Shown piece by piece: positions 1-64,000 of a stretch of DNA of 64,000 nt. The translations under genes and the position numbers were made by a program. This DNA comes from Promethearchaeota archaeon (GTDB lineage: Archaea > Asgardarchaeota > Lokiarchaeia > Sigyniarchaeales > SOKP01), in NCBI GenBank assembly GCA_048938895.1, contig JBHLLU010000001.1, positions 32,001 to 96,000 of the forward strand. The letters run 5' to 3'. Positions within the stretch are counted from its first letter, which is position 1; every line of letters begins with the position of its first letter. Below the pieces are notes generated by a model, which was not told the origin of the DNA, made no database searches, and was given only the letters and a program-made list of their open reading frames with translations.

Positions 1-1010
1 GTTTAATTCCTGCTACGGCAGATGATATTAAAAATGGACCTGCGAGTGGAGGTTCAGCTATAAAAGCTGGTTTTCAAGCAATTGCATCTGGGTTGAGTGA
101 AATTGTCTTAGTAGTTGGCGGTGAAAAAATGACTCATATCACTACTCCTGGTTATATTACTTCTAACATTGCTACTTTAACTCATCCAGAAGCAGAAAGA
201 CCCCATGGTGTTTCACTTCCTTCTTTTGCAGGATTATTAACGCGAGCCTATCTTGAAAAATATAATGCAAAGATAGATTGGATTTCTGATATTGCTATTA
301 AAAATCATAAAAATGGAGCATTAAATCCAAACGCTCACTTTCAACGAACAATCGAAGAAATCATGAAAAGCGCTATTCAAAAAGGTAGAGGAAATTGGAA
401 CAGCATTTATGATTTTCTTGAAGATGATAAAGTGAATCCAATTATTGCAGACCCTTTAAGACTTTTTCACATATGTCCAATTTCAGATGGCGCTGCAGCC
501 TTGGTTCTTTGTAATGCTGAAAAAGCACGAGAGTTTTGTGATACTCCAATTCAAATTTCGGGTATTGGACAGGCAACAGATACTCATATAGTTTTTGAAC
601 GTGAAGACCTCACAACACTAAAAGCATTAAGAATATGCTCTGATCAAGCATATAAAATGGCAAAAAAAACTCCTGATAATATAGATGTAGCAGAATTACA
701 TGATGCTTTCGAAATTCTTGAGGCAGTTCAATCAGAAGATATTGGCTTTTTTAAAAAAGGAGAAGGAGCTAAAGCAGCTCATGAAGGGCAAACTGAAATC
801 GGAGGAAAAATACCTATAAATCCCTCTGGGGGATTGAAGGCAAGAGGACATCCTCTTGGAGCTACAGGGGTTGCACAGGTGGTTGAGCTGGTTTGGCAAT
901 TACGAGGGGAAGCAGGAAAAAGGCAAGTTAATGGAGCTAATACAGGAATTACCTGTAATTTTGGAGGATTTGGCAATAATATTATTTCAATTTTAGTGGA
1001 ACAAATGTAG
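1..1010 (+). CDS. Thiolase-superfamily protein (SCP2/archaeal type), 5'-truncated by window edge
   Basis: Frame is open from base 3 (LIPATADDIKNGPASGGSAIKAG...). Thiolase motifs ISDGAAA, ELHDAF, NPSGGLKARGHPLGATG. The usual nucleophilic Cys position (xxCASG) reads GPASG. Confidence 0.85.
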   Translation, partial: LIPATADDIKNGPASGGSAIKAGFQAIASGLSEIVLVVGGEKMTHITTPGYITSNIATLTHPEAERPHGVSLPSFAGLLTRAYLEKYNAKIDWISDIAIKNHKNGALNPNAHFQRTIEEIMKSAIQKGRGNWNSIYDFLEDDKVNPIIADPLRLFHICPISDGAAALVLCNAEKAREFCDTPIQISGIGQATDTHIVFEREDLTTLKALRICSDQAYKMAKKTPDNIDVAELHDAFEILEAVQSEDIGFFKKGEGAKAAHEGQTEIGGKIPINPSGGLKARGHPLGATGVAQVVELVWQLRGEAGKRQVNGANTGITCNFGGFGNNIISILVEQM

Positions 1011-1137
1011 TGGAAGATATCAATTTAATTATCAAATTAAAGCTATATTCTAGAATAGAAATCACTTTTTCTAATATTTCATATTTCTAAATCAATTCAC
1101 GAAAAATTCAAATAAAGTTAGCCTTTTTATCTGTATT

Positions 1138-2928
1138 ATGGATGAAGATCTCATTAAGTGGGATTTAAGCGATTTATATAAAGATATTAATGATCCTCAA
1201 ATTGATAGAGATAGTGAAGCTATAAATAATGCTACTGAAGAATTTAATAGAAACGTAAAAGGTAAGTTAAAAAATCCCTCACTTACTTCAAAGCAATTAT
1301 TAAGCTGGTACAAAGAATATGAAAATATCTCTGAGCAGCTATTTAATTTAAATCTATATTCACGTCTAATATATTCAATAAATACATTGGATGATAATAT
1401 TAAATCATTTCGGGCAAAGATCGAGGATTTTGAGGTCAAAATTCGAGAAAAATTATTATTTTTCAATTTAGAATTAAATTTCATTTCAGATGAAAAATTT
1501 AGTGAATTAATGGATGATAAGGAATTAATTAATTATCAGCATGCCCTAAAATTTAATCGACTGAAAAAGCAGCATCAACTTTCAGAAAAAGAAGAGCAAA
1601 TAATATTAATGAAAGATATTACAGGTGCTAGTGGATTTGTTAAGCTTTATAATGAATTGAAAAGCAGTTTCATTTTCGATTTTGAAGTAGACGGGAAGAT
1701 AGAAAAGTTAACAGAAGCAGAATTATTCTCTTTCATGTTTCAGAAGAATAAGGACCTTCGATATAAAGCTTTAAGTCAAATTGTATCTGAATATGAGAAA
1801 AATGAACTAGTTTTTACTCATGTCTTCAATAACACCTTGAAAAGTTGGGATTTAGAATGTAAAAAAAGGAATTATAAATCTCCAGTATCAAGAAGAAACC
1901 TTGAAAATGAAGTAAGTGATAAAAGTGTAGAAATTTTAGGAGAAGTCACCACTAAAAGTTACCATATTGTTGAGAAATACTATAATTTGAAGAAAAGAAT
2001 ACTAAATCTTCCCAAACTGCATATGTCAGACATTTATGTCCCTATAGGTGAAATAACAAAAGAATACTCATATAATGATGCAATTGAACTTATAAAGACA
2101 GCTGATCAGAAATTCTATCCCGAATTTAAGAAAATTATAGAGAAAATGGTTTCGTCTGACCATATAGATGCTACACCCCGAAGAGGTAAAAATAGGGGTG
2201 CGTTTTGTGCTAATGGGAAATTGAAGCACTACCCCTTTGTTTTTGTAAATTTTACTGGTAATGTCGATTCACTAAGGGCATTATCCCATGAACTCGGGCA
2301 CGCATTTCATGCTTATTATAACTTAAAATCGCAGAATTTCATAAACATAGGAATTTCATTGGTTGTGGCTGAAATTGCTTCTGTATTTAATGAAATATTA
2401 GTATTTGACTATTTGATGAGTATGGATCTAACTAAAGAGGAGAAAATTTCCTTATTGTGTAATTTTATCGAATCAAAATTTAGTACTTCCCATAGACAAA
2501 ATGCTTTTTATAGATTTGAGAGAGAAATTCATAGCCTAATAGAGAACAAATTACCCTCAACTGAAGAAATTAGGATCGCATTCGCAAAAGAAATGGAGCT
2601 AATGTTTGGCAATTCAATTAGTAACATTAGAGAAGAATACGCAAGTTATTGTTTTGTTGTTCCCCATTTTCTAGAAGTACCTTTTTATGTTTACGCCTAC
2701 AACATGTCTAATCTTTTAGTGATCTCAATTTATCAGCTATACATTGAGCAAAAAGAGGAATTTATCCCAAAATTTATCAAACTACTTTCTATTGGAGGAT
2801 CAATGACTCCGGAAGAAATGTTAACCGAGATTGGAATTGATCTAAGGGATTCTTCATTTTGGCAAAAAGGAATCAATTTCCTATCTGGTAAAATAGATGA
2901 GTTAGAGCAATTAGTAAAGGAAAATTAA
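1138..2928 (+). CDS. pepF: Oligoendopeptidase F (peptidase M3B)
   Basis: N-terminal WDLSDLY, GKNRGAFC, zinc motif HELGHAFH, downstream AEIASVFNE and PHF..PFYVYAY; 596 aa. Confidence 0.88.
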   Translation: MDEDLIKWDLSDLYKDINDPQIDRDSEAINNATEEFNRNVKGKLKNPSLTSKQLLSWYKEYENISEQLFNLNLYSRLIYSINTLDDNIKSFRAKIEDFEVKIREKLLFFNLELNFISDEKFSELMDDKELINYQHALKFNRLKKQHQLSEKEEQIILMKDITGASGFVKLYNELKSSFIFDFEVDGKIEKLTEAELFSFMFQKNKDLRYKALSQIVSEYEKNELVFTHVFNNTLKSWDLECKKRNYKSPVSRRNLENEVSDKSVEILGEVTTKSYHIVEKYYNLKKRILNLPKLHMSDIYVPIGEITKEYSYNDAIELIKTADQKFYPEFKKIIEKMVSSDHIDATPRRGKNRGAFCANGKLKHYPFVFVNFTGNVDSLRALSHELGHAFHAYYNLKSQNFINIGISLVVAEIASVFNEILVFDYLMSMDLTKEEKISLLCNFIESKFSTSHRQNAFYRFEREIHSLIENKLPSTEEIRIAFAKEMELMFGNSISNIREEYASYCFVVPHFLEVPFYVYAYNMSNLLVISIYQLYIEQKEEFIPKFIKLLSIGGSMTPEEMLTEIGIDLRDSSFWQKGINFLSGKIDELEQLVKEN

Positions 2929-2935
2929 GTCAATA

Positions 2936-3601
2936 TTAATTGATCACTTTAAATTGAAGTTCTGTGCCATCTTTATCAAAACATTTAATATTATTTAACC
3001 TATATGGAAATCCTATGATAAAGTGAAATCTTAATCCTTTAAATATACTATTTAAATCTTGTAGTGAAGGGTGTAAAGTCCCAGAAGGATGTGAATGAAT
3101 AGTTCCTTGATAGTAGCGATTTGTAGGAAGTCTATTTATATAAAATACTCCTGAACTTCTTGATGTAACTGCACCTGGAGGCAATATAAATTCCGTGAAT
3201 ATATTTCTATCCATTTTTAGGATTCCTAAAAATTCTTTTGGATGATGTGCTCGGCATAAAGCTAAAATCCCTTCTAATAAGTCTCTTTTTATATAAACTA
3301 TGTTTGATTGTAGACTCTCTAAAATAAAAATAATTTCGTCAATAACTTTTATGATAGAATAAGTTTTTTCCAGTTTCCAATTGTTTAAAGATGAAACATC
3401 ATTCTTTAACTTTTTATAAACTTTTCCAGATTGATTAATTATCTTTAATTTTGGTCTTTTAGGATAATTAGAATAATCAATTTCTAAAATAATTCCCGTA
3501 ATTAATTCGATTTTAATATGAGTAATTTGGTTATTTACAATTACTGTATTTGGAAAATGTTCTACAATATTTTGATATTGTTTCTCAATTTCTTCACTCA
3601 T
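2936..3601 (-). CDS. JAB/MPN+ (JAMM) metalloisopeptidase fused to an N-terminal UBC/UEV/RWD-like domain
   Basis: C-terminal half has HPKE...HSHPSGxxxPSxxD (JAMM). N-terminal ~95 aa has NYPKRPK and SSLNNW..SIIKVIDEI, resembling UBC-fold signatures, without a catalytic Cys. Confidence 0.75.
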   Translation of the reverse strand: MSEEIEKQYQNIVEHFPNTVIVNNQITHIKIELITGIILEIDYSNYPKRPKLKIINQSGKVYKKLKNDVSSLNNWKLEKTYSIIKVIDEIIFILESLQSNIVYIKRDLLEGILALCRAHHPKEFLGILKMDRNIFTEFILPPGAVTSRSSGVFYINRLPTNRYYQGTIHSHPSGTLHPSLQDLNSIFKGLRFHFIIGFPYRLNNIKCFDKDGTELQFKVIN

Positions 3602-3678
3602 TATAAAGAAAAAAATTCGACTTTAAATGAATTTTTTCTTTTTAGAATACTTTTACGTTAAAAAAATATAAAAATAAA

Positions 3679-4440
3679 TTAAGTTCTTCTATGAATTATC
3701 GTTCTTATTCTTGTTACATCATCTATTGTTAAATTGCGTTTCATATTTTTTTGCTCAAATCGCATATACCCTTTATGATTAATTCCTTGGCATAGATATT
3801 TTTTTGAGTCATCAAGGATAACTTCTTTTCCAAAAATTTGAGAGTGTTCATTGTATTCTTGAATTAAGGTCTTTATCACCATTAAATTATTTTCTGTAAT
3901 TGGAGAATAATATTTATTTGCATAAAAGCATATTTTTTTAGCAAATTTATCAATAGAAACTGGCTTCTTTAGTACATCTTTTATAGATACTGACTTGGAA
4001 CTTAAGCCTTCTGGCATTTTTTTACTTGAATTATTTAAATTTACACCTATACCGATCAAAATATAATTTACTTGAGAGCTTACTATATAATCAATTAATA
4101 TTCCTGCGAGTTTTTTATTTTCATATAAGATATCATTTGGCCACTTAATTTGTGTTTTTAAATTATACTCATTTTCAATAACAAACCTTATTAATGTTGC
4201 AGTAAAAAAATGAAACAATGCTAATTGCGACTTACTCAAAGATGACGTTGATGCTCCAAGAGTAGCCCAAAAACCCCCTTCTGGAGAATACCAATCGTTC
4301 TGCTTTCTTCCACGACCCTTTGATTGTGTTTTTGCAATTAAAAGAAGAGATGAATAATAATCATATTTAAGGTAATCCATTATACTATCTTGGGTAGAAG
4401 TGGTTTGATTAATGTGGATGATCTTTATTTTTTGAAACAT
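3679..4440 (-). CDS. birA: Biotin--[acetyl-CoA carboxylase] ligase (no N-terminal HTH)
   Basis: QSKGRGR..W.SP, IKWPNDI, KKLAGIL, IGIGVN motifs; adjacent to carboxylase genes. Confidence 0.92.
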   Translation of the reverse strand: MFQKIKIIHINQTTSTQDSIMDYLKYDYYSSLLLIAKTQSKGRGRKQNDWYSPEGGFWATLGASTSSLSKSQLALFHFFTATLIRFVIENEYNLKTQIKWPNDILYENKKLAGILIDYIVSSQVNYILIGIGVNLNNSSKKMPEGLSSKSVSIKDVLKKPVSIDKFAKKICFYANKYYSPITENNLMVIKTLIQEYNEHSQIFGKEVILDDSKKYLCQGINHKGYMRFEQKNMKRNLTIDDVTRIRTIIHRRT

Positions 4441-4836
4441 GGGTCAATGTTAAATCCTGCTTAAAAGAGAAATTAATGCAATAAATATGGCGATTAATAT
4501 AAATTGTTTCTATATTAAATTATCTGATTTTTTATCATACAAATTCCCATCTCAATATGAATGCACAGTATGAATATATATAAAATCTATCAACTTTCAA
4601 AATGAAACTTTTAGTGAAAGCTTGTTGAAATTTGAAAATAACGAAAAGATTTAATGATACCTTAATTATCTTCCCATAAAATATTTGATTATTGAATTAT
4701 TAAAAAATTGAAGAATTTTTAACAAAATATGGTTAAATCTGTAATACTATTAATAGTGTGTATTCAAGTATAAATTTTATAAATATACTTTTGATAAAAA
4801 TAATAACTTGTTTATTTAAATAAATATCAGATTATT

Positions 4837-6408
4837 ATGACATTGAAAGATGAGAAATCTAATGATAACTTTGAAATAGCAGAAAAGTTGCAAGAGCTTA
4901 GAAATGAGTCTAAGTTAGGGGGTGGAAAAGATAGAATTGATCTTCAACATAAAAAGGGCAAATTAACTGCCCGAGAAAGAATTGAATTGTTAATAGATTA
5001 CGGTTCGTTTAATGAAATTGACTCATTTGTTAAACATCAATCTAATAATTTTGATTTAGTAGATAAGAAATTTCTCGGGGATGGAGTAATTACCGGTTAT
5101 GGTACAATAGAAGGAAGAAAAGTTTTTATTTATAGTCAAGATTTTACTGTGTTAGGGGGAACCATAGGGAAAGCTCATGCTCAAAAAATATGTAAAGTTA
5201 TGAAATTTGCTCTAAAAATGGGTTGCCCAATTATCGGTTTAATAGATTCGGGAGGAGCACGTATACAAGAAGGAGTAAATGCTTTAGATGGATTAGCAGA
5301 AATTTTTTATCAAAATGTTAGAGCATCTGGGGTCATTCCTCAGATTTCTGTTATATTAGGCATTTCTGCTGGGGGAGCTGCTTATAGCCCCGCATTAACA
5401 GATTTTATAATTATGGGTGGAAAGAATACTTCTATGTTTATTACAGGACCCGAAGTGATAAACTCGGTAACTGGTGAAAATGTCACTTTTTCAGAATTAG
5501 GAGGTTCTAAAATTCATTCGTCTGTCTCTGGTGTGTGTCATAAGGCTCTAGACACTGAAGAGGAAGCAATAGAATTCACAAAAAAATTATTATCATATTT
5601 ACCCTCAAATAATTTAGATGATGTCCCTCATTGTTTAGAAGAAATTCAAGTAGATGATGCCTATTTATTGGATCGATTGGTGCCAGAGGATGAAAATGAA
5701 CCTTATGATATGAAAAAGGTAATAGATGTAATAGTAGATCAAAATTCTTTTTTAGAACTATATCCTGAGTGGGCAAAGAATATTGTAATTGGGTTTGGGA
5801 GAATAGAGAATCAAACTGTGGGTCTAATAGCAAATCAGCCTATGTTCCTTAGTGGTGCTCTAGACTACAATGCCTCAGATAAGGCTACAAGATTTATTAG
5901 GTTTTGTGATGCATTTAACATACCTCTCCTTACATTAGTAGATGTTCCGGGTTTTTTGCCAGGAGTGAAACAAGAATATTCTGGAATTATTAGGCATGGA
6001 GCTAAAATGCTTTTTGCATATTCGGAAGCAACGGTATTAAAAATCACTGTCATTATACGAAAGGCATATGGTGGAGCTTATATTGTGATGAGTTCAAAAC
6101 AATTAGGATCTGATGTTAATATAGCCTGGAAATCAGCTCAAATTGCTGTAATGGGTGCTGAGGGTGCGTGTAAGATTTTATTTCGTAATCATTTGAATGA
6201 AGTTGAAGATCCCGATATTCTATTAAAAGATTTTAGTGAGAAATATAAGAGAGAATTTTCAAATCCTTTCCGAGTCGCAGAAAGAGGACAAGTGGATAAG
6301 GTTATCTTTCCACATGAAACTCGAAATGAAATTATTAAAAGTCTGAAATTTTTTGAATCAAAACGGAAACTGCCTCCTCGAAGAAAACATGGGATTTCTC
6401 CAGTTTAA
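4837..6408 (+). CDS. Acyl-CoA (acetyl/propionyl-CoA) carboxylase carboxyltransferase subunit
   Basis: GKLTARERI, QDFTVLGG, DSGGARIQEG, VDVPGFLPG, RKAYGGAY; PccB/AccD family; 523 aa. Confidence 0.93.
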   Translation: MTLKDEKSNDNFEIAEKLQELRNESKLGGGKDRIDLQHKKGKLTARERIELLIDYGSFNEIDSFVKHQSNNFDLVDKKFLGDGVITGYGTIEGRKVFIYSQDFTVLGGTIGKAHAQKICKVMKFALKMGCPIIGLIDSGGARIQEGVNALDGLAEIFYQNVRASGVIPQISVILGISAGGAAYSPALTDFIIMGGKNTSMFITGPEVINSVTGENVTFSELGGSKIHSSVSGVCHKALDTEEEAIEFTKKLLSYLPSNNLDDVPHCLEEIQVDDAYLLDRLVPEDENEPYDMKKVIDVIVDQNSFLELYPEWAKNIVIGFGRIENQTVGLIANQPMFLSGALDYNASDKATRFIRFCDAFNIPLLTLVDVPGFLPGVKQEYSGIIRHGAKMLFAYSEATVLKITVIIRKAYGGAYIVMSSKQLGSDVNIAWKSAQIAVMGAEGACKILFRNHLNEVEDPDILLKDFSEKYKREFSNPFRVAERGQVDKVIFPHETRNEIIKSLKFFESKRKLPPRRKHGISPV

Positions 6409-6428
6409 ATTACAAACAGTCGATACAT

Positions 6429-9400
6429 ATGAAAAAGAAAGAAAACATCCAAAAAATTTTCAAAAACAAAATTCCTGTTTGGGGCTATTCACCTAAAGGA
6501 GTAACTGATCCCTCACTTTCAATTCAATTATGTCAAGCCGGGGGAATTGGATTAATTGATTTGGAAGGTCTTAATCAAGATCAATGTCAAAATCAAATTG
6601 ATAAACTTTTTTCATCTTTGACTTCCGATCATTTATGGGGTATTCGAATTTCTAATCACAACCTTTTAAATACCCTCAACTTTCGAGATGTTATCCCGAT
6701 TATCGTTTGTGCTTTCTCCCCAAATAAAGATGATATTCAAAGTATGCAAAAAAATTCAAAATTACTTCTTTCTGAAGTCTCATACTTAGAAGAAGCTTAT
6801 GAAACTGCAGAATGGTCAGATTTGTTTCTTGTAAAGGGTCACGAGGCGGGAGGGATTGTTGGCACTAAGAATAGTTTTATACTTATTCAAGAATTTCAGA
6901 AAGCTGGCCTTTCCTTCATTATTCAAGGTGGTTTTGGAGTTTATAATGTATGTTCAGCTTTTATTGGGGGTGCTATAGGTGTTGTATTAGAAAGCCAGTT
7001 ATATTTACTCCCTGAATGCCCGTTGAGTCCAGATTTTAAGAATTACATTAAAACTATTGATGAAAATGATTTCTATATTGTGCAAGAAACGTCTCGATAT
7101 AATTACCGTTTAATTGGTAAATTAGCTAATAAATCAATCCGTACAATAAAGAGTTTTGAACAAAAAAACTATTCAAACGTAAATAATGATTTCGATACTA
7201 ATTACTTAACTCGTAAAGATGATTTTCATCAAGTAATTAAGAAGTTTATAGATAAATTTCCTCTTTATTCTGATTCAGATCCAAAGCATTCATTCTTACC
7301 AAGCGATCATGGTATATGTTTTGCTAATTTCATTTTGACTAAATTTCAGAATTTAGAGAATTTCCTTACGAATATAATTAATATTATTACTAATCAAATT
7401 AAAAATTGTATAAACAATTGGCCATTTACCAAGAATTCTGAGTTTGCGACAAAGTTAGGCATAAAATATCCAATTATTCAGGGACCAATGGCAAATATTT
7501 CTGATAATTTGTCTTTTGCGAGAAAAATATCAAATAATGGAGCCCTCCCTATTTTAGCGCTAGGAGGACTATTACCGGACGAAACATCTGAGCTGTTATC
7601 AAACTGTAATGCTGAAAAATTATCAGAGAATCCATATGGTTGTGGTATCATAGGTTTAGATGCCGTGAAACCTCGTAGAGATGAACATCTTAGATGTATT
7701 TCAAAATTTGGTCCTGAAATTATCTTAATTGCTGCGGGTACAATTGATCTTGGCGTTCAGGTTAAAAATTCAGGTAATATAGTTTTAATCCATACACCTG
7801 CATTATCTATGTTTAAAGAGGCATTAAAAAGAAATCTTAATTACATGATATTAGAAGGTAATGAGTGTGGGGGGCATGTTGGAACACTTTCCTCTTTCAC
7901 TCTCTGGGAACATGTTTTAGAATATATGGATATAGAACGAAAGAATTTTATACAGAAAGTAAATATAATTTTTGCAGGGGGGATAATTAATGGGGTAAGT
8001 TCAGCAATGCTAGCAGGAATGATATCTAATCATTTAGATATAATCACTCCAGGTATCCAGATGGGAACTGCTTATCTTTTAAGTGAAGAAATTGTTACAA
8101 CTAAGGCATTATCCCCTGTTTATCAAGAATTACTTTTAAATAATACATTTACAAATGTTATTGGTGTTACTGTAAATACTCGAGCTAGAGTAATCCCTTC
8201 GGAATTTTCGCTTTATACTATTAAAAATGAGTATTTACGTAAATCAAATGGAATTTCTTTATCCCAAAGAAAGAAATTGTATGAAGAAGACAATTTAGGT
8301 GCTCTTAGAATTGCTTCTAGAGCTGAGATTTGGAACGAGAATCATGAAAAAGTGAGTGGGACGTCTCAATTTATACCGATCTCAACTGAAGAACAATTAA
8401 CCAAAGGTGTTTTTATGACAGGTGATTCAATTTCCCTGCAAAAAACAATTAGAAGTATCCCTCAAATTCATTCTGATATAATTGAAGAAGGTTTGAAATT
8501 TATCAGAAAAAACTCAAATTATATTTTAAAAGAGACGTTAGGTCGTGTGCCTATGAATAAAGAAAAATACTTAAAAAAAATACAATCTATCGGAAATAAA
8601 ATAGCTATTGTAGGAATGGGTGGTTTGTTTCCAGATGCCGAAAACATTCCACAATTTTGGGACAACATCATTAGCAAAAAATATTCAATTACGACAGTCC
8701 CAAAAGATAGATGGGATTCTGATATATTTTATGATAGTGATCATTCCATTCCTGATAAAACATATACAAAGATCGGTGGATTTGTGAAAAAATTTGAATT
8801 TAAATCTATTAAGTATAGAATTCCTCCTAAAATGGCGGATAGGATGGATTTAGTTCAGAAGTGGGCAATAATTACTGCAGAAGAAGCTTTAATTGATGCT
8901 GGTTATCCTATTGATGGGAAAAAACGATTATCTATAGCTACTATTGTTGGTAACTCTTCAGGAGGAGATACGCAGCGTATTAGCAACAAACGGATATTAT
9001 TTAACGAAATTAAATATAGATTAAATGAAGCAAGTTCCCAAATGATTTTAAAACCTGAAGAAAAAGAAAATCTTCTTAAATTCCTCGAAAGTAAAATTAT
9101 TAATCATATTCCTGTGATTAATGAGGATACGATGCCTGGTGAATTGGCAAACATAATTGCAGGAAGAGTAGCAAACGTGTTTAATTTAACTGGTAAGAGC
9201 ATGACTACTGATGCTGCATGTGCTTCAAGTTTAGCTGCGATTGACACAGCAGTAAACGGATTATTAGTCAAGGATTATGATACAGTTCTTGTAGGAGGGG
9301 TTGATAGTTCGATGGACCCTCAAACATATATTAAATTCTGTAAGATAGGTGCCTTGTCTGAAGATGGTACTTATCCTTTTGATTCTCGTGCAAATGGATT

Positions 9401-12400
9401 TGTCATGGGCGAGGGTGCAGGATTTATAGTTTTAAAGCGACTTGAAGATGCTTTACATGATAAGAATAAAATCTATGCGATTATTAGTGGATTTGGAGGG
9501 TCTTCAGATGGAAAAGGAAAAGGTATAACTGCACCTAATCCTGAGGGACAAAGATTAGCTATTGAGAGAACCCTGGAAAATACTAATTTAAGCCCTTCAG
9601 ACATTCAATACCTTGAGTGCCATGGAACATCAACTATTGTTGGTGATGCCACCGAATTAAGTGTATTAAGCCAAATTTTTTCTGATCGAAATGTAAATCA
9701 AAAACTTGCATTAGGCTCAATAAAAAGTCAAATAGGGCATCTTAAAAGTGCAGCAGGTATAGCTAGTATTATTAAAACGGTATTAGCGTTATATAATAAA
9801 ATCATACCTCCATCCATTAACGTTTCAAATTTAAATCCCACAATAAATTGGGAAAATGCTCCTTATTATGTGAATACGGAACCAACTAAATGGTCAACAC
9901 CTGAAAATGGAATAAGAAGAGCAGGAGTTTCCTCATTTGGATTTGGAGGTACAAATTATCATGTAATCTTAGAAGAATTTTTACCACATCTATACACAAA
10001 TGTCTTAACTGAAAGAGCTGAGGATTTTCCGTTATGTGAAGAATTAATGTATAAACAATTTGAATCTCATCAAGACAATTCTATTATTCCTTCTTCCACT
10101 GATCTATGTTTTTTATTTAGTGGTCAAGGAAGCCAATATGTTGGGATGACTCGAGAGTTATATGAAAAATATCAAGTGGTTAAAAATACACTTAATAAAG
10201 CAAATGATATATGTAAAGAGTTTGGTAGTTTTAATTTATTAAAAATCATTTTTGGGGATAATAATTTATCTCAAGAAGAAAACTCAGATAAGTTAAAACA
10301 GACAGAATTTACTCAACCAGCTATCTATTCAGTTGAGATGGCTTTAGTTAATCTATTTAAATCAAAAGGGATTACCCCAGGGATTGTTGGAGGGCATAGT
10401 TTAGGAGAATTCGCAGCTTTAGTCACAGCAGGAGTATTAAGTTTTGAGGATGGATTGAAAACAGTAATTAGAAGAGGAATTTCAATGTCTGAATTACCTC
10501 CTGGTGTTCAATGCACCATGGCAGCGATATTTACATCACCAGATATAGTTGAGAAAACCCTTAATGAGTTATCTAATGAAGATGTCTCCATTTCAAATTA
10601 TAACTCTACTTCTCAGACGGTTATATCTGGTGAAATTTCTGCAGTCGAATCTATTATGGATGCATTTTCAAAGAAAGAAATTCGAGCAATAAGATTAAAT
10701 GTTTCGAATGCATTTCATTCTAAGTATGTAGCCCACGCTGAGGAAAAATTAAAAGACTTTTTAAAAACAATTGAATTTAAATCCCCTCAAATTCCAGTCT
10801 TTAGTAACGTGACGGGAAAGGTATATCCTAATGATCCTGATAAGATAAAATCAATCTTACTTAAACAGATAACCTCTCCCGTTAGATGGGTTGACGAAGT
10901 ATTAAATATGTATCAAAAAGGAGGAAGAAAATTCTTAGAATTAGGACCAAAAAAAGCTCTTTTCTTTTTTACCAAAGATATCTTGAAAAAGTATAAAGAT
11001 ATTGAGGTTAATTTTACTCTTTCACCAAAATCTTCAGAGAAAGATCATATTCAAAAAGTTTTTGATAGGTTCTCAGCTTTAGAATCAATCAGTCAAAAAG
11101 AAAGAGTTGAAATTGAGTATCCTTCCATTAAAGATAAGAAAATAAAAATATCGAGACAAGCAGAATCATCCATTATAAAGAGAGATACTTTAAGATCGAA
11201 TGAATATTTATCTAAAATTGTGCAACTTCCATCATTTAAGGATTTTCTAGAAGAACAAAAGGTTTCTCTATCTTCTGCTTTGATGGAAGGATTTTATAAA
11301 TATCTTGAGAAGAATAGTACTTCTATTGATAATCAATTTAATAAGGGTGATATAGATTCTACTCCCATTGTAATCACGGGTGTAGGTATTGGGCTTCCTG
11401 GCAAAAATCGTAAAGTTTTTGATGATAAAAATGTAGATGATATTTTAGATGGAATAAACTTAATCGATTTGGTAAGTACAGAATCTCAAAATCAATTGCT
11501 CCAAAAAAAAATCATACGTTTGGAAAAATCTCCGAATGGTAATGCAAAATTTGTTTCTGTAGATGACATTTCTAATGTAATTCACCTAGCAGGACAACTT
11601 GGAGAATTCAATCCCAATGAAGATTACCATCTAAATCCTAAGTTGTTGAATGCCTTAGATATCACATTTCAAATGGCAATCTGTGCAGGATACGATGCAC
11701 TTAAGGATTCAGGTATTCCATTAGTCCGCAGTACCATTAAAACTTCAACAGGAAAGACTTTGAGTGGAGATTGGATATTACCAGAATCATTACAGGATGA
11801 CACTGGCATAATTTTTGCATCCGCTTTCCCAGGATACGATAATTTTGTTGAAGAATTCCGGAAATATTCTAATTTTGATTGTGATCAGAAAAAGTCTATT
11901 GAAGAAAATGATAAAAATTTTAATCGTTCATTTTTGTTCAGAGTGTTATCTATGGGGCATTCTCAGTTTGCTCAATTAATAAAAGCAAAAGGTCCAAATA
12001 CCTCTACGAATGCTGCATGTGCCTCTACTCCTCAAGCTATAGGTATTGCTGAAGATTGGATACGCAATGGAAGATGTAAACGAGTCATTGTGATTACAGC
12101 AGACAATGTAACAAGTCGTAACCTTTTTCAATGGATAGGTGCAGGTTTTATTGCTAGCGGAGCCGCTACAACTAAAAATCGATGGGAAGATGCTGTACTT
12201 CCATTTGGAGAAGGAAGGAATGGAATTATTTTAGGTGCTGGTGCTAGTGCATTCGTAATCGAACAGCAGATGGAAGCTGAAGCTCGAGGTGTTAAACCAA
12301 TTGTTGAAATATTAGGTTCATATTTCGCAAATAGTGCCTTTCATGGTACCCGATTAGATAAAGATCATATTTCTCAAAAACTCGAAGAATTTATACAAAA

Positions 12401-15400
12401 GATTGAGAGAACATATGATATTACTAGAGAAGAATTGGCAAAGGAAGGAATGTTTGTGAGTCATGAAACTTACTCTCCAGCCCGAGGAGGAAGTGCTGAA
12501 TCGGAATTGATTGCTTTAAGAAACACGTTTGGAAATTATGCTCAAGATATGGTTATTATCAACACGAAAGGATATACTGGTCATGCAATGGGGGCTGGAA
12601 TTGAAGAAGCTGTCGCTATCAAGTCACTTGAAAAAGGGAAAATCCCACCAATAGCAAATTTGAATAGAATTGACCCAAATTATTCAAATTTCAACTTTTC
12701 AGCTGGAATAAATGAAAGGAAGAAATATGCTTTACGTTTTGCTGCAGGATTTGGATCTCAATTAGCAATTGTTCTATTTCGTCTAAAGTCATTCAATAAC
12801 CGTTTTGCAAATCCAAATTACCAAAAATGGCTTCAAAGCATAGGTGGAGACGAAAAATTAATATTTATCGATGGAAGACTTCTAAAAATGAAAACTGAAC
12901 GTGTTCCCCTCAAAAAAGCTACTATCTTTTCTACAGAAACAACTGAAAGTTCCCAGAAAGTAATTCCTTCTGGAACAAGTGAAATTCTGAATGAGATCAA
13001 ATACATAATTAGTTTAAAAACTGGGTATGATCCAGCTGATATTGATGATACATTCGATTTAGAGGAAGATCTAGGAATTGATACTGTAAAACAGGCAGAA
13101 ATATTTGGTGAAATTAAAAAAAAATGGGATATTGAAGTGGATGATTCATTTAATTTAGCAGATTATCGCACAATTAATGAAATTGTCCAAATGTTGAATG
13201 ATTTCTTAAGGGTAGATCTTATAACTGAAAATGATTTTTCTTGTCTCAATGAATTTTCGCTTGAAAAAGAATTAATAAATATAATTTCTGAAAAGACAGG
13301 ATATGATATTGAAGACATCGACATTGAATTTGATTTAGAGGAGGATCTTGGGATTGATACAGTAAAACAAGCTGAGATATTTGGGGCGCTTCGGAGTAAT
13401 TTGAACATCCCAGAGGACACTGAAATCAATCTATTAGGATTAGGAAGTATTAAAAATATAATTCAAAAAATACAAGTATTAATGAGTGACAAGATTATTG
13501 ATGGAAAATTAACTCAAAATATCTATACTCCTATTGAAGTACCTGATGACATAAAACAAATAAATAATTTAGTAAAAAAAATTATTGCAGAAAAAACAGG
13601 GTATGACCTTAATGACATTGATGACTTATATGACTTAGAGGAAGACTTGGGAATTGATACAGTGAAACAGGCCGAAATCTTCGGAGAATTACGTAATCAT
13701 TACAAACTAGAAGATTCCATTGAGATTAACATATCTGAAATTCGCACTCCAAATGATATTACTCAATTTATAATGCAATATTTCAATGAGAAATCCAAAA
13801 TCGTTGAAAAAGACTTAGGAACGACTGGAAGCGTAGATAAAGTTCAAGAAGAGATAAAAGAGGAAAAACAAGATAGTATTTATGTTTCACAAGTTGTCCC
13901 CTCTCAAATTTTTAAATTAGAAACCCCAGAAATAGATTTGAAATATAAAAGTACGGATACTTTACTCCTTAATATTAATTTAGGGTTATCAAATTACGGA
14001 AAATTGATAAAAAGTTTTGAAAACTATGGCTTAAAAATTCAAGTATTAAATGTTAATAGTGATGAAAATTTTTCTAGTGATCTTAACAATAAAAAACATG
14101 ATTCTCTATTCAATACTGATTTTAAAATACTTCTATTGGTCACTCCAGATAATAATCAATACACTATAGATGATAGTTTAAGCATCTTTGATAATCTATT
14201 CCTTATTTTTCAATCATTAAATTTATCAATAATCGAAAGAATATTAGTGCTTTCTCCAGAAACTACTTTTGGTTGGGAAGAAGGAGCCAATCCTCTTTCT
14301 GCTAGTATAAGTGCCTTTATAAAAACAATAAATCGCGAATTTAAAATTCCGATTAAACTAATTTCTTCAAAGAATCTAAGTAAAATTTCTCAGGAGTTTC
14401 TTACTTGGGATACTGTTGAAGAAGTTTCCTATGTAGATAATTTTCGTTATACATTATTAAGACAGAAAATTGAGGTACTCCCAGAACAGAATCCTTTATC
14501 AATAACGGAAGAAGATGTATTATTGGTCACTGGAGGTGCACAAGGAATCACTTTTGCATGCATCGATGAATTAACAAACTATACTAAACCACAGTTAATT
14601 CTTATGGGACTAGCTTCTTACGAAAATTCATTGAACGAATATTTAAATTATACTCCAGAAATGTTGAATGAGAAAAAGCTAGAATTGGTTAACAAGTTGA
14701 AATCTGAACATAAAAGAGTAACTCCTGTCATGATAAATAAAGAATGGAAAAATTTTCTCGACAAACTAGATACTCTAAGAAATATTGAAAAATTGAGAAG
14801 TAAAGGTCTTAAAGTGCAATATTTTGCGGGGGATATTACCGATGATGAATTTGTAAGCACTACACTCCAAAAAAGTTATAAACAAAATAAAAATCCAATA
14901 ACAATTGTTATCCATGGAGCTGGAATTGAAGAATCAAAAAATTTCTTAAATAAAAAATTAAATGTGGCTCATAAAGTTGTTGATGTCAAAGTTGGAGGAT
15001 TTTCAAATATTCTGAAGCATATAAAGCTTCAAGATGTTAAATATTTCATAGCCTTCTGTTCAGTTGCAGGTCGTTATGGAAATCAAGGACAAATAGATTA
15101 TGCTTTTGCAAATTCTTATTTATCTCGGTTAGCTTGGAAATTCAATCAAGATAAAATTCCTTTTCTTATTTTTGATTGGACTGCTTGGGCTGACATTGGA
15201 ATGGCAACTCAGGGTTCGACTCTTCAAATTCTTACTCAAGCAGGTGTTAGGCCTGTCCCATCCAAAACTGGTGTTAAAATATTTACAAAGTTAGTACTAA
15301 ATAATTTTACTGGTGAATACGTCATTGCTGGAGAATTAGGAATATTTGAGGAGAAGCTTCGTATAGAGGAGGTTATTAGCAAGTTAGAATATCCTATGTT

Positions 15401-16973
15401 AGAGAGAATTAATTATCAGTCAGCTCGTATTATTGGATACAACACAATTGATTCTAAATTCGATGTATATCTTCTAGATCACCAAATTCAACGGAAACCA
15501 GTATTTCCAGGAGTAATGGTTTTAGAAACATTTGCAGAATTTTATCATCGAATGTTTGATAAACCATTAACCTCAATCTCTAATGTAAATTTTCTTACGC
15601 CCTTGAAAATCCCAATAGATAAAACTATTAATATAGAACTAATTTTTAATAAATCTAATAACGAAATTTCTTTCCAATCAAAGACTTTTCCCACTATCTT
15701 GAAAGGAAAACCTCTTGTTAAAGAACGTTTCAATGCTAAGTTCAATGAACCTACAAATGAGCTGAAGTGGAAAAAAGAATCTATTTCGGAGCCGTTAATA
15801 TCACTACTCGAGAAAACCGAAATTTATGAGCTTTTCTTTCATGGACCAAAATTTCAGGTTTTAAAAGAAGTTATTCAATTAGAAAAAGAAAAAATTGTTA
15901 CGATGGTTGACTTACCTACAGCCCCTCTTATTAATAATAAGGAGGATCAATTTCAAATTAAACCTTTGATACTTGAAAGTGTTTTTCAAACCGCTGCACT
16001 TTTTGATTTTATAATTAATGGTTATCTTTCACTTCCCTCTAAAATTTCAATCTTGAAAATATTATCAAATCAAAAGCCTAAATATATAGTCGCTAAATTT
16101 TTAAAGAGGGATGATGAGAAATCTTATTACAATTCAGTAGTGCTAAGTGAAGATCAAGAAATAATAGTAATAATGGAAAATTTAGAAATTATCCATGCAC
16201 CAATGGCAAAAAATATCTCTCCTAATCTATCTAATTATTTAGGTACATTAAAGGAGTATTATCACCTTAAAAATAACATAAATAAGCATGAGATTCATGT
16301 CCTTCCTATCACAAAGATACATAATTTATATCAAACCAATCCTAAATTTTTGGATTATTACCTTACTGAACAAGAAATAGATAACTCCAAGCGTTTTAGA
16401 AATTTAAAAAGAAAAATCGAATATTTTTCTGGAATCATCGCAGCAAAAGAATTGTATTTTAGAAATTCGTACAAGCGTGAGTCTTATCACGATATTGAAA
16501 TTCAAAAAGATGATAAAGGTAAACCATTTTATTTTTCAAATAAATTGAATCAAATTATTCCGCTTAATCTTTCAATTAGTCATTCAAACGAATTTTCAGT
16601 TGCAATTAATGGTAAAAATTTGGTTGGTATTGATCTAGAGATAATTGAATTCCGATCATCTTCATTTTACAAAGAGGTATTTACTGAATTAGAGAGAAAT
16701 GCTATTTCAGAAGATAATCAATTAGGAACAATTTACTGGACAGCTAAAGAAGCCTTCTCAAAAGCAATAGGGGAGGGTTTTAATATTAATTTTAAAGATT
16801 TTGAATTGAAATACGAGGAAAAGCACAAAAAATTCACAATATCATTCAAAAATGAAAAATCTGAATTCAATGATAATCTTAGATCTTTACAATTGGGAGT
16901 TGATTATACCAAGAAGTATGTTTTATCATATTGCGAGTTGAAACCATTTAAAGAAATTCCAACAATCCAGTGA
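6429..16973 (+). CDS. Giant type I iterative PKS/FAS (Pfa-like): 2x FMN TIM-barrel ER-like, KS, AT, second KS, 3x ACP, KR, DH, PPTase
   Basis: ER/NMO-like motifs KGHEAGG, IIQGPMA, EGNECGGH, AGGI. KS1 DAACASS/ECHGTST/IGHLKSAAG (~8600-9980). AT FSGQG/GHSLG/AFHS (~10100-11030). KS2 NAACAST/SHET/TGHAMG (~11360-12790). Three DLGIDTVKQAE ACP repeats (~12980-13790). KR TGGAQGI/GQIDYAFAN. DH LLDHQIQRKPVFPG/FHGPKFQ. PPTase SISHS/VGIDLE/WTAKEAFSKA. Confidence 0.93.
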   Translation: MKKKENIQKIFKNKIPVWGYSPKGVTDPSLSIQLCQAGGIGLIDLEGLNQDQCQNQIDKLFSSLTSDHLWGIRISNHNLLNTLNFRDVIPIIVCAFSPNKDDIQSMQKNSKLLLSEVSYLEEAYETAEWSDLFLVKGHEAGGIVGTKNSFILIQEFQKAGLSFIIQGGFGVYNVCSAFIGGAIGVVLESQLYLLPECPLSPDFKNYIKTIDENDFYIVQETSRYNYRLIGKLANKSIRTIKSFEQKNYSNVNNDFDTNYLTRKDDFHQVIKKFIDKFPLYSDSDPKHSFLPSDHGICFANFILTKFQNLENFLTNIINIITNQIKNCINNWPFTKNSEFATKLGIKYPIIQGPMANISDNLSFARKISNNGALPILALGGLLPDETSELLSNCNAEKLSENPYGCGIIGLDAVKPRRDEHLRCISKFGPEIILIAAGTIDLGVQVKNSGNIVLIHTPALSMFKEALKRNLNYMILEGNECGGHVGTLSSFTLWEHVLEYMDIERKNFIQKVNIIFAGGIINGVSSAMLAGMISNHLDIITPGIQMGTAYLLSEEIVTTKALSPVYQELLLNNTFTNVIGVTVNTRARVIPSEFSLYTIKNEYLRKSNGISLSQRKKLYEEDNLGALRIASRAEIWNENHEKVSGTSQFIPISTEEQLTKGVFMTGDSISLQKTIRSIPQIHSDIIEEGLKFIRKNSNYILKETLGRVPMNKEKYLKKIQSIGNKIAIVGMGGLFPDAENIPQFWDNIISKKYSITTVPKDRWDSDIFYDSDHSIPDKTYTKIGGFVKKFEFKSIKYRIPPKMADRMDLVQKWAIITAEEALIDAGYPIDGKKRLSIATIVGNSSGGDTQRISNKRILFNEIKYRLNEASSQMILKPEEKENLLKFLESKIINHIPVINEDTMPGELANIIAGRVANVFNLTGKSMTTDAACASSLAAIDTAVNGLLVKDYDTVLVGGVDSSMDPQTYIKFCKIGALSEDGTYPFDSRANGFVMGEGAGFIVLKRLEDALHDKNKIYAIISGFGGSSDGKGKGITAPNPEGQRLAIERTLENTNLSPSDIQYLECHGTSTIVGDATELSVLSQIFSDRNVNQKLALGSIKSQIGHLKSAAGIASIIKTVLALYNKIIPPSINVSNLNPTINWENAPYYVNTEPTKWSTPENGIRRAGVSSFGFGGTNYHVILEEFLPHLYTNVLTERAEDFPLCEELMYKQFESHQDNSIIPSSTDLCFLFSGQGSQYVGMTRELYEKYQVVKNTLNKANDICKEFGSFNLLKIIFGDNNLSQEENSDKLKQTEFTQPAIYSVEMALVNLFKSKGITPGIVGGHSLGEFAALVTAGVLSFEDGLKTVIRRGISMSELPPGVQCTMAAIFTSPDIVEKTLNELSNEDVSISNYNSTSQTVISGEISAVESIMDAFSKKEIRAIRLNVSNAFHSKYVAHAEEKLKDFLKTIEFKSPQIPVFSNVTGKVYPNDPDKIKSILLKQITSPVRWVDEVLNMYQKGGRKFLELGPKKALFFFTKDILKKYKDIEVNFTLSPKSSEKDHIQKVFDRFSALESISQKERVEIEYPSIKDKKIKISRQAESSIIKRDTLRSNEYLSKIVQLPSFKDFLEEQKVSLSSALMEGFYKYLEKNSTSIDNQFNKGDIDSTPIVITGVGIGLPGKNRKVFDDKNVDDILDGINLIDLVSTESQNQLLQKKIIRLEKSPNGNAKFVSVDDISNVIHLAGQLGEFNPNEDYHLNPKLLNALDITFQMAICAGYDALKDSGIPLVRSTIKTSTGKTLSGDWILPESLQDDTGIIFASAFPGYDNFVEEFRKYSNFDCDQKKSIEENDKNFNRSFLFRVLSMGHSQFAQLIKAKGPNTSTNAACASTPQAIGIAEDWIRNGRCKRVIVITADNVTSRNLFQWIGAGFIASGAATTKNRWEDAVLPFGEGRNGIILGAGASAFVIEQQMEAEARGVKPIVEILGSYFANSAFHGTRLDKDHISQKLEEFIQKIERTYDITREELAKEGMFVSHETYSPARGGSAESELIALRNTFGNYAQDMVIINTKGYTGHAMGAGIEEAVAIKSLEKGKIPPIANLNRIDPNYSNFNFSAGINERKKYALRFAAGFGSQLAIVLFRLKSFNNRFANPNYQKWLQSIGGDEKLIFIDGRLLKMKTERVPLKKATIFSTETTESSQKVIPSGTSEILNEIKYIISLKTGYDPADIDDTFDLEEDLGIDTVKQAEIFGEIKKKWDIEVDDSFNLADYRTINEIVQMLNDFLRVDLITENDFSCLNEFSLEKELINIISEKTGYDIEDIDIEFDLEEDLGIDTVKQAEIFGALRSNLNIPEDTEINLLGLGSIKNIIQKIQVLMSDKIIDGKLTQNIYTPIEVPDDIKQINNLVKKIIAEKTGYDLNDIDDLYDLEEDLGIDTVKQAEIFGELRNHYKLEDSIEINISEIRTPNDITQFIMQYFNEKSKIVEKDLGTTGSVDKVQEEIKEEKQDSIYVSQVVPSQIFKLETPEIDLKYKSTDTLLLNINLGLSNYGKLIKSFENYGLKIQVLNVNSDENFSSDLNNKKHDSLFNTDFKILLLVTPDNNQYTIDDSLSIFDNLFLIFQSLNLSIIERILVLSPETTFGWEEGANPLSASISAFIKTINREFKIPIKLISSKNLSKISQEFLTWDTVEEVSYVDNFRYTLLRQKIEVLPEQNPLSITEEDVLLVTGGAQGITFACIDELTNYTKPQLILMGLASYENSLNEYLNYTPEMLNEKKLELVNKLKSEHKRVTPVMINKEWKNFLDKLDTLRNIEKLRSKGLKVQYFAGDITDDEFVSTTLQKSYKQNKNPITIVIHGAGIEESKNFLNKKLNVAHKVVDVKVGGFSNILKHIKLQDVKYFIAFCSVAGRYGNQGQIDYAFANSYLSRLAWKFNQDKIPFLIFDWTAWADIGMATQGSTLQILTQAGVRPVPSKTGVKIFTKLVLNNFTGEYVIAGELGIFEEKLRIEEVISKLEYPMLERINYQSARIIGYNTIDSKFDVYLLDHQIQRKPVFPGVMVLETFAEFYHRMFDKPLTSISNVNFLTPLKIPIDKTINIELIFNKSNNEISFQSKTFPTILKGKPLVKERFNAKFNEPTNELKWKKESISEPLISLLEKTEIYELFFHGPKFQVLKEVIQLEKEKIVTMVDLPTAPLINNKEDQFQIKPLILESVFQTAALFDFIINGYLSLPSKISILKILSNQKPKYIVAKFLKRDDEKSYYNSVVLSEDQEIIVIMENLEIIHAPMAKNISPNLSNYLGTLKEYYHLKNNINKHEIHVLPITKIHNLYQTNPKFLDYYLTEQEIDNSKRFRNLKRKIEYFSGIIAAKELYFRNSYKRESYHDIEIQKDDKGKPFYFSNKLNQIIPLNLSISHSNEFSVAINGKNLVGIDLEIIEFRSSSFYKEVFTELERNAISEDNQLGTIYWTAKEAFSKAIGEGFNINFKDFELKYEEKHKKFTISFKNEKSEFNDNLRSLQLGVDYTKKYVLSYCELKPFKEIPTIQ
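12980..13790 (+). repeat. Three tandem ACP-domain repeats inside the PKS
   Basis: Repeated I(S/A)xKTGYD...DLEEDLGIDTVKQAEIFG units spaced about 276 and 300 nt apart, diverged at synonymous sites. Confidence 0.9.
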
Positions 16974-17761
16974 TAGTAATGAGAAAAGAAGTGATTGAAG
17001 TAGAAGTTCGATCTGAAATTCTGCAAGGAGTACTCTATTTACCTGATGAAAAAGATCCAAAAATTAGTGAATGTAATCCATTTCCAATCGTGATTCGTGT
17101 TAATGGAATGCCTGGTAAATCTCCCGAAGAAGATGAAACGAGATTTGCCCATCTTTTTGTTAACAATGAATTTGCTTATTTCACTTATGATCACCAAGGT
17201 GTGAGGAAAAGTACCGGTATTTTTACTTATTATGACGCTCAAGCAAATATCGAAAATGTAATAAATCAGTTAGTGCATCATCCTGAGATGAATCCTATTA
17301 AAATTGGCCTGTTAGGAGAAAGTTTTGGGGGTGCAATGGCTTTTTGCCATACTGTAAGAGATAAACGTGTTAAATGTCTTGCTATACGTTCTCCTGTTTT
17401 TGATACAGAAATTATTCCAAAGAATCCTCTTTTTAAATTTTTCATCAAAGCATTAACACGTAATAAAAAAATGCGATTTCCCGAAGGAGATCTCAAAAAA
17501 AAGTATGCTGAACAAACAAGACAATATAATCCCAATAGATTAGCGGATAAATTAGCAAAACCTTTCTATCTGATTGCAGGAAATAAGGATGTTTTATTTC
17601 CAGAATCTGGTTTTCATCAACTCTTTAATAAAGTCAAGTCTGAAAATAAAAAAATTGAAATAATTGATGGAGCTGATCATAACTTTACAGATAAAAATCA
17701 TTTTCACCTAATGCGTAAAAATATTATTGATTTCTTTAGATTTCATCTTATAGTAAATTAA
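16970..17761 (+). CDS. Alpha/beta-hydrolase, probable thioesterase/release enzyme for the PKS
   Basis: Nucleophile elbow GESFGG, acid GNKD, His in GADHNF. Start overlaps or abuts the PKS stop (GTGA; alternative ATG at 16979). Confidence 0.8.
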   Translation: MIVMRKEVIEVEVRSEILQGVLYLPDEKDPKISECNPFPIVIRVNGMPGKSPEEDETRFAHLFVNNEFAYFTYDHQGVRKSTGIFTYYDAQANIENVINQLVHHPEMNPIKIGLLGESFGGAMAFCHTVRDKRVKCLAIRSPVFDTEIIPKNPLFKFFIKALTRNKKMRFPEGDLKKKYAEQTRQYNPNRLADKLAKPFYLIAGNKDVLFPESGFHQLFNKVKSENKKIEIIDGADHNFTDKNHFHLMRKNIIDFFRFHLIVN

Positions 17762-17773
17762 ATTGAAATTAGG

Positions 17774-18271
17774 ATGCCGAAAAAAGTTAAATTTCGAGGA
17801 AGGAATTATATAGTTACTCCATTAGATAATGGGAAAATAAAAGTAGATGACCATATTTATGCCCCGGTAGTCATTCAAGAAACAGAGAATTTATTTCGAG
17901 TAACATTTGAAGATTGTCAGTTTAATTTGGAATTTATAAACGGGGTTTTATATTTAGAGGGTGAAGAAATCGATATTGAAATTAAACCATATTTAAAATC
18001 AGTAGATAATAACTATGAAAGCCCACAAATCACGGACGTAATTATAAAAGCTCCTATTCCAGGGAAAATATTAGAAATCCACGTCGAAGAGGAGGAATAT
18101 ATCGAAAAGGAACAGTTATTATTAATTTTAGAAGCAATGAAAATGAAAAATCGAATATTGTCTCCAAGAAAAGGGAAGATAATCCAAATATTAGTGAATG
18201 AAGGGGATATCGTTGGACAAGATCAAAAGTTAATTAAAATTGAAAGTAGAAATAATGTAAAGGGTATATAA
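17774..18271 (+). CDS. accB: Biotin carboxyl carrier protein
   Basis: IKAPIPG and EAMKM biotinylation motif. Confidence 0.9.
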   Translation: MPKKVKFRGRNYIVTPLDNGKIKVDDHIYAPVVIQETENLFRVTFEDCQFNLEFINGVLYLEGEEIDIEIKPYLKSVDNNYESPQITDVIIKAPIPGKILEIHVEEEEYIEKEQLLLILEAMKMKNRILSPRKGKIIQILVNEGDIVGQDQKLIKIESRNNVKGI

Positions 18272-18292
18272 TCATTGATTTATTATTTTTTT

Positions 18293-19774
18293 TTAACGTA
18301 TTTGCTCTATTTTAGCGACATCTCGCCATTTATTTGATTTTTTCTTTTGTGTTTCTTCAGGTTGAGTTGATAATTTAAATTGCTTAAATAATTGAAAAAC
18401 TGCTGCCAATTTTTTTCTTTCTAAATCTTTTAAATTATTAGCAATGTTTGTTTTATTTAAGAAATCAGTTGATAAATCTCCCTTTCTAAATTCACGAGAA
18501 TCTACTATTACTTTATGTAAATCTAAATTCGTTTTTATTCCTGAAATAACTAATTCTTTTAGGGTATGTTTAGAGAGATTGATTGCCCTTTTTCGATTTC
18601 TACCCCACACCACCAATTTCCCTATCAATGAGTCAAAATCATGAGGAACTACATAATTAGGGTACAAATAACTATCAAAACGCACTTTTGGTCCCCCTGG
18701 TATGATTAAATTTGTAATTTTTCCATGTTGGGGAAAGAATGAATTATATGGATCTTCAGCATTTATCCTATATTCTATAGCATGTCCATGTAATGAGATT
18801 TCCTCTTGAATATAATTTAATGGTTTATTTGAGGCAATGCTTATTTGTTCCTCAACCAAATCTATTCCTGTTACCATTTCTGTAACAACATGTTCTACTT
18901 GGATTCTTGGATTTACTTCATTAAAATAGATATTACCCTCCTTCCATAGAAATTCTGCTGTTCCCACATTTGAATAATTTAATTCACGAGCTAACTGACA
19001 AGTTTTATCTCCTAATTTAGAGATTTCATCCCTTGTTAAAAATGAGGGTGCTTCCTCAATAAGTTTTTGATGAGATCGTTGGATAGTACATTCCCGATCT
19101 CCTAAATATATAATATTACCAAAATTATCTCCAATAAATTGAATTTCTACATGACGAGGTGCCATAATAGACTTTTCAATAAAAACTTCATTGCGACCAA
19201 AAAACTTTGATCCCATTTCTTGACAACCTTGGAGTGCAATGCCCATTTCTTCTTCAGATTCAACAATTTCCATTCCTCGACCACCACCTCCAAAGGCTGC
19301 TTTTATTATTACAGGATATCCGATCTTATCTGCTATTAATTTAGCTTCCTCTAAACTACGAATAAATCCATCTGAACCAGGTAAAACGGGTAAACCGACA
19401 CTTTTTGCTAGGATTTTTGCTTTAATTTTATTACCTAAAAATTCAATGGTATTTGGGCTTGGACCGATAAAAATCTTACCAAGATTAATAATTTGTTTTG
19501 CAAATTCTGCATTTTCGCTCAAAAAACCATATCCTGGATGGATTGCATCTGCATCACACCGTTTAATTATTTCAACTAGTTTTGAGATGTTAAGATATGT
19601 ACCCTGAATTGATTCATCTCCTAAATTATATGCCTCATCTGCCATTTTTACGTGAAGAGAGTTTTTGTCTGACTCAGAAAAAATTGCTATTGATTTAATC
19701 TCTTTTGATCGACATGCTCTGATAACTCTAACTGCAATCTCTCCACGATTAGCAATTAAGACAGATTTGATCAT
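18293..19774 (-). CDS. accC: Biotin carboxylase (ATP-grasp)
   Basis: LIANRGEIA, HPGYGFLSENA, KAAFGGGGRG, RECTIQR, EVNPRIQVEH, RINAED; start placed at ATG 19774. Confidence 0.93.
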   Translation of the reverse strand: MIKSVLIANRGEIAVRVIRACRSKEIKSIAIFSESDKNSLHVKMADEAYNLGDESIQGTYLNISKLVEIIKRCDADAIHPGYGFLSENAEFAKQIINLGKIFIGPSPNTIEFLGNKIKAKILAKSVGLPVLPGSDGFIRSLEEAKLIADKIGYPVIIKAAFGGGGRGMEIVESEEEMGIALQGCQEMGSKFFGRNEVFIEKSIMAPRHVEIQFIGDNFGNIIYLGDRECTIQRSHQKLIEEAPSFLTRDEISKLGDKTCQLARELNYSNVGTAEFLWKEGNIYFNEVNPRIQVEHVVTEMVTGIDLVEEQISIASNKPLNYIQEEISLHGHAIEYRINAEDPYNSFFPQHGKITNLIIPGGPKVRFDSYLYPNYVVPHDFDSLIGKLVVWGRNRKRAINLSKHTLKELVISGIKTNLDLHKVIVDSREFRKGDLSTDFLNKTNIANNLKDLERKKLAAVFQLFKQFKLSTQPEETQKKKSNKWRDVAKIEQIR

Positions 19775-20026
19775 ACAACACAATAATGAAAGCTAATTAT
19801 TATAGCTATGCTATTAATTAAATAAACAAGTATTTTATTAAAAAATATCATTTTTTTTAATATTTGAGGAAACGATTTTAACGATTTTAAATTTTAAGTT
19901 ATTTTCTATGGGAGGATCTTTAACATCAGAAGAAATATTATCTGAAATCAGAATCCTTAAAGGTCCCTCATTCTGGTAAAAAGGAATTAATTACTCATCT
20001 GATTAAATATATAATTTAGAACAGTT

Positions 20027-21223
20027 TTATATTGATTTTCTTATTTGAAGTAATAATAAACCTACTATTAATACTAATGCTCCTGAGCTTATCATGGTGG
20101 AAAATCCCCCATACATATCTATTGACAGACCGAATAACCATATTATTACAGCACCCCCAAATAACCCATTGTGCAGAAAGCTTATAGCAGAAAGAACACT
20201 TGCTCTTTCTAATGAAGAGATGAGTTTGTTAGAGTAACTTTCCTCTAGTAATAATGCAAACTCAGTATTGATTGAAAAGAGAATTAGAAAAATCACTAAT
20301 AGATACCAAATATTCATAAAAGCGATGATAAAGAAAAGACCACCTTGAAATAAAATAATCAAATATAAACTACCAGTAGTTCCTAGTTTTTGTTCAATTT
20401 TACTCACAAAATATGAAGCAAACGCACTGATACCAACTATTATGGTAAATATTATCCCAATAATTGATGGAATTATATCAACTAATTTTAAATGAGCCTG
20501 ACTGAATACATCCCAGTAAGATTCAGCGAAGACATTTGCGATTAAAAAGAAAAATGCTAACCAGAGGAGTTGCTTATTTCTGAATATGTATTGTAAACTT
20601 TTTTTCATATTGCGAGTTAGTATCCTAAAATTGTATTTTTGACTAGATTTAAAAGGCTCTCTAATCATTGCTATAATTAAGAGAGAAAGACTGATTGTTA
20701 TAAACCAAACCCAATAAGGTAATTGAGGTCTAATAACAAATAGAAAACTTCCAAGTGGCATACCTAAAAGATTTGATATTAAAGAAAATGCATTAATACG
20801 TCCACTTATTTTCAAAAATTCATCTTCCCTCTCAAGTTCTTTCATTGTGTCAAATAATAAAGCTGATTTTGCTCCTGATTTAAATGAAAATTCAAGACCA
20901 CTTAAAATTCCTGCTATAACAATAGTTATGATTCCTCCCGAACTCAAATTTAAAAGTAAAATCATTAATAAAGTAAATGAATTTGCAATAAAAACTGTCC
21001 ATTTTCTACCAATCATATCGGCTAAACTACCACTTGGTAAATCTGTTAAAACAATTGCAATTGAGGTACAAGCTTCAAATATTCCAATAGCCGTAAAATT
21101 GAAGCCCAAATACTGAAAAAATAGAATATAAATTGCACTAATTACTCCAAAATTATAGAATACACTAGAAAGTCCAATTTACCAGATATTTGATTTTAAA
21201 TAGATAGAAGAGTCTGAAGACAT
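20027..21223 (-). pseudogene. MFS transporter interrupted by an in-frame TAA at codon 15
   Basis: ATG at 21223 gives MSSDSSIYLKSNIW*IGLSSVFYNFGVISAIYILFFQYLGFNF..., continuous with the 360-aa ORF. Stop at 21179-21181. MFS motif A GSLADMIGRK and many hydrophobic segments. Confidence 0.7.
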
Positions 21224-21244
21224 ATGGCAAGGGATCTTTTTATT

Positions 21245-23140
21245 TTACTCTTCTAATTGTTCAATTTCTAAGATGAAAAGATTCGCAATGGTAATCCATT
21301 TCTGTTTTGTTTCCGTATCTAGAGAACTTTTTTCTATTAACTTCATCCCTTCTGTAAGGTACTCGACTGTTCGTTCTAGATCTTTAAGTTCTTTATAACA
21401 AATTCCAAGTTTAATATAGGTTTGAGGAATATACCATTCCTCACTTGCTAATTCTATTGCTGTTAAAAATTCTTCTATAGCATTTTCATACTCTTCAAAA
21501 TACATCAGGATTTCTCCATAAGTATCATGATACATCCCGTTATTGGGAAAGGTCTCTACAAGTTTCGAAATTATGGCAAGGGATTCATCCTTTCTATCCA
21601 AATATTGGAGCCAATAAGCTTTATAACTGATAAGGTCATTCTTTTTTGGATATTTTTCTATTAATTCATCAATAATTTCTAATCCTGCATTTATCTCCTG
21701 CATTCTTCTCAAAACAGATGCCTTTTTCATCCCAATATCAAGTTCTTCTTCTGGGAAAATTTCTAACATTTCATCTAATAGGCTTAAGACCTCATCGAAT
21801 TGATTATAATAGATCAAAATTCTAATTTTTGAATGATATAAGTCAAGATTCTCAGGATCGGATTTAATTTGTTTATCGATTTTCCTAATCTCTTCTATGT
21901 AGTCTTCCTGTAAATCTTCAATAGTTTTAGTTTGAAAAATATCTATCATATCCTGCCAAATAATTCCTTCTAATTTATCATAAGTCTCTTTTAATTCTAC
22001 TTTTGCTTCAATCTTATACGCTAAATAGTTAATGTACTGAGGTAAGAATTTGCGTAATGACTCCTTTAAGTCCTCATGGAACAATAAGCTACAAATATCT
22101 TCTAATATTTCATTTATAGTATTTCTTATATTAAGTGGTCTCGAAAACAATTTATTCAAATAGGTAAATTTAGTGATATAATCTTCTGTTATAGCTCTTA
22201 ACATTATTTCCAGTCTTTCACCCTCCTGAAAATAATAAATCAAATCTCCTGATGAAATTTTGAAAAATTTAATTGGAAAAATTTGATTTTCAATGATCTC
22301 GTCTATATAATAATTTAATTTCGATTCTTTAATTTTAAAAGTTCTTGAAAAGTCTTCTGGAGAGATATAATCAGGATACTGACTTGGATGGTTAATTGAG
22401 ACAAAGAGTAAAATCTTATCGAAATCCTCTTCATTCGTTAGCATTGATTCAACTCTAGTATAATCTAATTTTAACATATTATTTAAAAAGCGAAATTGTA
22501 CATCCTCATCTGAAATATCATATCGTTCGAAAAATTTGATAGTTTTTATAGTTATCTCTTCAATTCTCTTGCTTTCTTCTTCCAATATCGATTGCTTATC
22601 CAAGTCATAATTTTCTAACATCCTAGAATATTCTAATTTACCCGAACGGGTAATTCTGTATTTCTTTTCCTCTTTCTCTATAATTCCTTTATCAAGTAAC
22701 AAATTTATATTCTTAGATAAAGAGGATTGATTTATAGAAAGTGGTTCTGCCAAGAAATCAGCCCATTTGCAATAATTATTATTATAAACCATCCAAAGAA
22801 TCCAATGATCATAATTTCTTCTTCTTTTAATTATTGTAGGAGGATAGCTTAAGGATCTTTTTTTCCCTTTCGATTGAGAAAGTTCAAGATACCTCTTTCT
22901 GCCCTCTGAAGTAATTTTATAATGACCTCTAGAAATATTTTCTACATGACCCCTTCCCTTTAAAAGAGAGAGATATTTTGATAATGTTGATAATCTAAGC
23001 TCAAGTGGTTCTTGAGTGAAATCGGCCCACTCGCATTCATCATTGTTATACACCATCCATAGAATGATATGCTCAAAATTTTTTTTCTCTATTACTGGAG
23101 GTTTATAAATCTCCTTAGGAGGATAATTTACTTTGCTCAT
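21245..23140 (-). CDS. Tandem winged-HTH + C-terminal TPR protein (putative transcription regulator), copy 1
   Basis: Two internal repeats YPP..H.ILWMVYNN..C.WADF..PL.....LSK.L.LL..KG......Y.IT..G+ (wHTH-like). C-terminal TPR-like helices (YHDTYGEILM, YIKLGICY). Confidence 0.8.
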   Translation of the reverse strand: MSKVNYPPKEIYKPPVIEKKNFEHIILWMVYNNDECEWADFTQEPLELRLSTLSKYLSLLKGRGHVENISRGHYKITSEGRKRYLELSQSKGKKRSLSYPPTIIKRRRNYDHWILWMVYNNNYCKWADFLAEPLSINQSSLSKNINLLLDKGIIEKEEKKYRITRSGKLEYSRMLENYDLDKQSILEEESKRIEEITIKTIKFFERYDISDEDVQFRFLNNMLKLDYTRVESMLTNEEDFDKILLFVSINHPSQYPDYISPEDFSRTFKIKESKLNYYIDEIIENQIFPIKFFKISSGDLIYYFQEGERLEIMLRAITEDYITKFTYLNKLFSRPLNIRNTINEILEDICSLLFHEDLKESLRKFLPQYINYLAYKIEAKVELKETYDKLEGIIWQDMIDIFQTKTIEDLQEDYIEEIRKIDKQIKSDPENLDLYHSKIRILIYYNQFDEVLSLLDEMLEIFPEEELDIGMKKASVLRRMQEINAGLEIIDELIEKYPKKNDLISYKAYWLQYLDRKDESLAIISKLVETFPNNGMYHDTYGEILMYFEEYENAIEEFLTAIELASEEWYIPQTYIKLGICYKELKDLERTVEYLTEGMKLIEKSSLDTETKQKWITIANLFILEIEQLEE

Positions 23141-23190
23141 ATATAGTATTAAAACATTTGACTATTTAAATTTCGCGAGCTTTTTTTAAA

Positions 23191-23233
23191 ATTCGAACTT
23201 CATTCGAAGTTTTTTTTCTAAAACTAAATATAG
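23191..23233 (+). promoter_or_regulatory. Operator+promoter copy A: AACTTC-N4-GAAGTT palindrome, 8 nt, then AAAACTAAATATAG (BRE/TATA-like)
   Basis: ATTCGAACTTCATTCGAAGTT-ttttttct-AAAACTAAATATAG; perfect inverted repeat; same spacing in three other copies. Confidence 0.75.
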
Positions 23234-23284
23234 AATTTTTGATATGTTATAATTATAAAAAAACCAAAAAAAAGGTATGAAAAA

Positions 23285-23365
23285 ATGACAAATAAGAAAG
23301 AAGAAACATTGGCTGATTATATTTTACATCCAAAGAAATATGCTTATGGATTAAAAGATCTTTAA
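23285..23365 (+). CDS. Unannotated 26-aa micro-protein MTNKKEETLADYILHPKKYAYGLKDL (family P)
   Basis: AGGT SD-like site upstream and T-tract downstream; clear paralog at 28784-28879. Confidence 0.75.
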   Translation: MTNKKEETLADYILHPKKYAYGLKDL

Positions 23366-23418
23366 ATATTTTTTTTTAATTATTATTTTTTAATAAACTC
23401 ATAAAGAGGTAAGAGAAA

Positions 23419-23496
23419 ATGAATAAAAAAGGAAAAAAGACAAATAAAATAATTATTAAATGCAATACACCTCATCAGAGATTTATAATTTTTTAA
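23419..23496 (+). CDS. Putative 25-aa basic micro-protein MNKKGKKTNKIIIKCNTPHQRFIIF
   Basis: GAGGT SD about 8 nt upstream and T-rich tail; same layout as neighbouring micro-ORFs; no homolog confirmed. Confidence 0.45.
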   Translation: MNKKGKKTNKIIIKCNTPHQRFIIF

Positions 23497-23547
23497 TTTC
23501 ATATTTTTATCAGGCTTACTACCAGATTTTTCATTTCCATATTAAAG

Positions 23548-23575
23548 CCTCCTAGTAGCCTACATTACTAGGAGG
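23548..23575. repeat. Perfect 10-bp inverted repeat CCTCCTAGTA-gcctacat-TACTAGGAGG
   Basis: Read directly; GC-rich hairpin in an AT-rich intergenic region. Confidence 0.8.
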
Positions 23576-23611
23576 TAAAATTTTATCAAAAACTTCTATA
23601 CTTCCCCATTG

Positions 23612-23654
23612 ATTCGAACTTAGATTGAAGTTAATAGAATAAAACTAAATATAG
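23612..23654 (+). promoter_or_regulatory. Operator+promoter copy B
   Basis: ATTCGAACTTAGATTGAAGTT-aatagaat-AAAACTAAATATAG; identical TATA block and spacing to copy A. Confidence 0.75.
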
Positions 23655-23705
23655 GTAACTAACAATACTAATATTAACAAAAAAAAGAAACAAGGTTAGA
23701 AAAAA

Positions 23706-23786
23706 ATGAAAAAAACCGCACAGAAAGGATTAATAAAAATAAATAGTTATGGTCAGAATCATCTTCTGCGAGATTTGCTTAAATAA
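23706..23786 (+). CDS. Putative 26-aa micro-protein MKKTAQKGLIKINSYGQNHLLRDLLK (family Q)
   Basis: ATG lies the same distance after the TATA block as in copy A (about 52 nt); AGGT SD-like site; T-tract after stop; weak similarity to 28626-28724. Confidence 0.55.
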   Translation: MKKTAQKGLIKINSYGQNHLLRDLLK

Positions 23787-23886
23787 TTTTTTTTCAATTC
23801 TAATTTTTATATCTAATTTGTATAATACATGCTCTAAATCCTTATTACATAAATTTGTATAATATTCTTTTTGATAGTATTAAGCT

Positions 23887-23926
23887 AAAATTTTATATTA
23901 CAGTAAATCTAATCTACTATTAATTA
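23887..23926 (+). promoter_or_regulatory. Conserved promoter of GTPase gene, copy 1
   Basis: AAAATTTTATATTA-N6-ATCT-N-ATCT-N4-TTAATTA, matched at 29060-29099. Confidence 0.6.
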
Positions 23927-23966
23927 GATAGTGATAATGTATAATATTTTTCTCTAAATAGAAATA

Positions 23967-24521
23967 ATGACCGATGCTCAAAAATTTCGATTTAAAATTT
24001 CAGTAATAGGCGATGGGCAAGTTGGTAAGACATCCTTAATTAAGAAATTTACACAAGGAACGTTTGAAAAAGATTATGTAAAAACAATTGGAGCCCAATT
24101 CTCTAAATTTGATAAAGAAATCGAAGGAGATGAAATACGGTTGATCTTTTGGGATATTGCGGGTCAGGATGATTTTCTTTTCCTAAGACCCTCATTTTAC
24201 AAGGATAGTGGTGCTGCAATTATTGTTTTTAGCCTTGAAGATAATGATCTTGGTAATCGAAGCTTCGAACATGTACTTAATTGGCATGAGAATTTGAAAA
24301 AATTTTGTGGGGATATACCTATCATCTTATTTGCTAATAAAGTGGATCTCATTGATGAGGAAAATTTTAATGACTCTGAAATTCAAGAAATGGTCAAAGA
24401 AAATAATTTTCTCGGATATTATTTAACTTCTGCAAAAACCGGAGAAAATGTTCATGATGCGTTCAATACCCTTATAGAAAAACTATATTATAAATCTAAA
24501 GCATTAACTAAGGACTTATAA
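23967..24521 (+). CDS. Rab/Ras-like small GTPase
   Basis: G1 GDGQVGKT, G2 YVKTIG, G3 WDIAGQ, G4 NKVD, G5 SAKTG; no C-terminal Cys. Confidence 0.93.
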   Translation: MTDAQKFRFKISVIGDGQVGKTSLIKKFTQGTFEKDYVKTIGAQFSKFDKEIEGDEIRLIFWDIAGQDDFLFLRPSFYKDSGAAIIVFSLEDNDLGNRSFEHVLNWHENLKKFCGDIPIILFANKVDLIDEENFNDSEIQEMVKENNFLGYYLTSAKTGENVHDAFNTLIEKLYYKSKALTKDL

Positions 24522-24533
24522 ATCATTTATATG

Positions 24534-27065
24534 TTAAAAATCAACATCTAGTTGAGCAATATCAGCCATGTAAAGATTCACTATAGCTAGCCACCTCTTT
24601 TTTGTGTCTAAATCACAAAAGCATTTATTAGTGTATTCTTGTCCTTTACTGAGATTTTCAAGTGCTAAGTCAAATTTTTCAAGTTCCTTATAACATATTC
24701 CTAACTTAATAAAAGTCTGATTAATATACCATTCATCACCTGCTAATTCTATTGTCTTTAAAAATTCATTAGCCGCTTTTTCATACTCTTCAAAATTCAT
24801 TAATATTTCTCCATATGTGTCATGATATATCCCCATATCAGGATTGTTCTTTATGAGCTCTTCTATTGTATCTAGGACCAATTCCTTCTCATCCAGATAC
24901 TGTAACCAATAAACTTTATTAAGCATAAGATTGTTATCATTCGGATATTTTTCAAGTAAACTATTTATAATTTCTAAACCGGCTTCAATATTTTTCATTT
25001 CTTTAAGTATGTATGCTTTTTTGATTTTAAGGTTTCTTTCTCCCTCAGGAAACTCAGTAATCAATTTATCTAAGATTATAATGATATCATCGAATTGGTC
25101 AAAATATAATAGGATTCGAATTTTAGAATTATGGAAATCTAGATTGCTAGGATTTAATTTTAGTGCCTGTTCAATTGATTCTAACGCTTCATCATATCGA
25201 TCGAGCTCTAGTAGGACTGTAGTTTTTAGGTGATATAAGTGTGCTTTAATAATATTATTTGACTCTAATTCAATCGCTTTCTCAATATAACTTATCCCAT
25301 CTTCTTTTTCTGCTATTTCTTTATTAAAATCATAAATTTTATTATAACCAAGTACAAACCCTTTTAATCCATAAGAGAGAGCACTTTTAAGGAACGTCTC
25401 CGTTGCTTTATCAGCCATTCTCAACGCATTTTCTATATCCCCCAAAACAATATATGAAAATCCTAAAACAAAAAGACCAGAAATATAGATTTCATCTTCT
25501 TCGGAAACAGAGGATAAATCAATCTTACCTTCCAATAATTCTGTTGTTTCATTATTACGATTCAAGTGGCATAGAATTAGACTTTTAATAATATTAAGAT
25601 CTAAGTCTTTTATTTTCGATTTAGAAGTACCAAAAACCTTTTCTAAATCTACTAACCTCAATGATTTATTATATTCTTCAGATTGGATATACTGTTGGAT
25701 CTTGAAATTTAGTTTTTCTAGTTTGAAAAATGGTTTAAAATACGGTTGTAAAACCTCTAATATTGACTTATCTAAATAATAATTCATTTCACTCTCACTT
25801 ATAAATTGGTATTGACTTTTAGAGATATCAGCTTGTAAAATTTCGGGTATATTTTGCCATATAATACCTTCTAATTTGTCAGCAACACCCATTAATTTCT
25901 TTTCCTTTTCAATTTTATATGCCAAATAATTTATATATTCTGGTAGAAATTTTCTTAAAGAGCTTTTTAATCCTTCATTGAATATATTTTGGCATGCTTC
26001 TTCTAGAATCGCATTTACAGTGGAACTCATATTTAATGGAAGTATTAATTCTGACGAACTTTCAAAAAGTTTGTTTAGATATGTAAATTTTGTGATATGT
26101 TCTTCTGTAATAACTTGAAGCATCTTTTCTAATTTTTCATCAGATTGAAAATAATAAAATTTATCAGGAGGAACAGTTAATTTAAAAAATTTTATAGGAT
26201 AGATCTGATTTTCTACTATTTCATCAATATAATAATCAAGTGTTGTTTGCTTAATCCTATATTTTTCTGAGAATTCCTTAGATGAGATATATGCCGGAAA
26301 CTCATTTGGGTGATTAATAGCAAGAAAAAGTAATATTTTCCTAAAGTTGTCTTCATCTTTTAATACAGACTTAATTTTTTCATATTCTAATCTTAAGACA
26401 CTGTTAAGAAATCGGAATTGAATATTCCTCTCTCTGATCTGAAAGCTATCAATAAATTTTGTAGTTTTTTGGGTAATATCAGCAATCCTTTTAATTTCTT
26501 CTTCAAGTATCGATTGTCTATCTAAGTTATAAAAAGTCAACATTTTTGAATACTGTGTTTTACCAGGTCGCGTAATCCTATATTCTTTATTTTCTTTTGT
26601 TACAAATCCTTTATCCATTAACAAGTTCATATTCTTTGATAATGAAGATTGATTTATCGAAAGTGGTTCTTCAAGAAAATCTGCCCATTTACAATAATTA
26701 TTATTATAAACCATCCATAAGATTGTATGATCATAATTTCTTCTTTCAAGAATAACTTTAGGAGGATAACTTAATTTTCTTTTCCCTTTTTTTGTTTGGC
26801 TTAATTCATAATATCTTTCTCTTCCTTTAGATGTAATCTTATATTCATTGAACTGGCTTTTTAAAATATAACCTTCGCGCTTCAGTTTACCCAAATAAAT
26901 TGATAATGTTGATTTATTTATTTTTTCTTTTAAATCTCCCCAGGAACATGCATCATTGTTACTTAATATCCAAAGTACGATGTATTCATAATTGGGCTTA
27001 CCGATAATAGGATTTAAAATCTCCTCCGGGGGATAATTACAAGAAGTACCCAAATCGTTTACCAT
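24534..27065 (-). CDS. Tandem winged-HTH + TPR protein, copy 2 (longer TPR region)
   Basis: Paralog of 21245-23140 (shared ILWMVYNNNYCKWADFL.EPLSINQSSLSKN, YINYLAYKIE, YHDTYGEILM) with about 210 extra residues, mostly TPR-like. Confidence 0.8.
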   Translation of the reverse strand: MVNDLGTSCNYPPEEILNPIIGKPNYEYIVLWILSNNDACSWGDLKEKINKSTLSIYLGKLKREGYILKSQFNEYKITSKGRERYYELSQTKKGKRKLSYPPKVILERRNYDHTILWMVYNNNYCKWADFLEEPLSINQSSLSKNMNLLMDKGFVTKENKEYRITRPGKTQYSKMLTFYNLDRQSILEEEIKRIADITQKTTKFIDSFQIRERNIQFRFLNSVLRLEYEKIKSVLKDEDNFRKILLFLAINHPNEFPAYISSKEFSEKYRIKQTTLDYYIDEIVENQIYPIKFFKLTVPPDKFYYFQSDEKLEKMLQVITEEHITKFTYLNKLFESSSELILPLNMSSTVNAILEEACQNIFNEGLKSSLRKFLPEYINYLAYKIEKEKKLMGVADKLEGIIWQNIPEILQADISKSQYQFISESEMNYYLDKSILEVLQPYFKPFFKLEKLNFKIQQYIQSEEYNKSLRLVDLEKVFGTSKSKIKDLDLNIIKSLILCHLNRNNETTELLEGKIDLSSVSEEDEIYISGLFVLGFSYIVLGDIENALRMADKATETFLKSALSYGLKGFVLGYNKIYDFNKEIAEKEDGISYIEKAIELESNNIIKAHLYHLKTTVLLELDRYDEALESIEQALKLNPSNLDFHNSKIRILLYFDQFDDIIIILDKLITEFPEGERNLKIKKAYILKEMKNIEAGLEIINSLLEKYPNDNNLMLNKVYWLQYLDEKELVLDTIEELIKNNPDMGIYHDTYGEILMNFEEYEKAANEFLKTIELAGDEWYINQTFIKLGICYKELEKFDLALENLSKGQEYTNKCFCDLDTKKRWLAIVNLYMADIAQLDVDF

Positions 27066-27216
27066 CAAAAAATCTTTTCTTATAATTAGTATATACGACA
27101 GGTTTATTTATATATTTTGATCAAAACTCTAATTAGAGTTAAATAAATGCTACTATTAATGGATTATATAAAAGGGGAATAGAATTAAAATGTGGGTATT
27201 ATCTAAAAAAATCTAG

Positions 27217-27254
27217 AACTTCATTTGGAGTTCCTTTAAATGAACTAAAAAGTA
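27217..27254 (+). promoter_or_regulatory. Operator+promoter copy C
   Basis: AACTTC-attt-GGAGTT-cctttaaa-TGAACTAAAAAGTA; same 4-nt and 8-nt spacers. Confidence 0.6.
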
Positions 27255-27374
27255 ACCGCTAAATTCTTAAAAAAAGCTTAAATTTTAATGTATTTTCAAT
27301 TTTAAGCTGGCCCATATAAAAATCTTCTGTTTTTGAAATCCTTAAAAATAAATTTCACTATAATTTAATTGATA

Positions 27375-27695
27375 ATGGCAAGCTTTACTTCTAGAGCTCA
27401 TTTAAGCGATTTTAAATATGCAGTTAAAATAATATCTGATTGTAGAGATAATTGGCTTCAGGATCAATTTCCAAATATTGACCAATTATTGTATGATTAT
27501 GGTTTAATAGATATTACTGGCAAAATTCAAGATTTTAAATCATATTACCAATTCAGAGATGCTCTTGATCATTTAACAGATTATAATTTCATTCGGATTT
27601 TCATCGATTCTAGATCAATTCCTCGAATTTACCAAGGAGGAAGAGAGATTCCAAATAACTTTACTTTTGATGATTACTGGTCAAGAAATGATTAA
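27375..27695 (+). CDS. Hypothetical protein (~106 aa)
   Basis: ORF downstream of operator copy C; no recognisable motif. Confidence 0.55.
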   Translation: MASFTSRAHLSDFKYAVKIISDCRDNWLQDQFPNIDQLLYDYGLIDITGKIQDFKSYYQFRDALDHLTDYNFIRIFIDSRSIPRIYQGGREIPNNFTFDDYWSRND

Positions 27696-27834
27696 TTCTT
27701 AGTTTAACAATTTTTCAAAAATATTGAAATTTTACCTTTTTGTATATAATCCAATTCTACTTCTAAGATCCAAACTCATATTAAACATCAATATCTTAGG
27801 TAATTGGATGTTTAAACATCTAAAACTAATCTTG

Positions 27835-27872
27835 GACTCCTTTTGAACTTCGTGAGCTTAAACTATAAATGA
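27835..27872 (+). promoter_or_regulatory. Operator+promoter copy D (degenerate)
   Basis: GACTCC-tttt-GAACTT-cgtgagct-TAAACTATAAATGA; same spacers, and the ATG at 27924 is again about 52 nt downstream. Confidence 0.55.
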
Positions 27873-27923
27873 AACCTTGGGTTAAGTAATCTTAGCAATA
27901 AAAAAAGAGAGTGATAATGAGAA

Positions 27924-28181
27924 ATGACACAAATAATTGCAAAGGAAGATACTCCTGTTGAACTTGAAGATTTACATATAATTCTGGCGAAACGCAAATT
28001 GAAACTTAAAACCAAGATCACTGAAGAAACTAAAAAACAACAATGCGAACTGTATGAATTATTTAAAGAATTTAATCCAAACTACTTTGAAGAAGCAATT
28101 CCAGTCAAAAATGCACTTGATAAGCTTTATACTTCAGATATCAAATTCAGATCTACATTCGATTTTTCTAGGATGTACTAA
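27924..28181 (+). CDS. Hypothetical protein (85 aa)
   Basis: GAGTGA SD-like site; follows promoter D. Confidence 0.6.
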   Translation: MTQIIAKEDTPVELEDLHIILAKRKLKLKTKITEETKKQQCELYELFKEFNPNYFEEAIPVKNALDKLYTSDIKFRSTFDFSRMY

Positions 28182-28215
28182 TATATTTGAATTAAAATTG
28201 AGAGGTGGTTGAAAT

Positions 28216-28479
28216 ATGGTTCAAGTATATATTAAGAAAAATGAATTGGAAAAACCGTATAAAATTGAAGAAATAATAATATATGAAGAACTCCCTGCTG
28301 AAAAGGAAGAGTATAGGGTAACAAGAGTCAAAGCAGAGGAGAAACCAGTTAAAAAAGCTTTGCGTAGGCTCATAGAGAAAGCAAAGTATAATCCGAAATA
28401 TATAGAAGAAACTTTTCTTATGGAAAAATTGAGAAGAGATATTCATAAGAATTATTATCGAAACTACGGAATCTACTAA
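28216..28479 (+). CDS. Hypothetical highly charged protein (87 aa)
   Basis: GAGGTG SD upstream; K/E-rich ORF co-oriented with neighbours. Confidence 0.65.
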   Translation: MVQVYIKKNELEKPYKIEEIIIYEELPAEKEEYRVTRVKAEEKPVKKALRRLIEKAKYNPKYIEETFLMEKLRRDIHKNYYRNYGIY

Positions 28480-28553
28480 AAATCGTTTTATTCTCATCAC
28501 GCTGATTCAATTCATCCGACAAGCCGAAGTAGTAAAGTCAGGGAGAAATCAGG

Positions 28554-28580
28554 GGAGGGGGATCTTTAAAATCCCCCTCC
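28554..28580. repeat. Perfect 10-bp inverted repeat GGAGGGGGAT-ctttaaa-ATCCCCCTCC
   Basis: Read directly; ends a GC-richer intergenic patch at 28495-28580. Confidence 0.8.
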
Positions 28581-28625
28581 ATTACAAAAAATTTGATATA
28601 TATTAAAATAAAAAAAGGAGGGCGA

Positions 28626-28724
28626 ATGAAAATGAAAAAGAAAAAATTGGAGAGAATTGAAAGGATTAAGATAAGGAACGATCTTGAAGAGCATAAGCTC
28701 CTAATTAATCGTATAATTAAATGA
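28626..28724 (+). CDS. Putative 30-32-aa micro-protein MKMKKKKLERIERIKIRNDLEEHKLLINRIIK (family Q?)
   Basis: GGAGGG SD at 28617-28622, T-tract after stop, weak similarity to 23706-23786 (basic N-terminus, IKI, H.LL, C-terminal hydrophobic-hydrophobic-K). Confidence 0.55.
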   Translation: MKMKKKKLERIERIKIRNDLEEHKLLINRIIK

Positions 28725-28783
28725 TTAATTTTTTCACATTTTTGAAAAATTATATATATACATTTAAATTAGAGGTAAAAAAA

Positions 28784-28879
28784 ATGCCAAAAAAGAAAGA
28801 AAAAGCATTGGATGCTACATTAACAGATTTGCTTTTAAATCCAAAGAAATATAAATTTGGATTAAAAGACCTACACTAA
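28784..28879 (+). CDS. Unannotated 31-aa micro-protein MPKKKEKALDATLTDLLLNPKKYKFGLKDLH (family P)
   Basis: GAGGT SD and T-tract terminator; shares KKE..TL.D..L.PKKY..GLKDL with 23285-23365. Confidence 0.75.
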   Translation: MPKKKEKALDATLTDLLLNPKKYKFGLKDLH

Positions 28880-29059
28880 AAAAATTTTTTTTTTATATTT
28901 ACTTTTAATGAATTAAGGATTAAGTATTTATGACAATCTTGTCAACGTTTAAATATTAGTATAAGGAGGCATAAGCCTAATAAATATTCGGGGAAATTTA
29001 TAGAAATAGAACTTCTTTAACTATTTCTTACAGTTTCCAGTAATAATTCGTTATAAACC

Positions 29060-29099
29060 AAAATTTTATATTAAAAAATATCTGATCTTAGTTTAATTA
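29060..29099 (+). promoter_or_regulatory. Conserved promoter of GTPase gene, copy 2
   Basis: AAAATTTTATATTA-N6-ATCT-N-ATCT-N4-TTAATTA, matched at 23887-23926. Confidence 0.6.
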
Positions 29100-29149
29100 C
29101 TTATTTTTTATAAAGAATATATTCCAAGTAATTTTCCCCTAAAAGATCT

Positions 29150-29713
29150 ATGAGTGAAGACGGGCGTAGGTTTAGGTTTAAAATAACGGTAATCGGAGAT
29201 GGTAGAGTAGGAAAGACTACTCTTATTAGGAGGTACACTCAAGGATCATTTAAAAAGGATTATGTTAAGACAATTGGGGCACAATTTTCAGTATATGATA
29301 ATGAAATTGGAGGAGATAAAGTCCGACTAATATTTTGGGATATTGCGGGACAAGATACGTTTCACTTCTTAAGACCTTCATTTTTTAGCAATAGTAAAGG
29401 AGCAATTATTGTATATAGTCTTGAAGACAATAAACACGGACATGATAGTTTTGACCACATCTCAATTTGGGATGAAGATATAAAAAAACACTGTGGTGAG
29501 ATTCCTGTTGTTTTATTTGCAAACAAAGTAGATTTAGTGGATGAATCTAATATAGATCAATCCGTCCTAAAAGAAATTGTCGAGGAGAATGGTTATCTTG
29601 GATATTATATAACTTCAGCAAAAACAGGAAAGGGAGTGTTTACAGCTTTCAATATTTTAATAGAAAATTTGTATAAATCGTCCAAAGCATTATCTCTTGA
29701 ATTACAAGATTAG
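29150..29713 (+). CDS. Rab/Ras-like small GTPase
   Basis: GDGRVGKT, YVKTIG, WDIAGQ, NKVD, SAKTG. Confidence 0.93.
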   Translation: MSEDGRRFRFKITVIGDGRVGKTTLIRRYTQGSFKKDYVKTIGAQFSVYDNEIGGDKVRLIFWDIAGQDTFHFLRPSFFSNSKGAIIVYSLEDNKHGHDSFDHISIWDEDIKKHCGEIPVVLFANKVDLVDESNIDQSVLKEIVEENGYLGYYITSAKTGKGVFTAFNILIENLYKSSKALSLELQD

Positions 29714-29866
29714 AATAGAACCAAAACTATTTCTTTCTTATTTCAAATTGTATATATTAGACTTACTAGACTTTTTATTCAAAAGCTTTATAATGTTTTA
29801 TACCTAGATTATGTTCATAAAATATTTTTTTAAAAACTTCATATTCCGAATTTCCAAGAAAAATTT

Positions 29867-30418
29867 ATGAAGGATATAAGTTTTGTTTTTAAAATTGTTG
29901 TTATAGGGGATGGAAGAGTAGGGAAAACTACACTAATTCAAAAATTTACAAAAAGCACCTTTAAGGAAGAATATATAAAAACAATTGGTGCCGATCTCTC
30001 AAATTACGATTATGTAATTGACAACGACAAAATTAGACTTCAATTCTGGGATATTGCAGGGCAAGATAAGTTTCATTTCTTACGTCCTTCATTTTTTAAC
30101 AAAAGTAGAGCAGGAATTATTGTTTATAGCCTTGAGGACAATAAACTTGGTCAAGAGAGTTTTAAGAATATCCCAAATTGGTATGCTGAAATCAAGAAAT
30201 ATTGTGGGGATATCCCAATTATTATTTTTGCTAATAAGGCAGATTTAGTAGAGTTTTCTCAAGTAGATGAAACCCCTATCCAAGAATTTGTTAAGGAAAA
30301 TAAATTGCTTGGTTATAAAATTACATCAGCTAAAACAGGAGAGGGAGTCATTGATGCTTTTAATACAATTATCAAAAATTTGTATGATAAATTTAAATCT
30401 CTTTCCGAAAATAGTTAA
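29867..30418 (+). CDS. Rab/Ras-like small GTPase
   Basis: GDGRVGKT, YIKTIG, WDIAGQ, NKAD, SAKTG. Confidence 0.93.
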   Translation: MKDISFVFKIVVIGDGRVGKTTLIQKFTKSTFKEEYIKTIGADLSNYDYVIDNDKIRLQFWDIAGQDKFHFLRPSFFNKSRAGIIVYSLEDNKLGQESFKNIPNWYAEIKKYCGDIPIIIFANKADLVEFSQVDETPIQEFVKENKLLGYKITSAKTGEGVIDAFNTIIKNLYDKFKSLSENS

Positions 30419-30553
30419 TTTTTTCTTAAATCTTTATCATTTTCATGCATTTTTCCAAAAAATACTATCATCGAATGCAATCCTTTATATATATAAAAAA
30501 ATAATATCAATTAATTTCAAATTAATTTTGTGCGAAATCAAAGAGGTGCTATT

Positions 30554-30784
30554 ATGGTAAATATTGAAATTGACGTCGTTAATAAACCTACAAATAGATT
30601 CAGAATTGAGCAGTATTTTGGGACACCAGTTGCTAATGAAATATTTCAATGTCTTCAACAACATATTGGTTTGTCTGCATCACAAGCAGAAGCACAACTA
30701 AGAGCTTCAATCCAAAGAACAGCAAATGCTATAGCAAAGGAAGATGAAATTATCACAATTATGGGATTTATAACTGTAGGTTAA
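30554..30784 (+). CDS. 76-aa small protein ending MGFITVG, candidate RiPP precursor 1
   Basis: GAGGTG SD before ATG 30554; paralog of 30853-31086; upstream of a B12-rSAM gene. Confidence 0.75.
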   Translation: MVNIEIDVVNKPTNRFRIEQYFGTPVANEIFQCLQQHIGLSASQAEAQLRASIQRTANAIAKEDEIITIMGFITVG

Positions 30785-30852
30785 AAATCCTTTATAAAAG
30801 GTTGAAAATATTAATCTAATTAAAATTAAGTACACTTCAATGAGGTGTTGAA

Positions 30853-31086
30853 ATGTCAATCAACGCAGATAAAGTAAAGAAAAAATCAAATAGAAAAAGA
30901 CTTGATAGATTCTTCGGCAGAGATAAAGCACAAACGATTATAGATTGCTTACAAGATTGTGTAAATCAAGGGAAATCAAGTGCTGATATGGGGGATTGTG
31001 TAAAAAATTGTCTTATCCAAAAAGGATTCAGCGCGTCTAAAGCCGATGAAGCAGTCAGTCTCATGGGTTTCATAACAGTAGGTTAA
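30853..31086 (+). CDS. 77-aa small protein with two CxxxC motifs ending MGFITVG, candidate RiPP precursor 2
   Basis: GAGGTG SD; shared pattern D.V.K..NR.R....FG...A..I..CLQ ... DE....MGFITVG. Confidence 0.78.
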   Translation: MSINADKVKKKSNRKRLDRFFGRDKAQTIIDCLQDCVNQGKSSADMGDCVKNCLIQKGFSASKADEAVSLMGFITVG

Positions 31087-31140
31087 AGGAAGAAGTTATT
31101 ATCTAATTTTTTTCATATAATTTTTCTAAAGTGGCTTATC

Positions 31141-33378
31141 TTGATCCCTGAATCTATAGATTTATTAATGATTTTTCCTTCAGGAGGGGATATTTATCAA
31201 ACAAATTTCAATCACCACCTAGGAACAGCATATATAATAGGTTATGTAAGGAAACATGGATTTAAAGCTAAACAGTTTTTATCAAACACCCAATATAATG
31301 TTAGAGAATGTGTTAAATCAATTTTCCAATACAATCCAAAAGTAATAGGGTTTACTGTTTATGAAAGCAATTATATGCAATCAGTTTTACTGTCGACTTT
31401 CATAAAAAAAGAAAAGCCTAATATTATTATAATTTTTGGGGGTCCTACTCCGACTATTCACTCTGAATACTTATTAAAACAAGTCAACAGTATTGATCTC
31501 TGTGTAAGACAAGAAGGTGAAGAAACTGTACTTGAAATTTTAAAAGAATTACAGAGTGTCAATTATACTATATCAAGAGCCAATTTTACTGAAATTAAAG
31601 GTATAATCTATAGAATTAAAGATCAAATCTTCAAAAATCCTGATAGTGACTACCTTTATTCAAAAAGACATATTAGGAATTACATTGATAAATATCCCTC
31701 TCCATACCTTTCTGAAATTATCCCTAAAAGTAAAGCTTTTCCCATAGGGATACTTACGGGAAGAGGATGTAATCAGTCTTGTACGTATTGTAACTGTGCT
31801 GTTTTAAGTAAAAAGAACATATATTTTCATTCAATAGGGAGAGTAATTGAAGAACTAGAATTTATTAGTCAACAAGAGAAATTTTCACATCCCATTCCTA
31901 TATATGATGATGCTTTTACAATAATTCCTTCACGAGCGAAAAAAATTTGCGAAACTATCATTGAAAAGGACATAAAAATTCCGTTATTATGTATTACTCG
32001 CTGTGATAAACTAAATGAAGAATTATTAGACCTTATGAAAATGGCAGGTTTCAAATCAATCGGTTTTTCTTTAGAGAGTGCTGTACCGAGAGTATTGAGA
32101 GCTATTGGTAAGGTTAGACCTGTGGATGTTGGCGATCCGCTGGATTTTGATAAAGAAGTTGAATACATTGAGAAATTAAAGCACATGACAAAGTATGCAA
32201 AAGAGATTGGGATGTTTCCTGTCTTTTTAAGTATTATGATTGGACTGCCTGGTGAATCCCTAAAAGATGCACAAAAAACCTTAGAAATGATAAAACAATT
32301 AGAAATTGACTATTATACTCACAATCTACTACATATTTTTAAAGGTACACCTTTATTTCAAGATCATGGCAAATATGGTTACAAAATTACCCCTATGGGT
32401 AAAAATAATCAAGTATTCACGATAAACAATTATCCATTTGATATAACAAAAATACATTTAGCTGACAACTCTACTAAAGAAAGGAATAGTAAGGTTATGG
32501 ATTATGATGTTTTTAATATTATATCTTTAAGATATATTCAAAAAGATTCAGAATCTCTTTTTTTCAAAAACATTATTATTGATAAAGATATAATTGAGCC
32601 CTCGTTAGTAAAATGGATGCAGGATATACTTGCAATTAATGGTATAATTATACATTTATATTCAAGCAAAAAGAATTATTTAAAATTCCATGAAAAAAAC
32701 GAAATGACCCTCTATAACGAATATTCTCCAACTAAAACATACGAATGTTACTATTGGGAAAATTTAGATAGGAGTCAACGATTAAAATCTGGCAGATTGC
32801 TTACTTATGGCGAGAAGGTAGGATTAAATATTGAAGTTAAAAGCACTGGTCTCGCTTTGGAAGAATATAATAAAGGATATAACACTGATTGTTTTATTGG
32901 GGCAAGCAGAACGAAAAATGATTCAGATTCTCTATATAAACTATTCCAAGAAATATCGAATGCGGAAAATAGTTTCAATTATTTATTAGACAATAACGCT
33001 CTCCCTCATTTCCAGAATCTATGTAGATGGATCAAAAATCAGGCAAATTGTGAGAAACTAGAAACAGTTATAGTTGATAAAAATAATTCCATTCGATTTT
33101 GTTGGCATTCAAGTCCAGTAGGAAAAGTTGGAATGCGCTTTTCTGAAATTAAAAGAAAGATAAATGACTTAAAAAAACAAGTAATAAAAATTAGAGGCTG
33201 TTATCAATGTAGTCAAGAACAATCTTGTCAATTATGTTTATCCCCTTTTCCTTTATCATCAAAAGAATATTGTGAGTACAAAATTTCTCAAGATACTAAT
33301 ACACCTGCCAATTTAATAAATGTATTTTATGTGATAAAAGATTTATTTTACAAACCAATTAATCCATATGATTTCTGA
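31141..33378 (+). CDS. Cobalamin-binding radical SAM enzyme with C-terminal SPASM-like Cys cluster
   Basis: B12 domain (LGTAYI, IGFTV, GGPTPT, EGEE); CxxxCxxC = CNQSCTYC; GLPGES; C-terminal RFCW..PVG and CYQCSQEQSCQLC. Confidence 0.85.
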   Translation: MIPESIDLLMIFPSGGDIYQTNFNHHLGTAYIIGYVRKHGFKAKQFLSNTQYNVRECVKSIFQYNPKVIGFTVYESNYMQSVLLSTFIKKEKPNIIIIFGGPTPTIHSEYLLKQVNSIDLCVRQEGEETVLEILKELQSVNYTISRANFTEIKGIIYRIKDQIFKNPDSDYLYSKRHIRNYIDKYPSPYLSEIIPKSKAFPIGILTGRGCNQSCTYCNCAVLSKKNIYFHSIGRVIEELEFISQQEKFSHPIPIYDDAFTIIPSRAKKICETIIEKDIKIPLLCITRCDKLNEELLDLMKMAGFKSIGFSLESAVPRVLRAIGKVRPVDVGDPLDFDKEVEYIEKLKHMTKYAKEIGMFPVFLSIMIGLPGESLKDAQKTLEMIKQLEIDYYTHNLLHIFKGTPLFQDHGKYGYKITPMGKNNQVFTINNYPFDITKIHLADNSTKERNSKVMDYDVFNIISLRYIQKDSESLFFKNIIIDKDIIEPSLVKWMQDILAINGIIIHLYSSKKNYLKFHEKNEMTLYNEYSPTKTYECYYWENLDRSQRLKSGRLLTYGEKVGLNIEVKSTGLALEEYNKGYNTDCFIGASRTKNDSDSLYKLFQEISNAENSFNYLLDNNALPHFQNLCRWIKNQANCEKLETVIVDKNNSIRFCWHSSPVGKVGMRFSEIKRKINDLKKQVIKIRGCYQCSQEQSCQLCLSPFPLSSKEYCEYKISQDTNTPANLINVFYVIKDLFYKPINPYDF

Positions 33379-33481
33379 TTATTGAATTAAACTTTTAAGT
33401 TAGTCTTTCTTCTTTTGTTTCATAAACCTTTAAAAAACACCAAGATTGCTCTGACGTAATTTTTTCTTAAGTAAATAAAAA

Positions 33482-35527
33482 ATGGAATCCATTATTAAAC
33501 CAGAGGAATATCTTCAAGCTGAAGAATTGATTTACCAGGCAAAATTTGATGATGCACTTGAATTGATCTCAAATTTCAAAAGAAGCACAAAAAAAGATTC
33601 TATGGAGTGGCTCTGGGGCTTAATATTAGAGGGAAGAATAAACTGCTATAAAGGTCAATATAAAAGAGCTATAGAAATTGGGAATATTGCTTATCTTCTT
33701 AGCCGAAAATTGGACCTTGTCCTTGAATCAGTGGAAGCTCTTCTAATCAGGGCTCATATAATATATTTAGCTAAAAGAGAAGAAGCTTTTGAAATTATCA
33801 CTTTAGCTGAAAAAATTTTCAATTCGCTTCTTAATGATTCTACGTCTAATTATCCTCGACAAAAAGCAGAAATTCTATTATTAAAATCTGAAATCTATCG
33901 TTCGAGGGGTGAACTTAATGAAGCATTTGAACTAGCTCGAGAATGTTTACTAATACAACAAAATCTAAAAAATAAAATTGATATTTCAAACGTTTATTAT
34001 CACTTAGCAAACCTATATCTTTACAATAGTGATTCTAATTCAGGTTTAGAATACGCATTGAAAAGTTTAACAATTCAAGAAGAACTTGGTTATCAGTCAG
34101 GAATTGCAGGTAGTTTGTACTTAGTAGGTACAAGTTATTTTGTTAGAGGTAACTTTGATCAAGCTTTGAAATTAGGGCGACAAAGTCTAAAGAGCAAAGA
34201 AATTAGCACTCTTACAAAACTCGAAGTATTAGATCTATTAGCAATGGTCTTTTTAGTCACTGGTCAATTAGATAGGGCATTAAAATATCGTAAAAGAGCA
34301 GCTATTATAGCTCAGAAAGAAAACTACGAGGAACAGTATATAATAAGTACTTATGGAATTGCAACAAATTTAAGAGCTAAAGGTGAATTTGATCTGGCTG
34401 TAGATTATCTTAAGAAAAGTTTGAAATTATCTGAAAATACAAATTCTACATTTGGGATAATGGCTTCACTTTTTCATCTAATTCTTACGACTCTTGATAA
34501 CAATAATCCTGAACAAGCTAAATTTTACTTGAGTCAGTTAGAAAAATATTGTGATCAAACAGAGAGTGATGTATTTAAAAATGTATATTTAATTTCAAAA
34601 GCATTAGTGTTAAAAAATAGTGGAAGAATTCGAAATCTTTCAGAAGCAGAAATAATACTGAGGGGGTTTACTGAAAAAGAAATTGAAACACCTCTTATAT
34701 ATCGATTAGCAATGGTCAATTTATGTGAACTTTTCTTAGAAGAACTAAAATTTACAAATAATGTTGAAGTTTTAGAGGATATTATTCCCTTAATTAACAA
34801 AATTTATAAGATTGCAGAGAAACAAAGTGCATATGCTTGGCTGGTGGAAATTAAAATATTGCAGGCAAAAATTTCCTTAATTCAAATGGATTTTGATGCC
34901 GCAGAACAATTATTAACTCAAGCTCAACGAATCGCAGAATTACAAGGTCTCACACTGTTAGCACTAAAAATATCTAGTGAACATGATAATTTACTGAACC
35001 AATTGAGTGAATGGAATAATCTTAAAAAAATAGACGCTCCTATGTCAGAGCGAATAGAGTTAGCTTCTTTTGATGGGGTTGTAGAACGATTACAAGGAAA
35101 AAGCACAATTGATCCTCCTTTAATAACTCCTGAAACTCCTGTATTGCTCCTTATTATTGGTCAGGGTGGATTCCCCTTATTTTCCAATCAATTTGAAGAG
35201 GGACATCAATTTGAAGAAGATCTTCTTAGTGGTTTTTTAGATGCAATTAATTCATTTAGTGGAGAACTTCTTTCTAAACAATTGGATCGTGTTAAATTTG
35301 AAGATTATATGATACTTATGCAAACCGTGGAGAACTTTTCTGTAGGGTATTTATTCAAAGGACAAACTTACATTGCTAAACAAAAATTAACTCAATTTAC
35401 AGAAAGTATTAAGAAAGATTCCACAATATGGCATACCTTAAATGTTTATTTCAACACAAGTCGGGTAGTAAAATTAGAGGATTTACCTTCTCTTCAAGCT
35501 TTAATCTTTAATATTTTTATTAAGTGA
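33482..35527 (+). CDS. TPR-repeat protein with C-terminal longin/roadblock-like domain
   Basis: Multiple TPR-like repeats (e.g. GNFDQALKL, GEFDLAVDYLKKSL). C-terminal LLIIGQGGFPLFS..F...DLLSGFLDAINSFSGEL resembles longin-like domains. Confidence 0.75.
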   Translation: MESIIKPEEYLQAEELIYQAKFDDALELISNFKRSTKKDSMEWLWGLILEGRINCYKGQYKRAIEIGNIAYLLSRKLDLVLESVEALLIRAHIIYLAKREEAFEIITLAEKIFNSLLNDSTSNYPRQKAEILLLKSEIYRSRGELNEAFELARECLLIQQNLKNKIDISNVYYHLANLYLYNSDSNSGLEYALKSLTIQEELGYQSGIAGSLYLVGTSYFVRGNFDQALKLGRQSLKSKEISTLTKLEVLDLLAMVFLVTGQLDRALKYRKRAAIIAQKENYEEQYIISTYGIATNLRAKGEFDLAVDYLKKSLKLSENTNSTFGIMASLFHLILTTLDNNNPEQAKFYLSQLEKYCDQTESDVFKNVYLISKALVLKNSGRIRNLSEAEIILRGFTEKEIETPLIYRLAMVNLCELFLEELKFTNNVEVLEDIIPLINKIYKIAEKQSAYAWLVEIKILQAKISLIQMDFDAAEQLLTQAQRIAELQGLTLLALKISSEHDNLLNQLSEWNNLKKIDAPMSERIELASFDGVVERLQGKSTIDPPLITPETPVLLLIIGQGGFPLFSNQFEEGHQFEEDLLSGFLDAINSFSGELLSKQLDRVKFEDYMILMQTVENFSVGYLFKGQTYIAKQKLTQFTESIKKDSTIWHTLNVYFNTSRVVKLEDLPSLQALIFNIFIK

Positions 35528-35551
35528 AATTGCTTTAGTTCAGGAAAAATT

Positions 35552-36106
35552 TTAGTTCTCCTTTAAAAATTCATAACCTGCATTTAAAGCTTTTAAGTTT
35601 ATTTCTATAAATCGAAGTGGAATAGATTCGGAGATAGATTTTTTAATTGCATTTAATGAAACAAGCTTAGTTTTTTTAATTAAAGCACCCAGCATTATAA
35701 TATTCACCAATTTTAGGTTTTTAAATTCTTGAGCAATACTATTAGCAGGTATTGGAAAGGTCATATCTGTAATATTTTCTAATTTTATCAGATCAGAATT
35801 TATAAATCTTAAACCCGAAGATTTCACCTGATTTGAGTAAAAATTATATGCATCATCACTATAAGCTACTAATATATCAACTTCAGATTCGGTAGGATAA
35901 GACGTTAACTCCCCTTCTGCAATAATTATATCACTTTTTACACGAGTACCTCTTTGCTCAGGACCATATGACTGAGTCTGTATGGCGTTTTTATTATCAT
36001 AAAGAGCTGCTTTACCTAAAATTATACATGATAAAATAACACCCATTCCACCGATTCCACAGAATCGAATGTTAACTTCCCCTTGCTCTTTTCTCCCAGA
36101 ATTCAT
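35552..36106 (-). CDS. korC: 2-oxoacid (2-oxoglutarate):ferredoxin oxidoreductase gamma subunit
   Basis: RFCGIGGMG, QTQSYGPEQRG, NIIMLGA; last gene of the kor operon. Confidence 0.85.
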   Translation of the reverse strand: MNSGRKEQGEVNIRFCGIGGMGVILSCIILGKAALYDNKNAIQTQSYGPEQRGTRVKSDIIIAEGELTSYPTESEVDILVAYSDDAYNFYSNQVKSSGLRFINSDLIKLENITDMTFPIPANSIAQEFKNLKLVNIIMLGALIKKTKLVSLNAIKKSISESIPLRFIEINLKALNAGYEFLKEN

Positions 36107-36953
36107 TTTTACTTGTTTCTTTTAATTTTTTGTATAATTCGTTAAAGGAGGGTTTATCAATATCAACTATTTCCCCAACGATTATTTTTCCTTCATAAGT
36201 ACCTGTGAAAGATTCTTGGTAGTCTTTCAATACACGAGCAGATGTTTCATCTTGTACTTTTTTTGAATATTTTATAGTTTCATCTAAAAAATACCTCAAC
36301 TGTTCTCTTGGATTTTTAAATTGTTTCTTATTTACAGGACAAGCAGAAATAATTTCAATGAATGAAAACCCTTTTTTTTGTAAGGCTTTTTTTATAGATC
36401 TAATCACTTGGAAAGAGTGCGCTGTAGTCCAACGTGCTACATAGACAGCCCCTGCTGCTTTGGCTAAAAACGAGAGATTGAATGCAAATTCAAAATTTTT
36501 ATATCGTGAAGTGCTACTTATTTCTCCTACAGGCGTGGTTGGTGATAATTGTCCTCCAGTCATACCATATGTTTCATTATTAATGCATATTACCAAGATA
36601 TCAAGGTTCCTTCGCACGGCTTGGAGAAAATGGTTTAAACCAATAGCCGCTAGATCTCCATCCCCGCTAAAAACGATTACCTTTAAATCAGGATTGGTGA
36701 CCTTTATACCTGTAGCAAATGCTATAGCACGTCCATGAGTAGTGTGGATTCCATCAGTATCAATATATGCAGGTAATCTGGATGAGCACCCAATTCCAGA
36801 GACAAAGACCAAGTCATTTTTGGAAATGTTTAAGTCATCAATCGCACGAATAGTATAGTTTAAAATTTGACCATTCCCACAACCAGGACAGAACATTGTA
36901 GGCATTAAATCTTTCCTTAAGTATTCATTTAATAATTCAGTCGATGATCTCAT
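36072..36953 (-). CDS. korB: 2-oxoacid:ferredoxin oxidoreductase beta subunit
   Basis: FCPGCG, SGIGCS, HGRA, GDGD...NNETYGMTGGQ (canonical order); start placed at ATG 36953. Confidence 0.9.
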   Translation of the reverse strand: MRSSTELLNEYLRKDLMPTMFCPGCGNGQILNYTIRAIDDLNISKNDLVFVSGIGCSSRLPAYIDTDGIHTTHGRAIAFATGIKVTNPDLKVIVFSGDGDLAAIGLNHFLQAVRRNLDILVICINNETYGMTGGQLSPTTPVGEISSTSRYKNFEFAFNLSFLAKAAGAVYVARWTTAHSFQVIRSIKKALQKKGFSFIEIISACPVNKKQFKNPREQLRYFLDETIKYSKKVQDETSARVLKDYQESFTGTYEGKIIVGEIVDIDKPSFNELYKKLKETSKNEFWEKRARGS

Positions 36954-38133
36954 TACTTTTTTCACCCTCTTTAATTTTTTTAAAAATATCTTCAGGAGAG
37001 GGAATAGCTCCTCCAATTCGACTTATTCTGTCGACATCACAATCCCCAATAGCATGTTCTTTTATTTTATGATATATCTGTCCGAGATTCATCTCTACCA
37101 CAATGAACTTTTTAATTCTTTGAGCCATTTCAGAGACAATATCATGGGGGAAAGGCCATATCGTAATTAATCTTAAATATCCAACTTTTAATCCTTCCTT
37201 ACGTGCTCTTTCAACTGCCATAAGTGTAGTTCTCGAAGATATACCATAGGATACAATAATAATTTCAGCATCTTCAATGTATTTTTCTTCATAAGTAATA
37301 ATATCTTTTCTGTTATCAGCAATTTTTTCATAAAATCTTCTCACGAGTTGTATATGAGTTTTTTCGTCATCTGTGGAGGGATAAGCTTTCCAATCATGAG
37401 TCAATCCTGTTAAATACGTATGATATCCGTTTCCAAATTTATCCATCTCTGGTACTTTTGTAGGATGAGAATAGCCTGTCCTAAAAGGATGATATTTTTC
37501 TTTTTCAATTGTTACTGGTACTCTTTTGACAATATCAACTTCTTTTTGAAAAGGAATAACTAATTTTTCTCTTGTATGAGCTATAGCTGCGTCGGATAAT
37601 ATTATTACTGGAACTCTATATTTATCAGCTAAATTAAAAGCTCTAATGGTCATCCATAAGTTTTCTTGTACACTATTCGGATAGACAGCAATTACATAAT
37701 GATCTCCATGAGTCCCCCAACGTGCTTGCATTATATCTCCTTGTGCTGCTTTTGTGGGTTGACCCGTAGAGGGTCCTGATCTTTGAACATTGACAATTAC
37801 GCAAGGAGTTTCTGTCATACATGCATATCCAATGTTTTCTTGCATGAGAGAAAAGCCAGGACCAGATGTAGCAGTCATTGTTCTATAATTATTCCAGCTT
37901 GCCCCTATTATCGCTGCCAATGAGCTAATTTCATCTTCCATCTGTAAAGAGTATCCATCCTCTAGGATTGGTAAATACTTCATCATCAATTCCAATATCT
38001 CAGTTGCAGGAGTAATTGGATATCCTGCAAAAAATCGACAATTTGCTAACAAAGCCCCATATACTATAGCTTCATTGCCCGTGGCAAATTGTAATTTGGG
38101 TGTTATTAATTCGTTAACTGTTGGACTTTTCAT
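36937..38133 (-). CDS. korA: 2-oxoacid:ferredoxin oxidoreductase alpha subunit
   Basis: GNEA, AGYPITP, MEDEI, TATSGPGFSLM, QRSGPSTG; start placed at ATG 38133. Confidence 0.9.
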   Translation of the reverse strand: MKSPTVNELITPKLQFATGNEAIVYGALLANCRFFAGYPITPATEILELMMKYLPILEDGYSLQMEDEISSLAAIIGASWNNYRTMTATSGPGFSLMQENIGYACMTETPCVIVNVQRSGPSTGQPTKAAQGDIMQARWGTHGDHYVIAVYPNSVQENLWMTIRAFNLADKYRVPVIILSDAAIAHTREKLVIPFQKEVDIVKRVPVTIEKEKYHPFRTGYSHPTKVPEMDKFGNGYHTYLTGLTHDWKAYPSTDDEKTHIQLVRRFYEKIADNRKDIITYEEKYIEDAEIIIVSYGISSRTTLMAVERARKEGLKVGYLRLITIWPFPHDIVSEMAQRIKKFIVVEMNLGQIYHKIKEHAIGDCDVDRISRIGGAIPSPEDIFKKIKEGEKSNEIID

Positions 38134-38137
38134 TTGT

Positions 38138-38344
38138 TCAATCCTCCTCTTCAACAGTTATTGCCATTTCTGGACAAATCAATTCACATTGTTTACATGA
38201 TGTGCAAGATGTTTCATTATCGACTCTAGGTAAGAAATATCCCTTTTTATTCAAGATATCAGATTCAACTAATACTTTTTTTGGGCAAATTTCAATACAA
38301 TATCCACAACCCTTACAATAATCTTCAAGTATTTGTATTGTCAT
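38138..38344 (-). CDS. korD: 2x[4Fe-4S] ferredoxin, delta subunit
   Basis: CKGCGYCIEICP and CTSCKQCELICP. Confidence 0.9.
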   Translation of the reverse strand: MTIQILEDYCKGCGYCIEICPKKVLVESDILNKKGYFLPRVDNETSCTSCKQCELICPEMAITVEEED

Positions 38345-38574
38345 TCAATGCCTCTTTTTTAATGCTCCTAATAGTATTATAAAGAATTTATTAAAATATT
38401 AATCTTTATTCGATCTATTTTATAAGAGTTCCTCCTTAGAAATCTTTATTTTAGAAATTTTTACTAAATAAAATCACCTAAGCTTTTAATGGTTCTTTTT
38501 AAAAGCATAATATGAATTTATTTTTGATAAAACATAATAAATTACTTATATAATCTTGAGATGAGAAATGAAAA

Positions 38575-39453
38575 ATGGATGCTATCGAATTAGAAGAAAA
38601 GATAATATCACTCATAAAGTTAGCAGTATTAGAATTGCCTTCCGATGTCGTTAGGAGCCTTGAGACTGCTTTTAAAAAAGAAACAAACGCTACAGCAAAA
38701 AATCAATTAGAAGCAATTCTTGAGAATGTAAAACTTGCTAAATCTCATTCAATACCAATTTGTCAAGATACAGGAATTCAAATCTTTTTTGTTAACGTTG
38801 GAACGAATTTTCCTCTTATTGGGAAATTGTCGTCAATTATAAGGGATTCAGTTAAAAAAGCTACACCTATAATTCCTTTAAGACCTAATACTGTAAATCC
38901 TTTAACAAATGAAAATCCTGGAGATAATAATGGATTAAGTATCCCATGGATAAATTGGAGGATTAATGAGGGAGATAATTTAGAAATTACAGTTTTCCCG
39001 AAAGGGGGTGGTTCTGAAAATATGTCTCAGTTATCGATGCTTACACCCGGACAAGGAATAAAAGGAATGAAACGCTTTGTAGTTGATACTGTTATAGAAG
39101 CTGGAGCAAAACCTTGCCCACCTACTATAATCGGGATTGGGCTAGGTGGTGGAGCAGATATTAGTATGAAGATTGCAAAGGAACAACTTCTTCGCCCATT
39201 AGGTCAACGTCATACAGATCATAAGATCGCAGAAATTGAATTGGAATTACTTGATGCACTAAATCAAACAGGAATTGGACCTATGGGTTTAGGGGGGAAT
39301 ACTACTGTCTTAGATGTTCATATTGGAACAACTATGAGACATCCGGCTTCATTCCCTGTAGGTCTTGTAATTCAGTGCTGGGCAGCGAGACGAGCATCAG
39401 CAACCATTACTAAAGATGGAAATATGATAATTACATCTCACGAGGTGAATTAA
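38575..39453 (+). CDS. Fe-S fumarate hydratase (two-subunit class I), alpha subunit
   Basis: PICQDTG, KGGGSEN, PCPP, GIGPMGLGG, CWAARR. Confidence 0.88.
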   Translation: MDAIELEEKIISLIKLAVLELPSDVVRSLETAFKKETNATAKNQLEAILENVKLAKSHSIPICQDTGIQIFFVNVGTNFPLIGKLSSIIRDSVKKATPIIPLRPNTVNPLTNENPGDNNGLSIPWINWRINEGDNLEITVFPKGGGSENMSQLSMLTPGQGIKGMKRFVVDTVIEAGAKPCPPTIIGIGLGGGADISMKIAKEQLLRPLGQRHTDHKIAEIELELLDALNQTGIGPMGLGGNTTVLDVHIGTTMRHPASFPVGLVIQCWAARRASATITKDGNMIITSHEVN

Positions 39454-39456
39454 GCT

Positions 39457-40053
39457 ATGGAATATGAATTAACTACACCAATATCTGAAGAAGACATTCG
39501 TAAATTACATGTAAACGATGTTATCTATATTACTGGTACGATATTTACAGCGAGGGATGAAGCACACGAAAGAGCTTTAGAATGGTTTAAAGAAGGAAAA
39601 CAACTACCAATTGATCCACTCGGTTTAGCCGTTTTTCATTGTGGCCCTATTGTTCGTAAAGTCGATGAGGGATGGGAGATGGTTGCCGCTGGTCCAACCA
39701 CGAGTACCAGGATGGAGATGTTTGAAGCTGAGTTTATAGAAGCATTTAAACCTCGCGTAATAATCGGAAAAGGAGGCATGGGTTCTAAAACAGCAGCGGC
39801 TATGGAAAAAATTGGGGCTGTATATGGGGCTCATGTCGGTGGAGCAGCCGTATTAGCTGCAAAGGCTGTGAAAAGGATTATCGATGTATCTTGGTTGGAT
39901 CTCGGTATGCCTGAAGCATTATGGATAATGGAGGTTAATCGGTTTGGGCCGTTAATAGTTGCAATAGACACGTATGGCTCTAATTTATATGAAGAAGTTA
40001 AAAGAAATGTAGGACAAAATCAAATAGAAATCTATAAAAAATTAGGATTTTAA
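39457..40053 (+). CDS. Fe-S fumarate hydratase, beta subunit
   Basis: TARDEAH, HCGP, GPTTSTRM, IGKGGM, LGMPEA. Confidence 0.88.
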   Translation: MEYELTTPISEEDIRKLHVNDVIYITGTIFTARDEAHERALEWFKEGKQLPIDPLGLAVFHCGPIVRKVDEGWEMVAAGPTTSTRMEMFEAEFIEAFKPRVIIGKGGMGSKTAAAMEKIGAVYGAHVGGAAVLAAKAVKRIIDVSWLDLGMPEALWIMEVNRFGPLIVAIDTYGSNLYEEVKRNVGQNQIEIYKKLGF

Positions 40054-40057
40054 TAAT

Positions 40058-41635
40058 TTACTTTAATTTTTCACCACGATAAGAAGCTGCAAGCAAATCT
40101 ATAACGTTCATAACCTTAATATCCAAATTTTTGCGTTTAATTCCATCTGCGATTTGTATGAAACAAAAAGAGCAAGAAGTTGCGATCACATCTGGATTAG
40201 GTTCAGTGAGTATATCTAATTTAATATTCGAAATCTCTTCTGAAAGCTCACGTCGACCTGCTCGTACACCTCCTCCTGCTCCACAACACCTATCACTCTG
40301 CTCTACATCGATGAATTCAATTCCAGGGATTAATCTTAATAACATGCGTGGTTCTTCACTGATTTCCTGGTGACGATTTAAATGGCAAGGATCATGATAA
40401 GTAACCTTTATATCAAGAGGTTTTAAATCTTGAATATTTAGATTTTCTACTCCGATTTCTCTAATAAGGTATTCATTAATATCAAATGGTTCAAATTGAT
40501 ATGGTTTTTTACCTAGTTCATGTAAAACCACAGGCCAATCTTGCTTTATTGTGGACATGCATCCGGGGCAGAGACCTGCGAGTTTATTCACTCCAAGTTT
40601 TTCAAAGTATTCTGTGTTTTTTAATACCATTTCATAAGCTACATCTCGTGAACCTGTACGAAAAGCTACACTCGTACAACACACAAAATCTTTCGGGATA
40701 TACACTTGAATGCGATTTCGCTTTAAAACTTCTATAATATTATGACCTATATGTTGAAGTCTTAAATTTATTAAGCAACCAGGGAAAAAAATCAGTTTGT
40801 CAATAGGATCATTCACTTCAATAACATCTGGGACTTGTTCAGTAAATGGTTTATCAGCTACTTCAACTGCGTATCCGGTACTTTTAATCTGGTCAATAAA
40901 ATTTTGGTGTCCCTCTAAGGGACCCATACCACGTTCTACAGCTCTCGCTCGTAAACTTTCTACTGCGTTTCGTCGTGAATCAATATGTTTAGGGACACAA
41001 ACCTCTTTACATATACCACAACTGGTACAATCATAGAGTCCACTGGTTACGGCAATTTGAACTCGATCACCCTCATCTCTAGGATCAAATTCAAAACTTG
41101 CTAATTCACGCATTGCAATAGGTCCAGAATATTCTTGCTTAGCTGATTCTACTGCTGGACAGGCGGCATAACATGAAAAACATTCAATACAAGATCTAAG
41201 GTTCATAGAGGTGGAAACATCTTCTCTTGCAAGTCTTTCTGGTCGATTTGGAGTTGAAGTTCGTTCTAAATAGGGACGAAGTTTTGATAAACGTTTAAAT
41301 CCTGGACCAAGGTCTACGACGAGATCTCGTATAACTGGGAAGTTTGTTAAAGGTTCTAAAATATAATTTTTTATTGGATTTACAATTGTTCGACATGCAA
41401 GACCAGGAGTACCATTAATGTTAATCGCACATGAACCACATTGTCCTGTTCTACAATTCCAACGAAATGCTAATGTGGAATCTAAGTTTTTAAATATATA
41501 TTGCAATACATCTAAAACACCAGTACGATCTGAATAAGGAATATCATAATCAACGAAGTAGGACTCATCATCTAAATCGGGATTAAAACGAAGAATTTTA
41601 AATTTTACTATCTTTTTCTCAACCATTCTTATCAC
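40058..41635 (-). CDS. tfrB: Thiol:fumarate reductase subunit B (SdhB-like Fe-S domain + CCG domains)
   Basis: CRTGQCGSC (2Fe-2S), CIECFSC..C and CTSCGIC..C, then HdrD-like YHDPCHL and CCGAGG. Confidence 0.85.
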   Translation of the reverse strand: MIRMVEKKIVKFKILRFNPDLDDESYFVDYDIPYSDRTGVLDVLQYIFKNLDSTLAFRWNCRTGQCGSCAININGTPGLACRTIVNPIKNYILEPLTNFPVIRDLVVDLGPGFKRLSKLRPYLERTSTPNRPERLAREDVSTSMNLRSCIECFSCYAACPAVESAKQEYSGPIAMRELASFEFDPRDEGDRVQIAVTSGLYDCTSCGICKEVCVPKHIDSRRNAVESLRARAVERGMGPLEGHQNFIDQIKSTGYAVEVADKPFTEQVPDVIEVNDPIDKLIFFPGCLINLRLQHIGHNIIEVLKRNRIQVYIPKDFVCCTSVAFRTGSRDVAYEMVLKNTEYFEKLGVNKLAGLCPGCMSTIKQDWPVVLHELGKKPYQFEPFDINEYLIREIGVENLNIQDLKPLDIKVTYHDPCHLNRHQEISEEPRMLLRLIPGIEFIDVEQSDRCCGAGGGVRAGRRELSEEISNIKLDILTEPNPDVIATSCSFCFIQIADGIKRKNLDIKVMNVIDLLAASYRGEKLK

Positions 41636-41638
41636 TTC

Positions 41639-43348
41639 CTATGTAGAATTGCTTATCCATGGTGGATTCCATTTAGTTATTAATACGGGTGATTTTTCTA
41701 GCACCATTTGCTGATTTTGGTTTTTGATTATAATATTCGAAAGCCAGTTCGCAGGATCTGCTTTTGGATAATCAGTTCGATAATGAGCTCCTCTCGATTC
41801 TTTACGCATTAATGCTGAACGAACAAGCATTTCACATACAATTAACATATCAAACAATTCTAAGGAACTTACCCATTCTGTATTATATCTAGTTGCCTTG
41901 TTTTTCACCATTAATTGATTTACAACTTGATTTTGTTGCTTTTCAATGAAATTTAATGCAAAAGAGAGATCTTCCTCATTTCTGAATATCCCTGCTTTAT
42001 CCCACATTACTTTTTGAAGTTTAGCTTTTTCTTCAGCTGTGGTTAAACCCTCTTCCCTGTCTAAGATAGCTTTAACTCTATTATATTCTTGATCAATAAT
42101 TTTTCTATCAATTCTTGGAACTGAAACGACTGTAGCATGTTTCGATGCATTTCTTCCAGCTATATGTCCAAATACCTGAGTATCAGCAAGAGCATTACCC
42201 CCAAGACGATTCCCTCCATGTATTCCGCCTACAACTTCACCAGCAGCATATAACCCTTTTAAATTTGTTTCTGACTTATTATTAATCTTAATCCCTCCCA
42301 TCATATGATGAGCAGTTGGTGTAACCTCCATTGGCTCCTTTCGAATGTCAATTCCAATATCAAGAAAGTCTTCTAACATTGTTGGGAGTCGTTCTTCTAT
42401 TATTCTAGCTGGGATGAATGAAATATCTAGATATACTGCGTCATTTTCAGTTCCACGTCCTTCCCGGATCTCAGTTGCAATAGATCGAGCAACTTCGTCC
42501 CGACCGGCTAATTCCATTGAAGTAGGATTATATTTCTTCATAAATCGTTGACCATCTTTATTAAGAAGTATTCCTCCTTCTCCCCTAACACCCTCAGTAA
42601 CAAGGCGTCCCCTAGCTGAGGGAGGTATAGCTGCTCCTGTGGGGTGGAATTGGAATTGTTCCATATCAACCAGCTCAACACCAGCCTTATAAGCCATTGA
42701 ATAACCACTCCCTACATCGGCTTGGGCGTTAGTTGTGGTTTCATAGATTCTTCCTGCACCCCCTGCTGCCATTACTATGGCAGAAGCACGAATGGCTTTA
42801 AAATTTCCTGATTTAATATCAACGATTGTAACTCCAGCTACTCGATTATTATCTCTAAGTAGTGAGGTTGCATAAACTTCATCAATAAGCGTAATTTCTC
42901 GTCTTCTTATCTCATCCGTTAAAGTTGCCAAAATTTCATGACCTGTTCTGTCTCCCGCATAACAAGTTCTTCGATAACTCTGATGTCCAAAAGGTCGTTG
43001 CATAATTAAACCGTCTGGAGTTCGAGAAAATATACCACCAAAATTTTCAAGATCATAAACTCGATCTGGTGCCTCTTTCGCAAGGATTTCAACAAGAGTT
43101 TGATCATTTAAATAAGCTCCCGCGTTCACTGTATCATTTGCATGATATTCCCATGTGTCATCAGGATCTAAATTTGCTAAAGCTGCATTATATCCCCCTT
43201 CAGCCATAACTGTGTGAGCCTTCCCTAATACATCTTTAGTAATGATAAGAACATCTTGATTTAGATCAGATGCTGCTATTGCAGCCCGACATCCTGCTCC
43301 TCCTGCTCCTATAATTAAAACATCAGTATCTATGATTTCAAAAGTCAA
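41639..43348 (-). CDS. tfrA: Thiol:fumarate reductase / succinate dehydrogenase flavoprotein subunit
   Basis: IIGAGGAG, AHTVMAEGG, QFHPT, TEGVRGEGG, HGGNRLGGN, ESRGAH; no membrane-anchor genes nearby. Confidence 0.87.
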   Translation of the reverse strand: MTFEIIDTDVLIIGAGGAGCRAAIAASDLNQDVLIITKDVLGKAHTVMAEGGYNAALANLDPDDTWEYHANDTVNAGAYLNDQTLVEILAKEAPDRVYDLENFGGIFSRTPDGLIMQRPFGHQSYRRTCYAGDRTGHEILATLTDEIRRREITLIDEVYATSLLRDNNRVAGVTIVDIKSGNFKAIRASAIVMAAGGAGRIYETTTNAQADVGSGYSMAYKAGVELVDMEQFQFHPTGAAIPPSARGRLVTEGVRGEGGILLNKDGQRFMKKYNPTSMELAGRDEVARSIATEIREGRGTENDAVYLDISFIPARIIEERLPTMLEDFLDIGIDIRKEPMEVTPTAHHMMGGIKINNKSETNLKGLYAAGEVVGGIHGGNRLGGNALADTQVFGHIAGRNASKHATVVSVPRIDRKIIDQEYNRVKAILDREEGLTTAEEKAKLQKVMWDKAGIFRNEEDLSFALNFIEKQQNQVVNQLMVKNKATRYNTEWVSSLELFDMLIVCEMLVRSALMRKESRGAHYRTDYPKADPANWLSNIIIKNQNQQMVLEKSPVLITKWNPPWISNST

Positions 43349-43802
43349 TTTGATGCCCTCCTAAGTTTGTTGTTTTTATAAAATTAACTGGCGAATCAAG
43401 TTCTATTTTTTCAAGATTAAATTCTTTTTTTATTAACTCAACAATATTTTGAGAAACCCAATCATGAGCTTTTTTCTGTCCTAACTCATAATCTTCAGCC
43501 TCAATATTACGATCAATTCTCATAAAAATATTATATGGTTCATCTTCTGAAAATTCTTTTGAAAGTACCCAGAAAGATTTACTTCCTTCAGGAATATCTA
43601 TCGAACCAGTAATTTCATACCATTCTTTAATTGTCATTTTTCCATGTAATTCTTCATCTTTTCTTACCTTCATCATTTGAACATTCTTTAGAGAAGATAC
43701 CCTCTTTAAACTCGTAAGTAACTTTTCACTTGATTCAATTAAATTAAAGTGTATGATTCTGATTCTTAGATATAAATCAGCTCTAAATATCGGCAATATC
43801 AT
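43338..43802 (-). CDS. Hypothetical protein, first gene of the tfr operon
   Basis: 154-aa ORF overlapping the tfrA start; GAAGGT SD-like site. Confidence 0.6.
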   Translation of the reverse strand: MILPIFRADLYLRIRIIHFNLIESSEKLLTSLKRVSSLKNVQMMKVRKDEELHGKMTIKEWYEITGSIDIPEGSKSFWVLSKEFSEDEPYNIFMRIDRNIEAEDYELGQKKAHDWVSQNIVELIKKEFNLEKIELDSPVNFIKTTNLGGHQIDF

Positions 43803-44019
43803 TTACCTTCCTGTTTTTAAATCAAAACCTAGCAAATAATAGTGTTTAAAGTTTAATACCTTTAAAATTTTTTATTTTATTGATAAAATATTTCCATCGA
43901 ACTAGTGTTTTGATTAAAAGACATTGGTTTATATTTGTAGCAATTTTGTTCCAAACTTAATAAAACTTAATACAAAGAAGTATTTTATAATAACAATCGT
44001 ATAAAAGGATGATATAATA

Positions 44020-44373
44020 TTGGAAAACACGCTTAAAAGTTCTGCAGTAAAATGCAAAAAATGTGGCTACCTACAACATAATTCTCATGTAAGATGTTTG
44101 AGTTGTAAATACACCAAATTTGAAACTATTTATCCCTCGGGGAAATGTAAACTTCTAACTTATACTATTTTGACAGCACCACCCGCTGAATTTAGGAAAA
44201 ATCCTTTTTATGCTCTAGGGATTGTTGAATATGAAAACGGTGTAAAGGCTCTTGGACAATTAAGTACTCAAGAAAATTTAAAAACGGGTATGGAACTAAA
44301 ACCTGTATATACTAAAATCTGCGATGATCTAGATGGAAAAGAAATATATAATTTTATTTTTACACCAGATTGA
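44020..44373 (+). CDS. DUF35 Zn-ribbon/OB-fold protein
   Basis: CKKCG...CLSC then GKxKLLTYT..PP.EF..PFYALGIVE. Confidence 0.85.
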   Translation: MENTLKSSAVKCKKCGYLQHNSHVRCLSCKYTKFETIYPSGKCKLLTYTILTAPPAEFRKNPFYALGIVEYENGVKALGQLSTQENLKTGMELKPVYTKICDDLDGKEIYNFIFTPD

Positions 44374-44470
44374 TTCTATCTAAAGAGGTATTAGGAAAAT
44401 GTTTTCTAATAAAGGAATTGAAAAGATTAAAACGAAACTGGAATTTTAATGAAGCTTCTGAATAAAAAAT

Positions 44471-45904
44471 TTATGTTTTGACTCTTTTATTATACTCTGA
44501 TATTTTTCGTAACAAAGGGATGACTTGGAGTGGATCACTAAAAATAGGAACTTTCCTTTCTGCCAGTTTTGCGGCTACTCGTTCTCTATCTTCTGGTCGA
44601 TTTAACCGTTGAATAATTGGAATAACAGGTTTATTATATTTATGCCCTAAACTAAGACTTTCAATTACGATCGATTCAAAAGAATTGCTATATCTTGATC
44701 GTGTAAAAATTGGTGTTAAATAAAAACTGGGCATATCTATTATTAATCCATCGATATTTTTATCTGATAAAGCAAGATTTAAAACATCATATATAAAACT
44801 TTCAAAAAAGAAATGCGCTGCCATATCTAAAGGATTTTTAGGGCTTGTCCCTGGCAAAATGAATTTAGAATTTAGTTTTTCTTGAATATCGGAACTAAAT
44901 TGAGGTAGATTAAATCCATATTTTTCCAATAGATCTATCATAACTACTCCATATCCACCGCTAACGCTTGCCACTGCTAAATTATTAATTTCAAAATTAC
45001 CATAGCAATCGATAAGGTGAGCTGTATGTAAAAGTTGCTCGAGTGAATCAACTTCTATAAGGTTGTATTGTCTAAAGAATGCTTTCCACAACTTATCATT
45101 ACCTGAAATTGAAGCAGTATGGGTTTTAGCTGCTATTGAACCGCTTTTTGATTGACCCCCTTTAAGACATATAATGGGTTTTTTATTTTGCTCTAAAACT
45201 TTCTTAAGAACATCAATTCTACCATTTTTAATTCCTTCTAAATAGCATAGAATTATATCCGTTTCAGGATCTTCACTTAGAAAATAAATTAAATCCACAG
45301 GATCTAAATCTGCTCCATTTCCAAATGAAAACGCTTTAGAATACTTAATTCCAAAAGCTTTTGCCCCATATATTGATATATTACACATCCCACCTGATTG
45401 TGCAACTAATCCTATATTTCCTGCTGTCATTGGGAATTGTGAACGATAGGCTATCCCCAATTTCGGATAATATAAACCCATTCCATTTGGCCCTAAAATT
45501 CTCACTTTACTTTGAGCCCTTCTTAGCAATTCTTGTTCCAATTTTAACCCTTCCTCGGTTCCGGAATCAGAAAAATCAGAACTAAAAATAGTTACAAGTT
45601 TTACTCCTTTTTCAACACAATCATAGATTACATTTAGTACTTGAGAAGCAGGTACTGTAATCCATGCATAATCAATATCTTCTTTGATTTCTTTTAGAGT
45701 AGACGCTATCAAATCCTTACTGAACCCAGGAATTTCTTTTAAAGTGGGATGGACCGCATAAACATTACCCTTGAAACCCTCCGCATGACTCTTATAGAAG
45801 TAATAATCTCTTTTTTTGGAAGGACCAATTACTGCAATAGTTTTAATATCATTGATAAATGAAATATCTTTTACATCTAAATTTGAATGTCCTACTTCAG
45901 TCAT
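44471..45904 (-). CDS. ADP-forming acyl-CoA synthetase alpha-type subunit (CoA-binding)
   Basis: IAVIGPS, RILGPNGMG, AQSGG, GNGAD, YLEG, phospho-His motif AKTHTAS, NPLD. Confidence 0.85.
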   Translation of the reverse strand: MTEVGHSNLDVKDISFINDIKTIAVIGPSKKRDYYFYKSHAEGFKGNVYAVHPTLKEIPGFSKDLIASTLKEIKEDIDYAWITVPASQVLNVIYDCVEKGVKLVTIFSSDFSDSGTEEGLKLEQELLRRAQSKVRILGPNGMGLYYPKLGIAYRSQFPMTAGNIGLVAQSGGMCNISIYGAKAFGIKYSKAFSFGNGADLDPVDLIYFLSEDPETDIILCYLEGIKNGRIDVLKKVLEQNKKPIICLKGGQSKSGSIAAKTHTASISGNDKLWKAFFRQYNLIEVDSLEQLLHTAHLIDCYGNFEINNLAVASVSGGYGVVMIDLLEKYGFNLPQFSSDIQEKLNSKFILPGTSPKNPLDMAAHFFFESFIYDVLNLALSDKNIDGLIIDMPSFYLTPIFTRSRYSNSFESIVIESLSLGHKYNKPVIPIIQRLNRPEDRERVAAKLAERKVPIFSDPLQVIPLLRKISEYNKRVKT

Positions 45905-46205
45905 TACATAGAAAAATAATTTAATCATTTTATTTTTTCATATTTTAACTATTCCAAAAATGTCTATGGTAAACTTTTTATGCGATGGGATAACCAACCC
46001 ACCTTATCTCTTTTTAGTTATAACAAAAAATGAAAAATTTTAAATAAGAAAGCTTCAAATATTAAATTCAACGAAAGCCTTGAAATTGTTTTTCATTTTC
46101 AAGTATGCTTGTCGATGTTCAAAATATTTCATTTTTTCTGCGGAAACCAATGAATTTTAAAGAACAAAAAACAAATTTTTAAAAAAAAAATGAGTTGATA
46201 AAAAA

Positions 46206-48509
46206 ATGAGAAAAAAACAATTACTTGTACTGCTAATAGTCTTCATCTTTTTAAATGTTGCTAGTCTAACTTTCGTAATCAGTGCAAAAGGCGCAACTAA
46301 CAATAACATACCTACTCCTGAAGAATTATATGCTCAAACCCACGATGGTGATTTAGTTGGAATCGATGGTACAGACCGATTTCGAGGTATACCTTTAATA
46401 ACTGATGTGGAACCAGATAAAGGGAATACTTGGACAGTCCCTGTTATAAATGATTGGACTGGTGGATGGGAATGGATGGATTTTGAGTGTGTTTTGAGTG
46501 ATGAACATGCCAATATCTGGATTGGACTCTGGCCCGATGTTTGGGACGGTGGATTCCAAGATTATTATGATCCTGGATTTGAAGGTTTTGAAGATGATAC
46601 TTGGTATTTTGCCTACCCATGGAGTTCAGAAGGAGCCAACGCTACACTATGGGGTGCTCCTGATCCTGATAATGATGGATGGTATATGACACCAGGCTAC
46701 ATGGATTATATCACAGGGCAAGATTTAATGAATGTTATGGAGGAATTTGAAACTAACATCTATGAAACAGATACTGCTTACTTTGGTATGTATGCTGATC
46801 GACCTGGACCATTAGATGATTATAAGATTCAAATCTTAATATTCAATATTCGAGATGGTCTCTATTATGATCCAATTAATGCTGGTTGGTTTACAGCAGG
46901 ATACTTCTGGTCCTTTGCTAGTGAATATAATGACGCAAATATTTTCCACATGGATACCTATCAATGGTGGAGGAGACAAGGGTATCGAGAAGAACCATTG
47001 CCATTTGGACTCAATCCCCTTTCATATGATTATGAGGGCACATTCGCTCATGAATTTCAACATCTTATCCATTATGATGTAGATTCTAATGAATTATCTT
47101 GGGTCAATGAAGGATGCTCAACATTGGCTGAATGGTTATGCGGATATGGTGCTCCGTATGGGCACATAGGAGATTACTTTTTCTATTACTGGGATGTTTC
47201 GTTGGTACTTTGGGGTACCAGTACATTTACAGGTTTAGGTCACTATGGAGTGGATTTCTTGTGGACATTTTATATGTTTGAACATTATGGTGGAGCCGAT
47301 CTCATATGGAATCTTGTTCATGATCAAGCTAATGGAATCGAGGGATGGCAAAATGCGCTCAAATCGATGGGTATATGGAGAACATTCGATCAAATCTTCC
47401 ATGATTGGTCAATTGCAAACTATATAGATGACACATCATTTGGACGGGGTAGATATGGTTATTATGGTATAGATTTTCCCGACGATTCGGATGGAATAAC
47501 TTTACCAATGATGGTGTATTATTGGAACCTTTGGAATCCTTGGCTTGATACATATGTTGAAGAATATCCTAATTATGGATGGGCATATCCGTTTGGAGGC
47601 ACATTACCATATACTCCGAATTATATCGAATTTCACCCCGAAGATAATGGGTTTATGACAGTTGAATTTGATGGGGATGATATTAGTGGTGTTTTAGCTG
47701 TAAGTGGAGATTATAAATGGTATTCTGAAGGAGATGCATGGGCATACTTCAAATTGGGTCAAATATTTGACATACCTGTTGGAGGTGCAACCTTAAATTT
47801 CATGAATTACTTTGATATTGAAACAGATTGGGATTTTGGTTATGTAGAAGTCCACGATCTTGATACAGATGAGTGGTATACGTTGGCCGGTCTAGGCACA
47901 ACAACTTCAATTGGTTATAATTATATGACCGATAATCCAAACTGTCCAGGCGATATGGATGATTGGGGTATTGAACCTACAGCTTATGTCGATGCTGGAA
48001 GATGGAATGCCTTTACAGGTTCAAGCGGTGGTTGGTATGCTGAATCAATGGATCTCTCTACATTTGCAGGGCATCAAATTGAATTATCCTTTACATACTG
48101 GACTGATCCCTATACACTTGGAGCGGGATGGTATCTCGATGATATTGAAATACCTGAACTTGGTTTCTCTGATGATGTCGAAACCGATACTGCTGGATGG
48201 AGTGTAGGTGGTTTGTGGCACAGAGATAATGTAGTTATTCCAAATAACTTTGATGTAAACTTTATAAACATTTTAGAGTTTTACGACTGGCACGGTGAAT
48301 TAAGAGGATCATTCACTACTATAGACCGAATGTGGGTTAATCCAGATACAGAACAAGGTAAAGAATTTATCTTTTTGACTGACAATAAATATTGGTATTC
48401 ATATTCTGTAATGGTGATTGCTAATCAACCTGGGTTTGAACATACATTTGCAGCTGGTTATGAATTTGTCGCTGACAAATTTAATTGGAAATGGTGTTTT
48501 CACTGTTAA
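46206..48509 (+). CDS. Secreted zinc metalloprotease, immune-inhibitor-A/M6-like
   Basis: Basic-hydrophobic signal peptide; HEFQH...WVNEG zincin motif; C-terminal DIETDWDFGYVEV, DLSTFAG, YWTD, GWYLDDI beta-sandwich motifs. Confidence 0.8.
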   Translation: MRKKQLLVLLIVFIFLNVASLTFVISAKGATNNNIPTPEELYAQTHDGDLVGIDGTDRFRGIPLITDVEPDKGNTWTVPVINDWTGGWEWMDFECVLSDEHANIWIGLWPDVWDGGFQDYYDPGFEGFEDDTWYFAYPWSSEGANATLWGAPDPDNDGWYMTPGYMDYITGQDLMNVMEEFETNIYETDTAYFGMYADRPGPLDDYKIQILIFNIRDGLYYDPINAGWFTAGYFWSFASEYNDANIFHMDTYQWWRRQGYREEPLPFGLNPLSYDYEGTFAHEFQHLIHYDVDSNELSWVNEGCSTLAEWLCGYGAPYGHIGDYFFYYWDVSLVLWGTSTFTGLGHYGVDFLWTFYMFEHYGGADLIWNLVHDQANGIEGWQNALKSMGIWRTFDQIFHDWSIANYIDDTSFGRGRYGYYGIDFPDDSDGITLPMMVYYWNLWNPWLDTYVEEYPNYGWAYPFGGTLPYTPNYIEFHPEDNGFMTVEFDGDDISGVLAVSGDYKWYSEGDAWAYFKLGQIFDIPVGGATLNFMNYFDIETDWDFGYVEVHDLDTDEWYTLAGLGTTTSIGYNYMTDNPNCPGDMDDWGIEPTAYVDAGRWNAFTGSSGGWYAESMDLSTFAGHQIELSFTYWTDPYTLGAGWYLDDIEIPELGFSDDVETDTAGWSVGGLWHRDNVVIPNNFDVNFINILEFYDWHGELRGSFTTIDRMWVNPDTEQGKEFIFLTDNKYWYSYSVMVIANQPGFEHTFAAGYEFVADKFNWKWCFHC

Positions 48510-48741
48510 ACCGTGAACCCTTTTAATTAAAAATTATTTAATTTTTTTTTTTTATTTATTTTCTATCCTAGAAGAATTTTTCTTCAAAAGATTATCTTTC
48601 CAATGAAGAGAAATTTTAAAATGACTGAAAGGTTGTTAAGATTTATCTAGCCTTAACATTTTTAGGTAATTGGCTTCATTAAGATAATTAATACATAAAA
48701 TAATTAACAGATAATAATAAAGAAAAAAAATTCCATACATA

Positions 48742-49242
48742 ATGATGATTCAAAATAATGAAAAGAAAGACAGATCAAATCGTTTAGTGAAATTATTCAA
48801 TACCTTTAAAGGGAAGAATTTGAAGGACTTTCCAGTTCCACCTTTCACGAAATGGCTGAATGGTTCGATTGTTAAAGCGGAATATGGGGAAATCGTCTTA
48901 GAATTTGATATTCGGTCAGAAATGGCAAATCCAACGGGTTTATTGCACGGAGGAATGCAATGTGCTTTAATGGATGATACAATTGGGATGATGACAGCGA
49001 CTCTGGGCTATGAGGGATTCCCAATAAGCATTGATTTTCATGTAGATTATCTAGGAAAAGTAAAAGTGGGGGAAAAAGTAAAAGTAATTGGAAAGATGAT
49101 CAGAGAAGGACGAAATATTATACACGCCGTTGCGGAAATTTATGATATAGGTGGAAAGCTTATATCTACAGGGAATTCAAACCTGTTAAAAACGAGTTTT
49201 GTTCCTGAATATATAGAAAAAGCAGATGAGTTTTCAGAATAA
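48742..49242 (+). CDS. PaaI-family hot-dog thioesterase
   Basis: NPTGLLHGG....LMDD. Confidence 0.88.
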   Translation: MMIQNNEKKDRSNRLVKLFNTFKGKNLKDFPVPPFTKWLNGSIVKAEYGEIVLEFDIRSEMANPTGLLHGGMQCALMDDTIGMMTATLGYEGFPISIDFHVDYLGKVKVGEKVKVIGKMIREGRNIIHAVAEIYDIGGKLISTGNSNLLKTSFVPEYIEKADEFSE

Positions 49243-49281
49243 TGAACAATTGGTTAAAACATTTAAAATACATATTAGATT

Positions 49282-50208
49282 ATGGATAAGAAAAATTTGG
49301 AACTCTTATTGGAAGCGCTTAGGAGAAATAACTCTTCAGGGGCCAATGAGATTGTTAAGGAAGCTCTTAAAATTATAAAAGTTCGATTAGATCTAATAGA
49401 AAATTCAAATATGGATATAACTGAAGAAATTCATTTATTACTTAAGAAAATTATTGACACCAGACCCACTATGGCACCTTTAATTAACGTAGTTGGTTTT
49501 CTCCTTAATAATTTAACTATAATAACGAAGAGATCTTTTGAAAACAAAATTAAACAATTACAAAAGAATCAAATTGAGAAAAATAAAGATCTTGAGCGTA
49601 ACTTTAATAAATTTTTACATGAGAGAAAGAAAGACCTGAAAAAAATTATGCTCATATCATATAGTTCAACTATTTTTAACCTTTTAAAAAAGAATAAAGA
49701 TTTTGAATTAGAACTATTTGTTTTAGAATCTAGACCTCTCTTAGAAGGACGAAAAACTGCGAAATTTCTGTCTAAATATTTTAAAACAACTCTTATTATA
49801 GATGCTGCTATGGGAAAATTCCTAGAACAAACTGACTTAGTTCTAATAGGTACTGATAGTATCTTAAGAGATGGCTCAATAATTAACAAGATTGGCTCAT
49901 ATCCTTTAACAGTATTAAGTAAATTAAAAAATATTGATGTCTTTGTTGTAGGAGATTCTCTTAAATACAACCTTAGAAGTCATTATGGTTATGAGATTTT
50001 AATAGAAGAGAAATTGAGTAGCGAAGTTTTTGATATAAATGAAGATACAAATATAGATGTATTGAATTACTATTTTGAAGTAATTCCCTCAGAGTATATC
50101 TCGGGGATAATTTCTGATTTAGGAATACTAAGTATCCAAGAATTTACAGAAAGGGTGAAAAACCTTCTTCCAATCGAGTGGTTTAAATATTTTATAAATG
50201 ATCATTAA
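49282..50208 (+). CDS. eIF-2B alpha/beta/delta-like (ribose-1,5-bisphosphate isomerase family) protein
   Basis: TRPTMA, ISYSST, ESRPLLEG, GTDSI..DGSIINKIGS. Confidence 0.82.
   Translation: MDKKNLELLLEALRRNNSSGANEIVKEALKIIKVRLDLIENSNMDITEEIHLLLKKIIDTRPTMAPLINVVGFLLNNLTIITKRSFENKIKQLQKNQIEKNKDLERNFNKFLHERKKDLKKIMLISYSSTIFNLLKKNKDFELELFVLESRPLLEGRKTAKFLSKYFKTTLIIDAAMGKFLEQTDLVLIGTDSILRDGSIINKIGSYPLTVLSKLKNIDVFVVGDSLKYNLRSHYGYEILIEEKLSSEVFDINEDTNIDVLNYYFEVIPSEYISGIISDLGILSIQEFTERVKNLLPIEWFKYFINDH
50174..50202 (+). repeat. Left copy of a 29-bp direct repeat (27/29 identical; last 22 bp perfect)
   Basis: TCGAGtgGTTTAAATATTTTATAAATGAT, matching 53106-53134. Confidence 0.85.
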
Positions 50209-50315
50209 TCATCCATTTCGCATAAAGAACTACATTCTATTGACTTTATATATCGTCTTCCATTATAAGTAACCTATGAAATATCAAAAGTGGTGAATGA
50301 ATTATAAAAAAAGAA

Positions 50316-52244
50316 ATGATTGGTACATTTCAAGGAATTCCCATTGAAGGTTTATCTTATCAAACTCCTACACTTTCAGGAATTATGGATATAAAAGGTC
50401 AATTTCGTTATAATGCAGGAGAATCTGTGGTATTCTCAATTGGTAAATTGATTCTTGGAGAAATTATTGGCAAAGAGACGATATCTCTAATCGATATTGT
50501 CCCAGGAGCAGAGAATTCCAGTGATCAACGTGTTATAAATTTATGTGTCTTATTACAGACGCTAAATGAGGAAGGCAATATAAACAAGGGAATTCGAATA
50601 TCAGAAAATGTAGTTACTATTGTTTCAGAATTTAGTGGACAACTGAATTTTAATCAACCTCCTAAAGCATTTCGATCCGATCCTAAATTGAGAGCTTTAG
50701 TAGAAAAATTGAATTCTAAGAAATTATTTCCAGATACTGGCAATTTTGGTATGCGAACCATACGATACCCTTCAGCAGCTCAAGCTAGTTTTGAAGCAAG
50801 TTTAGATCCGAAGCATTTGGAATCAGACTGCCACAAAATCGTAGAAATATCATCAGGTAAAATTAATGGTTATGCTACTAGCAACAATACATTTACATGG
50901 TTAGGTATTCCTTATGCTAAAGCCCCAGTAGGAGATCTGCGTTGGAAACCACCGCAAAAAATTACTTCGTGGGAAGGAGTACTCGATTGCACCCAGTGGG
51001 GAGATCAATGCGGTCAAGGAGATTTGGGACCGGCTAGTTTTGGCAATTTGAGTGAAGATTGTCTGAACCTGAACGTTGTAGCACCCAAAAGTATTGGCAA
51101 CAAGAAATTACCTGTAATGGTCTGGTTTCATGGGGGAGGATTTCATGCCATGTCAGCCAACAATTTTACGTATAATTACACAGCTCTTCCTGCCAAAGGT
51201 GTAATCCTTGTCAGCGTAAATCATCGGCTTGGTCCATTAGGATATATGGCTCATCCAGCATTAACTGCGGAATCAGAGAATGGAGTTTCTGGGAACTATG
51301 GTCAATTGGATTTGATTGCAGCATTGAAATGGGTTAAAGAAAACATTTCCATATTTGGAGGTGATGCTGATTGCGTAACAATTTTTGGTGAATCCGGCGG
51401 TGGTGGTAAAACCTTTTATTTGATCGTTTCTCCCCTTGCCAAAGGACTATTTCATCGAGCAATTATTCAAAGTGGGGTAGGTCTAATAGGTGAACGACAT
51501 ATTCCACGTCTAAACGAGGCTGAAGCCCGAGGAGTGACTCTCGTGGAAAAAATGGGTATTAAGGGCGATAAGGATGTACTTAAAAAAATGAGGGAAAAAC
51601 CCTGGCAGGATATAATAAAAGCTAGTCAAGAGATAAATTTTAACGATATACGTCTAGTTACAATCGATAATTGGTATCTTTTGGATGACCCAGCTTCTGT
51701 GTTTGAACAAAAACGGCATAACGATATACCTATTATTATCGGTGCATGTCGCACAGACATGGCTTATGGAATGATAAAAGGGATTACGGATTGGGCCAGT
51801 TTGATAAGTAAAAACAGTCAATCAAACATATATACTTTTCTTTTTGGACATGTTCCTACAAGATGGCGAAAGGAAGGTGTTGTGGCATTTCATGGAATAG
51901 AAGTTCCATATGTTTTTGGTTGTCATCGAGTAGGCCTAAAAACCCCTACTATGCTGAATCTCTCTAGAACTGGAGGTGCTAAACAACCAGATCCAGGCAT
52001 TGATGAAATGGATGATTATATAGCTAATAAGATGACAGACATGTGGACCCAATTTGCTAAAACAGGTGATCCCAATACAAAAGGAAAAATTACTGATAAG
52101 ACCACATGGAACCCTTACAACAGTGCGAAAGACAATTTTCTTCTTATAAGTGACGATGAGGTCCCTCTGTCGATGGAAACAGGTGTTGCTGAGCACTATG
52201 AACCACCACCGAAAGACACACCCCCATTAATACCGGTTAGATAA
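50316..52244 (+). CDS. Type-B carboxylesterase with an extra N-terminal domain
   Basis: LGIPYAKAPVGDLRW, SEDCLNLNV, WFHGGG, GNYGQLD, FGESGGG (Ser), FHGIE (His). Confidence 0.88.
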   Translation: MIGTFQGIPIEGLSYQTPTLSGIMDIKGQFRYNAGESVVFSIGKLILGEIIGKETISLIDIVPGAENSSDQRVINLCVLLQTLNEEGNINKGIRISENVVTIVSEFSGQLNFNQPPKAFRSDPKLRALVEKLNSKKLFPDTGNFGMRTIRYPSAAQASFEASLDPKHLESDCHKIVEISSGKINGYATSNNTFTWLGIPYAKAPVGDLRWKPPQKITSWEGVLDCTQWGDQCGQGDLGPASFGNLSEDCLNLNVVAPKSIGNKKLPVMVWFHGGGFHAMSANNFTYNYTALPAKGVILVSVNHRLGPLGYMAHPALTAESENGVSGNYGQLDLIAALKWVKENISIFGGDADCVTIFGESGGGGKTFYLIVSPLAKGLFHRAIIQSGVGLIGERHIPRLNEAEARGVTLVEKMGIKGDKDVLKKMREKPWQDIIKASQEINFNDIRLVTIDNWYLLDDPASVFEQKRHNDIPIIIGACRTDMAYGMIKGITDWASLISKNSQSNIYTFLFGHVPTRWRKEGVVAFHGIEVPYVFGCHRVGLKTPTMLNLSRTGGAKQPDPGIDEMDDYIANKMTDMWTQFAKTGDPNTKGKITDKTTWNPYNSAKDNFLLISDDEVPLSMETGVAEHYEPPPKDTPPLIPVR

Positions 52245-52253
52245 GGAGATCGT

Positions 52254-53096
52254 ATGAAAATTAAATCCAATAGAAAACTCCTTTTACAATTTATTAATGA
52301 TTATCTCGAAGCACTCTTGGTTCATGACCACACTCGGTTAAGGTTAGTTGAAAATTATAAGGCTACTGAAAATGGTGACCCCTTGATTTTAGGTGAAGGG
52401 ATATGGCAGACGGTTCGAACTATTATTTTGAGAAAATCGTTTGTAGATGCTTCAGAAAATCAAGCAGGTTTTTGGGGTGTCTTGGAAGAAATTGGGGGCG
52501 AGAAAGCATTGTTTGTGCTTCGTTTAAAAATCATTGATAATAGGATTACAGAAATCGAAACATTGCTCTCGAGAAAAGGTTGTCATCCTTTATTCAGTCC
52601 AGATACAGCGCGAAACAATCCACTTTGGGACATATTAATCCCCGAATCGGATCGATTGACGCGCAAAGAACTTATTAGAATTGCGGACGGATATTTTGAA
52701 GGCATTGAGAAATCGGATGGATCGATTGTTATGTTGCATCCAGATTGTCAACGCAAAGAGAACGGTATTAAAACAACAAATAACTCCAATTTACTAAATT
52801 TCAGCACACAAGCCGGACTTTATCGAATGGATTATATCAAAAAAGTTCGCGAACGACGATATCCTATCGTAGATATTGATAGAGGTATAGTTTGGGGTAT
52901 AGCTGTTTTTGACATACCAGGGACAAATATAAAAAATGAACAATTACCCGATGGTTCTGTACAACAGGAATTGCGTACTAAGCCACGATCTTTATTGCTC
53001 CATGAGATGTTTAAAATCGAAGATGGCTTGATCCGGGATATCAATGCTTTTATGACCAACGCTCCTCTTAACGCCACCCATGGATGGAGTGATTGA
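52254..53096 (+). CDS. Hypothetical protein, possibly two NTF2/SnoaL-like halves
   Basis: Internal similarity (YLEAL..TENG / YFEGI..KENG; LKIIDNRITEIE / FKIEDGLIRDIN); AGGAG SD. Confidence 0.65.
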   Translation: MKIKSNRKLLLQFINDYLEALLVHDHTRLRLVENYKATENGDPLILGEGIWQTVRTIILRKSFVDASENQAGFWGVLEEIGGEKALFVLRLKIIDNRITEIETLLSRKGCHPLFSPDTARNNPLWDILIPESDRLTRKELIRIADGYFEGIEKSDGSIVMLHPDCQRKENGIKTTNNSNLLNFSTQAGLYRMDYIKKVRERRYPIVDIDRGIVWGIAVFDIPGTNIKNEQLPDGSVQQELRTKPRSLLLHEMFKIEDGLIRDINAFMTNAPLNATHGWSD

Positions 53097-53105
53097 ATTT
53101 CATTC

Positions 53106-53134
53106 TCGAGCAGTTTAAATATTTTATAAATGAT
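53106..53134 (+). repeat. Right copy of the 29-bp direct repeat
   Basis: TCGAGcaGTTTAAATATTTTATAAATGAT; continues in frame AAA GAA TTA TGA, overlapping the ATG at 53143. Confidence 0.85.
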
Positions 53135-53142
53135 AAAGAATT

Positions 53143-54390
53143 ATGATTCTTAATAGGAAAGCAACAAAAGATGAAAAATTCAAATCTACTTCTAATAGAA
53201 CGAAAGGTCTTGATAAATTGATAGATGTACAAAATGCATATAGAATCACAGATAGATTAGCCTTTCCCAGACTTATTGGTTCTAAAGGTGAAAAAAAGGC
53301 AATTGAGATAGTAGTTGATGAATTTAAGAATGCAGGGTTTATTTCTGTTAATCGTCAAAAATTTATGACTTCTTTTCATAATTTTATATACTCCCGATAT
53401 ATATTTCTAATACTTGGGACAGGATTGATTTTCTTGGGATTGTCCTATTATATTAATGTTTTTTTAACATTAAGTTTAATCTTTTTATCTCTTTTTATCT
53501 CCTTTAAAGCCCTTCAAACATCTACAAAAATGAAATTAAGTAGAAATAAGAGTAATAATTATGAAACAGAAAATATATGGGTAAATTTGGAAAATAAAAA
53601 TTCCAATAGTAGAGTTGTTTTTATGGCTCATTGGGATTCTAAATCACAAACATTTCCCTCTACTATGCGAGTTATGATATTTTTAATTTTTTCGTTTGGG
53701 GCTCTCCTATTATATTTGATCTTTTTCATTTTAAGCATAATTAAAATTTTTGTCAATTTCAATATACCTATATTAAAAAATGTTTTATTAGATGTTTGTC
53801 TAATAATTGCTCTGATTGGAGGACTCAACTATTTTAATAAAACTGGAAATTTTTCTCCGGGTGCTTTTGATAATGCTGCAGGTGTAGGGGTTATTATAGA
53901 ACTCGCAAGATATTATAAAATAAATCCTCCTCATAATCTTGATTTGACATTTTTTAGTCCTGGTTCAGAAGAGTTAAATTTAGGAGGTGCTATTCGATTT
54001 ATAGAAAAACTGAAAAACCAATTGAGTAAAGATAAAACTTTTTTTATTAATTTGGATTTAATTGGGGGTGCAGAAATAATTAGATTAACTAGTTCATATG
54101 GAATTCCACGAAAAATTTCTTCGAAGAAATTGAATGCGCTATTCAAAGAAAGCGCTAAAGAGAATCAGATAGAAATGAAAGACATTTATTCACCTACAGG
54201 TTCATGGTCTGATTTCATGCCGATTGTACAAGAAGGATTTGAAGCATGTTGGCTAGGTTCTCAACCTGGATTAAAATATGTTCATACAAAGAAAGATAAT
54301 ATGAGTTTAGTATCCAAAGAAGGTCTTAAGAATATTATTACTTTATGTATCGACATTGTTAAGAAATTAGATCTTGAGTTTTGCCAATAA
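53143..54390 (+). CDS. Membrane-embedded M28-family metallopeptidase
   Basis: AHWDS, GAFDNAAG, SEE.NL.G, INLD, SD, VHT..D; four hydrophobic segments. Confidence 0.82.
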   Translation: MILNRKATKDEKFKSTSNRTKGLDKLIDVQNAYRITDRLAFPRLIGSKGEKKAIEIVVDEFKNAGFISVNRQKFMTSFHNFIYSRYIFLILGTGLIFLGLSYYINVFLTLSLIFLSLFISFKALQTSTKMKLSRNKSNNYETENIWVNLENKNSNSRVVFMAHWDSKSQTFPSTMRVMIFLIFSFGALLLYLIFFILSIIKIFVNFNIPILKNVLLDVCLIIALIGGLNYFNKTGNFSPGAFDNAAGVGVIIELARYYKINPPHNLDLTFFSPGSEELNLGGAIRFIEKLKNQLSKDKTFFINLDLIGGAEIIRLTSSYGIPRKISSKKLNALFKESAKENQIEMKDIYSPTGSWSDFMPIVQEGFEACWLGSQPGLKYVHTKKDNMSLVSKEGLKNIITLCIDIVKKLDLEFCQ

Positions 54391-54486
54391 TTAAGCTAAA
54401 CCTATAAAATATTGTATAAAACTTAAATTAGTTTCTAAGATTTATTTTATCGATATTCATTTAAAATAAAATACTAGTTATTGAAA

Positions 54487-55473
54487 ATGTTAACTCCAGA
54501 ACAAGTTAAAAAAGTATTAAAGGATCACGTAATTAACCTACGGTTTCATGCCAGAGGAGGCCAAGGAGGCGTAACAGCATCAAATTTATGTGTAGAAGCT
54601 TTTTACGGCTATGGTGTGTGTCAACCACTTTTTGGTGCCGAAAGGATGGGGTCTCCTACGGAAAGTTATGTAAGGCTCTCTGCTAATGAAGATTTGGTAC
54701 GGTCAAATGAACAAGTTTATGGGCCACATTACGTCTCTGTATTAGATCCTTCGTTATTGGGAGAGATTGATGTTACTGCGGGAATGCCTAGAGGAGGGTG
54801 GTTAATTGTAAACACAGTTTTGAATCAACAAGAGATTCAAGACATTGTTAATCGGCACGATATCAATGTTGCTACTATTGATGCAACGAGAATAGCTCTG
54901 GAGGTTTTAGGTAGAAATATCACGAATACTATTATTTTGGGAGCATTAATCCGTGTTTCTCATATTTTTTCTGTTGAGGAGTTGTCTGATGCAATTGCAA
55001 GAAGATTTAAAGGTGAACTTGCGGGGAAAAACATCCAAGCAATTAAACAGGCAATTGAAGAAACATGCGTTTATGATCTCGGGATTGATGCTGATTATTC
55101 TGTTGATACTAAAGTCCCTTGGCAACAAGTTAAACCAGGACTCCCTGGATACAAAGACCTAGACAAATCTGGAGTCTGGTATTGTGATGAGGATGTCATT
55201 GAGGTTGGAAGCTCTCAAGTAATGACAGGAACGTGGGGAGAGTGGGAAATCATTTGGGATGAGGAAAAGTGTACAGACTGTGCTCAATGTTGGTACATAT
55301 GTCCCGATTTCGCCATAATTAGGGAAAAAGGTGAGGATGGCTTATGGCATATGGCAGGTATAGATAGCTTCCATTGTAAGTCATGCCAGAATTGTTTAAA
55401 AGTATGTCCAGTAGAGGCAATAAGTAAAGAATTAAAACAAGGCCCGGCGTCATGTGCGGTGCCTGAAGAGTAA
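54487..55473 (+). CDS. Pyruvate/2-ketoisovalerate:ferredoxin oxidoreductase gamma subunit fused to delta ferredoxin
   Basis: HARGGQGGVT, FGAERMG, NTIILGA; C-terminal CTDCAQCWYICPD and CKSCQNCLKVCP. Confidence 0.85.
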   Translation: MLTPEQVKKVLKDHVINLRFHARGGQGGVTASNLCVEAFYGYGVCQPLFGAERMGSPTESYVRLSANEDLVRSNEQVYGPHYVSVLDPSLLGEIDVTAGMPRGGWLIVNTVLNQQEIQDIVNRHDINVATIDATRIALEVLGRNITNTIILGALIRVSHIFSVEELSDAIARRFKGELAGKNIQAIKQAIEETCVYDLGIDADYSVDTKVPWQQVKPGLPGYKDLDKSGVWYCDEDVIEVGSSQVMTGTWGEWEIIWDEEKCTDCAQCWYICPDFAIIREKGEDGLWHMAGIDSFHCKSCQNCLKVCPVEAISKELKQGPASCAVPEE

Positions 55474-55486
55474 AGGAGGTAAAAAC

Positions 55487-56716
55487 ATGAGTATTGAACC
55501 AATGAGAATATTTTTTAATGAAATTAAAGAACCAATAGAAACTACCATGATTGGAAATTATGCTGTTGCGGGAGGTGTGACTCAAACCGATCCTGATGTC
55601 ATATGTGCCTTTCCGATAACGCCTCAAACTCAATCAGTTGAAGGATTATCAGATGTAGTTCATCATGGGAGACTTAAAGCAGCCTTCATAAACGTCGAAT
55701 CAGAACTTGCCGCAATAAGTTATTCAACCGCAGCATGTGCTGCGGGAGCAAGAACCTTTACAGCAACAGCATCACAAGGTTATCTGTTAATGACTGAAGC
55801 TTTACCAATGGCAGTGGGGTGGCGAGTCCCTTTAACAATGCTAATTAGCGCTCGAGCGTTTAATGCGCCAAATTTATCAATATGGAATAGTTGGGAATTT
55901 ACCCAAACTAATTCAGAATTGGGTTGGAATTGTTTTGTGTCTGAAAATGTTCAAGAAACCTATGATGCTGCTATATTATCAGTAATGATTTCAGAGGATT
56001 CACTATTCCCAACAATGTTTGTTCATGATGGTTTTATTATTTCACATTCTGTACAGAAATTAACTTTAATTCCCGATGAAATTGTTAGAAAATTAACTCC
56101 CAAGAAACCAAGACACCACATTTCTACAGAAAAACCAGGAACTTGGGGAGGAATTGTAACACCTGATTATTTTATGGAAGGAAGGAAGAGACTTGATGAG
56201 GAAAAACAACCCGTTTTAAGAATAATGAAGAATTCATTTGATGAATTTGCGAAAGCAACTGGACGTCAATATGATCTAATTGAAACATTCAACTTGGATA
56301 ATTCTTCTAAAACAGCTTTTCTCACAATGGGATCTATGTGTGGAAATATTATCAGTTGGATGACAAAAAATAAAGATATTGGACTTATTAAAATAAGAGC
56401 TTATCGTCCGTTTCCTCATGAACAACTGCGAAAAATAGTTGAAGAGCATAACATTGAGAAAATTATTATTTTAGAGAAGTCTGATGCATTAAATGGAATG
56501 TTACCTCCATTTTCAATGTCAATTGCTTCAGCATTATATCCTATTGGCACTCTATTTAGAAGCTTTGTTGTTGGTTTGGGAGGAAGAGATGTTACACGAG
56601 ACGAATTTGCTATTGCTAAAAAGAAAATGGCCACAGTAACAGATATGAAAGGGAAACTTTATATGTATCTCGGTGTGAGAGAAACAAAATCGAATATATT
56701 GGGAGTGGAGTTATAA
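55487..56716 (+). CDS. porA: Pyruvate/2-ketoisovalerate:ferredoxin oxidoreductase alpha subunit
   Basis: GNYAVA, AFPITPQ, VESE, TATASQG, GLGGRD; GGAGGT SD before ATG 55487. Confidence 0.85.
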   Translation: MSIEPMRIFFNEIKEPIETTMIGNYAVAGGVTQTDPDVICAFPITPQTQSVEGLSDVVHHGRLKAAFINVESELAAISYSTAACAAGARTFTATASQGYLLMTEALPMAVGWRVPLTMLISARAFNAPNLSIWNSWEFTQTNSELGWNCFVSENVQETYDAAILSVMISEDSLFPTMFVHDGFIISHSVQKLTLIPDEIVRKLTPKKPRHHISTEKPGTWGGIVTPDYFMEGRKRLDEEKQPVLRIMKNSFDEFAKATGRQYDLIETFNLDNSSKTAFLTMGSMCGNIISWMTKNKDIGLIKIRAYRPFPHEQLRKIVEEHNIEKIIILEKSDALNGMLPPFSMSIASALYPIGTLFRSFVVGLGGRDVTRDEFAIAKKKMATVTDMKGKLYMYLGVRETKSNILGVEL

Positions 56717-56717
56717 A

Positions 56718-57806
56718 ATGTCAGGACCAGAGAGAAATTTAATTAGAATCGAAGATCTCTTGGCGAGAGAAGGAAAGAGTAATGTGTTATTCCTTAATTA
56801 TGATAATGAAGCGTTCATGAATACAGGGATTCAAGAAAGTGGGGGAACTCCCCCATATGCATCAACAACAACAGGCCCCGCAGGAGAGAAAATACCTGGT
56901 AAAGTAGGAGTAAAGCAGGACTTAGTAACACCTTTTGGTTTTTATGGCTCAAATTCATTGTTTTTAGCAACACTCAATCCCGCATATCCCAATGATTTTA
57001 TGGGAAAAATTATTGAAGCTCTAAAAACAAACGGATCTGCATTCGTTCAAGCCTATTCTGATTGTATGAGAGGTTGGAGGCATGCTTCAGAAGATGCTGT
57101 AAAGATCTCAAAACTAGCTACAGATTGTGGTTATTGGCCTCTATATACAATACGTGTGAAGGATGGTATTCCTACATTTTCATACTATCGTGGGTTAGAT
57201 ATTGATAAAGACAAGTTTATTGAGTATCTTAGGTCTATGGGCCGATTTAGACATTTGTTTCGGCCAAAATTCATGGAGAAAGAAATTGATGATATCATTT
57301 ATTATACAGAGCATAGGAATAATAAATTGAAAGCTTTGATCAAAACTTTTGGAGCAGATAAACCTATCGACGTATATAGAGTTAATCGTAAATCTTTAGA
57401 ACCTCAGTCTCATTTGTATCCAGGACATGGTCTATGCCCCGGATGTGGCGCTGGTATGGTTCTAAATCAACTAGCAACAGCTGCTCAAGCCGTAGCAGGT
57501 AATAATATTGTGTATGTAAATAATACATCTTGTACAGAAGTATCCACCTCAAAAGACAATGTAACTTCTTGGAGAGTACCCTGGGTTCATCACCTCTTTG
57601 AATCAGGTGCCACAATAGCAGAAGCAATAAGTACTGCATATAAGATTCGAAAATCCAAAGGTCAATTTGATGGGGAGGTTCCCTATGTGATTCATATAGG
57701 GGGTGATGGCTCAACTTATGATATCGGATTTCAATTCCTGAAAGCAGCTTTAATCAGAACAAGTACTATGGTTGATATGAATATTTACTTAAAAAATCAA
57801 AAGTAA
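56718..57806 (+). CDS. porB: Pyruvate/2-ketoisovalerate:ferredoxin oxidoreductase beta subunit, circularly permuted
   Basis: YDNEAFMNTGIQ.S..TP lies at the N-terminus; PGHGLCPGCG, TSC.EV, FE and GGDG..DIG lie in the C-terminal part. Confidence 0.82.
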   Translation: MSGPERNLIRIEDLLAREGKSNVLFLNYDNEAFMNTGIQESGGTPPYASTTTGPAGEKIPGKVGVKQDLVTPFGFYGSNSLFLATLNPAYPNDFMGKIIEALKTNGSAFVQAYSDCMRGWRHASEDAVKISKLATDCGYWPLYTIRVKDGIPTFSYYRGLDIDKDKFIEYLRSMGRFRHLFRPKFMEKEIDDIIYYTEHRNNKLKALIKTFGADKPIDVYRVNRKSLEPQSHLYPGHGLCPGCGAGMVLNQLATAAQAVAGNNIVYVNNTSCTEVSTSKDNVTSWRVPWVHHLFESGATIAEAISTAYKIRKSKGQFDGEVPYVIHIGGDGSTYDIGFQFLKAALIRTSTMVDMNIYLKNQK

Positions 57807-57847
57807 TTTCTTCTAAATTATTTATTTCTTTTATTCTTATTTTCTTT

Positions 57848-58618
57848 ATGGCAATTAAAATTGAAAAGAATTATCCTGTTTTTACAGTTATAATCGATAA
57901 TCCTGAAGTAAAAAACGCTGTTGATCAACAAACTGCGAATCAATTAGCAGATGCTTTTCGAATATTTGATTCAGATGAGAAAGCCTTAGTTGCTGTTTTA
58001 TGGGGTGCTAATGAAACTTTTTGTTCAGGGGCAAATCTAAAAAGTATTGCCGAGGGAGGGGGAAATCGAAAAGAGAGAGACGGAGATGGTCCAATGGGTC
58101 CAACTAGACTACAATTGTCTAAACCTGTGATTGCTGCTGTAGCAGGATATGCAGTTGCTGGAGGTCTTGAGCTTGCCTTATGGTGTGATATGCGAGTTGT
58201 TGAAAGAAATGCTGTGTTTGGAGTTTTCTGTAGAAGATTTGGAGTACCTTTGATTGATGGTGGGACAGTTCGTCTTCCAAGACTTATTGGATTAAGTAGA
58301 GCTCTTGATATGATTCTTACTGGACGACCAATAAATGCTGAAGAAGCATATGAATGGGGACTTGCTAATAGGATTGTCGAAATTGGTCAATCTAGACATG
58401 AAGCCGAGAAACTTGCTAATGAAATAGCGAATTTTCCTCAAACCTGCATGAGAAATGATCGAATGTCAACTTATAATCAGTTAGGTTTAGACATAAAAAA
58501 AGCAATGAACCAAGAATTTGAATTTGGATTGAAGACCTTGGAAACTGGAGAACATATTCTAGGAAGTAAGACTTTTACACAAGGTAAAGGAAAACATGGA
58601 AGTTTTAATAACAATTAA
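57848..58618 (+). CDS. Enoyl-CoA hydratase/isomerase (crotonase) family
   Basis: FCSGANL, KPVIAAVAGYAVAGGLELAL, GVPLIDGG. Confidence 0.9.
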   Translation: MAIKIEKNYPVFTVIIDNPEVKNAVDQQTANQLADAFRIFDSDEKALVAVLWGANETFCSGANLKSIAEGGGNRKERDGDGPMGPTRLQLSKPVIAAVAGYAVAGGLELALWCDMRVVERNAVFGVFCRRFGVPLIDGGTVRLPRLIGLSRALDMILTGRPINAEEAYEWGLANRIVEIGQSRHEAEKLANEIANFPQTCMRNDRMSTYNQLGLDIKKAMNQEFEFGLKTLETGEHILGSKTFTQGKGKHGSFNNN

Positions 58619-58647
58619 ATAAATTAAAATAATATTGTGGTTCAATC

Positions 58648-59064
58648 ATGATATTTTTTGAAGAATTTAAGGTTAAAACACCAGAAAGAGAAATCCTTCT
58701 TGATATAACACCTGAAATTAGTAAGAGAGTAAGAAATTCAAATATAAAGGAGGGTGTTTGTAGAATTTTTATACCTCATACAACAGCAGGGGTTACAATA
58801 AATGAGAATGCTGATCCTTCCGTAAAAATGGATATTCGTTATTTCTTCGAAAAATTAATTCCGAAGGGTGGAAGATTAGGATACTCTTTTAGACATAGAG
58901 AAGGAAACTCAGATGCTCATATAAAATGCACTCTGACAGGACATACTGTTGAAATCTTGATTCATGAGAAAAAGTTAATGCTTGGAACATGGCAAGGCAT
59001 TTTTTTTGCTGAGTATGATGGCCCCAGAAATAGAAGCGTCTATGTACAAATTCAAGGGGAATAG
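58648..59064 (+). CDS. yjbQ: YjbQ/UPF0047 family protein
   Basis: PHTTAG.TINENADP, HxEGNSDAHIK, LGTWQGI...EYDGPR. Confidence 0.9.
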   Translation: MIFFEEFKVKTPEREILLDITPEISKRVRNSNIKEGVCRIFIPHTTAGVTINENADPSVKMDIRYFFEKLIPKGGRLGYSFRHREGNSDAHIKCTLTGHTVEILIHEKKLMLGTWQGIFFAEYDGPRNRSVYVQIQGE

Positions 59065-59118
59065 GAACATTCATAATCCTTAATTTTGGTTAAATATTAA
59101 AGTTCATAATAAAATTGG

Positions 59119-60195
59119 TTGGTGTTTAAATTGGAATTAGGAATTAACTCATTAGCTAGTTTAGCAAAAATCAAAAAGAACGTGACCAGAAAAAGAATAT
59201 CTAGTTATGATGTTACTGGGGCAAATATGGATAATGTACAAATTGACAGCAAGGGAAAATATGAAATTTGTAATATTGAAAACGCTGGAATAATCAAGCA
59301 TGTTTGGATGACTCTCGCATCAAAAAGCCCAAATTACTTAAGAGAAGTATTAATTAGAATGTGGTGGGATGGAGAAGCAAATCCTTCGGTTGAGTGTCCA
59401 ATTGGTGATTTTTTTGGAGTTGGACATGGAAAAACCGTAAACTTCTGGAGTTTACCATTATCAATGGGGCCTCAAGATGGAAAAGGATTTAATTGTTTCT
59501 TCCCAATGCCTTTCTCCAAGAATGCTAGAATCGAAGTTGAAAATCAAAGTGAGGAAATATTAATTTGCTATTTTTATATTGATTATGAAGAACATGATGA
59601 AATAGATTCCTCTTTTGGTAGATTTCACGCCTCTTGGAACAGATCAAACCCATGTGAAGGTCAAGATTACGAATATTTAATGAAGAGAAATTTAAAATCA
59701 GAAAGATTTACTAAAAAAAATGTAAGTCATGAAAATGATTATTTAGTCTTAGAGGCGGAGGGTGAAGGCCATTTTGTTGGTTGTCATTTGGATATCCATA
59801 ATTTGTTTGAAACTGAAAGATTTAATTGGCCAGGTGAGGGTGATGATTTTATTGAAATCGATGATGGTAAAATTATTCTCTATGGAACAGGGACAGAAGA
59901 CTATTTTTGTGGTTCTTGGTGTCCTACCCAATTTTATTGTTCTCCTTATTTTGGAGTTACTTTACCGGGTGGGAAAAACTGGAGTGGGAAAATCTCTTAT
60001 TATCGTTATCATATTGAAGATCCTGTATATTTTCATAAGAATATTAATGTGAAAATTGAACATGGGCATGCTAATCAACGTTCAGACGACTGGTCTTCAA
60101 CAGCGTATTGGTATCAAACAGAACCTCATAAAACTTTTAAATTATTACTTCCTGTAGATGAGAGATTACCTAGAGAAGAGCCTAAAGAAATATAG
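59119..60195 (+). CDS. DUF2961 / GH172-family glycoside hydrolase
   Basis: SSYD.TG.N.D, PSVECPIGDFFG, GEGDD, GTGTEDYF, YRYHIEDP, IEHGHAN, AYWYQ. Confidence 0.85.
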   Translation: MVFKLELGINSLASLAKIKKNVTRKRISSYDVTGANMDNVQIDSKGKYEICNIENAGIIKHVWMTLASKSPNYLREVLIRMWWDGEANPSVECPIGDFFGVGHGKTVNFWSLPLSMGPQDGKGFNCFFPMPFSKNARIEVENQSEEILICYFYIDYEEHDEIDSSFGRFHASWNRSNPCEGQDYEYLMKRNLKSERFTKKNVSHENDYLVLEAEGEGHFVGCHLDIHNLFETERFNWPGEGDDFIEIDDGKIILYGTGTEDYFCGSWCPTQFYCSPYFGVTLPGGKNWSGKISYYRYHIEDPVYFHKNINVKIEHGHANQRSDDWSSTAYWYQTEPHKTFKLLLPVDERLPREEPKEI

Positions 60196-60204
60196 GATAA
60201 ATAA

Positions 60205-61563
60205 TTATAATCTTTCTATTTTTTCTAATTCTTCCCAATCAAAATCTATTTTAATAAATTTTCTCGAATAAAGATATGCAAATATTAATACCAATGAACC
60301 TATAGGACCCCATATTACATAACCAACAGAATAATCTAAACCTAATTTTGGCAGATCTAACAAAATACCTATCACAAATAACCCAAAAGCCTGAAACAAG
60401 TTTAATATAATACTAGGAAATCCCGTATAAATTCCCGCTTTTAACTCACCAGTTATTTTTTCGTCATCTTCAGCAATATCTGCAAAGATAATACTCGGTA
60501 AAAGAAACCACCCGCCCATACACGCTGCTATTCCAAGAATAAATAAAATTCCAAATATAAAGTAAGTCTCCATTCTTATTGCCCCAAATAGGGTAGTTGG
60601 AAGGAATAAAATACCTACTAAAAAGATATATAGAAGACTCTTTTTCTTTCCGATCTTTTGAATTCTCTTCCTCCATAAAAAGATAAAACCTAAAATACCA
60701 ATCACCATCAATCCTGCAACAATATAGTAATCTGTATCTTCAAATTTAAGAACAATTTCAGTATACTGAAGAACTGTTTGTCCAATCATTATAAAGGCAA
60801 TACTGGCTATCCCTTGCATGAGTGTTACCAAAATAAAATTTTTATTTTTAACTATAACCTTCAAATTTTCAATCATATTTGATCTAATCTTAAAATGAGG
60901 CTCAGTAGGGATAACGATCGCTGCTATTAGAAAGAGTTGTGTTGGCAAAATCGAAAATATTATTACAGCAAATAAAAAATCAGAAGGGATTAGTGTTGGC
61001 TCAATTTTGATTTTTTTAACTGTATCTGTTAAAATTATAAAGGAAAATATAGACATACATGCAGAACCTATTAATGCAAAAATGTTATTATATTGAGAAG
61101 CAAAAGGTCTTTCGTCTGATGTAAACTGTTCTGCCATCCATGACCCATAAGGTGTTGTAATACCATAACTAATATTGAATAAGATATTCCATACTAATAA
61201 CCAAATAAAAGTGGAATTTTGACTATTTATATCTATGACTAAATTCGGTAAAAGTAAAAAGAAGAAAGAAAAGCTTAAAAGTGGGCTGAGTAAGATTAAG
61301 AATGGTTTTCTTCTTCCCCATTTAGTATATTTTACGTCACTTATCCAACCAAATAAAAATTGAGATATCGCAATTGTGATCTTTCCTAAAGCCAAAGCAA
61401 TTCCGATAAGAAATGCTGAATCGATATATGCAAGTTTATAAAGTGAAAACAAGGCAAAATCAGCAAATCCTATAACAATTGAAGTCGACATTCTTGGTAG
61501 TCCATATAAAATTGATCTTCCAAGCAAACTGTTTCCTTTTTTATTTAATACACTTTTAACCAT
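60205..61563 (-). CDS. MFS glycoside-pentoside-hexuronide (GPH/MelB-like) transporter
   Basis: GWISD...KWGRRKPF, ADIAEDDE...G...AG.Y.G; about 12 hydrophobic segments. Confidence 0.85.
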   Translation of the reverse strand: MVKSVLNKKGNSLLGRSILYGLPRMSTSIVIGFADFALFSLYKLAYIDSAFLIGIALALGKITIAISQFLFGWISDVKYTKWGRRKPFLILLSPLLSFSFFFLLLPNLVIDINSQNSTFIWLLVWNILFNISYGITTPYGSWMAEQFTSDERPFASQYNNIFALIGSACMSIFSFIILTDTVKKIKIEPTLIPSDFLFAVIIFSILPTQLFLIAAIVIPTEPHFKIRSNMIENLKVIVKNKNFILVTLMQGIASIAFIMIGQTVLQYTEIVLKFEDTDYYIVAGLMVIGILGFIFLWRKRIQKIGKKKSLLYIFLVGILFLPTTLFGAIRMETYFIFGILFILGIAACMGGWFLLPSIIFADIAEDDEKITGELKAGIYTGFPSIILNLFQAFGLFVIGILLDLPKLGLDYSVGYVIWGPIGSLVLIFAYLYSRKFIKIDFDWEELEKIERL

Positions 61564-61576
61564 AACTATCCCTTGA

Positions 61577-62266
61577 TTATTCTAATGCCTTTTTTATAGC
61601 AGCTCTTGCAAGCATCCTGGTCGAATCCAAGACTGGTAAAGGACAATTATTTGGATCAATCAGTAATGGAATTTCAGTACAACCCAGAACCACGGCATCA
61701 CAACTCTTATCTTTTAGTTTTTGAATTACCTTGTTGATGTACAACCTTGATTTTTCTGAAAACTTTCCATTGACAAGTTCTTCAAATATCAAATTATTTA
61801 TCCTATCTTGATCCATCTCTTCAGGAATTTCATAAGTAATTCTATATTTTTTAAGAGCATCAGGATATATTGAAGAAGCCATGAGATATTTTGTTCCCAA
61901 AATTCCCAAATGCCTAAATTTTCTCTGCTTGGCGCCTTCACCTACTACTTCTGCAATATGCAACCAAGGGATAGGAGATTTAGAAATCATTAGTTTAAAT
62001 GCTTGATGAATTGTATTATCAGGGCAAATTGCAAAATCAGCACCTGCCCTTGCCACAATTTCGGTAGAAGTAAGCATCAATTCCGCTACTTTTTCCCAAT
62101 TTCCATCCCATATATATTGCATATAATCCGAAAAAGGTGGGGTGTGCATCGTTATTTCAGGATGCCTATATTTAAACAGTTTCTCTTGAGCTTCAATACA
62201 GATTGTAGTATAGCATAAAGCTGCTCCCTCAGCACTACAAGCAACAATACCAATATGTTTAACCAA
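61577..62266 (-). CDS. Aspartate/glutamate racemase family protein
   Basis: AGADF...PDNT.H, LGILGTKYLM, VLGCTEIPL, LDST. Confidence 0.85.
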   Translation of the reverse strand: MVKHIGIVACSAEGAALCYTTICIEAQEKLFKYRHPEITMHTPPFSDYMQYIWDGNWEKVAELMLTSTEIVARAGADFAICPDNTIHQAFKLMISKSPIPWLHIAEVVGEGAKQRKFRHLGILGTKYLMASSIYPDALKKYRITYEIPEEMDQDRINNLIFEELVNGKFSEKSRLYINKVIQKLKDKSCDAVVLGCTEIPLLIDPNNCPLPVLDSTRMLARAAIKKALE

Positions 62267-62300
62267 ATTTTACACCTTCTATTATTATATTAAATTTTTT

Positions 62301-63104
62301 TTATAAACCCAATATTTTCCTTGCCTTTAAGGGATCTGCCACCTCTCTCCGTACATGCTTACAAATATCAACATAATTCTTTACAATTTCAGCGTTATTT
62401 CTAGCAGGTTCTCCTTTTTTGATAAATGGGTAATCTTCGGTACCTACTCTTATATTTCCCCCATGAGTAAGGACAAACACCAATAGTTTCATTTGATCCT
62501 CTCCTAATACACTTACAGTATGAACACTATCAGTGGGTATAAATTTTTTTCTATACATATATTCTTGATAATTTGGAGGACTCCATAATCCTCCTGGCCA
62601 ATTAAATAACAAAGTTAAGATGTGTGGTTTTGACCATTCCAATAAACCGCTTTTAATTAAATAATCTAAATTCCAAGAAGAACCTGTATGCCATAGTTCC
62701 CATTCAGGCTTAATATTTGCTTCTTTAAGCTTCATACAATATTCTTCTAATTCCTTTATTGGATGCAAAACTTCAATTATAGTTTTATCATAATGTTCAG
62801 AGTGATGATTTAACATTACAGACATCATATCAGGTTTGGCTTCAAAATCTCCTTTTCGTTGACTAATTGTTTCCCTTGACATACCTGCTTGAATAATAAT
62901 ATCACATCTTTCTCGAATTTTTTTAATAGTTTCAACTTCTTCTCCGCGAGGTAAGTGAACGTGAGCAACAGACGCCCCTGCTTCATAGCATTCTACAACA
63001 TCATCAACCAATTGTTCAGTCTTATTCGCCCAGTTTTTCAATTCAGGATACACTAAAGAATTCGCTGTAGTCACTGTTATGATTATTTTTTGATTATCTT
63101 TCAT
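62301..63104 (-). CDS. Beta-keto acid cleavage enzyme (BKACE/Kce, DUF849) family
   Basis: EAGASVAHVH, IKPEWE, GGNIRVGTED, A.NNAE.V. Confidence 0.82.
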   Translation of the reverse strand: MKDNQKIIITVTTANSLVYPELKNWANKTEQLVDDVVECYEAGASVAHVHLPRGEEVETIKKIRERCDIIIQAGMSRETISQRKGDFEAKPDMMSVMLNHHSEHYDKTIIEVLHPIKELEEYCMKLKEANIKPEWELWHTGSSWNLDYLIKSGLLEWSKPHILTLLFNWPGGLWSPPNYQEYMYRKKFIPTDSVHTVSVLGEDQMKLLVFVLTHGGNIRVGTEDYPFIKKGEPARNNAEIVKNYVDICKHVRREVADPLKARKILGL

Positions 63105-63226
63105 AATTTAATAAATTCTTATGATATCTTCTATTATATAAACTTTATATTTGACAATCTTGGTCATGGCCTTTTCACACCAAATCCCCAATTAATAACC
63201 AGCATTATAATTGAATTTCTTCAGAA

Positions 63227-64000
63227 TTAAACGTATTCTATAGTTGCTGGCGGCTTTTCTGTAACATCGAAATATACGTTTTTTGTTATAGGATTTTTAA
63301 GTAGTTCTGATTTTAAAGTATCTAATAATTCAATCGGCAAATTGGTAACAGATGCAGTTCTCGCATCTTTACTATTAATAGACCTAATTATAACGTCTAA
63401 TTTGCCTAAAGGATTATTTCCTAACTCAAATAAAACTCTTGCAAATCCTTTTATATTAGATCCTTTCTCTATAAGTCTATTATAATTCCATTCTCCTCTT
63501 TCAATTAAAGGGAATTGATAAGTTCTACTTCCCTCAAATAAGCCAGTTACCTTTTGATTGCTAATATCTGCACTCACTGCCGCAAAGACTTGGAATGGTT
63601 CTTGTTCACCATTATCGTTAATTATCATGATTTTTCCATAACTTTCTTTATAAAAATCCTCCACATGAGATTCTACAAGATCATGGACTTTTTTCTCAAA
63701 CTCTAAATTTTCTTCTGAAACTGGACCGATTATTCTTGCGGCTAGAGCTGGGCCTGGAAAAGCTTTCCTGAAAACAAGGTCGTCTGGCATTTCAAGATAA
63801 CTAAGTACTTCTCTGACCTCATGTTTAGTAAGACTTGCTACAGGTTGGATTGTTGCCTTAACATCATATTCGATTTCTACATTATGTTGGCTTTTTACAA
63901 ATCCAGTAATATTTTTATTTTTTAAGGTAAGTTCTTCCTCAAGTGACATTGTTTCTTTTAAATCAGTAATTTTAACTCCAAAACTCTCTTCAATATCTGG
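63227..64000 (-). CDS. guaA: GMP synthase ATP-pyrophosphatase/C-terminal region, 5'-truncated by window edge
   Basis: VKSQHNV, L.K.EVR, RKAFPGPALAARI, S.DARTA, FDVTEKPPATIEY; frame open to base 64000. Confidence 0.82.
   Translation of the reverse strand, partial: PDIEESFGVKITDLKETMSLEEELTLKNKNITGFVKSQHNVEIEYDVKATIQPVASLTKHEVREVLSYLEMPDDLVFRKAFPGPALAARIIGPVSEENLEFEKKVHDLVESHVEDFYKESYGKIMIINDNGEQEPFQVFAAVSADISNQKVTGLFEGSRTYQFPLIERGEWNYNRLIEKGSNIKGFARVLFELGNNPLGKLDVIIRSINSKDARTASVTNLPIELLDTLKSELLKNPITKNVYFDVTEKPPATIEYV

What the first reader, a model, noticed from the sequence alone, without database searches (positions are those of the whole stretch)
3679..19774. Complete type I fatty-acid/polyketide megasynthase cluster with its own malonyl-CoA supply in an apparent Asgard archaeon
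Seen: birA, carboxyltransferase, 3514-aa synthase, alpha/beta-hydrolase, BCCP and biotin carboxylase are contiguous. The AT has GHSLG/AFHS, read as malonyl-type. Base composition looks like the flanking archaeal genes. Known: archaea build isoprenoid ether lipids, and ACP-dependent type I FAS/PKS are considered rare or absent in them; Pfa-type synthases make long-chain or polyunsaturated lipids in bacteria. Inference: a self-sufficient pathway (extender supply, activation, elongation, reduction, release) for an acyl-chain lipid or polyketide, relevant to the 'lipid divide' in eukaryogenesis.
Basis: partly seen in the sequence, partly recalled or inferred. Interest (0 to 1): 0.92.

Follow-up and report, generated by a model that had tools for sequence, protein, structure and literature searches.

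The report
Asgard archaeal fatty-acid megasynthase gene cluster
An Asgard (Loki-type) archaeon carries a compact six-gene module, shared with many other Asgard genomes, that looks able to build fatty-acid-like chains from scratch, which archaea are generally said not to do this way.

Summary
Window 3679-19783 holds biotin ligase, carboxyltransferase, a 3514-aa synthase, an alpha/beta-hydrolase, BCCP and biotin carboxylase. The synthase reads NMO-like / FabK-like ER / KS / malonyl-type AT / second KS with a full Cys-His-His triad / three carrier domains / KR / DH / Sfp-type PPTase.

The host is a Loki-type Asgard archaeon. The genome has 96 Ras-family hits (6 on this contig), actin and Snf7, and the cluster shows no compositional break.

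The six-gene layout recurs in 10 of 20 Asgard loci, including closed Harpocratesius and Heimdallarchaeum genomes. In the own genus, carboxyltransferase and biotin ligase occur in all 8 synthase-positive species and 1 of 45 others. Asgard synthases form one clan.

The closest described kind is the uncharacterised 'Type R/S secondary lipid synthase' of Shulse & Allen 2011, reported there only in bacteria.

Unexpected: the carrier attachment residue is Thr, not Ser, in 590 of 599 Ser/Thr sites across 197 proteins.

Most likely it is a self-sufficient iterative synthase of a reduced acyl chain. The product and its fate are inferred. I rate it a new variant of a known kind, of high interest.

The parts
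3679..4440 (-). Biotin-protein ligase (BirA catalytic type, no repressor domain), which activates the BCCP
   Evidence: Pfam BPL_LplA_LipB 67 bits. TIGR00121 132 bits, above its cutoff of 83. In the genus it is found in 9 of 53 other species: the 8 synthase-positive ones plus G197.
4837..6408 (+). Carboxyltransferase subunit (PccB/12S type) of an acyl-CoA carboxylase
   Evidence: Pfam Carboxyl_trans 596.6 bits. It is single copy in G000 and strictly co-distributed with the synthase in the genus. It lies directly upstream of the synthase in most Asgard loci that reach that far; L023 and L024 are rearranged but keep it there.
6429..16973 (+). 3514-aa iterative type I synthase: ER'-ER-KS1-AT-KS2-ACP3-KR-DH-PPTase
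6429..7418 (+). N-terminal NMO-type TIM-barrel domain (ER'), with a GHEAGG motif lacking the following His; its role is unknown
   Evidence: Pfam NMO 36.1 bits, cutoff 28, on residues 1-335 alone. Several residues are invariant in A1.
7440..8507 (+). FabK-like FMN enoyl reductase domain (residues about 338-693)
   Evidence: TIGR03151 FabK, residues 338-693. PDB FabK/enoyl-ACP reductases down to E 1.8e-18. The E-G-x-E-x-GGH motif is invariant.
8595..9980 (+). KS1 (residues 723-1184) with a Cys/His/His triad
   Evidence: Pfam ketoacyl-synt and Ketoacyl-synt_C. Motifs read and invariant. The nearest PDB entries are PKS KS-AT didomains.
10104..11012 (+). Malonyl-type acyltransferase (residues 1226-1528)
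   Evidence: Pfam Acyl_transf_1 152.7 bits. TIGR00128 FabD 245.7 bits, just under its cutoff of 260.9. GHSLG, the Arg and AFHS are invariant.
11526..12782 (+). KS2 (residues about 1700-2118), in the position called 'CLF' in Type R clusters but with the Cys-His-His triad intact
   Evidence: It aligns to FabF with the Cys, first His and second His retained. C1864, H2012 and H2052 are invariant in 22 sequences.
12996..13772 (+). Three tandem carrier domains with Thr (T2219, T2311, T2411) at the phosphopantetheine position
   Evidence: PF00550 hits at C125:44996-45196, 45269-45460 and 45569-45772 are the only ones in the genome. The Thr aligns with the Ser of PigH, ACP and AcpM. Across the family, 590 of the 599 Ser/Thr sites are Thr.
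14520..15194 (+). Ketoreductase (residues 2698-2922)
   Evidence: Pfam KR 93 bits. The Rossmann motif and Ser/Tyr/Asn are invariant.
15438..16190 (+). PKS-type double-hotdog dehydratase (residues 3004-3254)
   Evidence: Pfam PKS_DH_N and PS-DH. H3018 and P3027 are invariant.
16296..16934 (+). Fused Sfp-type phosphopantetheinyl transferase (residues about 3290-3502)
   Evidence: Pfam ACPS 70 bits plus AASDHPPT_N on the tail alone. D3402, E3404, W3437, K3440, E3441 and K3445 are invariant.
16970..17761 (+). Alpha/beta-hydrolase, translationally coupled to the synthase; the candidate chain-releasing thioesterase or acyltransferase
   Evidence: Pfam Hydrolase_4. GESFG, Asp and GADH triad. The nearest PDB entries are esterases and monoacylglycerol-lipase-like proteins. 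It is syntenic in Asgard loci. Orthologues occur in all 8 synthase-positive congeners.
17774..18271 (+). Biotin carboxyl carrier protein
   Evidence: Pfam Biotin_lipoyl. EAMKM motif.
18293..19783 (-). Biotin carboxylase (ATP-grasp) subunit
   Evidence: Pfam Biotin_carb_N, CPSase_L_D2 and Biotin_carb_C. NF006406 601 bits, under its cutoff of 739.

Best explanation
This is a genuine Asgard-encoded, self-sufficient module for ACP-dependent de novo acyl-chain synthesis.

Proposed mechanism:
1. BirA biotinylates the BCCP.
2. Biotin carboxylase, BCCP and carboxyltransferase convert acetyl-CoA to malonyl-CoA.
3. The fused PPTase domain loads phosphopantetheine onto the three tandem carrier domains, apparently on Thr.
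4. The AT loads malonyl units.
5. The two complete KS domains condense iteratively. They may serve different chain-length windows or priming.
6. KR, DH and the FabK-type ER reduce each beta-keto group fully.
7. The translationally coupled alpha/beta-hydrolase releases or transfers the finished chain.

The most likely product is a saturated straight-chain (long-chain) fatty acyl group.

What is shown: gene content, intact and conserved catalytic motifs, Asgard residence, conserved synteny, co-inheritance of the carboxylase and ligase with the synthase, and the absence of any other carrier protein or FabA/FabZ dehydratase in the genome.

What is inferred: iterative operation, malonyl specificity, full reduction, Thr-linked pantetheine, the hydrolase as releasing enzyme, chain length and the cellular fate of the product.
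For: Catalytic residues were read and are invariant across 22 Asgard and bacterial homologues. These are KS1 C/H/H, AT GHSLG/R/AFHS, KS2 C1864/H2012/H2052, KR S/Y/N, DH H3018, ER EGxExGGH, and PPTase D/E/W..KE..K. KS2 aligns with FabF with the triad kept, and the ER aligns with FabK.

Tandem carriers are described as a hallmark of high-throughput Pfa-type lipid synthases (PMC3098273, passages read).

The only PP-binding domains in the 98.7%-complete genome are the three in this protein. No FabA/FabZ and no PlsX were found.

Dedicated supply: CT and BirA are single copy. In the genus they occur in 8 of 8 synthase-positive species and 1 of 45 synthase-negative species; the exception, G197, has them near a contig end.

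Synteny: all five neighbours were found around the synthase in 10 of 20 Asgard-labelled loci, including closed genomes. Nine of the other ten are cut by contig ends. The tenth, L015, lacks only a BC hit.

Host identity. Independent contigs bridge the gene junctions.
Against: There is no expression or chemical evidence. No RNA run was available, so expression is untested.

Thr at the attachment site is unprecedented to my knowledge, so carrier activation is unproven.

The cluster is accessory in the host's genus (8 of 53 other species) and family (9 of 134). It therefore cannot be essential for membranes there.

PlsY-type acyltransferases are not tied to it: they occur in 7 of 8 synthase-positive and 27 of 45 synthase-negative congeners. 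PlsX is absent. No route from product to glycerolipid is shown.

The genome keeps GGGPS for isoprenoid ether lipids.

Programmed skipping of ER or DH steps, which would give hydroxy or enoyl products, cannot be excluded from sequence.

The NCBIfam equivalog cutoffs for PfaA, FabD, AccC and MmdA are all missed, so functions are assigned at domain-family level only.
Confidence: 0.65

Rival explanations
1. Same machinery, but the product is a specialised 'secondary lipid' rather than a plain saturated fatty acid. Examples would be a very-long-chain, hydroxylated or partly unsaturated chain destined for a glycolipid, an alkyl ether, a wax or hydrocarbon, or a signalling molecule.
For: The nearest described class (Type R/S) is filed among 'secondary lipid synthases' with unknown products (PMC3098273). 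The distribution in the genus is patchy and accessory. Two KS domains and an extra NMO-like domain hint at programmed steps. The releasing enzyme is a generic esterase or lipase-like hydrolase, not a classic TE domain. PlsY is not co-distributed.
Against: A complete KR-DH-ER set with conserved active sites favours full reduction. There is no FabA-type isomerising dehydratase. No tailoring genes (glycosyltransferase, reductase, type III PKS) are conserved beside the cluster in the Asgard loci tested with the window's neighbours. That test used only this window's neighbours as queries.
Confidence: 0.28
2. The synthase supplies a short or medium acyl chain for cofactor assembly (an octanoyl chain for lipoate, or a pimeloyl-type chain for biotin) in organisms that lack type II FAS.
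For: The genome lacks FAS II dehydratases and any free ACP. A biotin ligase sits in the cluster.
Against: Three tandem carriers and a dedicated carboxylase imply high flux, which cofactor supply does not need. Forty-four of 53 congeners lack the whole module, including the biotin ligase, so they live without it. No lipoyl or biotin synthase genes were seen among the window ORFs examined.
Confidence: 0.04
3. The carboxylase genes serve another process (CO2 fixation or a decarboxylase ion pump) and their adjacency to the synthase is incidental. Alternatively, the whole region is bacterial contamination of the bin.
For: The CT's best NCBIfam hit is the methylmalonyl-CoA decarboxylase alpha subfamily, at 712 bits, which is below its cutoff. 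The bin has 7.5% estimated contamination. The nearest non-Asgard relatives are bacterial.
Against: CT and BirA are found in 8 of 8 synthase-positive and 1 of 45 synthase-negative congeners, and synteny is conserved from Loki to Heimdall lineages. The contig is the longest in the bin, carries 6 Ras-family genes including 3 within 10 kb of the cluster, and shows no compositional break. The same cluster occurs in three closed Asgard chromosomes.
Confidence: 0.03

Closest known systems
'Type R' secondary lipid synthase of Shulse & Allen 2011 (PLoS One 6:e20146; PMC3098273, passages read), described in Ca. Koribacter, Ca. Solibacter, Elusimicrobium and Roseiflexus
   Same: The core order is the same: KS-MAT-'CLF'-ACP(3-6)-KR with an associated PPTase. 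An ACC gene sits inside the Koribacter cluster. The product is uncharacterised. My bacterial relatives come from the same phyla (Acidobacteriota, Chloroflexota) and match residues about 725-3460 of the query. Of the 55 bacterial loci, 22 have a biotin-carboxylase-like gene directly downstream.
   Different: Here the ER, preceded by a second NMO-like domain, is fused at the N-terminus and the PPTase at the C-terminus. The 'CLF' keeps a full Cys-His-His triad. A full three-subunit carboxylase plus biotin ligase and a hydrolase are clustered. The host is archaeal, whereas the 2011 survey text has no occurrence of 'archaea'. I could not compare directly with the Koribacter protein because I held no sequence for it.
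'Type S' cluster of Desulfobacterium autotrophicum HRM2 (same paper) and Desulfobacterota homologues
   Same: Desulfobacteraceae, Desulfomonilaceae and Syntrophaceae homologues match from residue about 5-7 onward, so the ER is fused as in Asgard. They share the Thr carriers. The paper suggests Type S may act as the organism's core FAS because fabA and fabZ are missing, which parallels G000.
   Different: Identity is 30-38%. These homologues carry up to 8 carriers. The Desulfobacteraceae clade lies on a long separate branch. I did not verify that my Desulfobacteraceae hits are the paper's Type S.
PUFA synthase PfaA-E (TIGR02813 omega_3_PfaA)
   Same: It is the best NCBIfam hit (882.5 bits). Shared features are tandem carriers, a PKS-type KS-AT, an NMO-type (PfaD-like) ER and a dedicated PPTase.
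   Different: The score is below the family cutoff of 1010.1. There are no FabA-like DH/isomerase domains in the protein or the genome. It is a single polypeptide. The carriers use Thr, whereas PfaE is described as modifying a serine (PMC4882568, passage read).
Archaeal-type three-subunit acetyl/propionyl-CoA carboxylase (BC, BCCP, PccB-like CT); this comparison is recalled knowledge
   Same: The subunit set is the same, with a single 523-aa CT of the 12S/PccB type.
   Different: Here it is co-inherited with a synthase rather than being part of a carbon-fixation pathway.

Membership tests
PUFA synthase PfaA (TIGR02813) | Whole-protein score at or above the curated cutoff | tested here: not met
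   882.5 bits against a cutoff of 1010.1.
PUFA synthase PfaA-E system | FabA-like dehydratase/isomerase domains (PfaC) that set cis double bonds | tested here: not met
   No FabA Pfam hit in the synthase. PF07977 has 0 hits in the 98.7%-complete genome, while 9 of 14 control genomes are positive.
PUFA synthase PfaA-E system | Tandem ACPs, an NMO-type ER and a dedicated PPTase | tested here: met
   Three carriers, a FabK-like ER and a fused ACPS-type domain.
Type R secondary lipid synthase (Shulse & Allen 2011) | pfaA homologue with KS-MAT-CLF-ACP(3-6)-KR order | tested here: met
   The order is KS1-AT-KS2-ACPx3-KR, against the definition read.
Type R secondary lipid synthase (Shulse & Allen 2011) | PPTase associated with the cluster (a separate downstream gene in the paper) | tested here: met
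   A PPTase is present, but fused to the C-terminus. C-terminal PPTase motifs were found in 97 of 197 unique family proteins, many of which are truncated.
Type R secondary lipid synthase (Shulse & Allen 2011) | KS phylogeny places it with the named Type R members (Koribacter, Solibacter, Roseiflexus, Elusimicrobium) | not testable with these tools
   I held no sequences of the named members. Relatives from Acidobacteriota and Chloroflexota form the neighbouring bacterial clan.
Chain-length factor (CLF) | KS-like domain lacking the active-site Cys | tested here: not met
   C1864, H2012 and H2052 are invariant and align with the FabF triad. The domain is therefore a complete KS by motif.
Carrier protein (PP-binding, PF00550) | Conserved Ser after Asp as the phosphopantetheine site | tested here: not met
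   Thr occupies the aligned position in all three repeats. Across the family, 590 sites are Thr and 9 are Ser. The domain fold family itself is met: 3 Pfam hits above cutoff.
Biotin-dependent acyl-CoA carboxylase | BC (ATP-grasp), BCCP with a biotinyl-Lys motif, a CT of the crotonase-fold Carboxyl_trans family, and a ligase | tested here: met
   All Pfam domains are above cutoff. EAMKM motif. TIGR00121 is above cutoff. The substrate, acetyl- or propionyl-CoA, was not testable.
Animal or fungal type I FAS | Canonical domain order (KS-MAT-DH-ER-KR-ACP-TE, or the fungal alpha/beta arrangement) with an MDR-type or fungal ER | tested here: not met
   The order is ER'-ER-KS-AT-KS-ACP3-KR-DH-PPT. The nearest solved KS-AT didomains are PKS modules.
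Asgard archaea (host) | Expanded Ras-family GTPases, actin, ESCRT-III; kinship to named Asgard genomes | tested here: met
   96 Ras hits, actin at E 4.9e-125 and Snf7.

The most novel reading that the evidence does not exclude
The Asgard clan of this synthase, with its co-inherited carboxylase, biotin ligase and hydrolase, dates back to the common ancestor of Lokiarchaeia and Heimdallarchaeia. On this reading it gives these archaea an ACP-dependent, de novo source of straight acyl chains that enter cellular lipids. The lineage that hosted eukaryogenesis could then already make 'bacterial-type' fatty chains on its own. In addition, the whole family (Asgard and bacterial) would use a previously undescribed Thr-O-phosphopantetheine linkage installed by its own fused PPTase.
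Probability: 0.2. Interest if true: 0.95.

Novelty: new variant of a known kind. Interest (0 to 1): 0.8.

Why it matters
[quoted passage not shown] Here a complete, motif-intact, ACP-dependent synthase with its own extender supply and both cofactor-activating enzymes sits on Asgard chromosomes.

It is near-universal in three Heimdall-type families (26 of 31, 9 of 12 and 10 of 12 genomes) and sporadic in the Loki family (9 of 134). This makes the question 'can Asgard archaea make fatty acids de novo, and what for?' directly testable with six genes.

The family-wide Ser-to-Thr change at the pantetheine site is a separate biochemical puzzle, and it also applies to hundreds of bacterial species.

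The module's all-in-one, gained-or-lost-as-a-unit behaviour makes it a natural portable fatty-acid cassette.

Tried and rejected
Contamination or chimera: rejected. See, and the closed genomes.

Incidental adjacency of the carboxylase: rejected by co-distribution.

PUFA product: considered unlikely, because there is no FabA-type domain.

Link to glycerolipid acyltransferases: PlsC-type (3 hits) and PlsY-type (2 hits) genes exist in G000. However, PlsY is present in 27 of 45 synthase-negative congeners as well as 7 of 8 positive ones, and PlsX is absent. I therefore do not use them as support.

G1P dehydrogenase and GpsA searches gave only weak family-level hits and were not interpreted.

RNA evidence: no RNA holder was listed for the stretch, so expression is untested.

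Parts of the 20-kb stretch lacked cover in run X5. This was not interpreted.

The first related-loci scan with the single protein found no relative, because its peptide patterns fell in non-conserved stretches. The alignment-based scan then worked.

tRNA and Rfam scans of the window found nothing.

Rooting and direction of transfer between Asgard and bacteria: not resolved. Both trees are unrooted. Ten of 90 rows were dropped before for under 85% coverage of the KS-AT-KS2 core. One search used 46 of the 80 remaining rows, chosen by me to span the clades.

I did not run structure prediction, complex prediction, the protein atlas or the representative-library search, because none would have changed the reading.

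Literature: ten searches found no paper characterising this Asgard synthase or a Thr-linked phosphopantetheine. Only PMC7472256 mentions a Heimdall PKS with PUFA-like KS domains.

Full report
**What is there**

The window is G000:C125:32001-96000. C125 is the longest contig (185,936 bp) of a 4.65-Mb, 174-contig bin with 31% GC, 98.7% completeness and 7.5% contamination.

- biotin ligase, 3679-4440(-)
- PccB-type carboxyltransferase, 4837-6408(+)
- a 3514-aa synthase, 6429-16973(+)
- an alpha/beta-hydrolase, 16970-17761(+), whose start overlaps the synthase stop
- a BCCP with the EAMKM motif, 17774-18271(+)
- a biotin carboxylase, 18293-19783(-)

The JAB-domain gene upstream and the MFS transporter downstream are not conserved next to the cluster in relatives. 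I do not count them as parts.

**Anatomy of the synthase**

Pfam, NCBIfam and PDB sequence searches give this domain order:
- An NMO-type TIM-barrel domain (residues 1-330). It scores 36 bits on its own, above the cutoff of 28, and lacks the His after its GG motif.
- A FabK-like FMN enoyl reductase (338-693).
- KS1 (723-1184).
- An AT close to FabD (1226-1528; 245.7 bits against a cutoff of 260.9), with GHSLG, the Arg and AFHS.
- A second KS (about 1700-2118).
- Three tandem carrier domains.
- KR (2698-2922).
- A PKS-type double-hotdog DH (3004-3254).
- An Sfp-type PPTase (about 3290-3502).

In an alignment of 22 Asgard and bacterial homologues, every catalytic residue I checked is invariant. 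This includes the Cys-His-His triad of the second KS, which aligns residue for residue with FabF. So the domain that Shulse & Allen call 'CLF' in the related Type R clusters is, by motif, a complete condensing enzyme here.

There is no thioesterase domain. The coupled hydrolase has a GESFG/Asp/His triad, and its nearest solved relatives are esterases and monoacylglycerol-lipase-like proteins.

**An unexpected feature**

In all three carrier repeats the residue after the conserved Asp is Thr, not the Ser that receives phosphopantetheine. HMMER alignments to PigH, ACP and AcpM put this Thr on their Ser.

Across 197 unique family proteins from Asgard archaea and bacteria, a motif count finds 590 Thr and 9 Ser at this position. 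Five further motif hits with other residues are probably spurious. The two closed Heimdallarchaeum genomes read Ser-Thr-Ser.

This rare S/T interchange at exactly this site, the invariance of the surrounding motif, and the intact PPTase suggest that Thr is a working attachment site. That remains an inference.

Two literature searches for Thr-linked phosphopantetheine found nothing in the held library. A review passage describes PfaE as modifying a serine (PMC4882568).

**Whose DNA is it**

- The genome has 96 Ras-family matches. Six lie on C125, and three lie within the window at 23967-24521, 29150-29713 and 29867-30418.
- It has five actin-family hits (best E 4.9e-125) and an Snf7 hit.
- The cluster's GC and tetranucleotide profile lie within the genome's range.
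- Contigs from three other samples of one study and from a second study cover the cluster at 95-100% likeness. They bridge the BirA|CT, CT|synthase, synthase|hydrolase, hydrolase|BCCP and BC|MFS junctions. All four runs are contigs rather than reads, and three of them share a study with the possible source.
- G135, flagged 'same order' as G000, is a single 4.4-Mb contig. Its hit coordinates fall inside the locus of Ca. Harpocratesius repetitus FW102. NCBI places that organism in Promethearchaeales.

The host is therefore a Loki-type Asgard archaeon.

**Relatives**

The whole-length search returned 2245 hits among 8000 scored candidates. The 60 best non-self proteins carry, where named, only archaeal labels:
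- 65-74% identity for Promethearchaeota, 'Hodarchaeota' and Lokiarchaeum GC14_75
- 44-52% for Harpocratesius and Heimdallarchaeaceae
- about 41-45% for further Heimdall and Kariarchaeaceae entries
- one labelled Bathyarchaeia

Bacterial hits begin at 30-38% identity (Desulfobacterota).

The best 78 loci span Asgard, three Thermoplasmatota MAGs, and Acidobacteriota, Chloroflexota, Actinomycetota, Desulfobacterota, Calditrichota, Myxococcota and others. Most bacterial proteins match only from residue about 725, meaning no fused ER. Desulfobacterota and one Thermoplasmatota match from the N-terminus.

**Synteny and co-inheritance**

I searched the window's neighbour proteins against the 78 loci. 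All five partners (BirA, CT, hydrolase, BCCP, BC) lie around the synthase in 10 of 20 Asgard-labelled loci. These include Harpocratesius and Heimdallarchaeum endolithica. One locus, L023, has them rearranged.

Nine of the other ten loci are truncated by contig ends and show whichever partners fit. L015 (H. aukensis) lacks only a BC hit.

Among 55 bacterial loci, 22 have a 32-40% identical BC-like gene directly downstream and three have a CT. This echoes the ACC gene noted in the Koribacter Type R cluster.

Within the host's genus (53 other species):
- The synthase is present in 8.
- The CT is present in those 8 plus G197, where it sits near a contig end, and in none of the other 44.
- BirA is present in the same 9.
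- Hydrolase orthologues are present in the 8 plus G188.

Each of these genes is single copy in G000. The module is therefore gained or lost as a unit, and the carboxylase is dedicated to the synthase. Related genomes are not independent, so I give counts, not statistics.

**Distribution and phylogeny**

In a 400-genome sample of the phylum, 61 genomes have a KS2-carrier match at E <= 1e-40:

| Family | Genomes with a match |
|---|---|
| f1 (own family) | 9 of 134 |
| f3 (holds Harpocratesius) | 3 of 14 |
| f13 (holds both closed Heimdallarchaeum genomes, by coordinates) | 26 of 31 |
| f15 | 9 of 12 |
| f18 (holds Heimdall MAG HM7_B34, by coordinates) | 10 of 12 |
| f14 | 2 of 3 |
| f12 | 1 of 1 |
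| all other sampled families | 0 |

A FastTree of the KS-AT-KS2 core (80 rows) and an IQ-TREE quick tree (46 rows, LG+G4) both put all Asgard-type sequences on one side of a branch, with support of 99. A Loki group, which includes the window, is sister to a Heimdallarchaeaceae group.

Two rows inside this clan carry submitter labels 'Bathyarchaeia' and 'Methanobacteriota'. The row labelled 'Hodarchaeota' (L004) sits inside the Loki group next to the window. I suspect labelling problems but did not check them.

The trees are unrooted, composition is heterogeneous, and one Thermoplasmatota row has a long branch. A single origin of the Asgard clan is supported. Its age and the direction of exchange with bacteria are not.

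**How it most likely works**

The genome has no other carrier domain, no FabA/FabZ and no PlsX. The cluster is therefore the only ACP-dependent acyl-chain machinery, and it brings both cofactor-activating enzymes with it.

The proposed sequence is as follows. BirA and the three carboxylase subunits make malonyl-CoA. The PPTase primes the three carriers. AT, the two KS domains, KR, DH and ER run iterative, fully reducing cycles. The hydrolase then releases the chain.

Tandem carriers point to a high-flux lipid rather than a trace metabolite (PMC3098273). The lack of an isomerising dehydratase argues against PUFA. Chain length, any programmed skipping of reductions, and the fate of the product are unknown.

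PlsC- and PlsY-type genes exist, but PlsY is not tied to the cluster. The genome also keeps GGGPS for isoprenoid ether lipids.

**Comparison with what is known**

The closest described kinds are the uncharacterised Type R and perhaps Type S 'secondary lipid synthases' of Shulse & Allen 2011. These were reported only from bacteria.

The protein fails the PfaA equivalog cutoff, lacks PfaC-type domains, and does not have the domain order of animal or fungal FAS.

In the searchable literature, only Chen et al. 2020 note a PKS with PUFA-like KS domains in one Heimdall MAG (PMC7472256). A 2024 preprint still states that archaea lack FAS I, FAS II and, nearly always, ACP.

**Verdict**

It is a new variant of a known kind. 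Three points set it apart: an Asgard-wide, single-polypeptide form with fused ER and PPTase and a co-inherited carboxylase, ligase and hydrolase set; a complete second KS; and Thr carriers.

Interest is high (0.8). The main reservations are that the genes are already public under generic names, that the cluster is accessory in the Loki family, and that nothing is yet known about expression or product.

Noticed in passing
window 12996-13772 (T2219, T2311, T2411); also P0002-P0120 and L004-L081: The carrier-domain attachment residue is Thr instead of Ser throughout this synthase family, in Asgard archaea and bacteria alike: 590 Thr against 9 Ser in 197 unique proteins. The two closed Heimdallarchaeum genomes read Ser-Thr-Ser.
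   Followed up: partly
window 2997 and 22267: Contigs in runs X2, X3 and X4 join position 2997 to 22267 with 33 other letters between them (table 5c). The flanking bin 21843-22499 has two to four times the depth of the cluster. This may be a co-occurring relative that lacks the roughly 19-kb block holding the cluster. The lengths of the matching sides were not given, so this is weak.
   Followed up: no
window 23967-24521, 29150-29713, 29867-30418: Three Ras-family small GTPase genes lie within 10 kb downstream of the cluster. The genome has 96 such matches, 6 of them on this contig.
   Followed up: partly
G000:C104:21413-23318 and G000:C53:28781-29953: Two adjacent PlsY-family genes lie in ORFs of about 405 aa, roughly twice the domain length. 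One 558-aa ORF holds two PlsC-type acyltransferase domains. None of the four archaeal control genomes has either family. No PlsX was found.
   Followed up: partly
G188:C1:413106-413885 and G197:C52:2700-5417: G188, a single 2.3-Mb contig at 81% completeness, has a 76%-identical orthologue of the hydrolase but no synthase, CT or BirA match. G197 has CT and BirA near a contig end but no synthase or hydrolase match. These are possible remnants or assembly gaps.
   Followed up: no
L015 (Ca. Heimdallarchaeum aukensis PM71), 10001-25234: The match to the synthase spans about 15.2 kb instead of about 10.5 kb. The longest open frame is only 2729 aa, and no BC hit was found nearby. The gene may be interrupted or rearranged in this closed genome.
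   Followed up: no
L004 (record titled Ca. Hodarchaeota archaeon DZ1B.338): This is the closest relative of the window's synthase (74% identity). It also shares the neighbouring M3 peptidase and wHTH-TPR genes at 75-79% identity. In L004, however, those two genes are adjacent to each other and the cluster lies on the other side of the peptidase. The 'Hodarchaeota' label conflicts with its position inside the Loki group.
   Followed up: no
window 21245-23140, 24534-27068, 33482-35527: There are several large winged-helix plus TPR proteins (631, 844 and 681 aa) around the cluster. The first is syntenic with L004 and L005.
   Followed up: no
window 31141-33378 and 36072-45928: A 745-aa B12-binding radical SAM protein lies at the first location. 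The second is a block of central-metabolism genes: 2-oxoacid:ferredoxin oxidoreductase, a fumarate reductase/succinate dehydrogenase flavoprotein and Fe-S/CCG subunit, and an ADP-forming CoA ligase-like protein.
   Followed up: no
L020-L081 (bacterial loci): Of the 55 bacterial loci, 22 have a gene 32-40% identical to the window's biotin carboxylase directly downstream of the synthase. This suggests the link between this synthase family and carboxylase genes predates, or extends beyond, the Asgard clan.
   Followed up: partly

Follow-up and report, generated by a model that had tools for sequence, protein, structure and literature searches.

The three acyl carrier protein (ACP) domains within a PfaA-like megasynthase encoded in a Promethearchaeota archaeon carry threonine at the position where carrier proteins have the serine that accepts 4′-phosphopantetheine. 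On comparison of sequences and predicted structure, we consider this threonine likely, at a probability of about 0.75, to be the real phosphopantetheine attachment site, in genuine carrier domains. The same residue occurs throughout the synthase family, which suggests a natural threonine-linked phosphopantetheinylation.

The features of the window, that is, of the whole 64,000-nucleotide stretch of DNA that was analysed, are collected in Table 1. The best NCBIfam match of the synthase is TIGR02813 (PfaA), with 882.5 bits, under the curated cut-off of 1010.1. In the Pfam annotation, the synthase has the KS-AT-tandem ACP-KR order of PfaA, plus an extra ER, KS2, DH, and PPTase. The catalytic motifs of the KS, AT, KR, DH, and PPTase are present, as an earlier note on this DNA had judged by eye for the first four. 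Four genomes of the same genus are without the cluster, and the synthase cluster is thus dispensable.

Table 1. Predicted features of the window, in order of position.
Feature	Position	Strand	Evidence
Biotin/lipoate protein ligase gene	3679..4440	-	PF03099 E 2e-18
Carboxyltransferase subunit of acyl-CoA (acetyl-CoA) carboxylase	4837..6408	+	PF01039 E 4e-179, 596.6 bits
PfaA-like iterative megasynthase, 3514 aa: ER (NMO-like), KS, AT, KS2, 3 ACPs, KR, DH, PPTase	6429..16973	+	ORF list, translation, Pfam
Nitronate-monooxygenase-like (FabK/PfaD-type) enoyl reductase (ER) region, N-terminal	6429..8528	+	PF03060 in 3 stretches; TIGR03151 FabK-like aa 338-693
Ketosynthase 1 (KS)	8595..9824	+	PF00109, PF02801; Cys in DAACASS 9210-9230; His motifs ECHGT 9615-9629, GHLKSAAG 9735-9758
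Acyltransferase (AT), malonyl-CoA:ACP transacylase type	10110..11012	+	PF00698 E 2e-44; TIGR00128 FabD-like; GHSLGE 10392-10409
Second ketosynthase-like domain (KS2)	11346..12878	+	Second PF00109/PF02801 stretch; PF08545 aa 1861-1895; NAACAST 12009-12029
ACP domain 1	12966..13214	+	PF00550; alignment to solved ACPs; Thr2219 (ACT) at phosphopantetheine-Ser position
ACP domain 2	13242..13478	+	PF00550; AF2 model; Foldseek; Thr2311 (ACA) at phosphopantetheine-Ser position
ACP domain 3	13542..13784	+	PF00550; alignment to PigH ACP2; Thr2411 (ACA) at phosphopantetheine-Ser position
Ketoreductase (KR) domain	14520..15194	+	PF08659 E 3e-26; VTGGAQGIT 14526-14552; Y..AN 15093-15119
PKS-type dehydratase (DH) domain	15438..16190	+	PF21089, PF14765; His in LLDHQIQRKPVFPG 15471-15512
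Two-lobed (Sfp-type) 4′-phosphopantetheinyl transferase (PPTase) domain, C-terminal	16266..16970	+	PF01648 60.7 bits (cut-off 25); SISHS 16572-16589, GIDLE 16623-16649, WTAKEAFSK 16737-16763
Alpha/beta-hydrolase	16970..17761	+	PF12146, PF01738, further hydrolase-fold families
Biotin carboxyl carrier protein	17774..18271	+	PF00364 E 1e-15
Biotin carboxylase subunit	18293..19783	-	PF02786, PF00289, PF02785

The sequence DLGIDTVKQAEIF is encoded once in each of the three ACPs, at 13068-13106, 13344-13382, and 13644-13682. The threonine codons are ACT (13083-13085), ACA (13359-13361), and ACA (13659-13661), for residues 2219, 2311, and 2411 of the ORF. The 39-nt copies differ from one another at synonymous sites only, copy 1 departing from copy 2 in six codons and from copy 3 in seven. 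Therefore, the threonine is neither one sequencing error nor the result of a recent copy-paste event. The PP-binding profile PF00550 scores 54 bits over the whole protein (cut-off 20.8), and the single domains score 29.3, 25.7, and 23.1, all above the cut-off. When aligned by HMMER with the solved ACPs PigH, AcpM, and those of T. maritima, A. aeolicus, and E. coli, the threonine falls in the column of the serine of the D-S motif. In an AlphaFold2 model of ACP2 (mean pLDDT 91.6), residues 2-14, 35-49, and 65-77 form helices, and Thr35 opens helix II. The first residue of helix II is the usual place of the phosphopantetheine serine in ACPs. The best Foldseek matches of the model in the PDB are ACPs throughout, with TM-scores of 0.75-0.85 and rmsd values of 1.5-2.0 Å. 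That is, the profile score and the helical-bundle fold are those of the PP-binding family, and the serine of the (D/H)S motif is replaced by threonine in all three domains. DNA, codons, and alignment thus agree with the earlier note, which had pointed to the threonine in the GIDT of all three ACPs and had argued that it was not a single sequencing error.

That note had also proposed a search for ACPs of the GIDTVKQ type, and the threonine proves to be near-invariant across a large family. In the best 120 of about 3614 protein clusters matched by the ACP region, threonine stands in 613 of the 615 ACP motifs and serine in 2. Homologues picked by their KS2, a choice blind to the ACPs (120 proteins, 118 with the motif), give 331 threonines, 8 serines, and 1 doubtful regex match. 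Threonine is likewise found in 257 of the 259 motifs of 77 genomic loci, where all four of its codons are used (ACC 111, ACG 106, ACT 21, ACA 19) and usage tracks GC content. In species-representative genomes, at least 599 confirmed stretches carry the motif. The trait is thus real, and it extends beyond this gene to the whole family in archaea and bacteria. Within open-access full text, no description of a threonine attachment site was found, and the string DTVKQ gave unrelated matches only.

The background is different. In 149 unrelated large type I PKSs, a regular expression that allows any residue at this position found 456 motif matches with 454 serines, 1 alanine, 1 glutamine, and 0 threonines. 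ACP domains extracted by an HMM from alignment A1, a count smaller than that of the regex but less crude, have serine in 43 of 45 and 35 of 36 cases, and threonine in none of either set. The 149 proteins come from the 150 best matches to the KS-AT region, a sample in which giant modular PKSs are favoured, as their many KS-AT copies sum scores. Since threonine is absent from these 149 PKSs, its presence at this position in the family is more than chance. The KS-AT search was rejected as an ACP-blind sample of relatives; only one protein among its best 150 matches (P0009) clearly belongs to the family.

Serine does appear in the family, and where it does, it appears at this same position. Of 10 proteins in a Thermoplasmatota clade, 6 have serine in ACP1 and in no other ACP, and the remaining 4 have threonine in ACP1. 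Arrays of the form S-T-S occur in four cases (G074, G026, P0287, P0298), and the gene order around one of these synthases (G074) is that of the window. In another protein (P0335), all the ACPs have serine and the architecture is unchanged. Thus, the swaps between serine and threonine in orthologous domains are confined to the canonical site, sometimes inside one array. A search with a serine-bearing ACP1 (of P0115) returned nine proteins, all of one Thermoplasmatota clade, and no large sister group of the DSVKQ type at the protein lengths searched. Ser-type relatives have the sequence LEADLG[VI]DSIKR[VI]EI.

The PPTase is the second element of the argument. The N-lobe of the domain aligns to AcpS structures (E 3e-10), and its score against PF22624 is 19.3, below the cut-off of 27. 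The best PDB relatives of the domain are AcpS and Sfp, the match to Sfp being weak (E 1e-3). The H, D.E, and KEA..K residues are invariant in a 26-sequence family alignment (A2) and are present in the window. A family PPTase is found in 56 of the 77 loci: it is fused to the synthase in 14, lies within 600 bp in 24, is up to 10 kb away on the same strand in 17, and is on the opposite strand in 1. Truncated loci number 15 of the 77. Five loci have at least 9 kb of downstream DNA without a PPTase, and in all five cases a family PPTase is encoded elsewhere in the genome. Over 219 family proteins, the PPTase is fused to the synthase in 93. In 151 Chloroflexota genomes, the subfamily is present in 6 of 6 carriers of the threonine motif and in 0 of the other 145; those same six genomes, and no others, supply the top six scores against the PPTase profile (119.8-208.6 bits). 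By these comparisons, the family PPTases are a distinct subfamily, fused to or beside the synthase, that travels with the Thr-type ACPs. The co-occurrence with fused PPTases suggested by the earlier note therefore stands as to co-occurrence, in the 77 loci and the 151 Chloroflexota genomes, and falls as to fusion being the sole form, since the PPTase gene may also be a neighbour of the synthase gene or lie a few kb downstream of it. Such linkage is not by itself specific to the Thr type, because Ser-type Pfa clusters are also usually linked to a PPTase (pfaE; PMC3098273). No conserved PPTase residue was found that separates the 8 serine-bearing from the 85 threonine-only synthases, so the PPTase sequence gives no explanation for the acceptance of threonine.

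Might the Thr-ACPs be unmodified pseudo-carriers, with a structural or docking role, in a synthase that is inactive or uses CoA-bound substrates? Archaea are generally without ACPs, and ACP-independent fatty-acid synthesis has been proposed for them; a search of 151 Asgard genomes left 117 without any PP-binding match. A secondary alcohol is also a poorer nucleophile than a primary one. Furthermore, serine-to-threonine replacement is a standard way to make a dead ACP: E. coli ACP S36T has served as a variant to which 4′-PP cannot be attached and which is non-functional (PMC3340395), so AcpS, at least, refuses threonine in that context. We nevertheless regard pseudo-carriers as unlikely. The PPTase, with its catalytic motifs intact, is kept fused or adjacent, and tandem arrays of 2-8 ACPs are maintained in the family. 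In both samples of homologues, the residue is always a hydroxyl and never alanine; an alanine variant does occur, by contrast, in a Ser-type relative. In this 4.65-Mb genome (98.7% complete), moreover, the three Thr-ACPs are the only PP-binding matches above threshold, and the fused PPTase domain is the sole ACPS match; the same is true of two other genomes (G003 and G109). A fourth PP-binding match in the genome (L004, E 0.6) was rejected as a 227-aa ORF without ACP features. The claim that no other ACP is visible in the cluster can thus be extended, by profile scan, to the whole genome, and, because no other PP-binding domain was found, the PPTase has no other possible substrate there.

It is very unlikely that the threonine bears a non-standard group, such as another arm derived from CoA or an acyl group O-linked directly to it. 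This proposal has no direct support. The PPTase subfamily is distinct, and the residues after the site co-vary, DT-V-K-Q in the Thr type versus DS-I-K-R in the Ser-type relatives. The PPTase retains, however, the H, D.E, KEA..K set of the CoA-using PPTases, and a single PPTase serving mixed Ser/Thr arrays argues for the same chemistry on both residues. In addition, KS chemistry requires, by the textbook mechanism, a thioester on a long arm.

It is likewise very unlikely that the phosphopantetheine sits on a different residue of these domains, or that the true carrier is a separate Ser-ACP encoded elsewhere. Counted from the D of DLGID, the ACPs do have two further conserved hydroxyls, a threonine at -16 (97%, in KTGY) and a threonine at +34 (94%). 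In the ACP2 model, neither of these is close to where helix II begins, and no column of the ACP domain has serine above 25% in the alignment of ACP-region homologues. Serine substitution occurs at the canonical site only. As to a separate carrier, a cut-off as loose as E ≤ 1 adds to the PP-binding matches of the genome nothing but the non-ACP ORF mentioned above. Finally, an artefact, whether from errors in sequencing or assembly or from a variant code that reads ACN as serine, is already refuted: no point in its support was found, the three codons are independent and lie in copies that differ at synonymous sites, and hundreds of independent assemblies from many phyla show this residue too, encoded among them by all four ACN codons.

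Functional Thr-ACPs, the reading that the earlier note also favoured, are thus best supported, given that the threonine is near-invariant, that sporadic serine is found only at this site, that there is no other conserved serine column and no other ACP or PPTase, and that the PPTase subfamily co-occurs with the motif. All of the predictions that could be tested computationally agreed with it.

We propose the following scheme. The synthase would be a self-contained iterative enzyme of the PfaA-like type, fully reducing, with the three ACPs as its carrier domains. In these, the threonine that opens helix II would take the place of serine as the acceptor of 4′-phosphopantetheine. The Sfp-type PPTase at the C-terminus of the same polypeptide would transfer the prosthetic group from CoA. 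The flanking biotin-dependent carboxylase would provide malonyl-CoA, the carboxyltransferase subunit being the presumed supplier, and the biotin/lipoate protein ligase would biotinylate the carboxyl carrier of that enzyme. The AT would load malonyl onto the phosphopantetheinyl-Thr ACPs, and extension and reduction of the chain would fall to KS/KS2, KR, DH, and ER. The adjoining alpha/beta-hydrolase, a candidate chain-releasing thioesterase, would probably release the chain, and we infer that the product is a fatty-acyl-type chain. An orthologous locus (L113) has a 247-aa minus-strand ORF at the position of the ligase and a 253-aa same-strand ORF at that of the hydrolase, both alike by size and place alone.

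Why threonine should be preferred is a matter for guesses: its phosphodiester may be more resistant to β-elimination or hydrolysis, or it may insulate the ACPs from Ser-specific PPTases and ACP phosphodiesterases. It is tempting, although tentative and less probable than not, to extend the proposal as follows. O-(4′-phosphopantetheinyl)-threonine might be a natural and widespread modification, and the Thr-ACPs and their PPTase subfamily might be insulated from the Ser-specific housekeeping machinery, being neither charged by AcpS-type transferases nor stripped by ACP phosphodiesterases or β-elimination. Threonine would for this reason be held against a one-nucleotide change to serine across archaea and many bacterial phyla.

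To our knowledge, the phosphopantetheine serine is treated as invariant in the enzymology of fatty acids, polyketides, and non-ribosomal peptides. In the family described here, threonine is the conserved natural state at that position, in archaea and bacteria. If the proposal is true, a new protein modification would exist, and so would PPTases able to use a secondary alcohol as acceptor. Motif patterns, ‘inactive ACP’ flags, and other rules that require serine would misjudge Thr-type synthases. A Thr-specific ACP/PPTase pair could serve for orthogonal tagging or pathway insulation. In this archaeon, the only carrier-protein system found in the genome consists of the synthase with its own PPTase and a complete carboxylase, which bears on the question of if, and by what route, such archaea produce fatty-acyl chains. 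The cultured organisms among the matches listed, Desulfoluna butyratoxydans, Roseiflexus, and Oscillochloris and Chloroploca candidates, make the question directly testable.

Several known systems resemble the one described here. The enediyne PKSE (KS-AT-ACP-KR-DH-PPTase) is an iterative PKS akin to the PUFA synthases, with an integrated C-terminal PPTase that modifies its own ACP. It is set apart, by description, from the window synthase in having a single ACP with serine and no ER or second KS. Like the window synthase, the PfaA-type PUFA/secondary-lipid synthases (TIGR02813) combine KS-AT-(ACP)n-KR-DH in a single polypeptide and have their ACPs in tandem. Both also share the ACP signature ...KTGY...LE(A/E)DLG(I/V)D-x-(I/V)K..E..; the window synthase differs in the threonine at the site, in the V-K-Q that follows instead of I-K-R, and in having one chain that also includes the ER, the second KS, and the PPTase. 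The Sfp-type PPTases (B. subtilis Sfp, PDB 1QR0/4MRT; human AASDHPPT) share with the window’s domain the two AcpS-like lobes and the SxSHS, GxDxE, and W..KEA..K motifs. The matches to them are weak, however, and the family PPTases form their own subfamily, co-occurring with Thr-ACPs and often fused to the synthase. E. coli AcpP has the same fold and the same D-x motif opening helix II, and AcpS aligns with the first lobe of the PPTase; in AcpP, threonine at position 36 abolishes modification and function (PMC3340395), whereas here threonine is the conserved natural state.

There is also a resemblance to the Type R clusters of Shulse and Allen (2011), which have the order KS-MAT-CLF-ACP(3-6)-KR followed by a PPTase gene, occur in Acidobacteria, Elusimicrobia, and Roseiflexus, and have a product that is described as unknown (PMC3098273). 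The word ‘threonine’ does not occur in that paper. The window synthase has the one-protein order KS-AT-KS2-ACP3-KR, where KS2 is a ‘CLF’ by position only, since it keeps its cysteine (NAACAST). The PPTase directly downstream is present as a fusion, the adjacent form being the commonest among the relatives (24 of the 77 loci). These relatives include a Roseiflexus protein with Thr-ACPs (P0370), 47% identical in KS2, and a Korobacteraceae locus (L009). From architecture and taxa, rather than from a tree, we infer that the Thr-ACP family is Type R. The archaeal form departs from the Type R description in adding an N-terminal ER, in fusing the PPTase to the synthase, and in retaining the KS2 cysteine.

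The earlier note had read Thr in place of the attachment-site Ser in all three ACP domains of the PfaA-like synthase, had judged this not to be a single sequencing error, had thought the KS, AT, KR and DH motifs intact and had seen no other ACP in the cluster; each point held. All three domains carry DLGIDTVKQAEIF, and the three copies of the 39-nt motif differ from one another at synonymous sites only. HMMER alignments of the window ACPs to solved ACPs place the Thr where the latter have the Ser of the D-S motif. In an AlphaFold2 model of ACP2 (pLDDT 91.6), helix II begins exactly at the Thr, and the best structural matches are ACPs without exception. The only PP-binding matches in the window genome, which is 98.7% complete, are these three Thr-ACPs, and ACPS is matched by the fused domain alone. 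An extra PP-binding match (E 0.6) was rejected as not an ACP.

The synthase is encoded in one unbroken frame (ORF list and translation). Its Pfam order is a nitronate-monooxygenase-like enoyl reductase region, ketosynthase, acyltransferase, a second ketosynthase-like domain (KS2), PP-binding (ACP) domains, ketoreductase, PKS dehydratase and 4'-phosphopantetheinyl transferase (PPTase), and a motif scan found the expected catalytic motifs at their coordinates. The top NCBIfam match is PfaA of the PUFA synthases, at 882.5 bits, under the 1010.1 cut-off. KS2 takes the chain-length factor position of Pfa synthases but retains its active-site Cys (NAACAST), along with a GH motif. Rather than being a classical chain-length factor, which lacks the Cys, it may be catalytically active as a second ketosynthase. 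The flanking genes (Pfam) encode a biotin ligase, carboxyltransferase, alpha/beta-hydrolase, biotin carboxyl carrier and biotin carboxylase. With this carboxylase set beside the synthase, the locus encodes its own presumptive malonyl-CoA supply, and the cluster as a whole looks self-sufficient for a fatty-acyl-type pathway, in an archaeon without other ACP. The nearest homologues in the ACP-region search (best 120 of 3614) bear Asgard names, among them Promethearchaeota, Hodarchaeota, Thorarchaeota and Lokiarchaeum. The orthologous locus of a single-contig Asgard genome (L113 in G074) resembles the window cluster in the size of its ORFs and shares their order and strands, the features on which the two were compared. 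Ras/Roc-family small GTPases, one of which is encoded nearby, are typical of Asgard archaeal genomes.

Coordinates of features in the window and in related loci
Feature	Position	Strand	Remark
Window synthase	6429-16973	+	3514 aa
Synthase within full biotin-dependent carboxylase set, with biotin ligase and alpha/beta-hydrolase	3679-19783		
KS2 active-site motif	12009-12029		aa 1861-1867
Attachment-site Thr codon ACT	13083-13085	+	DNA read
Attachment-site Thr codon ACA	13359-13361	+	DNA read
Attachment-site Thr codon ACA	13659-13661	+	DNA read
Ras/Roc-family small GTPase gene	23967-24521	+	PF00071, E 2e-41
Large ORFs with winged-helix DNA-binding and TPR repeat matches	21245-23140; 24534-27068	both -	matches mostly weak, under Pfam cut-offs
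L113 ORFs	937-1680 (-); 1794-3368; 3390-13937; 13973-14734; 14756-15238		similar size, order and strands to window cluster
L103 (G080:C189), stand-alone PP-binding-like ORF	1483-1743	-	87 aa, DLNLDKDGL
L114 (G162:C2), Ala at attachment site	aa 1425		2061-aa ORF
Small Asgard cassette (G055:C28)	90904-93371		

The Thr trait is family-wide and marks a large family common to archaea and bacteria. Of 7999 candidates scored in the ACP-region search, 3614 proteins reached E <= 1e-3; in the best 120, the window's included, 613 of 615 ACP motifs have Thr and two have Ser. Since that search may favour the query's own motif, sampling was repeated with the KS2 region only: 118 of 120 proteins had ACP motifs, of which 331 carry Thr and 8 Ser, and one regex match was doubtful. 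The peptide pattern LE[AE]DLG[IV]DT matched at least 619 stretches in species-representative genomes, at least 599 of them confirmed. Of the 259 motifs in the 77 loci that were kept, 257 have Thr; the pattern forces Thr in at least one motif per locus and leaves the remainder free. The Thr codons (ACC 111, ACG 106, ACT 21, ACA 19) track GC content; the two Ser motifs use AGC and TCC. A background set of 149 unrelated type I PKS proteins, read with the same kind of regex, gave 454 Ser and no Thr. Carriers among the matches listed include Asgard archaea, Thermoplasmatota, Acidobacteriota, Chloroflexota, Myxococcota, Actinomycetota, Calditrichota and Desulfoluna.

A single base change suffices to turn Thr into Ser, and within the family the two residues replace each other at this site alone. 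In a Thermoplasmatota clade, the first ACP has Ser and all later ACPs Thr in six of ten proteins, the first being Thr as well in the other four. S-T-S arrays occur in two single-contig Asgard genomes (G074 and G026) and two database proteins (P0287 and P0298), the G074 synthase gene having the same neighbours as the window's, and a Heimdall-type protein (P0335) has four Ser-ACPs in the same architecture, PPTase included. The site is thus kept as a hydroxyl amino acid, with Thr strongly preferred. The residues that follow it co-vary, DT-V-K-Q in the Thr type vs DS-I-K-R in Ser-type relatives, a hint of adaptation in its immediate surroundings. Ala was not seen there in the Thr-family motifs sampled. 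One ACP of a Chloroflexota Ser-type Pfa-like synthase, LEADLGVDAIKRVEII, does have Ala; it looks like a dead ACP, and its gene adjoins one whose ACP has Ser. The L103 ORF has Lys at the position, hence no hydroxyl residue, and further matches of this kind, also 87 aa long, are present in its genus (G045, G115).

With an HMM of 31 fused PPTase domains, a family PPTase was found in 56 of the 77 loci: 14 are fused, 24 are on the same strand within 600 bp, 17 are on the same strand within 10 kb, and one has the opposite orientation. In fifteen other loci the sequence stops too soon to judge, and one is without the motif. The last five have at least 9 kb of downstream DNA free of a PPTase, but each of their genomes encodes a strong family PPTase at another place (E 2e-34 to 1e-69). 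Among 151 Chloroflexota genomes, six contain the exact Thr-motif DNA pattern and none its reversed control. These six are exactly the six top PPTase-profile matches (119.8-208.6 bits), giving 6/6 carriers vs 0/145 others (0/144 without genome G193, which is flagged unpublished). Ranks 7 and 8 (105.9 and 98.5 bits) belong to PPTases on the same chain as synthases with Ser ACPs, LEADLG[VI]DSIKR[VI]EI, and the remaining genomes reach about 80 bits or less. The earlier note had proposed to check for co-occurrence with fused PPTases; a distinct PPTase subfamily does co-occur with the Thr motif, but fusion is only one of its arrangements. Family PPTases retain the His, Asp/Glu and Glu/Lys motifs of CoA-using PPTases, and their comparison revealed no residue separating those of Ser-bearing from those of Thr-only synthases.

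Asgard PPTases in a 151-genome sample have two settings: within ORFs of at least 1000 aa beside Thr-type arrays, or as small AcpS-like ORFs beside small Ser-ACPs (WDSM, DLGIDSL). The latter cassettes, in other Asgard families (L105, L107, L108, L112 and matching places), pair a stand-alone PPTase (ORF of ~150-240 aa) with a small ACP bearing a ..WDSM.HL.. motif 2-3 kb away, a predicted second, Ser-type carrier system in the phylum.

The simplest account, to which we give roughly three chances in four, is that Thr is truly phosphopantetheinylated, the dedicated PPTase subfamily installing the arm on it. Conservation, Ser/Thr exchange and PPTase linkage support the functional Thr-ACPs favoured in the earlier note. 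Against a Thr acceptor stands the E. coli ACP variant S36T, which PMC3340395 describes as refractory to modification and without function; the variant was also used in PMC13343975. That result would suit pseudo-carriers, a reading that fails to explain both the retention of a PPTase that is intact in its catalytic motifs yet lacks any other substrate and the constant Thr or Ser at the site. Attachment elsewhere is unlikely because no other ACP was found in the window genome and no other Ser column exceeds 25% across the 615 domains, the further conserved hydroxyl residues being T and Y of KTGY and a Thr at +34. That so many independent assemblies show Thr, with varied codons, rules out an artefact. 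If Thr does carry the arm, its preference might reflect insulation from Ser-specific enzymes or a phosphodiester more resistant to beta-elimination, as general phosphoester chemistry has it for Thr.

The cluster is patchy in its lineage: four same-genus genomes (G008, G049, G132, G150; 94-99% complete, 3.5-3.6 Mb) have neither PPTase nor PP-binding match, a PPTase occurs in only 2 of 25 same-family genomes, and the window's genome is ~1.1 Mb larger than its congeners and rated 7.5% contaminated. The cluster was recently gained or often lost, or the contig was binned from another Asgard genome.

Thr at the site is real and significant, and is undescribed within the open-access full-text literature searched. 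In PMC11744666 and PMC12391972, a threonine near the site is the residue after Ser (DST motif), not the acceptor. In architecture the synthase agrees with the 'Type R' secondary-lipid synthase clusters that Shulse and Allen described (2011, PMC3098273): KS-MAT-CLF-ACP(3-6)-KR and, downstream, a PPTase gene, carried by Acidobacteria, Elusimicrobia and Roseiflexus, with product unknown. The word 'threonine' has no occurrence in that paper. A Roseiflexus relative found here bears Thr-ACPs, so, judged by architecture and taxa, this synthase family, common to archaea and bacteria, is already known as a gene-cluster type.

Follow-up and report, generated by a model that had tools for sequence, protein, structure and literature searches.

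In the 64,000-nucleotide stretch of a Promethearchaeota archaeon genome analysed here (the window), the gene of a winged-helix (wHTH) and TPR regulator stands back to back with very short open reading frames and the gene of a Rab-like GTPase, and the arrangement occurs twice. This raises the question of what the short frames are: ligands sensed by the regulators, products controlled by them, or not protein genes at all. A preliminary description of the locus favoured ligands, by analogy with the bacterial RRNPP systems. The two cassettes are as it described them, regA with GTP1 and regB with GTP2 and GTP3, and both are conserved in relatives (Table 1). Its view that the duplicated parts are paralogous also held, with regulators 45% identical over 644 columns, pepA1 matched by pepB5, palindromes belonging to one repeat family (D6; copies at 23188, 23609 and 27209) and GTPase promoter regions 70% identical. 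The 2 kb between regB and GTP2 do contain the tiny frames that it listed, but also orf108, orf85 and orf87 (85-108 aa); likewise the unit does run from regulator to GTPase, but it does not end at 30418: a precursor/B12-radical-SAM pair follows, and then a TPR protein. The Asgard, Loki-type affiliation that it proposed agrees with the labels of relatives, mostly Promethearchaeota or Promethearchaeia with a minority of other Asgard phylum labels.

Table 1. Features of the two cassettes and their surroundings (positions in the window)
Feature	Position	Strand	Description
regA	21245-23140	-	631 aa; two wHTH + TPR (ORF list, Pfam)
Candidate TATA box of regA, ATTTAAATA	23163-23172	-	about 25-33 nt upstream of ATG; putative assignment
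Operator 1, palindrome GAACTTC-ATTC-GAAGTTT	23195-23212	.	between two divergent promoters
BRE/TATA-like box of pepA1 unit, AAAACTAAATATAG	23220-23233	+	7 nt past operator 1
pepA1	23285-23365	+	26 aa; C-terminal motif NPKKYAYGLKDL; SD site; T9 tract at 23369-23377
pepA2	23419-23496	+	25 aa; GAGGT SD site
Operator 2, GAACTTAGATTGAAGTTA	23616-23633	.	2 mismatches; then AAACTAAATATA at 23642-23653
pepA3	23706-23786	+	26 aa; second ('IKIxN') family; T8 tract at 23787
GTP1 promoter region	23881-23950	+	repeat family D8; paralogous to GTP2 promoter region
GTP1	23967-24521	+	Ras/Rab-like small GTPase, 184 aa; Pfam Ras 2.2e-41
regB	24534-27068	-	844 aa regulator; paralogue of regA
Operator B1, AACTCTAATTAGAGTT	27125-27140	.	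perfect 16-bp palindrome upstream of regB
Operator B2, GAACTTCATTTGGAGTTC	27216-27233	.	regB's other palindrome, GAACT/AGTTC type
orf108	27369-27695	+	108 aa, conserved
orf85	27924-28181	+	small protein, LNPxYFEE core
orf87	28216-28479	+	small protein, YNPKY(I/L)EE core; orf85 homologue
pepB4	28626-28724	+	32 aa; 'IKIxN' family
pepB5	28784-28879	+	31 aa; pepA1 paralogue; T10 tract at 28885
GTP2 promoter region	29054-29123	+	70% identity over 70 nt to 23881-23950
GTP2	29150-29713	+	Ras/Rab-like GTPase; Pfam Ras
GTP3	29867-30418	+	Ras/Rab-like GTPase; Pfam Ras
Two precursor-like ORFs	30530-31086	+	84 and 77 aa; both end in MGFITVG
B12-binding radical-SAM enzyme	31141-33378	+	745 aa; Pfam B12-binding + Radical_SAM
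MalT-like TPR protein	33482-35527	+	681 aa

Regulators and their operators

The regA protein begins with two wHTH domains (residues 22-88 and 110-178) and a third, winged-helix-like domain (212-305), followed by a helical region (309-379), a linker (380-407) and the TPR part (407-630). Pfam HTH_45 is matched at 34.8 bits against a cut-off of 25.5, and the same domain order is visible in the AF2 model (mean pLDDT 79.3). Compared with regA, regB carries some 210 aa of additional TPR sequence. The family was found in all 24 sister genomes of the genus, with 3-13 matches each, and, among 16 genomes that represent other families in the order, in 1; it is lineage-specific.

A palindrome of the form GAACT-N8-AGTTC, 18 bp long, lies about 8 nt upstream of the divergent BRE/TATA box. 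In all 12 regA-type cassettes of relatives it recurs, with 0-3 mismatches, 52-87 nt from the regulator start codon. A script pattern, AAACTAAATATA, was matched within about 10 nt after the palindrome in 7 of these, and elsewhere a similar box was read by eye from the printed flanks. At 28 of the 53 regulator loci, no small protein belonging to the superfamily described below was detected within 3.9 kb. Between regulator subfamilies the inner bases of the palindrome vary and the outer GAACT/AGTTC is kept. The palindrome previously reported for regB is present, but a further and perfect one, AACTCTAATTAGAGTT (operator B1), had been missed; regB shares it with the 4 distinct loci of its orthologues (L065, L069, L074 and L083), and its 14-mer core occurs once in the genome. 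One further regulator subfamily has direct GGAACT repeats and secreted targets of about 220 aa, without micro-ORFs (23 loci inspected).

When GAACTTC-N4-GAAGTTC was searched with at most 1 mismatch, the 4.65-Mb genome gave 4 sites, 2 of them inside the cassettes, against 0-1 for the same half-sites at other spacings; the sites in the cassettes exceed chance. The strict form GAACT-N8-AGTTC shows no enrichment across the genome (5 sites; other spacings give 1-8). Three of the 4 sites are followed by a box and a small ORF at the canonical distance: pepA1, a 29-aa ORF on contig C41 with both SD site and T-tract visible, and a 66-aa ORF on contig C152 where reading by eye gives a weak SD-like site only. 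The fourth is operator B2 of regB. Furthermore, of 9 genes with the micro-protein motif that lie far from any regulator, 4 keep the operator (2-4 mismatches) and the box at -83 to -117.

The explanation that we prefer, at a probability of roughly one half, is that these proteins are lineage-specific local transcription factors with a regulon of micro-protein genes. Each would have its winged helices in tandem, a helical part in the middle and a TPR sensor at the C-terminus, and would bind the 18-bp palindrome, probably as a dimer, between its own promoter and the divergent one. We infer activation: some 8 nt upstream of the BRE/TATA box, the palindrome has the position expected of an upstream activator site. 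Self-contained micro-genes would be the direct targets.

Micro-genes and the small-protein superfamily

A micro-gene unit consists of operator, BRE/TATA box, about 55 nt, SD site, an ORF of 24-31 codons and an oligo-T tract. That the tiny ORFs are genes, as had been proposed, is supported by several signatures. The back-translated motif NP(K/E)K(Y/F)xFGxKDL gave 47 matches in 54 genomes against 3 for a reversed control, and in 44 of the 47 ORFs a stop codon follows within one residue. An SD-like site was scored at both copies in the window and, in a by-eye count, stands at the chosen start of all but about 1 of the relatives' 23 listed short ORFs. Outside the searched motif the differences per codon position number 1464, 1009 and 1808. 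Indels among the micro-ORFs are in frame, as with the 12 nt that separate pepA1 from pepB5 (79-86% alike; repeat offsets 5499 and 5511). Homologues of pepA3 were found in L002, L003 and L012 (54-77% identity) and of pepB4 in L069, L074 and L083 (74-84%); for pepA2 the evidence is weak, a single homologue in L002 (64%). Judged by these coding signatures, the micro-ORFs are very probably translated genes.

It is conceivable that the units are instead small RNAs or translated leaders which regulate the downstream GTPase gene, and nothing else, in cis. An oligo-T tract does end every unit upstream of the GTPase gene, and stable hairpins are predicted in both intergenic regions (-18.4 kcal/mol, z = -5.2, and -23.9 kcal/mol, z = -2.7). 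However, the amino-acid motif is kept through synonymous codon changes and also terminates proteins of 75-95 aa, units exist far from any GTPase, an Rfam search gave no match, and the GTPase genes are preceded by their own promoter regions. Such a role is, on this evidence, extremely improbable.

The longer small proteins place the micro-proteins in a wider setting. The orf85 and orf87 families were merged by jackhmmer, with N59 and Y62 invariant, and are demonstrably homologous in sequence; the orf87 type is also found divergent beside the regulators on contigs C15 and C107. Its AF2 model, of low confidence (pLDDT 54.9), has a helix-turn-helix around the NP site. The WKxS element of the long forms is retained in short ones such as MK..KDKWKYS.., and the shared core is [L/Y]-N-P-x(1-2)-[Y/F]. 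From these likenesses the micro-proteins look like short members of a lineage-specific superfamily that appears to include orf85, orf87 and the 75-95-aa forms. The PKKY and 'IKIxN' families are placed with orf85 and orf87 because of this very short core alone, and that placement is not statistically established. The product of orf108 has no family match in the profile databases searched, Pfam included; its six homologues are all in regB-type cassettes.

GTPases and the radical-SAM pair

All three GTPases match Pfam Ras (E 2e-39 to 2e-42), and the G-motif residues for GTP binding are invariant in an alignment of 28 sequences. No recognisable palindrome is present in the GTPase genes' own promoters. 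A divergent GTPase of this subfamily lies within 3.9 kb at 31 of 53 regulator loci, against a chance expectation of less than 1% of genes, a rough estimate from 10 copies at least 45% identical to GTP1 in the 4.65-Mb genome. The pairing of types is stable across species: regulator distances correlate with GTPase distances (r = 0.76, a value that none of 2000 permutations reached), and for each GTPase the closest relative stands beside a regulator of the same type, in all 27 cases.

Elsewhere, Ras-like GTPases have TPR proteins among their effectors, as MglA has SgmX and Rac has p67phox. The linkage and the retained GTP-binding residues could thus point to a regulator whose TPR part binds the neighbouring Rab-like GTPase in a nucleotide-dependent manner, the state of the switch setting the micro-protein regulon and the micro-proteins acting as effectors or modulators of the GTPase. 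However, 22 of the 53 loci have no GTPase on the divergent side, and the regulators on C15 and C107 of this genome have none adjoining (the nearest to the former is 11 kb off; the upstream side of the latter leaves the contig after about 490 nt). Moreover, the correlation would also be expected from plain co-inheritance of duplicated segments, which could explain it by itself. We put this coupling forward tentatively and consider it unlikely.

Beyond GTP3, the MalT-like TPR protein belongs to a family with members in many of the regulator loci examined. The radical-SAM gene, a single-copy gene, was found in 11 genomes, and in 9 of them a regulator copy has it on its divergent side, no more than 5 kb away. 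In all 10 relatives examined it is directly preceded by an ORF of 75-92 aa, similar in its N-terminal region in most and hydrophobic at its C-terminal end (MGFITVG, GHWVTVG, SFVIVG). A PKKY-long gene stands ahead of this ORF in 5 of the 10 loci, with an orf87-type ORF or fragment between in 3, and an orf87-type gene alone does so in 2 more. The enzyme has sub-threshold NCBIfam similarity to RiPP C-methyltransferases and ApyD. These findings would suit a peptide-modification (RiPP-like) cluster with a pathway-specific regulator in control of production, the small proteins serving the enzyme as substrates or accessory factors. However, of the 41 genomes searched only 11 encode the enzyme (10 of the genus's 24), as against regulators in 24 of 24; a radical-SAM gene is missing from cassette A and from most of the others; and the sequences of the precursor-like ORFs show no relation to those of the micro-proteins. 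We consider this account very unlikely.

Ligands or regulated outputs

In PlcR/PapR and Rgg/SHP, a TPR regulator is accompanied by a short peptide gene with a palindromic box directly ahead of its promoter, and in this respect the cassette is laid out alike. By this analogy the micro-protein or its C-terminal dozen residues would bind the TPR part and switch the activity of the regulator, which would activate the peptide gene in turn; the peptide could be intracellular or exported by some route. In RRNPP systems the mature signal derives from the C-terminal end of the peptide, and the extreme C-terminus is the most conserved part of the micro-proteins. Also in keeping with autoinduction, the first divergent small gene differs by regulator subfamily, being PKKY-short or 'IKIxN' for regA, short orf85-like for regB orthologues and orf87 for the C15/C107 type. 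Further, the radical-SAM/precursor pair recalls the RaS-RiPP loci of streptococci, which one report describes as under Rgg/SHP control (PMC12322106).

Beyond the layout, the analogy drawn in the preliminary description fares less well. The DNA-binding domains are winged helices and not XRE-type HTH. No Rap, NprR, PlcR, Rgg, ComR or AimR name is among the Pfam matches listed, and no RRNPP chain is among the Foldseek matches listed (through rank 49), which are generic TPR proteins instead (consensus TPR, OGT, APC/C, Tom70, MamA, Pex5). The micro-proteins are rich in K, D and E and no hydrophobic segment was found in them, in agreement with the earlier reading that they lack a hydrophobic signal. 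There is no conserved transporter nearby: the sole neighbouring one, an MFS gene, recurs at no other locus, its only match being the window's own copy. The motif is constant across regulator subfamilies, without diversifying with them, and is shared with the 75-95-aa proteins; for 17 of the 39 motif loci no regulator is found within 6 kb, and the GGAACT-repeat subfamily does without micro-ORFs. The RRNPP reading is thus weakened, and we consider it unlikely. In autoinducing systems, peptide genes are themselves targets of their own receptor; a micro-gene that is a regulator target is therefore compatible with its product also being the ligand.

The module of regulator, operator, micro-gene and GTPase, found in one Loki-type Asgard genus, is genuine and apparently not previously described. 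Within it the micro-proteins are most likely regulated outputs; they would be intracellular, acting with the stably co-inherited neighbouring Rab-like GTPase, rather than secreted signals.

Regulators and their operators

The preliminary description had read this region as a duplicated cassette of regulator, micro-ORFs and small GTPase; that arrangement was upheld with respect to its ORFs and domains, the paralogy of the two regulators and its conservation in relatives, and was extended. The features are collected in the table. The regulators regA and regB share 45% identity over 644 columns. In Pfam the winged-helix families matched are HTH_45, HTH_34 and MarR, with HTH_45 scoring 34.8 bits in regA (cut-off 25.5), and HTH_34 scoring 32.8 (cut-off 27) and HTH_45 31.9 (cut-off 25.5) in regB. 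The AF2 model of regA (41 homologues in the alignment; mean pLDDT 79.3) predicts helix-helix-helix-strand-strand units, in the order wHTH (residues 22-88), wHTH (110-178), a long helix, a third winged-helix-like unit (212-305), a helical region (309-379), a disordered linker (380-407) and twelve TPR-type helices (407-630).

Coordinates of the features of the two cassettes, their surroundings and related loci elsewhere in the same genome
Feature	Position	Strand	Description
MFS gene	20027-21109		transporter gene
regA	21245-23140	-	631 aa; two wHTH above Pfam thresholds and C-terminal TPR
regA TATA-like box	23163-23172	-	assignment inferred
pepA1	23285-23365	+	micro-ORF, PKKY family
hairpin 1	23547-23576		-18.4 kcal/mol (z = -5.2)
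pepA3	23706-23786	+	micro-ORF, second family
GTP1	23967-24521	+	Ras/Rab-like GTPase
regB	24534-27068	-	844 aa; two wHTH above Pfam thresholds and C-terminal TPR; about 210 extra TPR residues
regB-orf108 interval	27069-27368		300 nt
regB palindrome	27125-27140		perfect palindrome
hairpin 2	28554-28581		-23.9 kcal/mol (z = -2.7)
pepB4	28626-28724	+	micro-ORF, second family
pepB5	28784-28879	+	micro-ORF, PKKY family
precursor-like ORFs	30530-31086		two, 84 and 77 aa, both ending MGFITVG; downstream of GTP3
radical-SAM enzyme	31141-33378		745 aa; Pfam B12-binding 8.8e-15, Radical_SAM 1.9e-16
MalT-like TPR protein	33482-35527		681 aa; family recurs in many regulator loci
C9-type regulator locus	C9:4624-10145		outside the window; subfamily also at loci L119-L130, L136, L162, L167
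long PKKY gene	C37:39250-39585		outside the window
palindrome	C41:3790		outside the window
palindrome	C152:44722		outside the window

The regulator family is present in all 24 sister genomes of the genus, with 3-13 matches each; of 16 genomes that represent other families in the order, one has it. Five copies were found in the organism's own genome, two on contig C125 and one each on contigs C15, C9 and C107, and the tandem layout of the two cassettes is kept in the close relatives L065, L069, L074 and L083. The assignment to an Asgard, Lokiarchaeial lineage also held: the relatives are mostly labelled Promethearchaeota or Promethearchaeia (e.g. Loki_b31, Loki_b32), with a minority from other Asgard phyla and one bacterial label. 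The last is a contig (L142) labelled as a Nanopelagicaceae bacterium MAG, whose regulator shares 60% identity with regA; mis-binning of an archaeal contig is the probable explanation.

At all 12 regA-type loci an 18-bp palindrome, GAACTTC-N4-GAAGTTC (0-3 mismatches), lies 52-87 nt from the regulator start codon, and about 8 nt beyond it stands AAAACTA(A/T)ATA, which is read as the BRE/TATA of the divergent promoter. Since the putative TATA-like box of regA is on the other side, the palindrome would lie between two promoters some 50 bp apart. A perfect palindrome, AACTCTAATTAGAGTT, is common to regB and its four distinct orthologue loci, and the 4.65-Mb genome has its 14-mer core nowhere else. 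The two operator types both conform to GAACT-N8-AGTTC and vary in their inner bases, as would be expected if the recognition helices of the paralogues had diverged. From the conservation and position of these palindromes we infer that the regulators bind them sequence-specifically. Archaeal wHTH activators of the Lrp/Ptr2 type act from sites upstream of BRE/TATA; here too the palindrome is directly upstream of the target BRE/TATA, with a divergent layout that implies autoregulation, but the tandem wHTH is fused to a large TPR domain and the targets are genes of 24-31 codons.

Only four palindromes with at most one mismatch occur in the organism's own genome, two of them inside the window, against 0-1 for other spacings; a genome-wide regulon scan with the strict GAACT-N8-AGTTC pattern gave no enrichment. 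The other two mark further operator and box units of the regA type. The palindrome on contig C41 is followed by a box and, on the appropriate strand, by a 29-aa micro-ORF, MRKNKALSVREKAELKVFNEGYNPRLFNR, which has an SD site, ends ..GYNPRLFNR and is followed by a T-tract. That on contig C152 is followed by a box and a 66-aa ORF containing ..ERHPIFQDL.., with only a weak SD-like site by reading and a 72-aa paralogue nearby. The C9-type regulator subfamily has direct GGAACT repeats instead of the palindrome, and faces genes whose products, secreted or membrane proteins, are about 220 aa long; on contig C9 these genes are followed by genes for a 654-aa TPR protein and a GTPase. The two strong hairpins in the window have stems with CCTCC/GGAGG and lie in AT-rich intergenic regions.

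The micro-proteins and their larger relatives

Every micro-unit is built alike: the operator comes first, then the box and, after about 55 nt, a Shine-Dalgarno site of the GGAGG/GAGGT type, followed by ATG, 24-31 codons and an oligo-T stretch. The products of pepA1 and pepB5 belong to a family ending NP(K/E)K(Y/F)xFGxKDL (the PKKY family), for which the back-translated pattern gave 47 matches in 54 genomes compared to 3 for the reversed control. At most one residue separates the motif from the stop codon in 44 of the 47 ORFs, and an SD-like site stands at the chosen start in all but about one of 23 listed short ORFs from relatives (manual count) as well as at both PKKY copies of the window. 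Outside the searched motif, differences between copies at codon positions 1, 2 and 3 number 1464, 1009 and 1808, and indels are in frame. A second family, to which pepA2, pepA3, pepB4 and the C41 ORF belong, alternates with the PKKY family in many cassettes; its core is [IL]-[IL]-K-[IV]-x-N, often with NP/HP-x-F after it. To judge from these sequence signatures the micro-ORFs are very probably genes; no Rfam family matches the region, and it is very improbable that they are non-coding or serve as leader ORFs.

The expectation that homologous regulators would have adjoining micro-ORFs and operators was borne out for the regA type, where the operator is constant and 10 of 12 intergenic regions contain a micro-ORF of 25-30 aa preceded by an SD site (the distance from regA to the start of pepA1 is 145 nt), but not across the family: a detectable small-protein member lies within 1.5 kb at 27 of 61 regulator loci, so that adjacency is not universal.

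The C-terminal PKKY module also ends proteins of 75-95 aa. Some forms of 30-31 aa (MK..KDKWKYS..) keep the WKxS element of the long forms, which suggests that the short forms arose from them by truncation. The long-form family is narrow, its profile finding only 50 proteins at an E value of 1e-3 or better among 1.84 billion representatives. Long forms of 76-94 aa with conserved synteny occur on contig C37 and at loci L063, L076, L077, L078 and L081, where the gene is divergent from a 296-aa gene whose product, on a reading of its sequence, looks like an AbrB/PhoU-type regulator. A 104-aa protein with a PKKY-type tail (P0022) was considered as a wHTH fusion and rejected: its N-terminal MarR_2 match (E 0.021) is below the cut-off, and the protein has no similarity to regA. 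Either a genuine fusion or a gene call extended too far may account for it, and it carries no weight here.

Two further small ORFs of cassette B, orf85 and orf87, are homologous, being merged by jackhmmer with N59 and Y62 invariant, and their cores LNPRYFEE and YNPKYLEE resemble LLNPKKYKFG of the micro-proteins; a common origin of all the small-protein families is likely. Homologues of orf87 are the divergent neighbours of the C15 and C107 regulators, and likewise of that in L026, the sole positive genome outside the genus. In the regB orthologues of L065, L069, L074 and L083 the first divergent neighbour is a short orf85-like gene of 58-75 aa (..LLGDLNPRYFEE..); no such ORF is found in the interval between regB and orf108, and it therefore appears to have been lost in the window.

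Database searches with the small proteins returned little. Nothing exceeded threshold in Pfam or NCBIfam; against PDB sequences the PKKY profile had no match and the orf85/87 profile a single chance-level one (syntaxin-binding protein 3, E 0.0087). In the ESM Atlas orf87 was without a usable match, while the matches of orf108 were all below 0.9 and of no common family; the AF2 model of orf87 (mean pLDDT 54.9) was too low for a fold search. WH2 or thymosin-like actin-binding, GoLoco, FxFG and MIM motifs and a PTS1-like C-terminal signal, considered as candidates, were set aside.

The GTPases and the wider neighbourhood

All three GTPases, GTP1 to GTP3, are of the Ras/Rab-like kind (Pfam Ras, E between 2e-39 and 2e-42) and retain the GTP-binding motifs, namely the P-loop, the switch I Thr, DxxGQ, NKxD and SAK; G16, G21, K22, T23, D64, Q68, N125, K126, D128, S156 and A157 are invariant in 28 aligned sequences. 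Their C-termini (..ALTKDL, ..LSLELQD and ..SLSENS) contain no Cys and so no Cys prenylation motif of the eukaryotic Rab kind. Of the 53 regulator loci examined, each with 3.9 kb or more of sequence upstream, 31 have a divergent GTPase of this subfamily within 3.9 kb, 25 a divergent small protein of the described families, and 20 both. Pairwise distances between regulators correlate with those between the neighbouring GTPases (r = 0.76; none of 2000 permutations as high), and the closest relative of each GTPase adjoins a regulator of the same type in all 27 cases. These comparisons indicate that regulator and neighbouring GTPase have stayed paired through speciation; kinship alone can yield such a correlation, and the pairing therefore shows a stable unit rather than an interaction. 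A complex prediction for regB 180-844, GTP2 and pepB5, with the peptide as partner, scored 0.00 against a mark of 0.32, which counts neither for nor against binding. That the regulator works coupled to the GTPase is rather unlikely.

A larger conserved neighbourhood contains the cassette, which contributes its regulatory and GTPase genes. Beyond GTP3 lies the gene for a B12-binding radical-SAM enzyme; it is a single-copy gene, and of 41 genomes searched 11 have it (10 of the 24 sister genomes). In 9 of these 11 it is at most 5 kb away on the divergent side of a regulator copy; of the other two, G008 has the gene split across contig ends and G004 allowed no judgement. Directly upstream of the enzyme gene, at 10 of 10 loci examined, is an ORF of 75-92 aa with an N-terminal region alike in most copies and a hydrophobic C-terminal end. 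Relatives carry either a single ORF of this kind or a pair, ending for instance in GHWVTVG, GYWVTAG or SFVIVG. B12-binding and radical-SAM domains with a precursor-like ORF directly upstream, the combination used to recognise a RiPP cluster, are found here. A TPR regulator, short peptide genes, a precursor and a radical-SAM enzyme stand together likewise in the streptococcal Rgg/SHP-controlled RaS-RiPP loci (PMC12322106). The present enzyme differs in being B12-binding (class B type) and 745 aa long, with Rab-like GTPase genes in between, and in standing beside only one of several regulator copies; NCBIfam matches for a RiPP-like neighbourhood were all below cut-offs. It is quite improbable that the regulators are in essence regulators of a RiPP pathway.

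Next in the neighbourhood is the MalT-like TPR protein, whose family has 14 copies in the organism's own genome. The C-terminal 120 or so residues of the 681-aa protein have no family match and contain ..LSGFLDAINSF..; a similar stretch, ..ISGFLTAILD.., is encoded just downstream of the C15 regulator. We suspect that this region is a putative GTPase-partner domain.

The available text of earlier studies describes comparable GTPase units: MglA with MglB and further partners as a prokaryotic Ras-like module (PMC13408092; 10.1101/2022.03.17.484758), and an Asgard operon of LAMTOR1-like, Rab-like and DENN genes (10.1101/2020.10.19.343400). In that portion of the latter source most Asgard eukaryotic-signature genes are outside conserved neighbourhoods, with few exceptions, and the GTPase neighbourhoods described (ESCRT, LAMTOR1-like/Rab-like/DENN) do not include a regulator cassette. 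As in those modules, a small Ras/Rab-like GTPase is encoded here beside lineage-specific partners; unlike them, the partners are a DNA-binding TPR regulator, an operator and micro-protein genes, and none of the cassette proteins scanned matched Roadblock, longin or DENN. No description of the regulator family, the micro-proteins or the cassette was found in the portions of the literature available, and the asCOG tables of 10.1101/2020.10.19.343400 may list the families.

Outputs or ligands

Four of nine motif genes far from any regulator keep operator and box at the canonical distance, so the micro-genes behave as a regulon of the regulator family. This status fits two roles, in which the micro-proteins would be either outputs or autoinduced ligands. 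The first is favoured, with a probability of about 0.5: the micro-proteins would be regulated outputs of the regulator family. It is preferred because of several points against a dedicated, secreted, receptor-specific signal, which are best seen by comparison with a known case.

The RRNPP regulators of Firmicutes and phages comprise PlcR/PapR, Rgg/SHP, ComR/ComS, NprR, Rap/Phr and AimR/AimP. The preliminary description had proposed an analogous module here, and as to layout the analogy stood. The regulator would be cytoplasmic, binding DNA through its N-terminal part and ending in a TPR domain; next to it lies a gene for a short peptide, with a palindromic box just upstream of that gene's promoter; and the conserved part of the peptide is C-terminal. 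Box, BRE/TATA and micro-ORF recur in the window, in relatives and in remote copies, a layout that would suit an autoinduction loop. On joint diversification of receptor and peptide (pherotypes) the picture is mixed: the kind of first divergent small gene differs between regulator subfamilies, and the PKKY motif is nearly invariant across them.

The analogy failed for the XRE-type HTH, the RRNPP kind of TPR and peptide export. Instead of a single XRE-type HTH there are two to three winged helices. Only generic TPR proteins appear among the listed matches of the TPR part; the names Rap, NprR, PlcR, Rgg, ComR and AimR are absent from 16 regA and at least 25 listed regB Pfam matches, and among the Foldseek matches listed through rank 49 there are generic TPR proteins and no RRNPP chain. 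As had been stated earlier, the micro-peptides lack hydrophobic signal sequences: the 25 short forms are hydrophilic, without any hydrophobic segment. In this archaeal lineage, unlike in RRNPP systems, there is no export signal and no conserved transporter near the cassette, the MFS gene recurring at no other locus, although the peptides might still leave the cell by another route. Furthermore, one invariant motif is common to all regulator subfamilies and also ends larger proteins of 75-95 aa, no regulator lies closer than 6 kb to 17 of 39 motif loci, and one regulator subfamily is without micro-ORFs. That a micro-protein is the ligand of the regulator TPR in the RRNPP manner thus seems unlikely. 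A little less likely again is an archaeal peptide autoinduction in which the NP(K/E)K(Y/F)xFGxKDL module, as a free protein of 24-31 aa, processed or exported, would be the TPR ligand in a positive loop through the GAACT-N8-AGTTC box. The loop would be coupled to the Rab-like GTPase, and some genomes would add a link to a radical-SAM-modified peptide.

On the favoured reading, the module is a local cassette of regulator, operator and targets, unusual for its conserved regulon of proteins of 24-31 residues and for its stable pairing with a Rab-like GTPase in an Asgard genus. Small GTPases are very numerous in Asgard archaea, and hardly anything is known of how they are regulated or which partners they have; here one Rab-like subfamily stably accompanies a DNA-binding TPR regulator together with its defined operator and several micro-proteins. 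The cassette offers testable handles in its 18-bp site, synthetic peptides of 28 residues and soluble domains. The lineage thus has a regulated family of genes for conserved proteins of 24-31 residues, a size that gene callers may well overlook. Were the micro-proteins ligands of the regulator, peptide-based gene control would extend to archaea. We know of no peptide-sensing transcription circuit in archaea; should the autoinduction reading be true, this would be to our knowledge the first, and in the lineage closest to eukaryotes.
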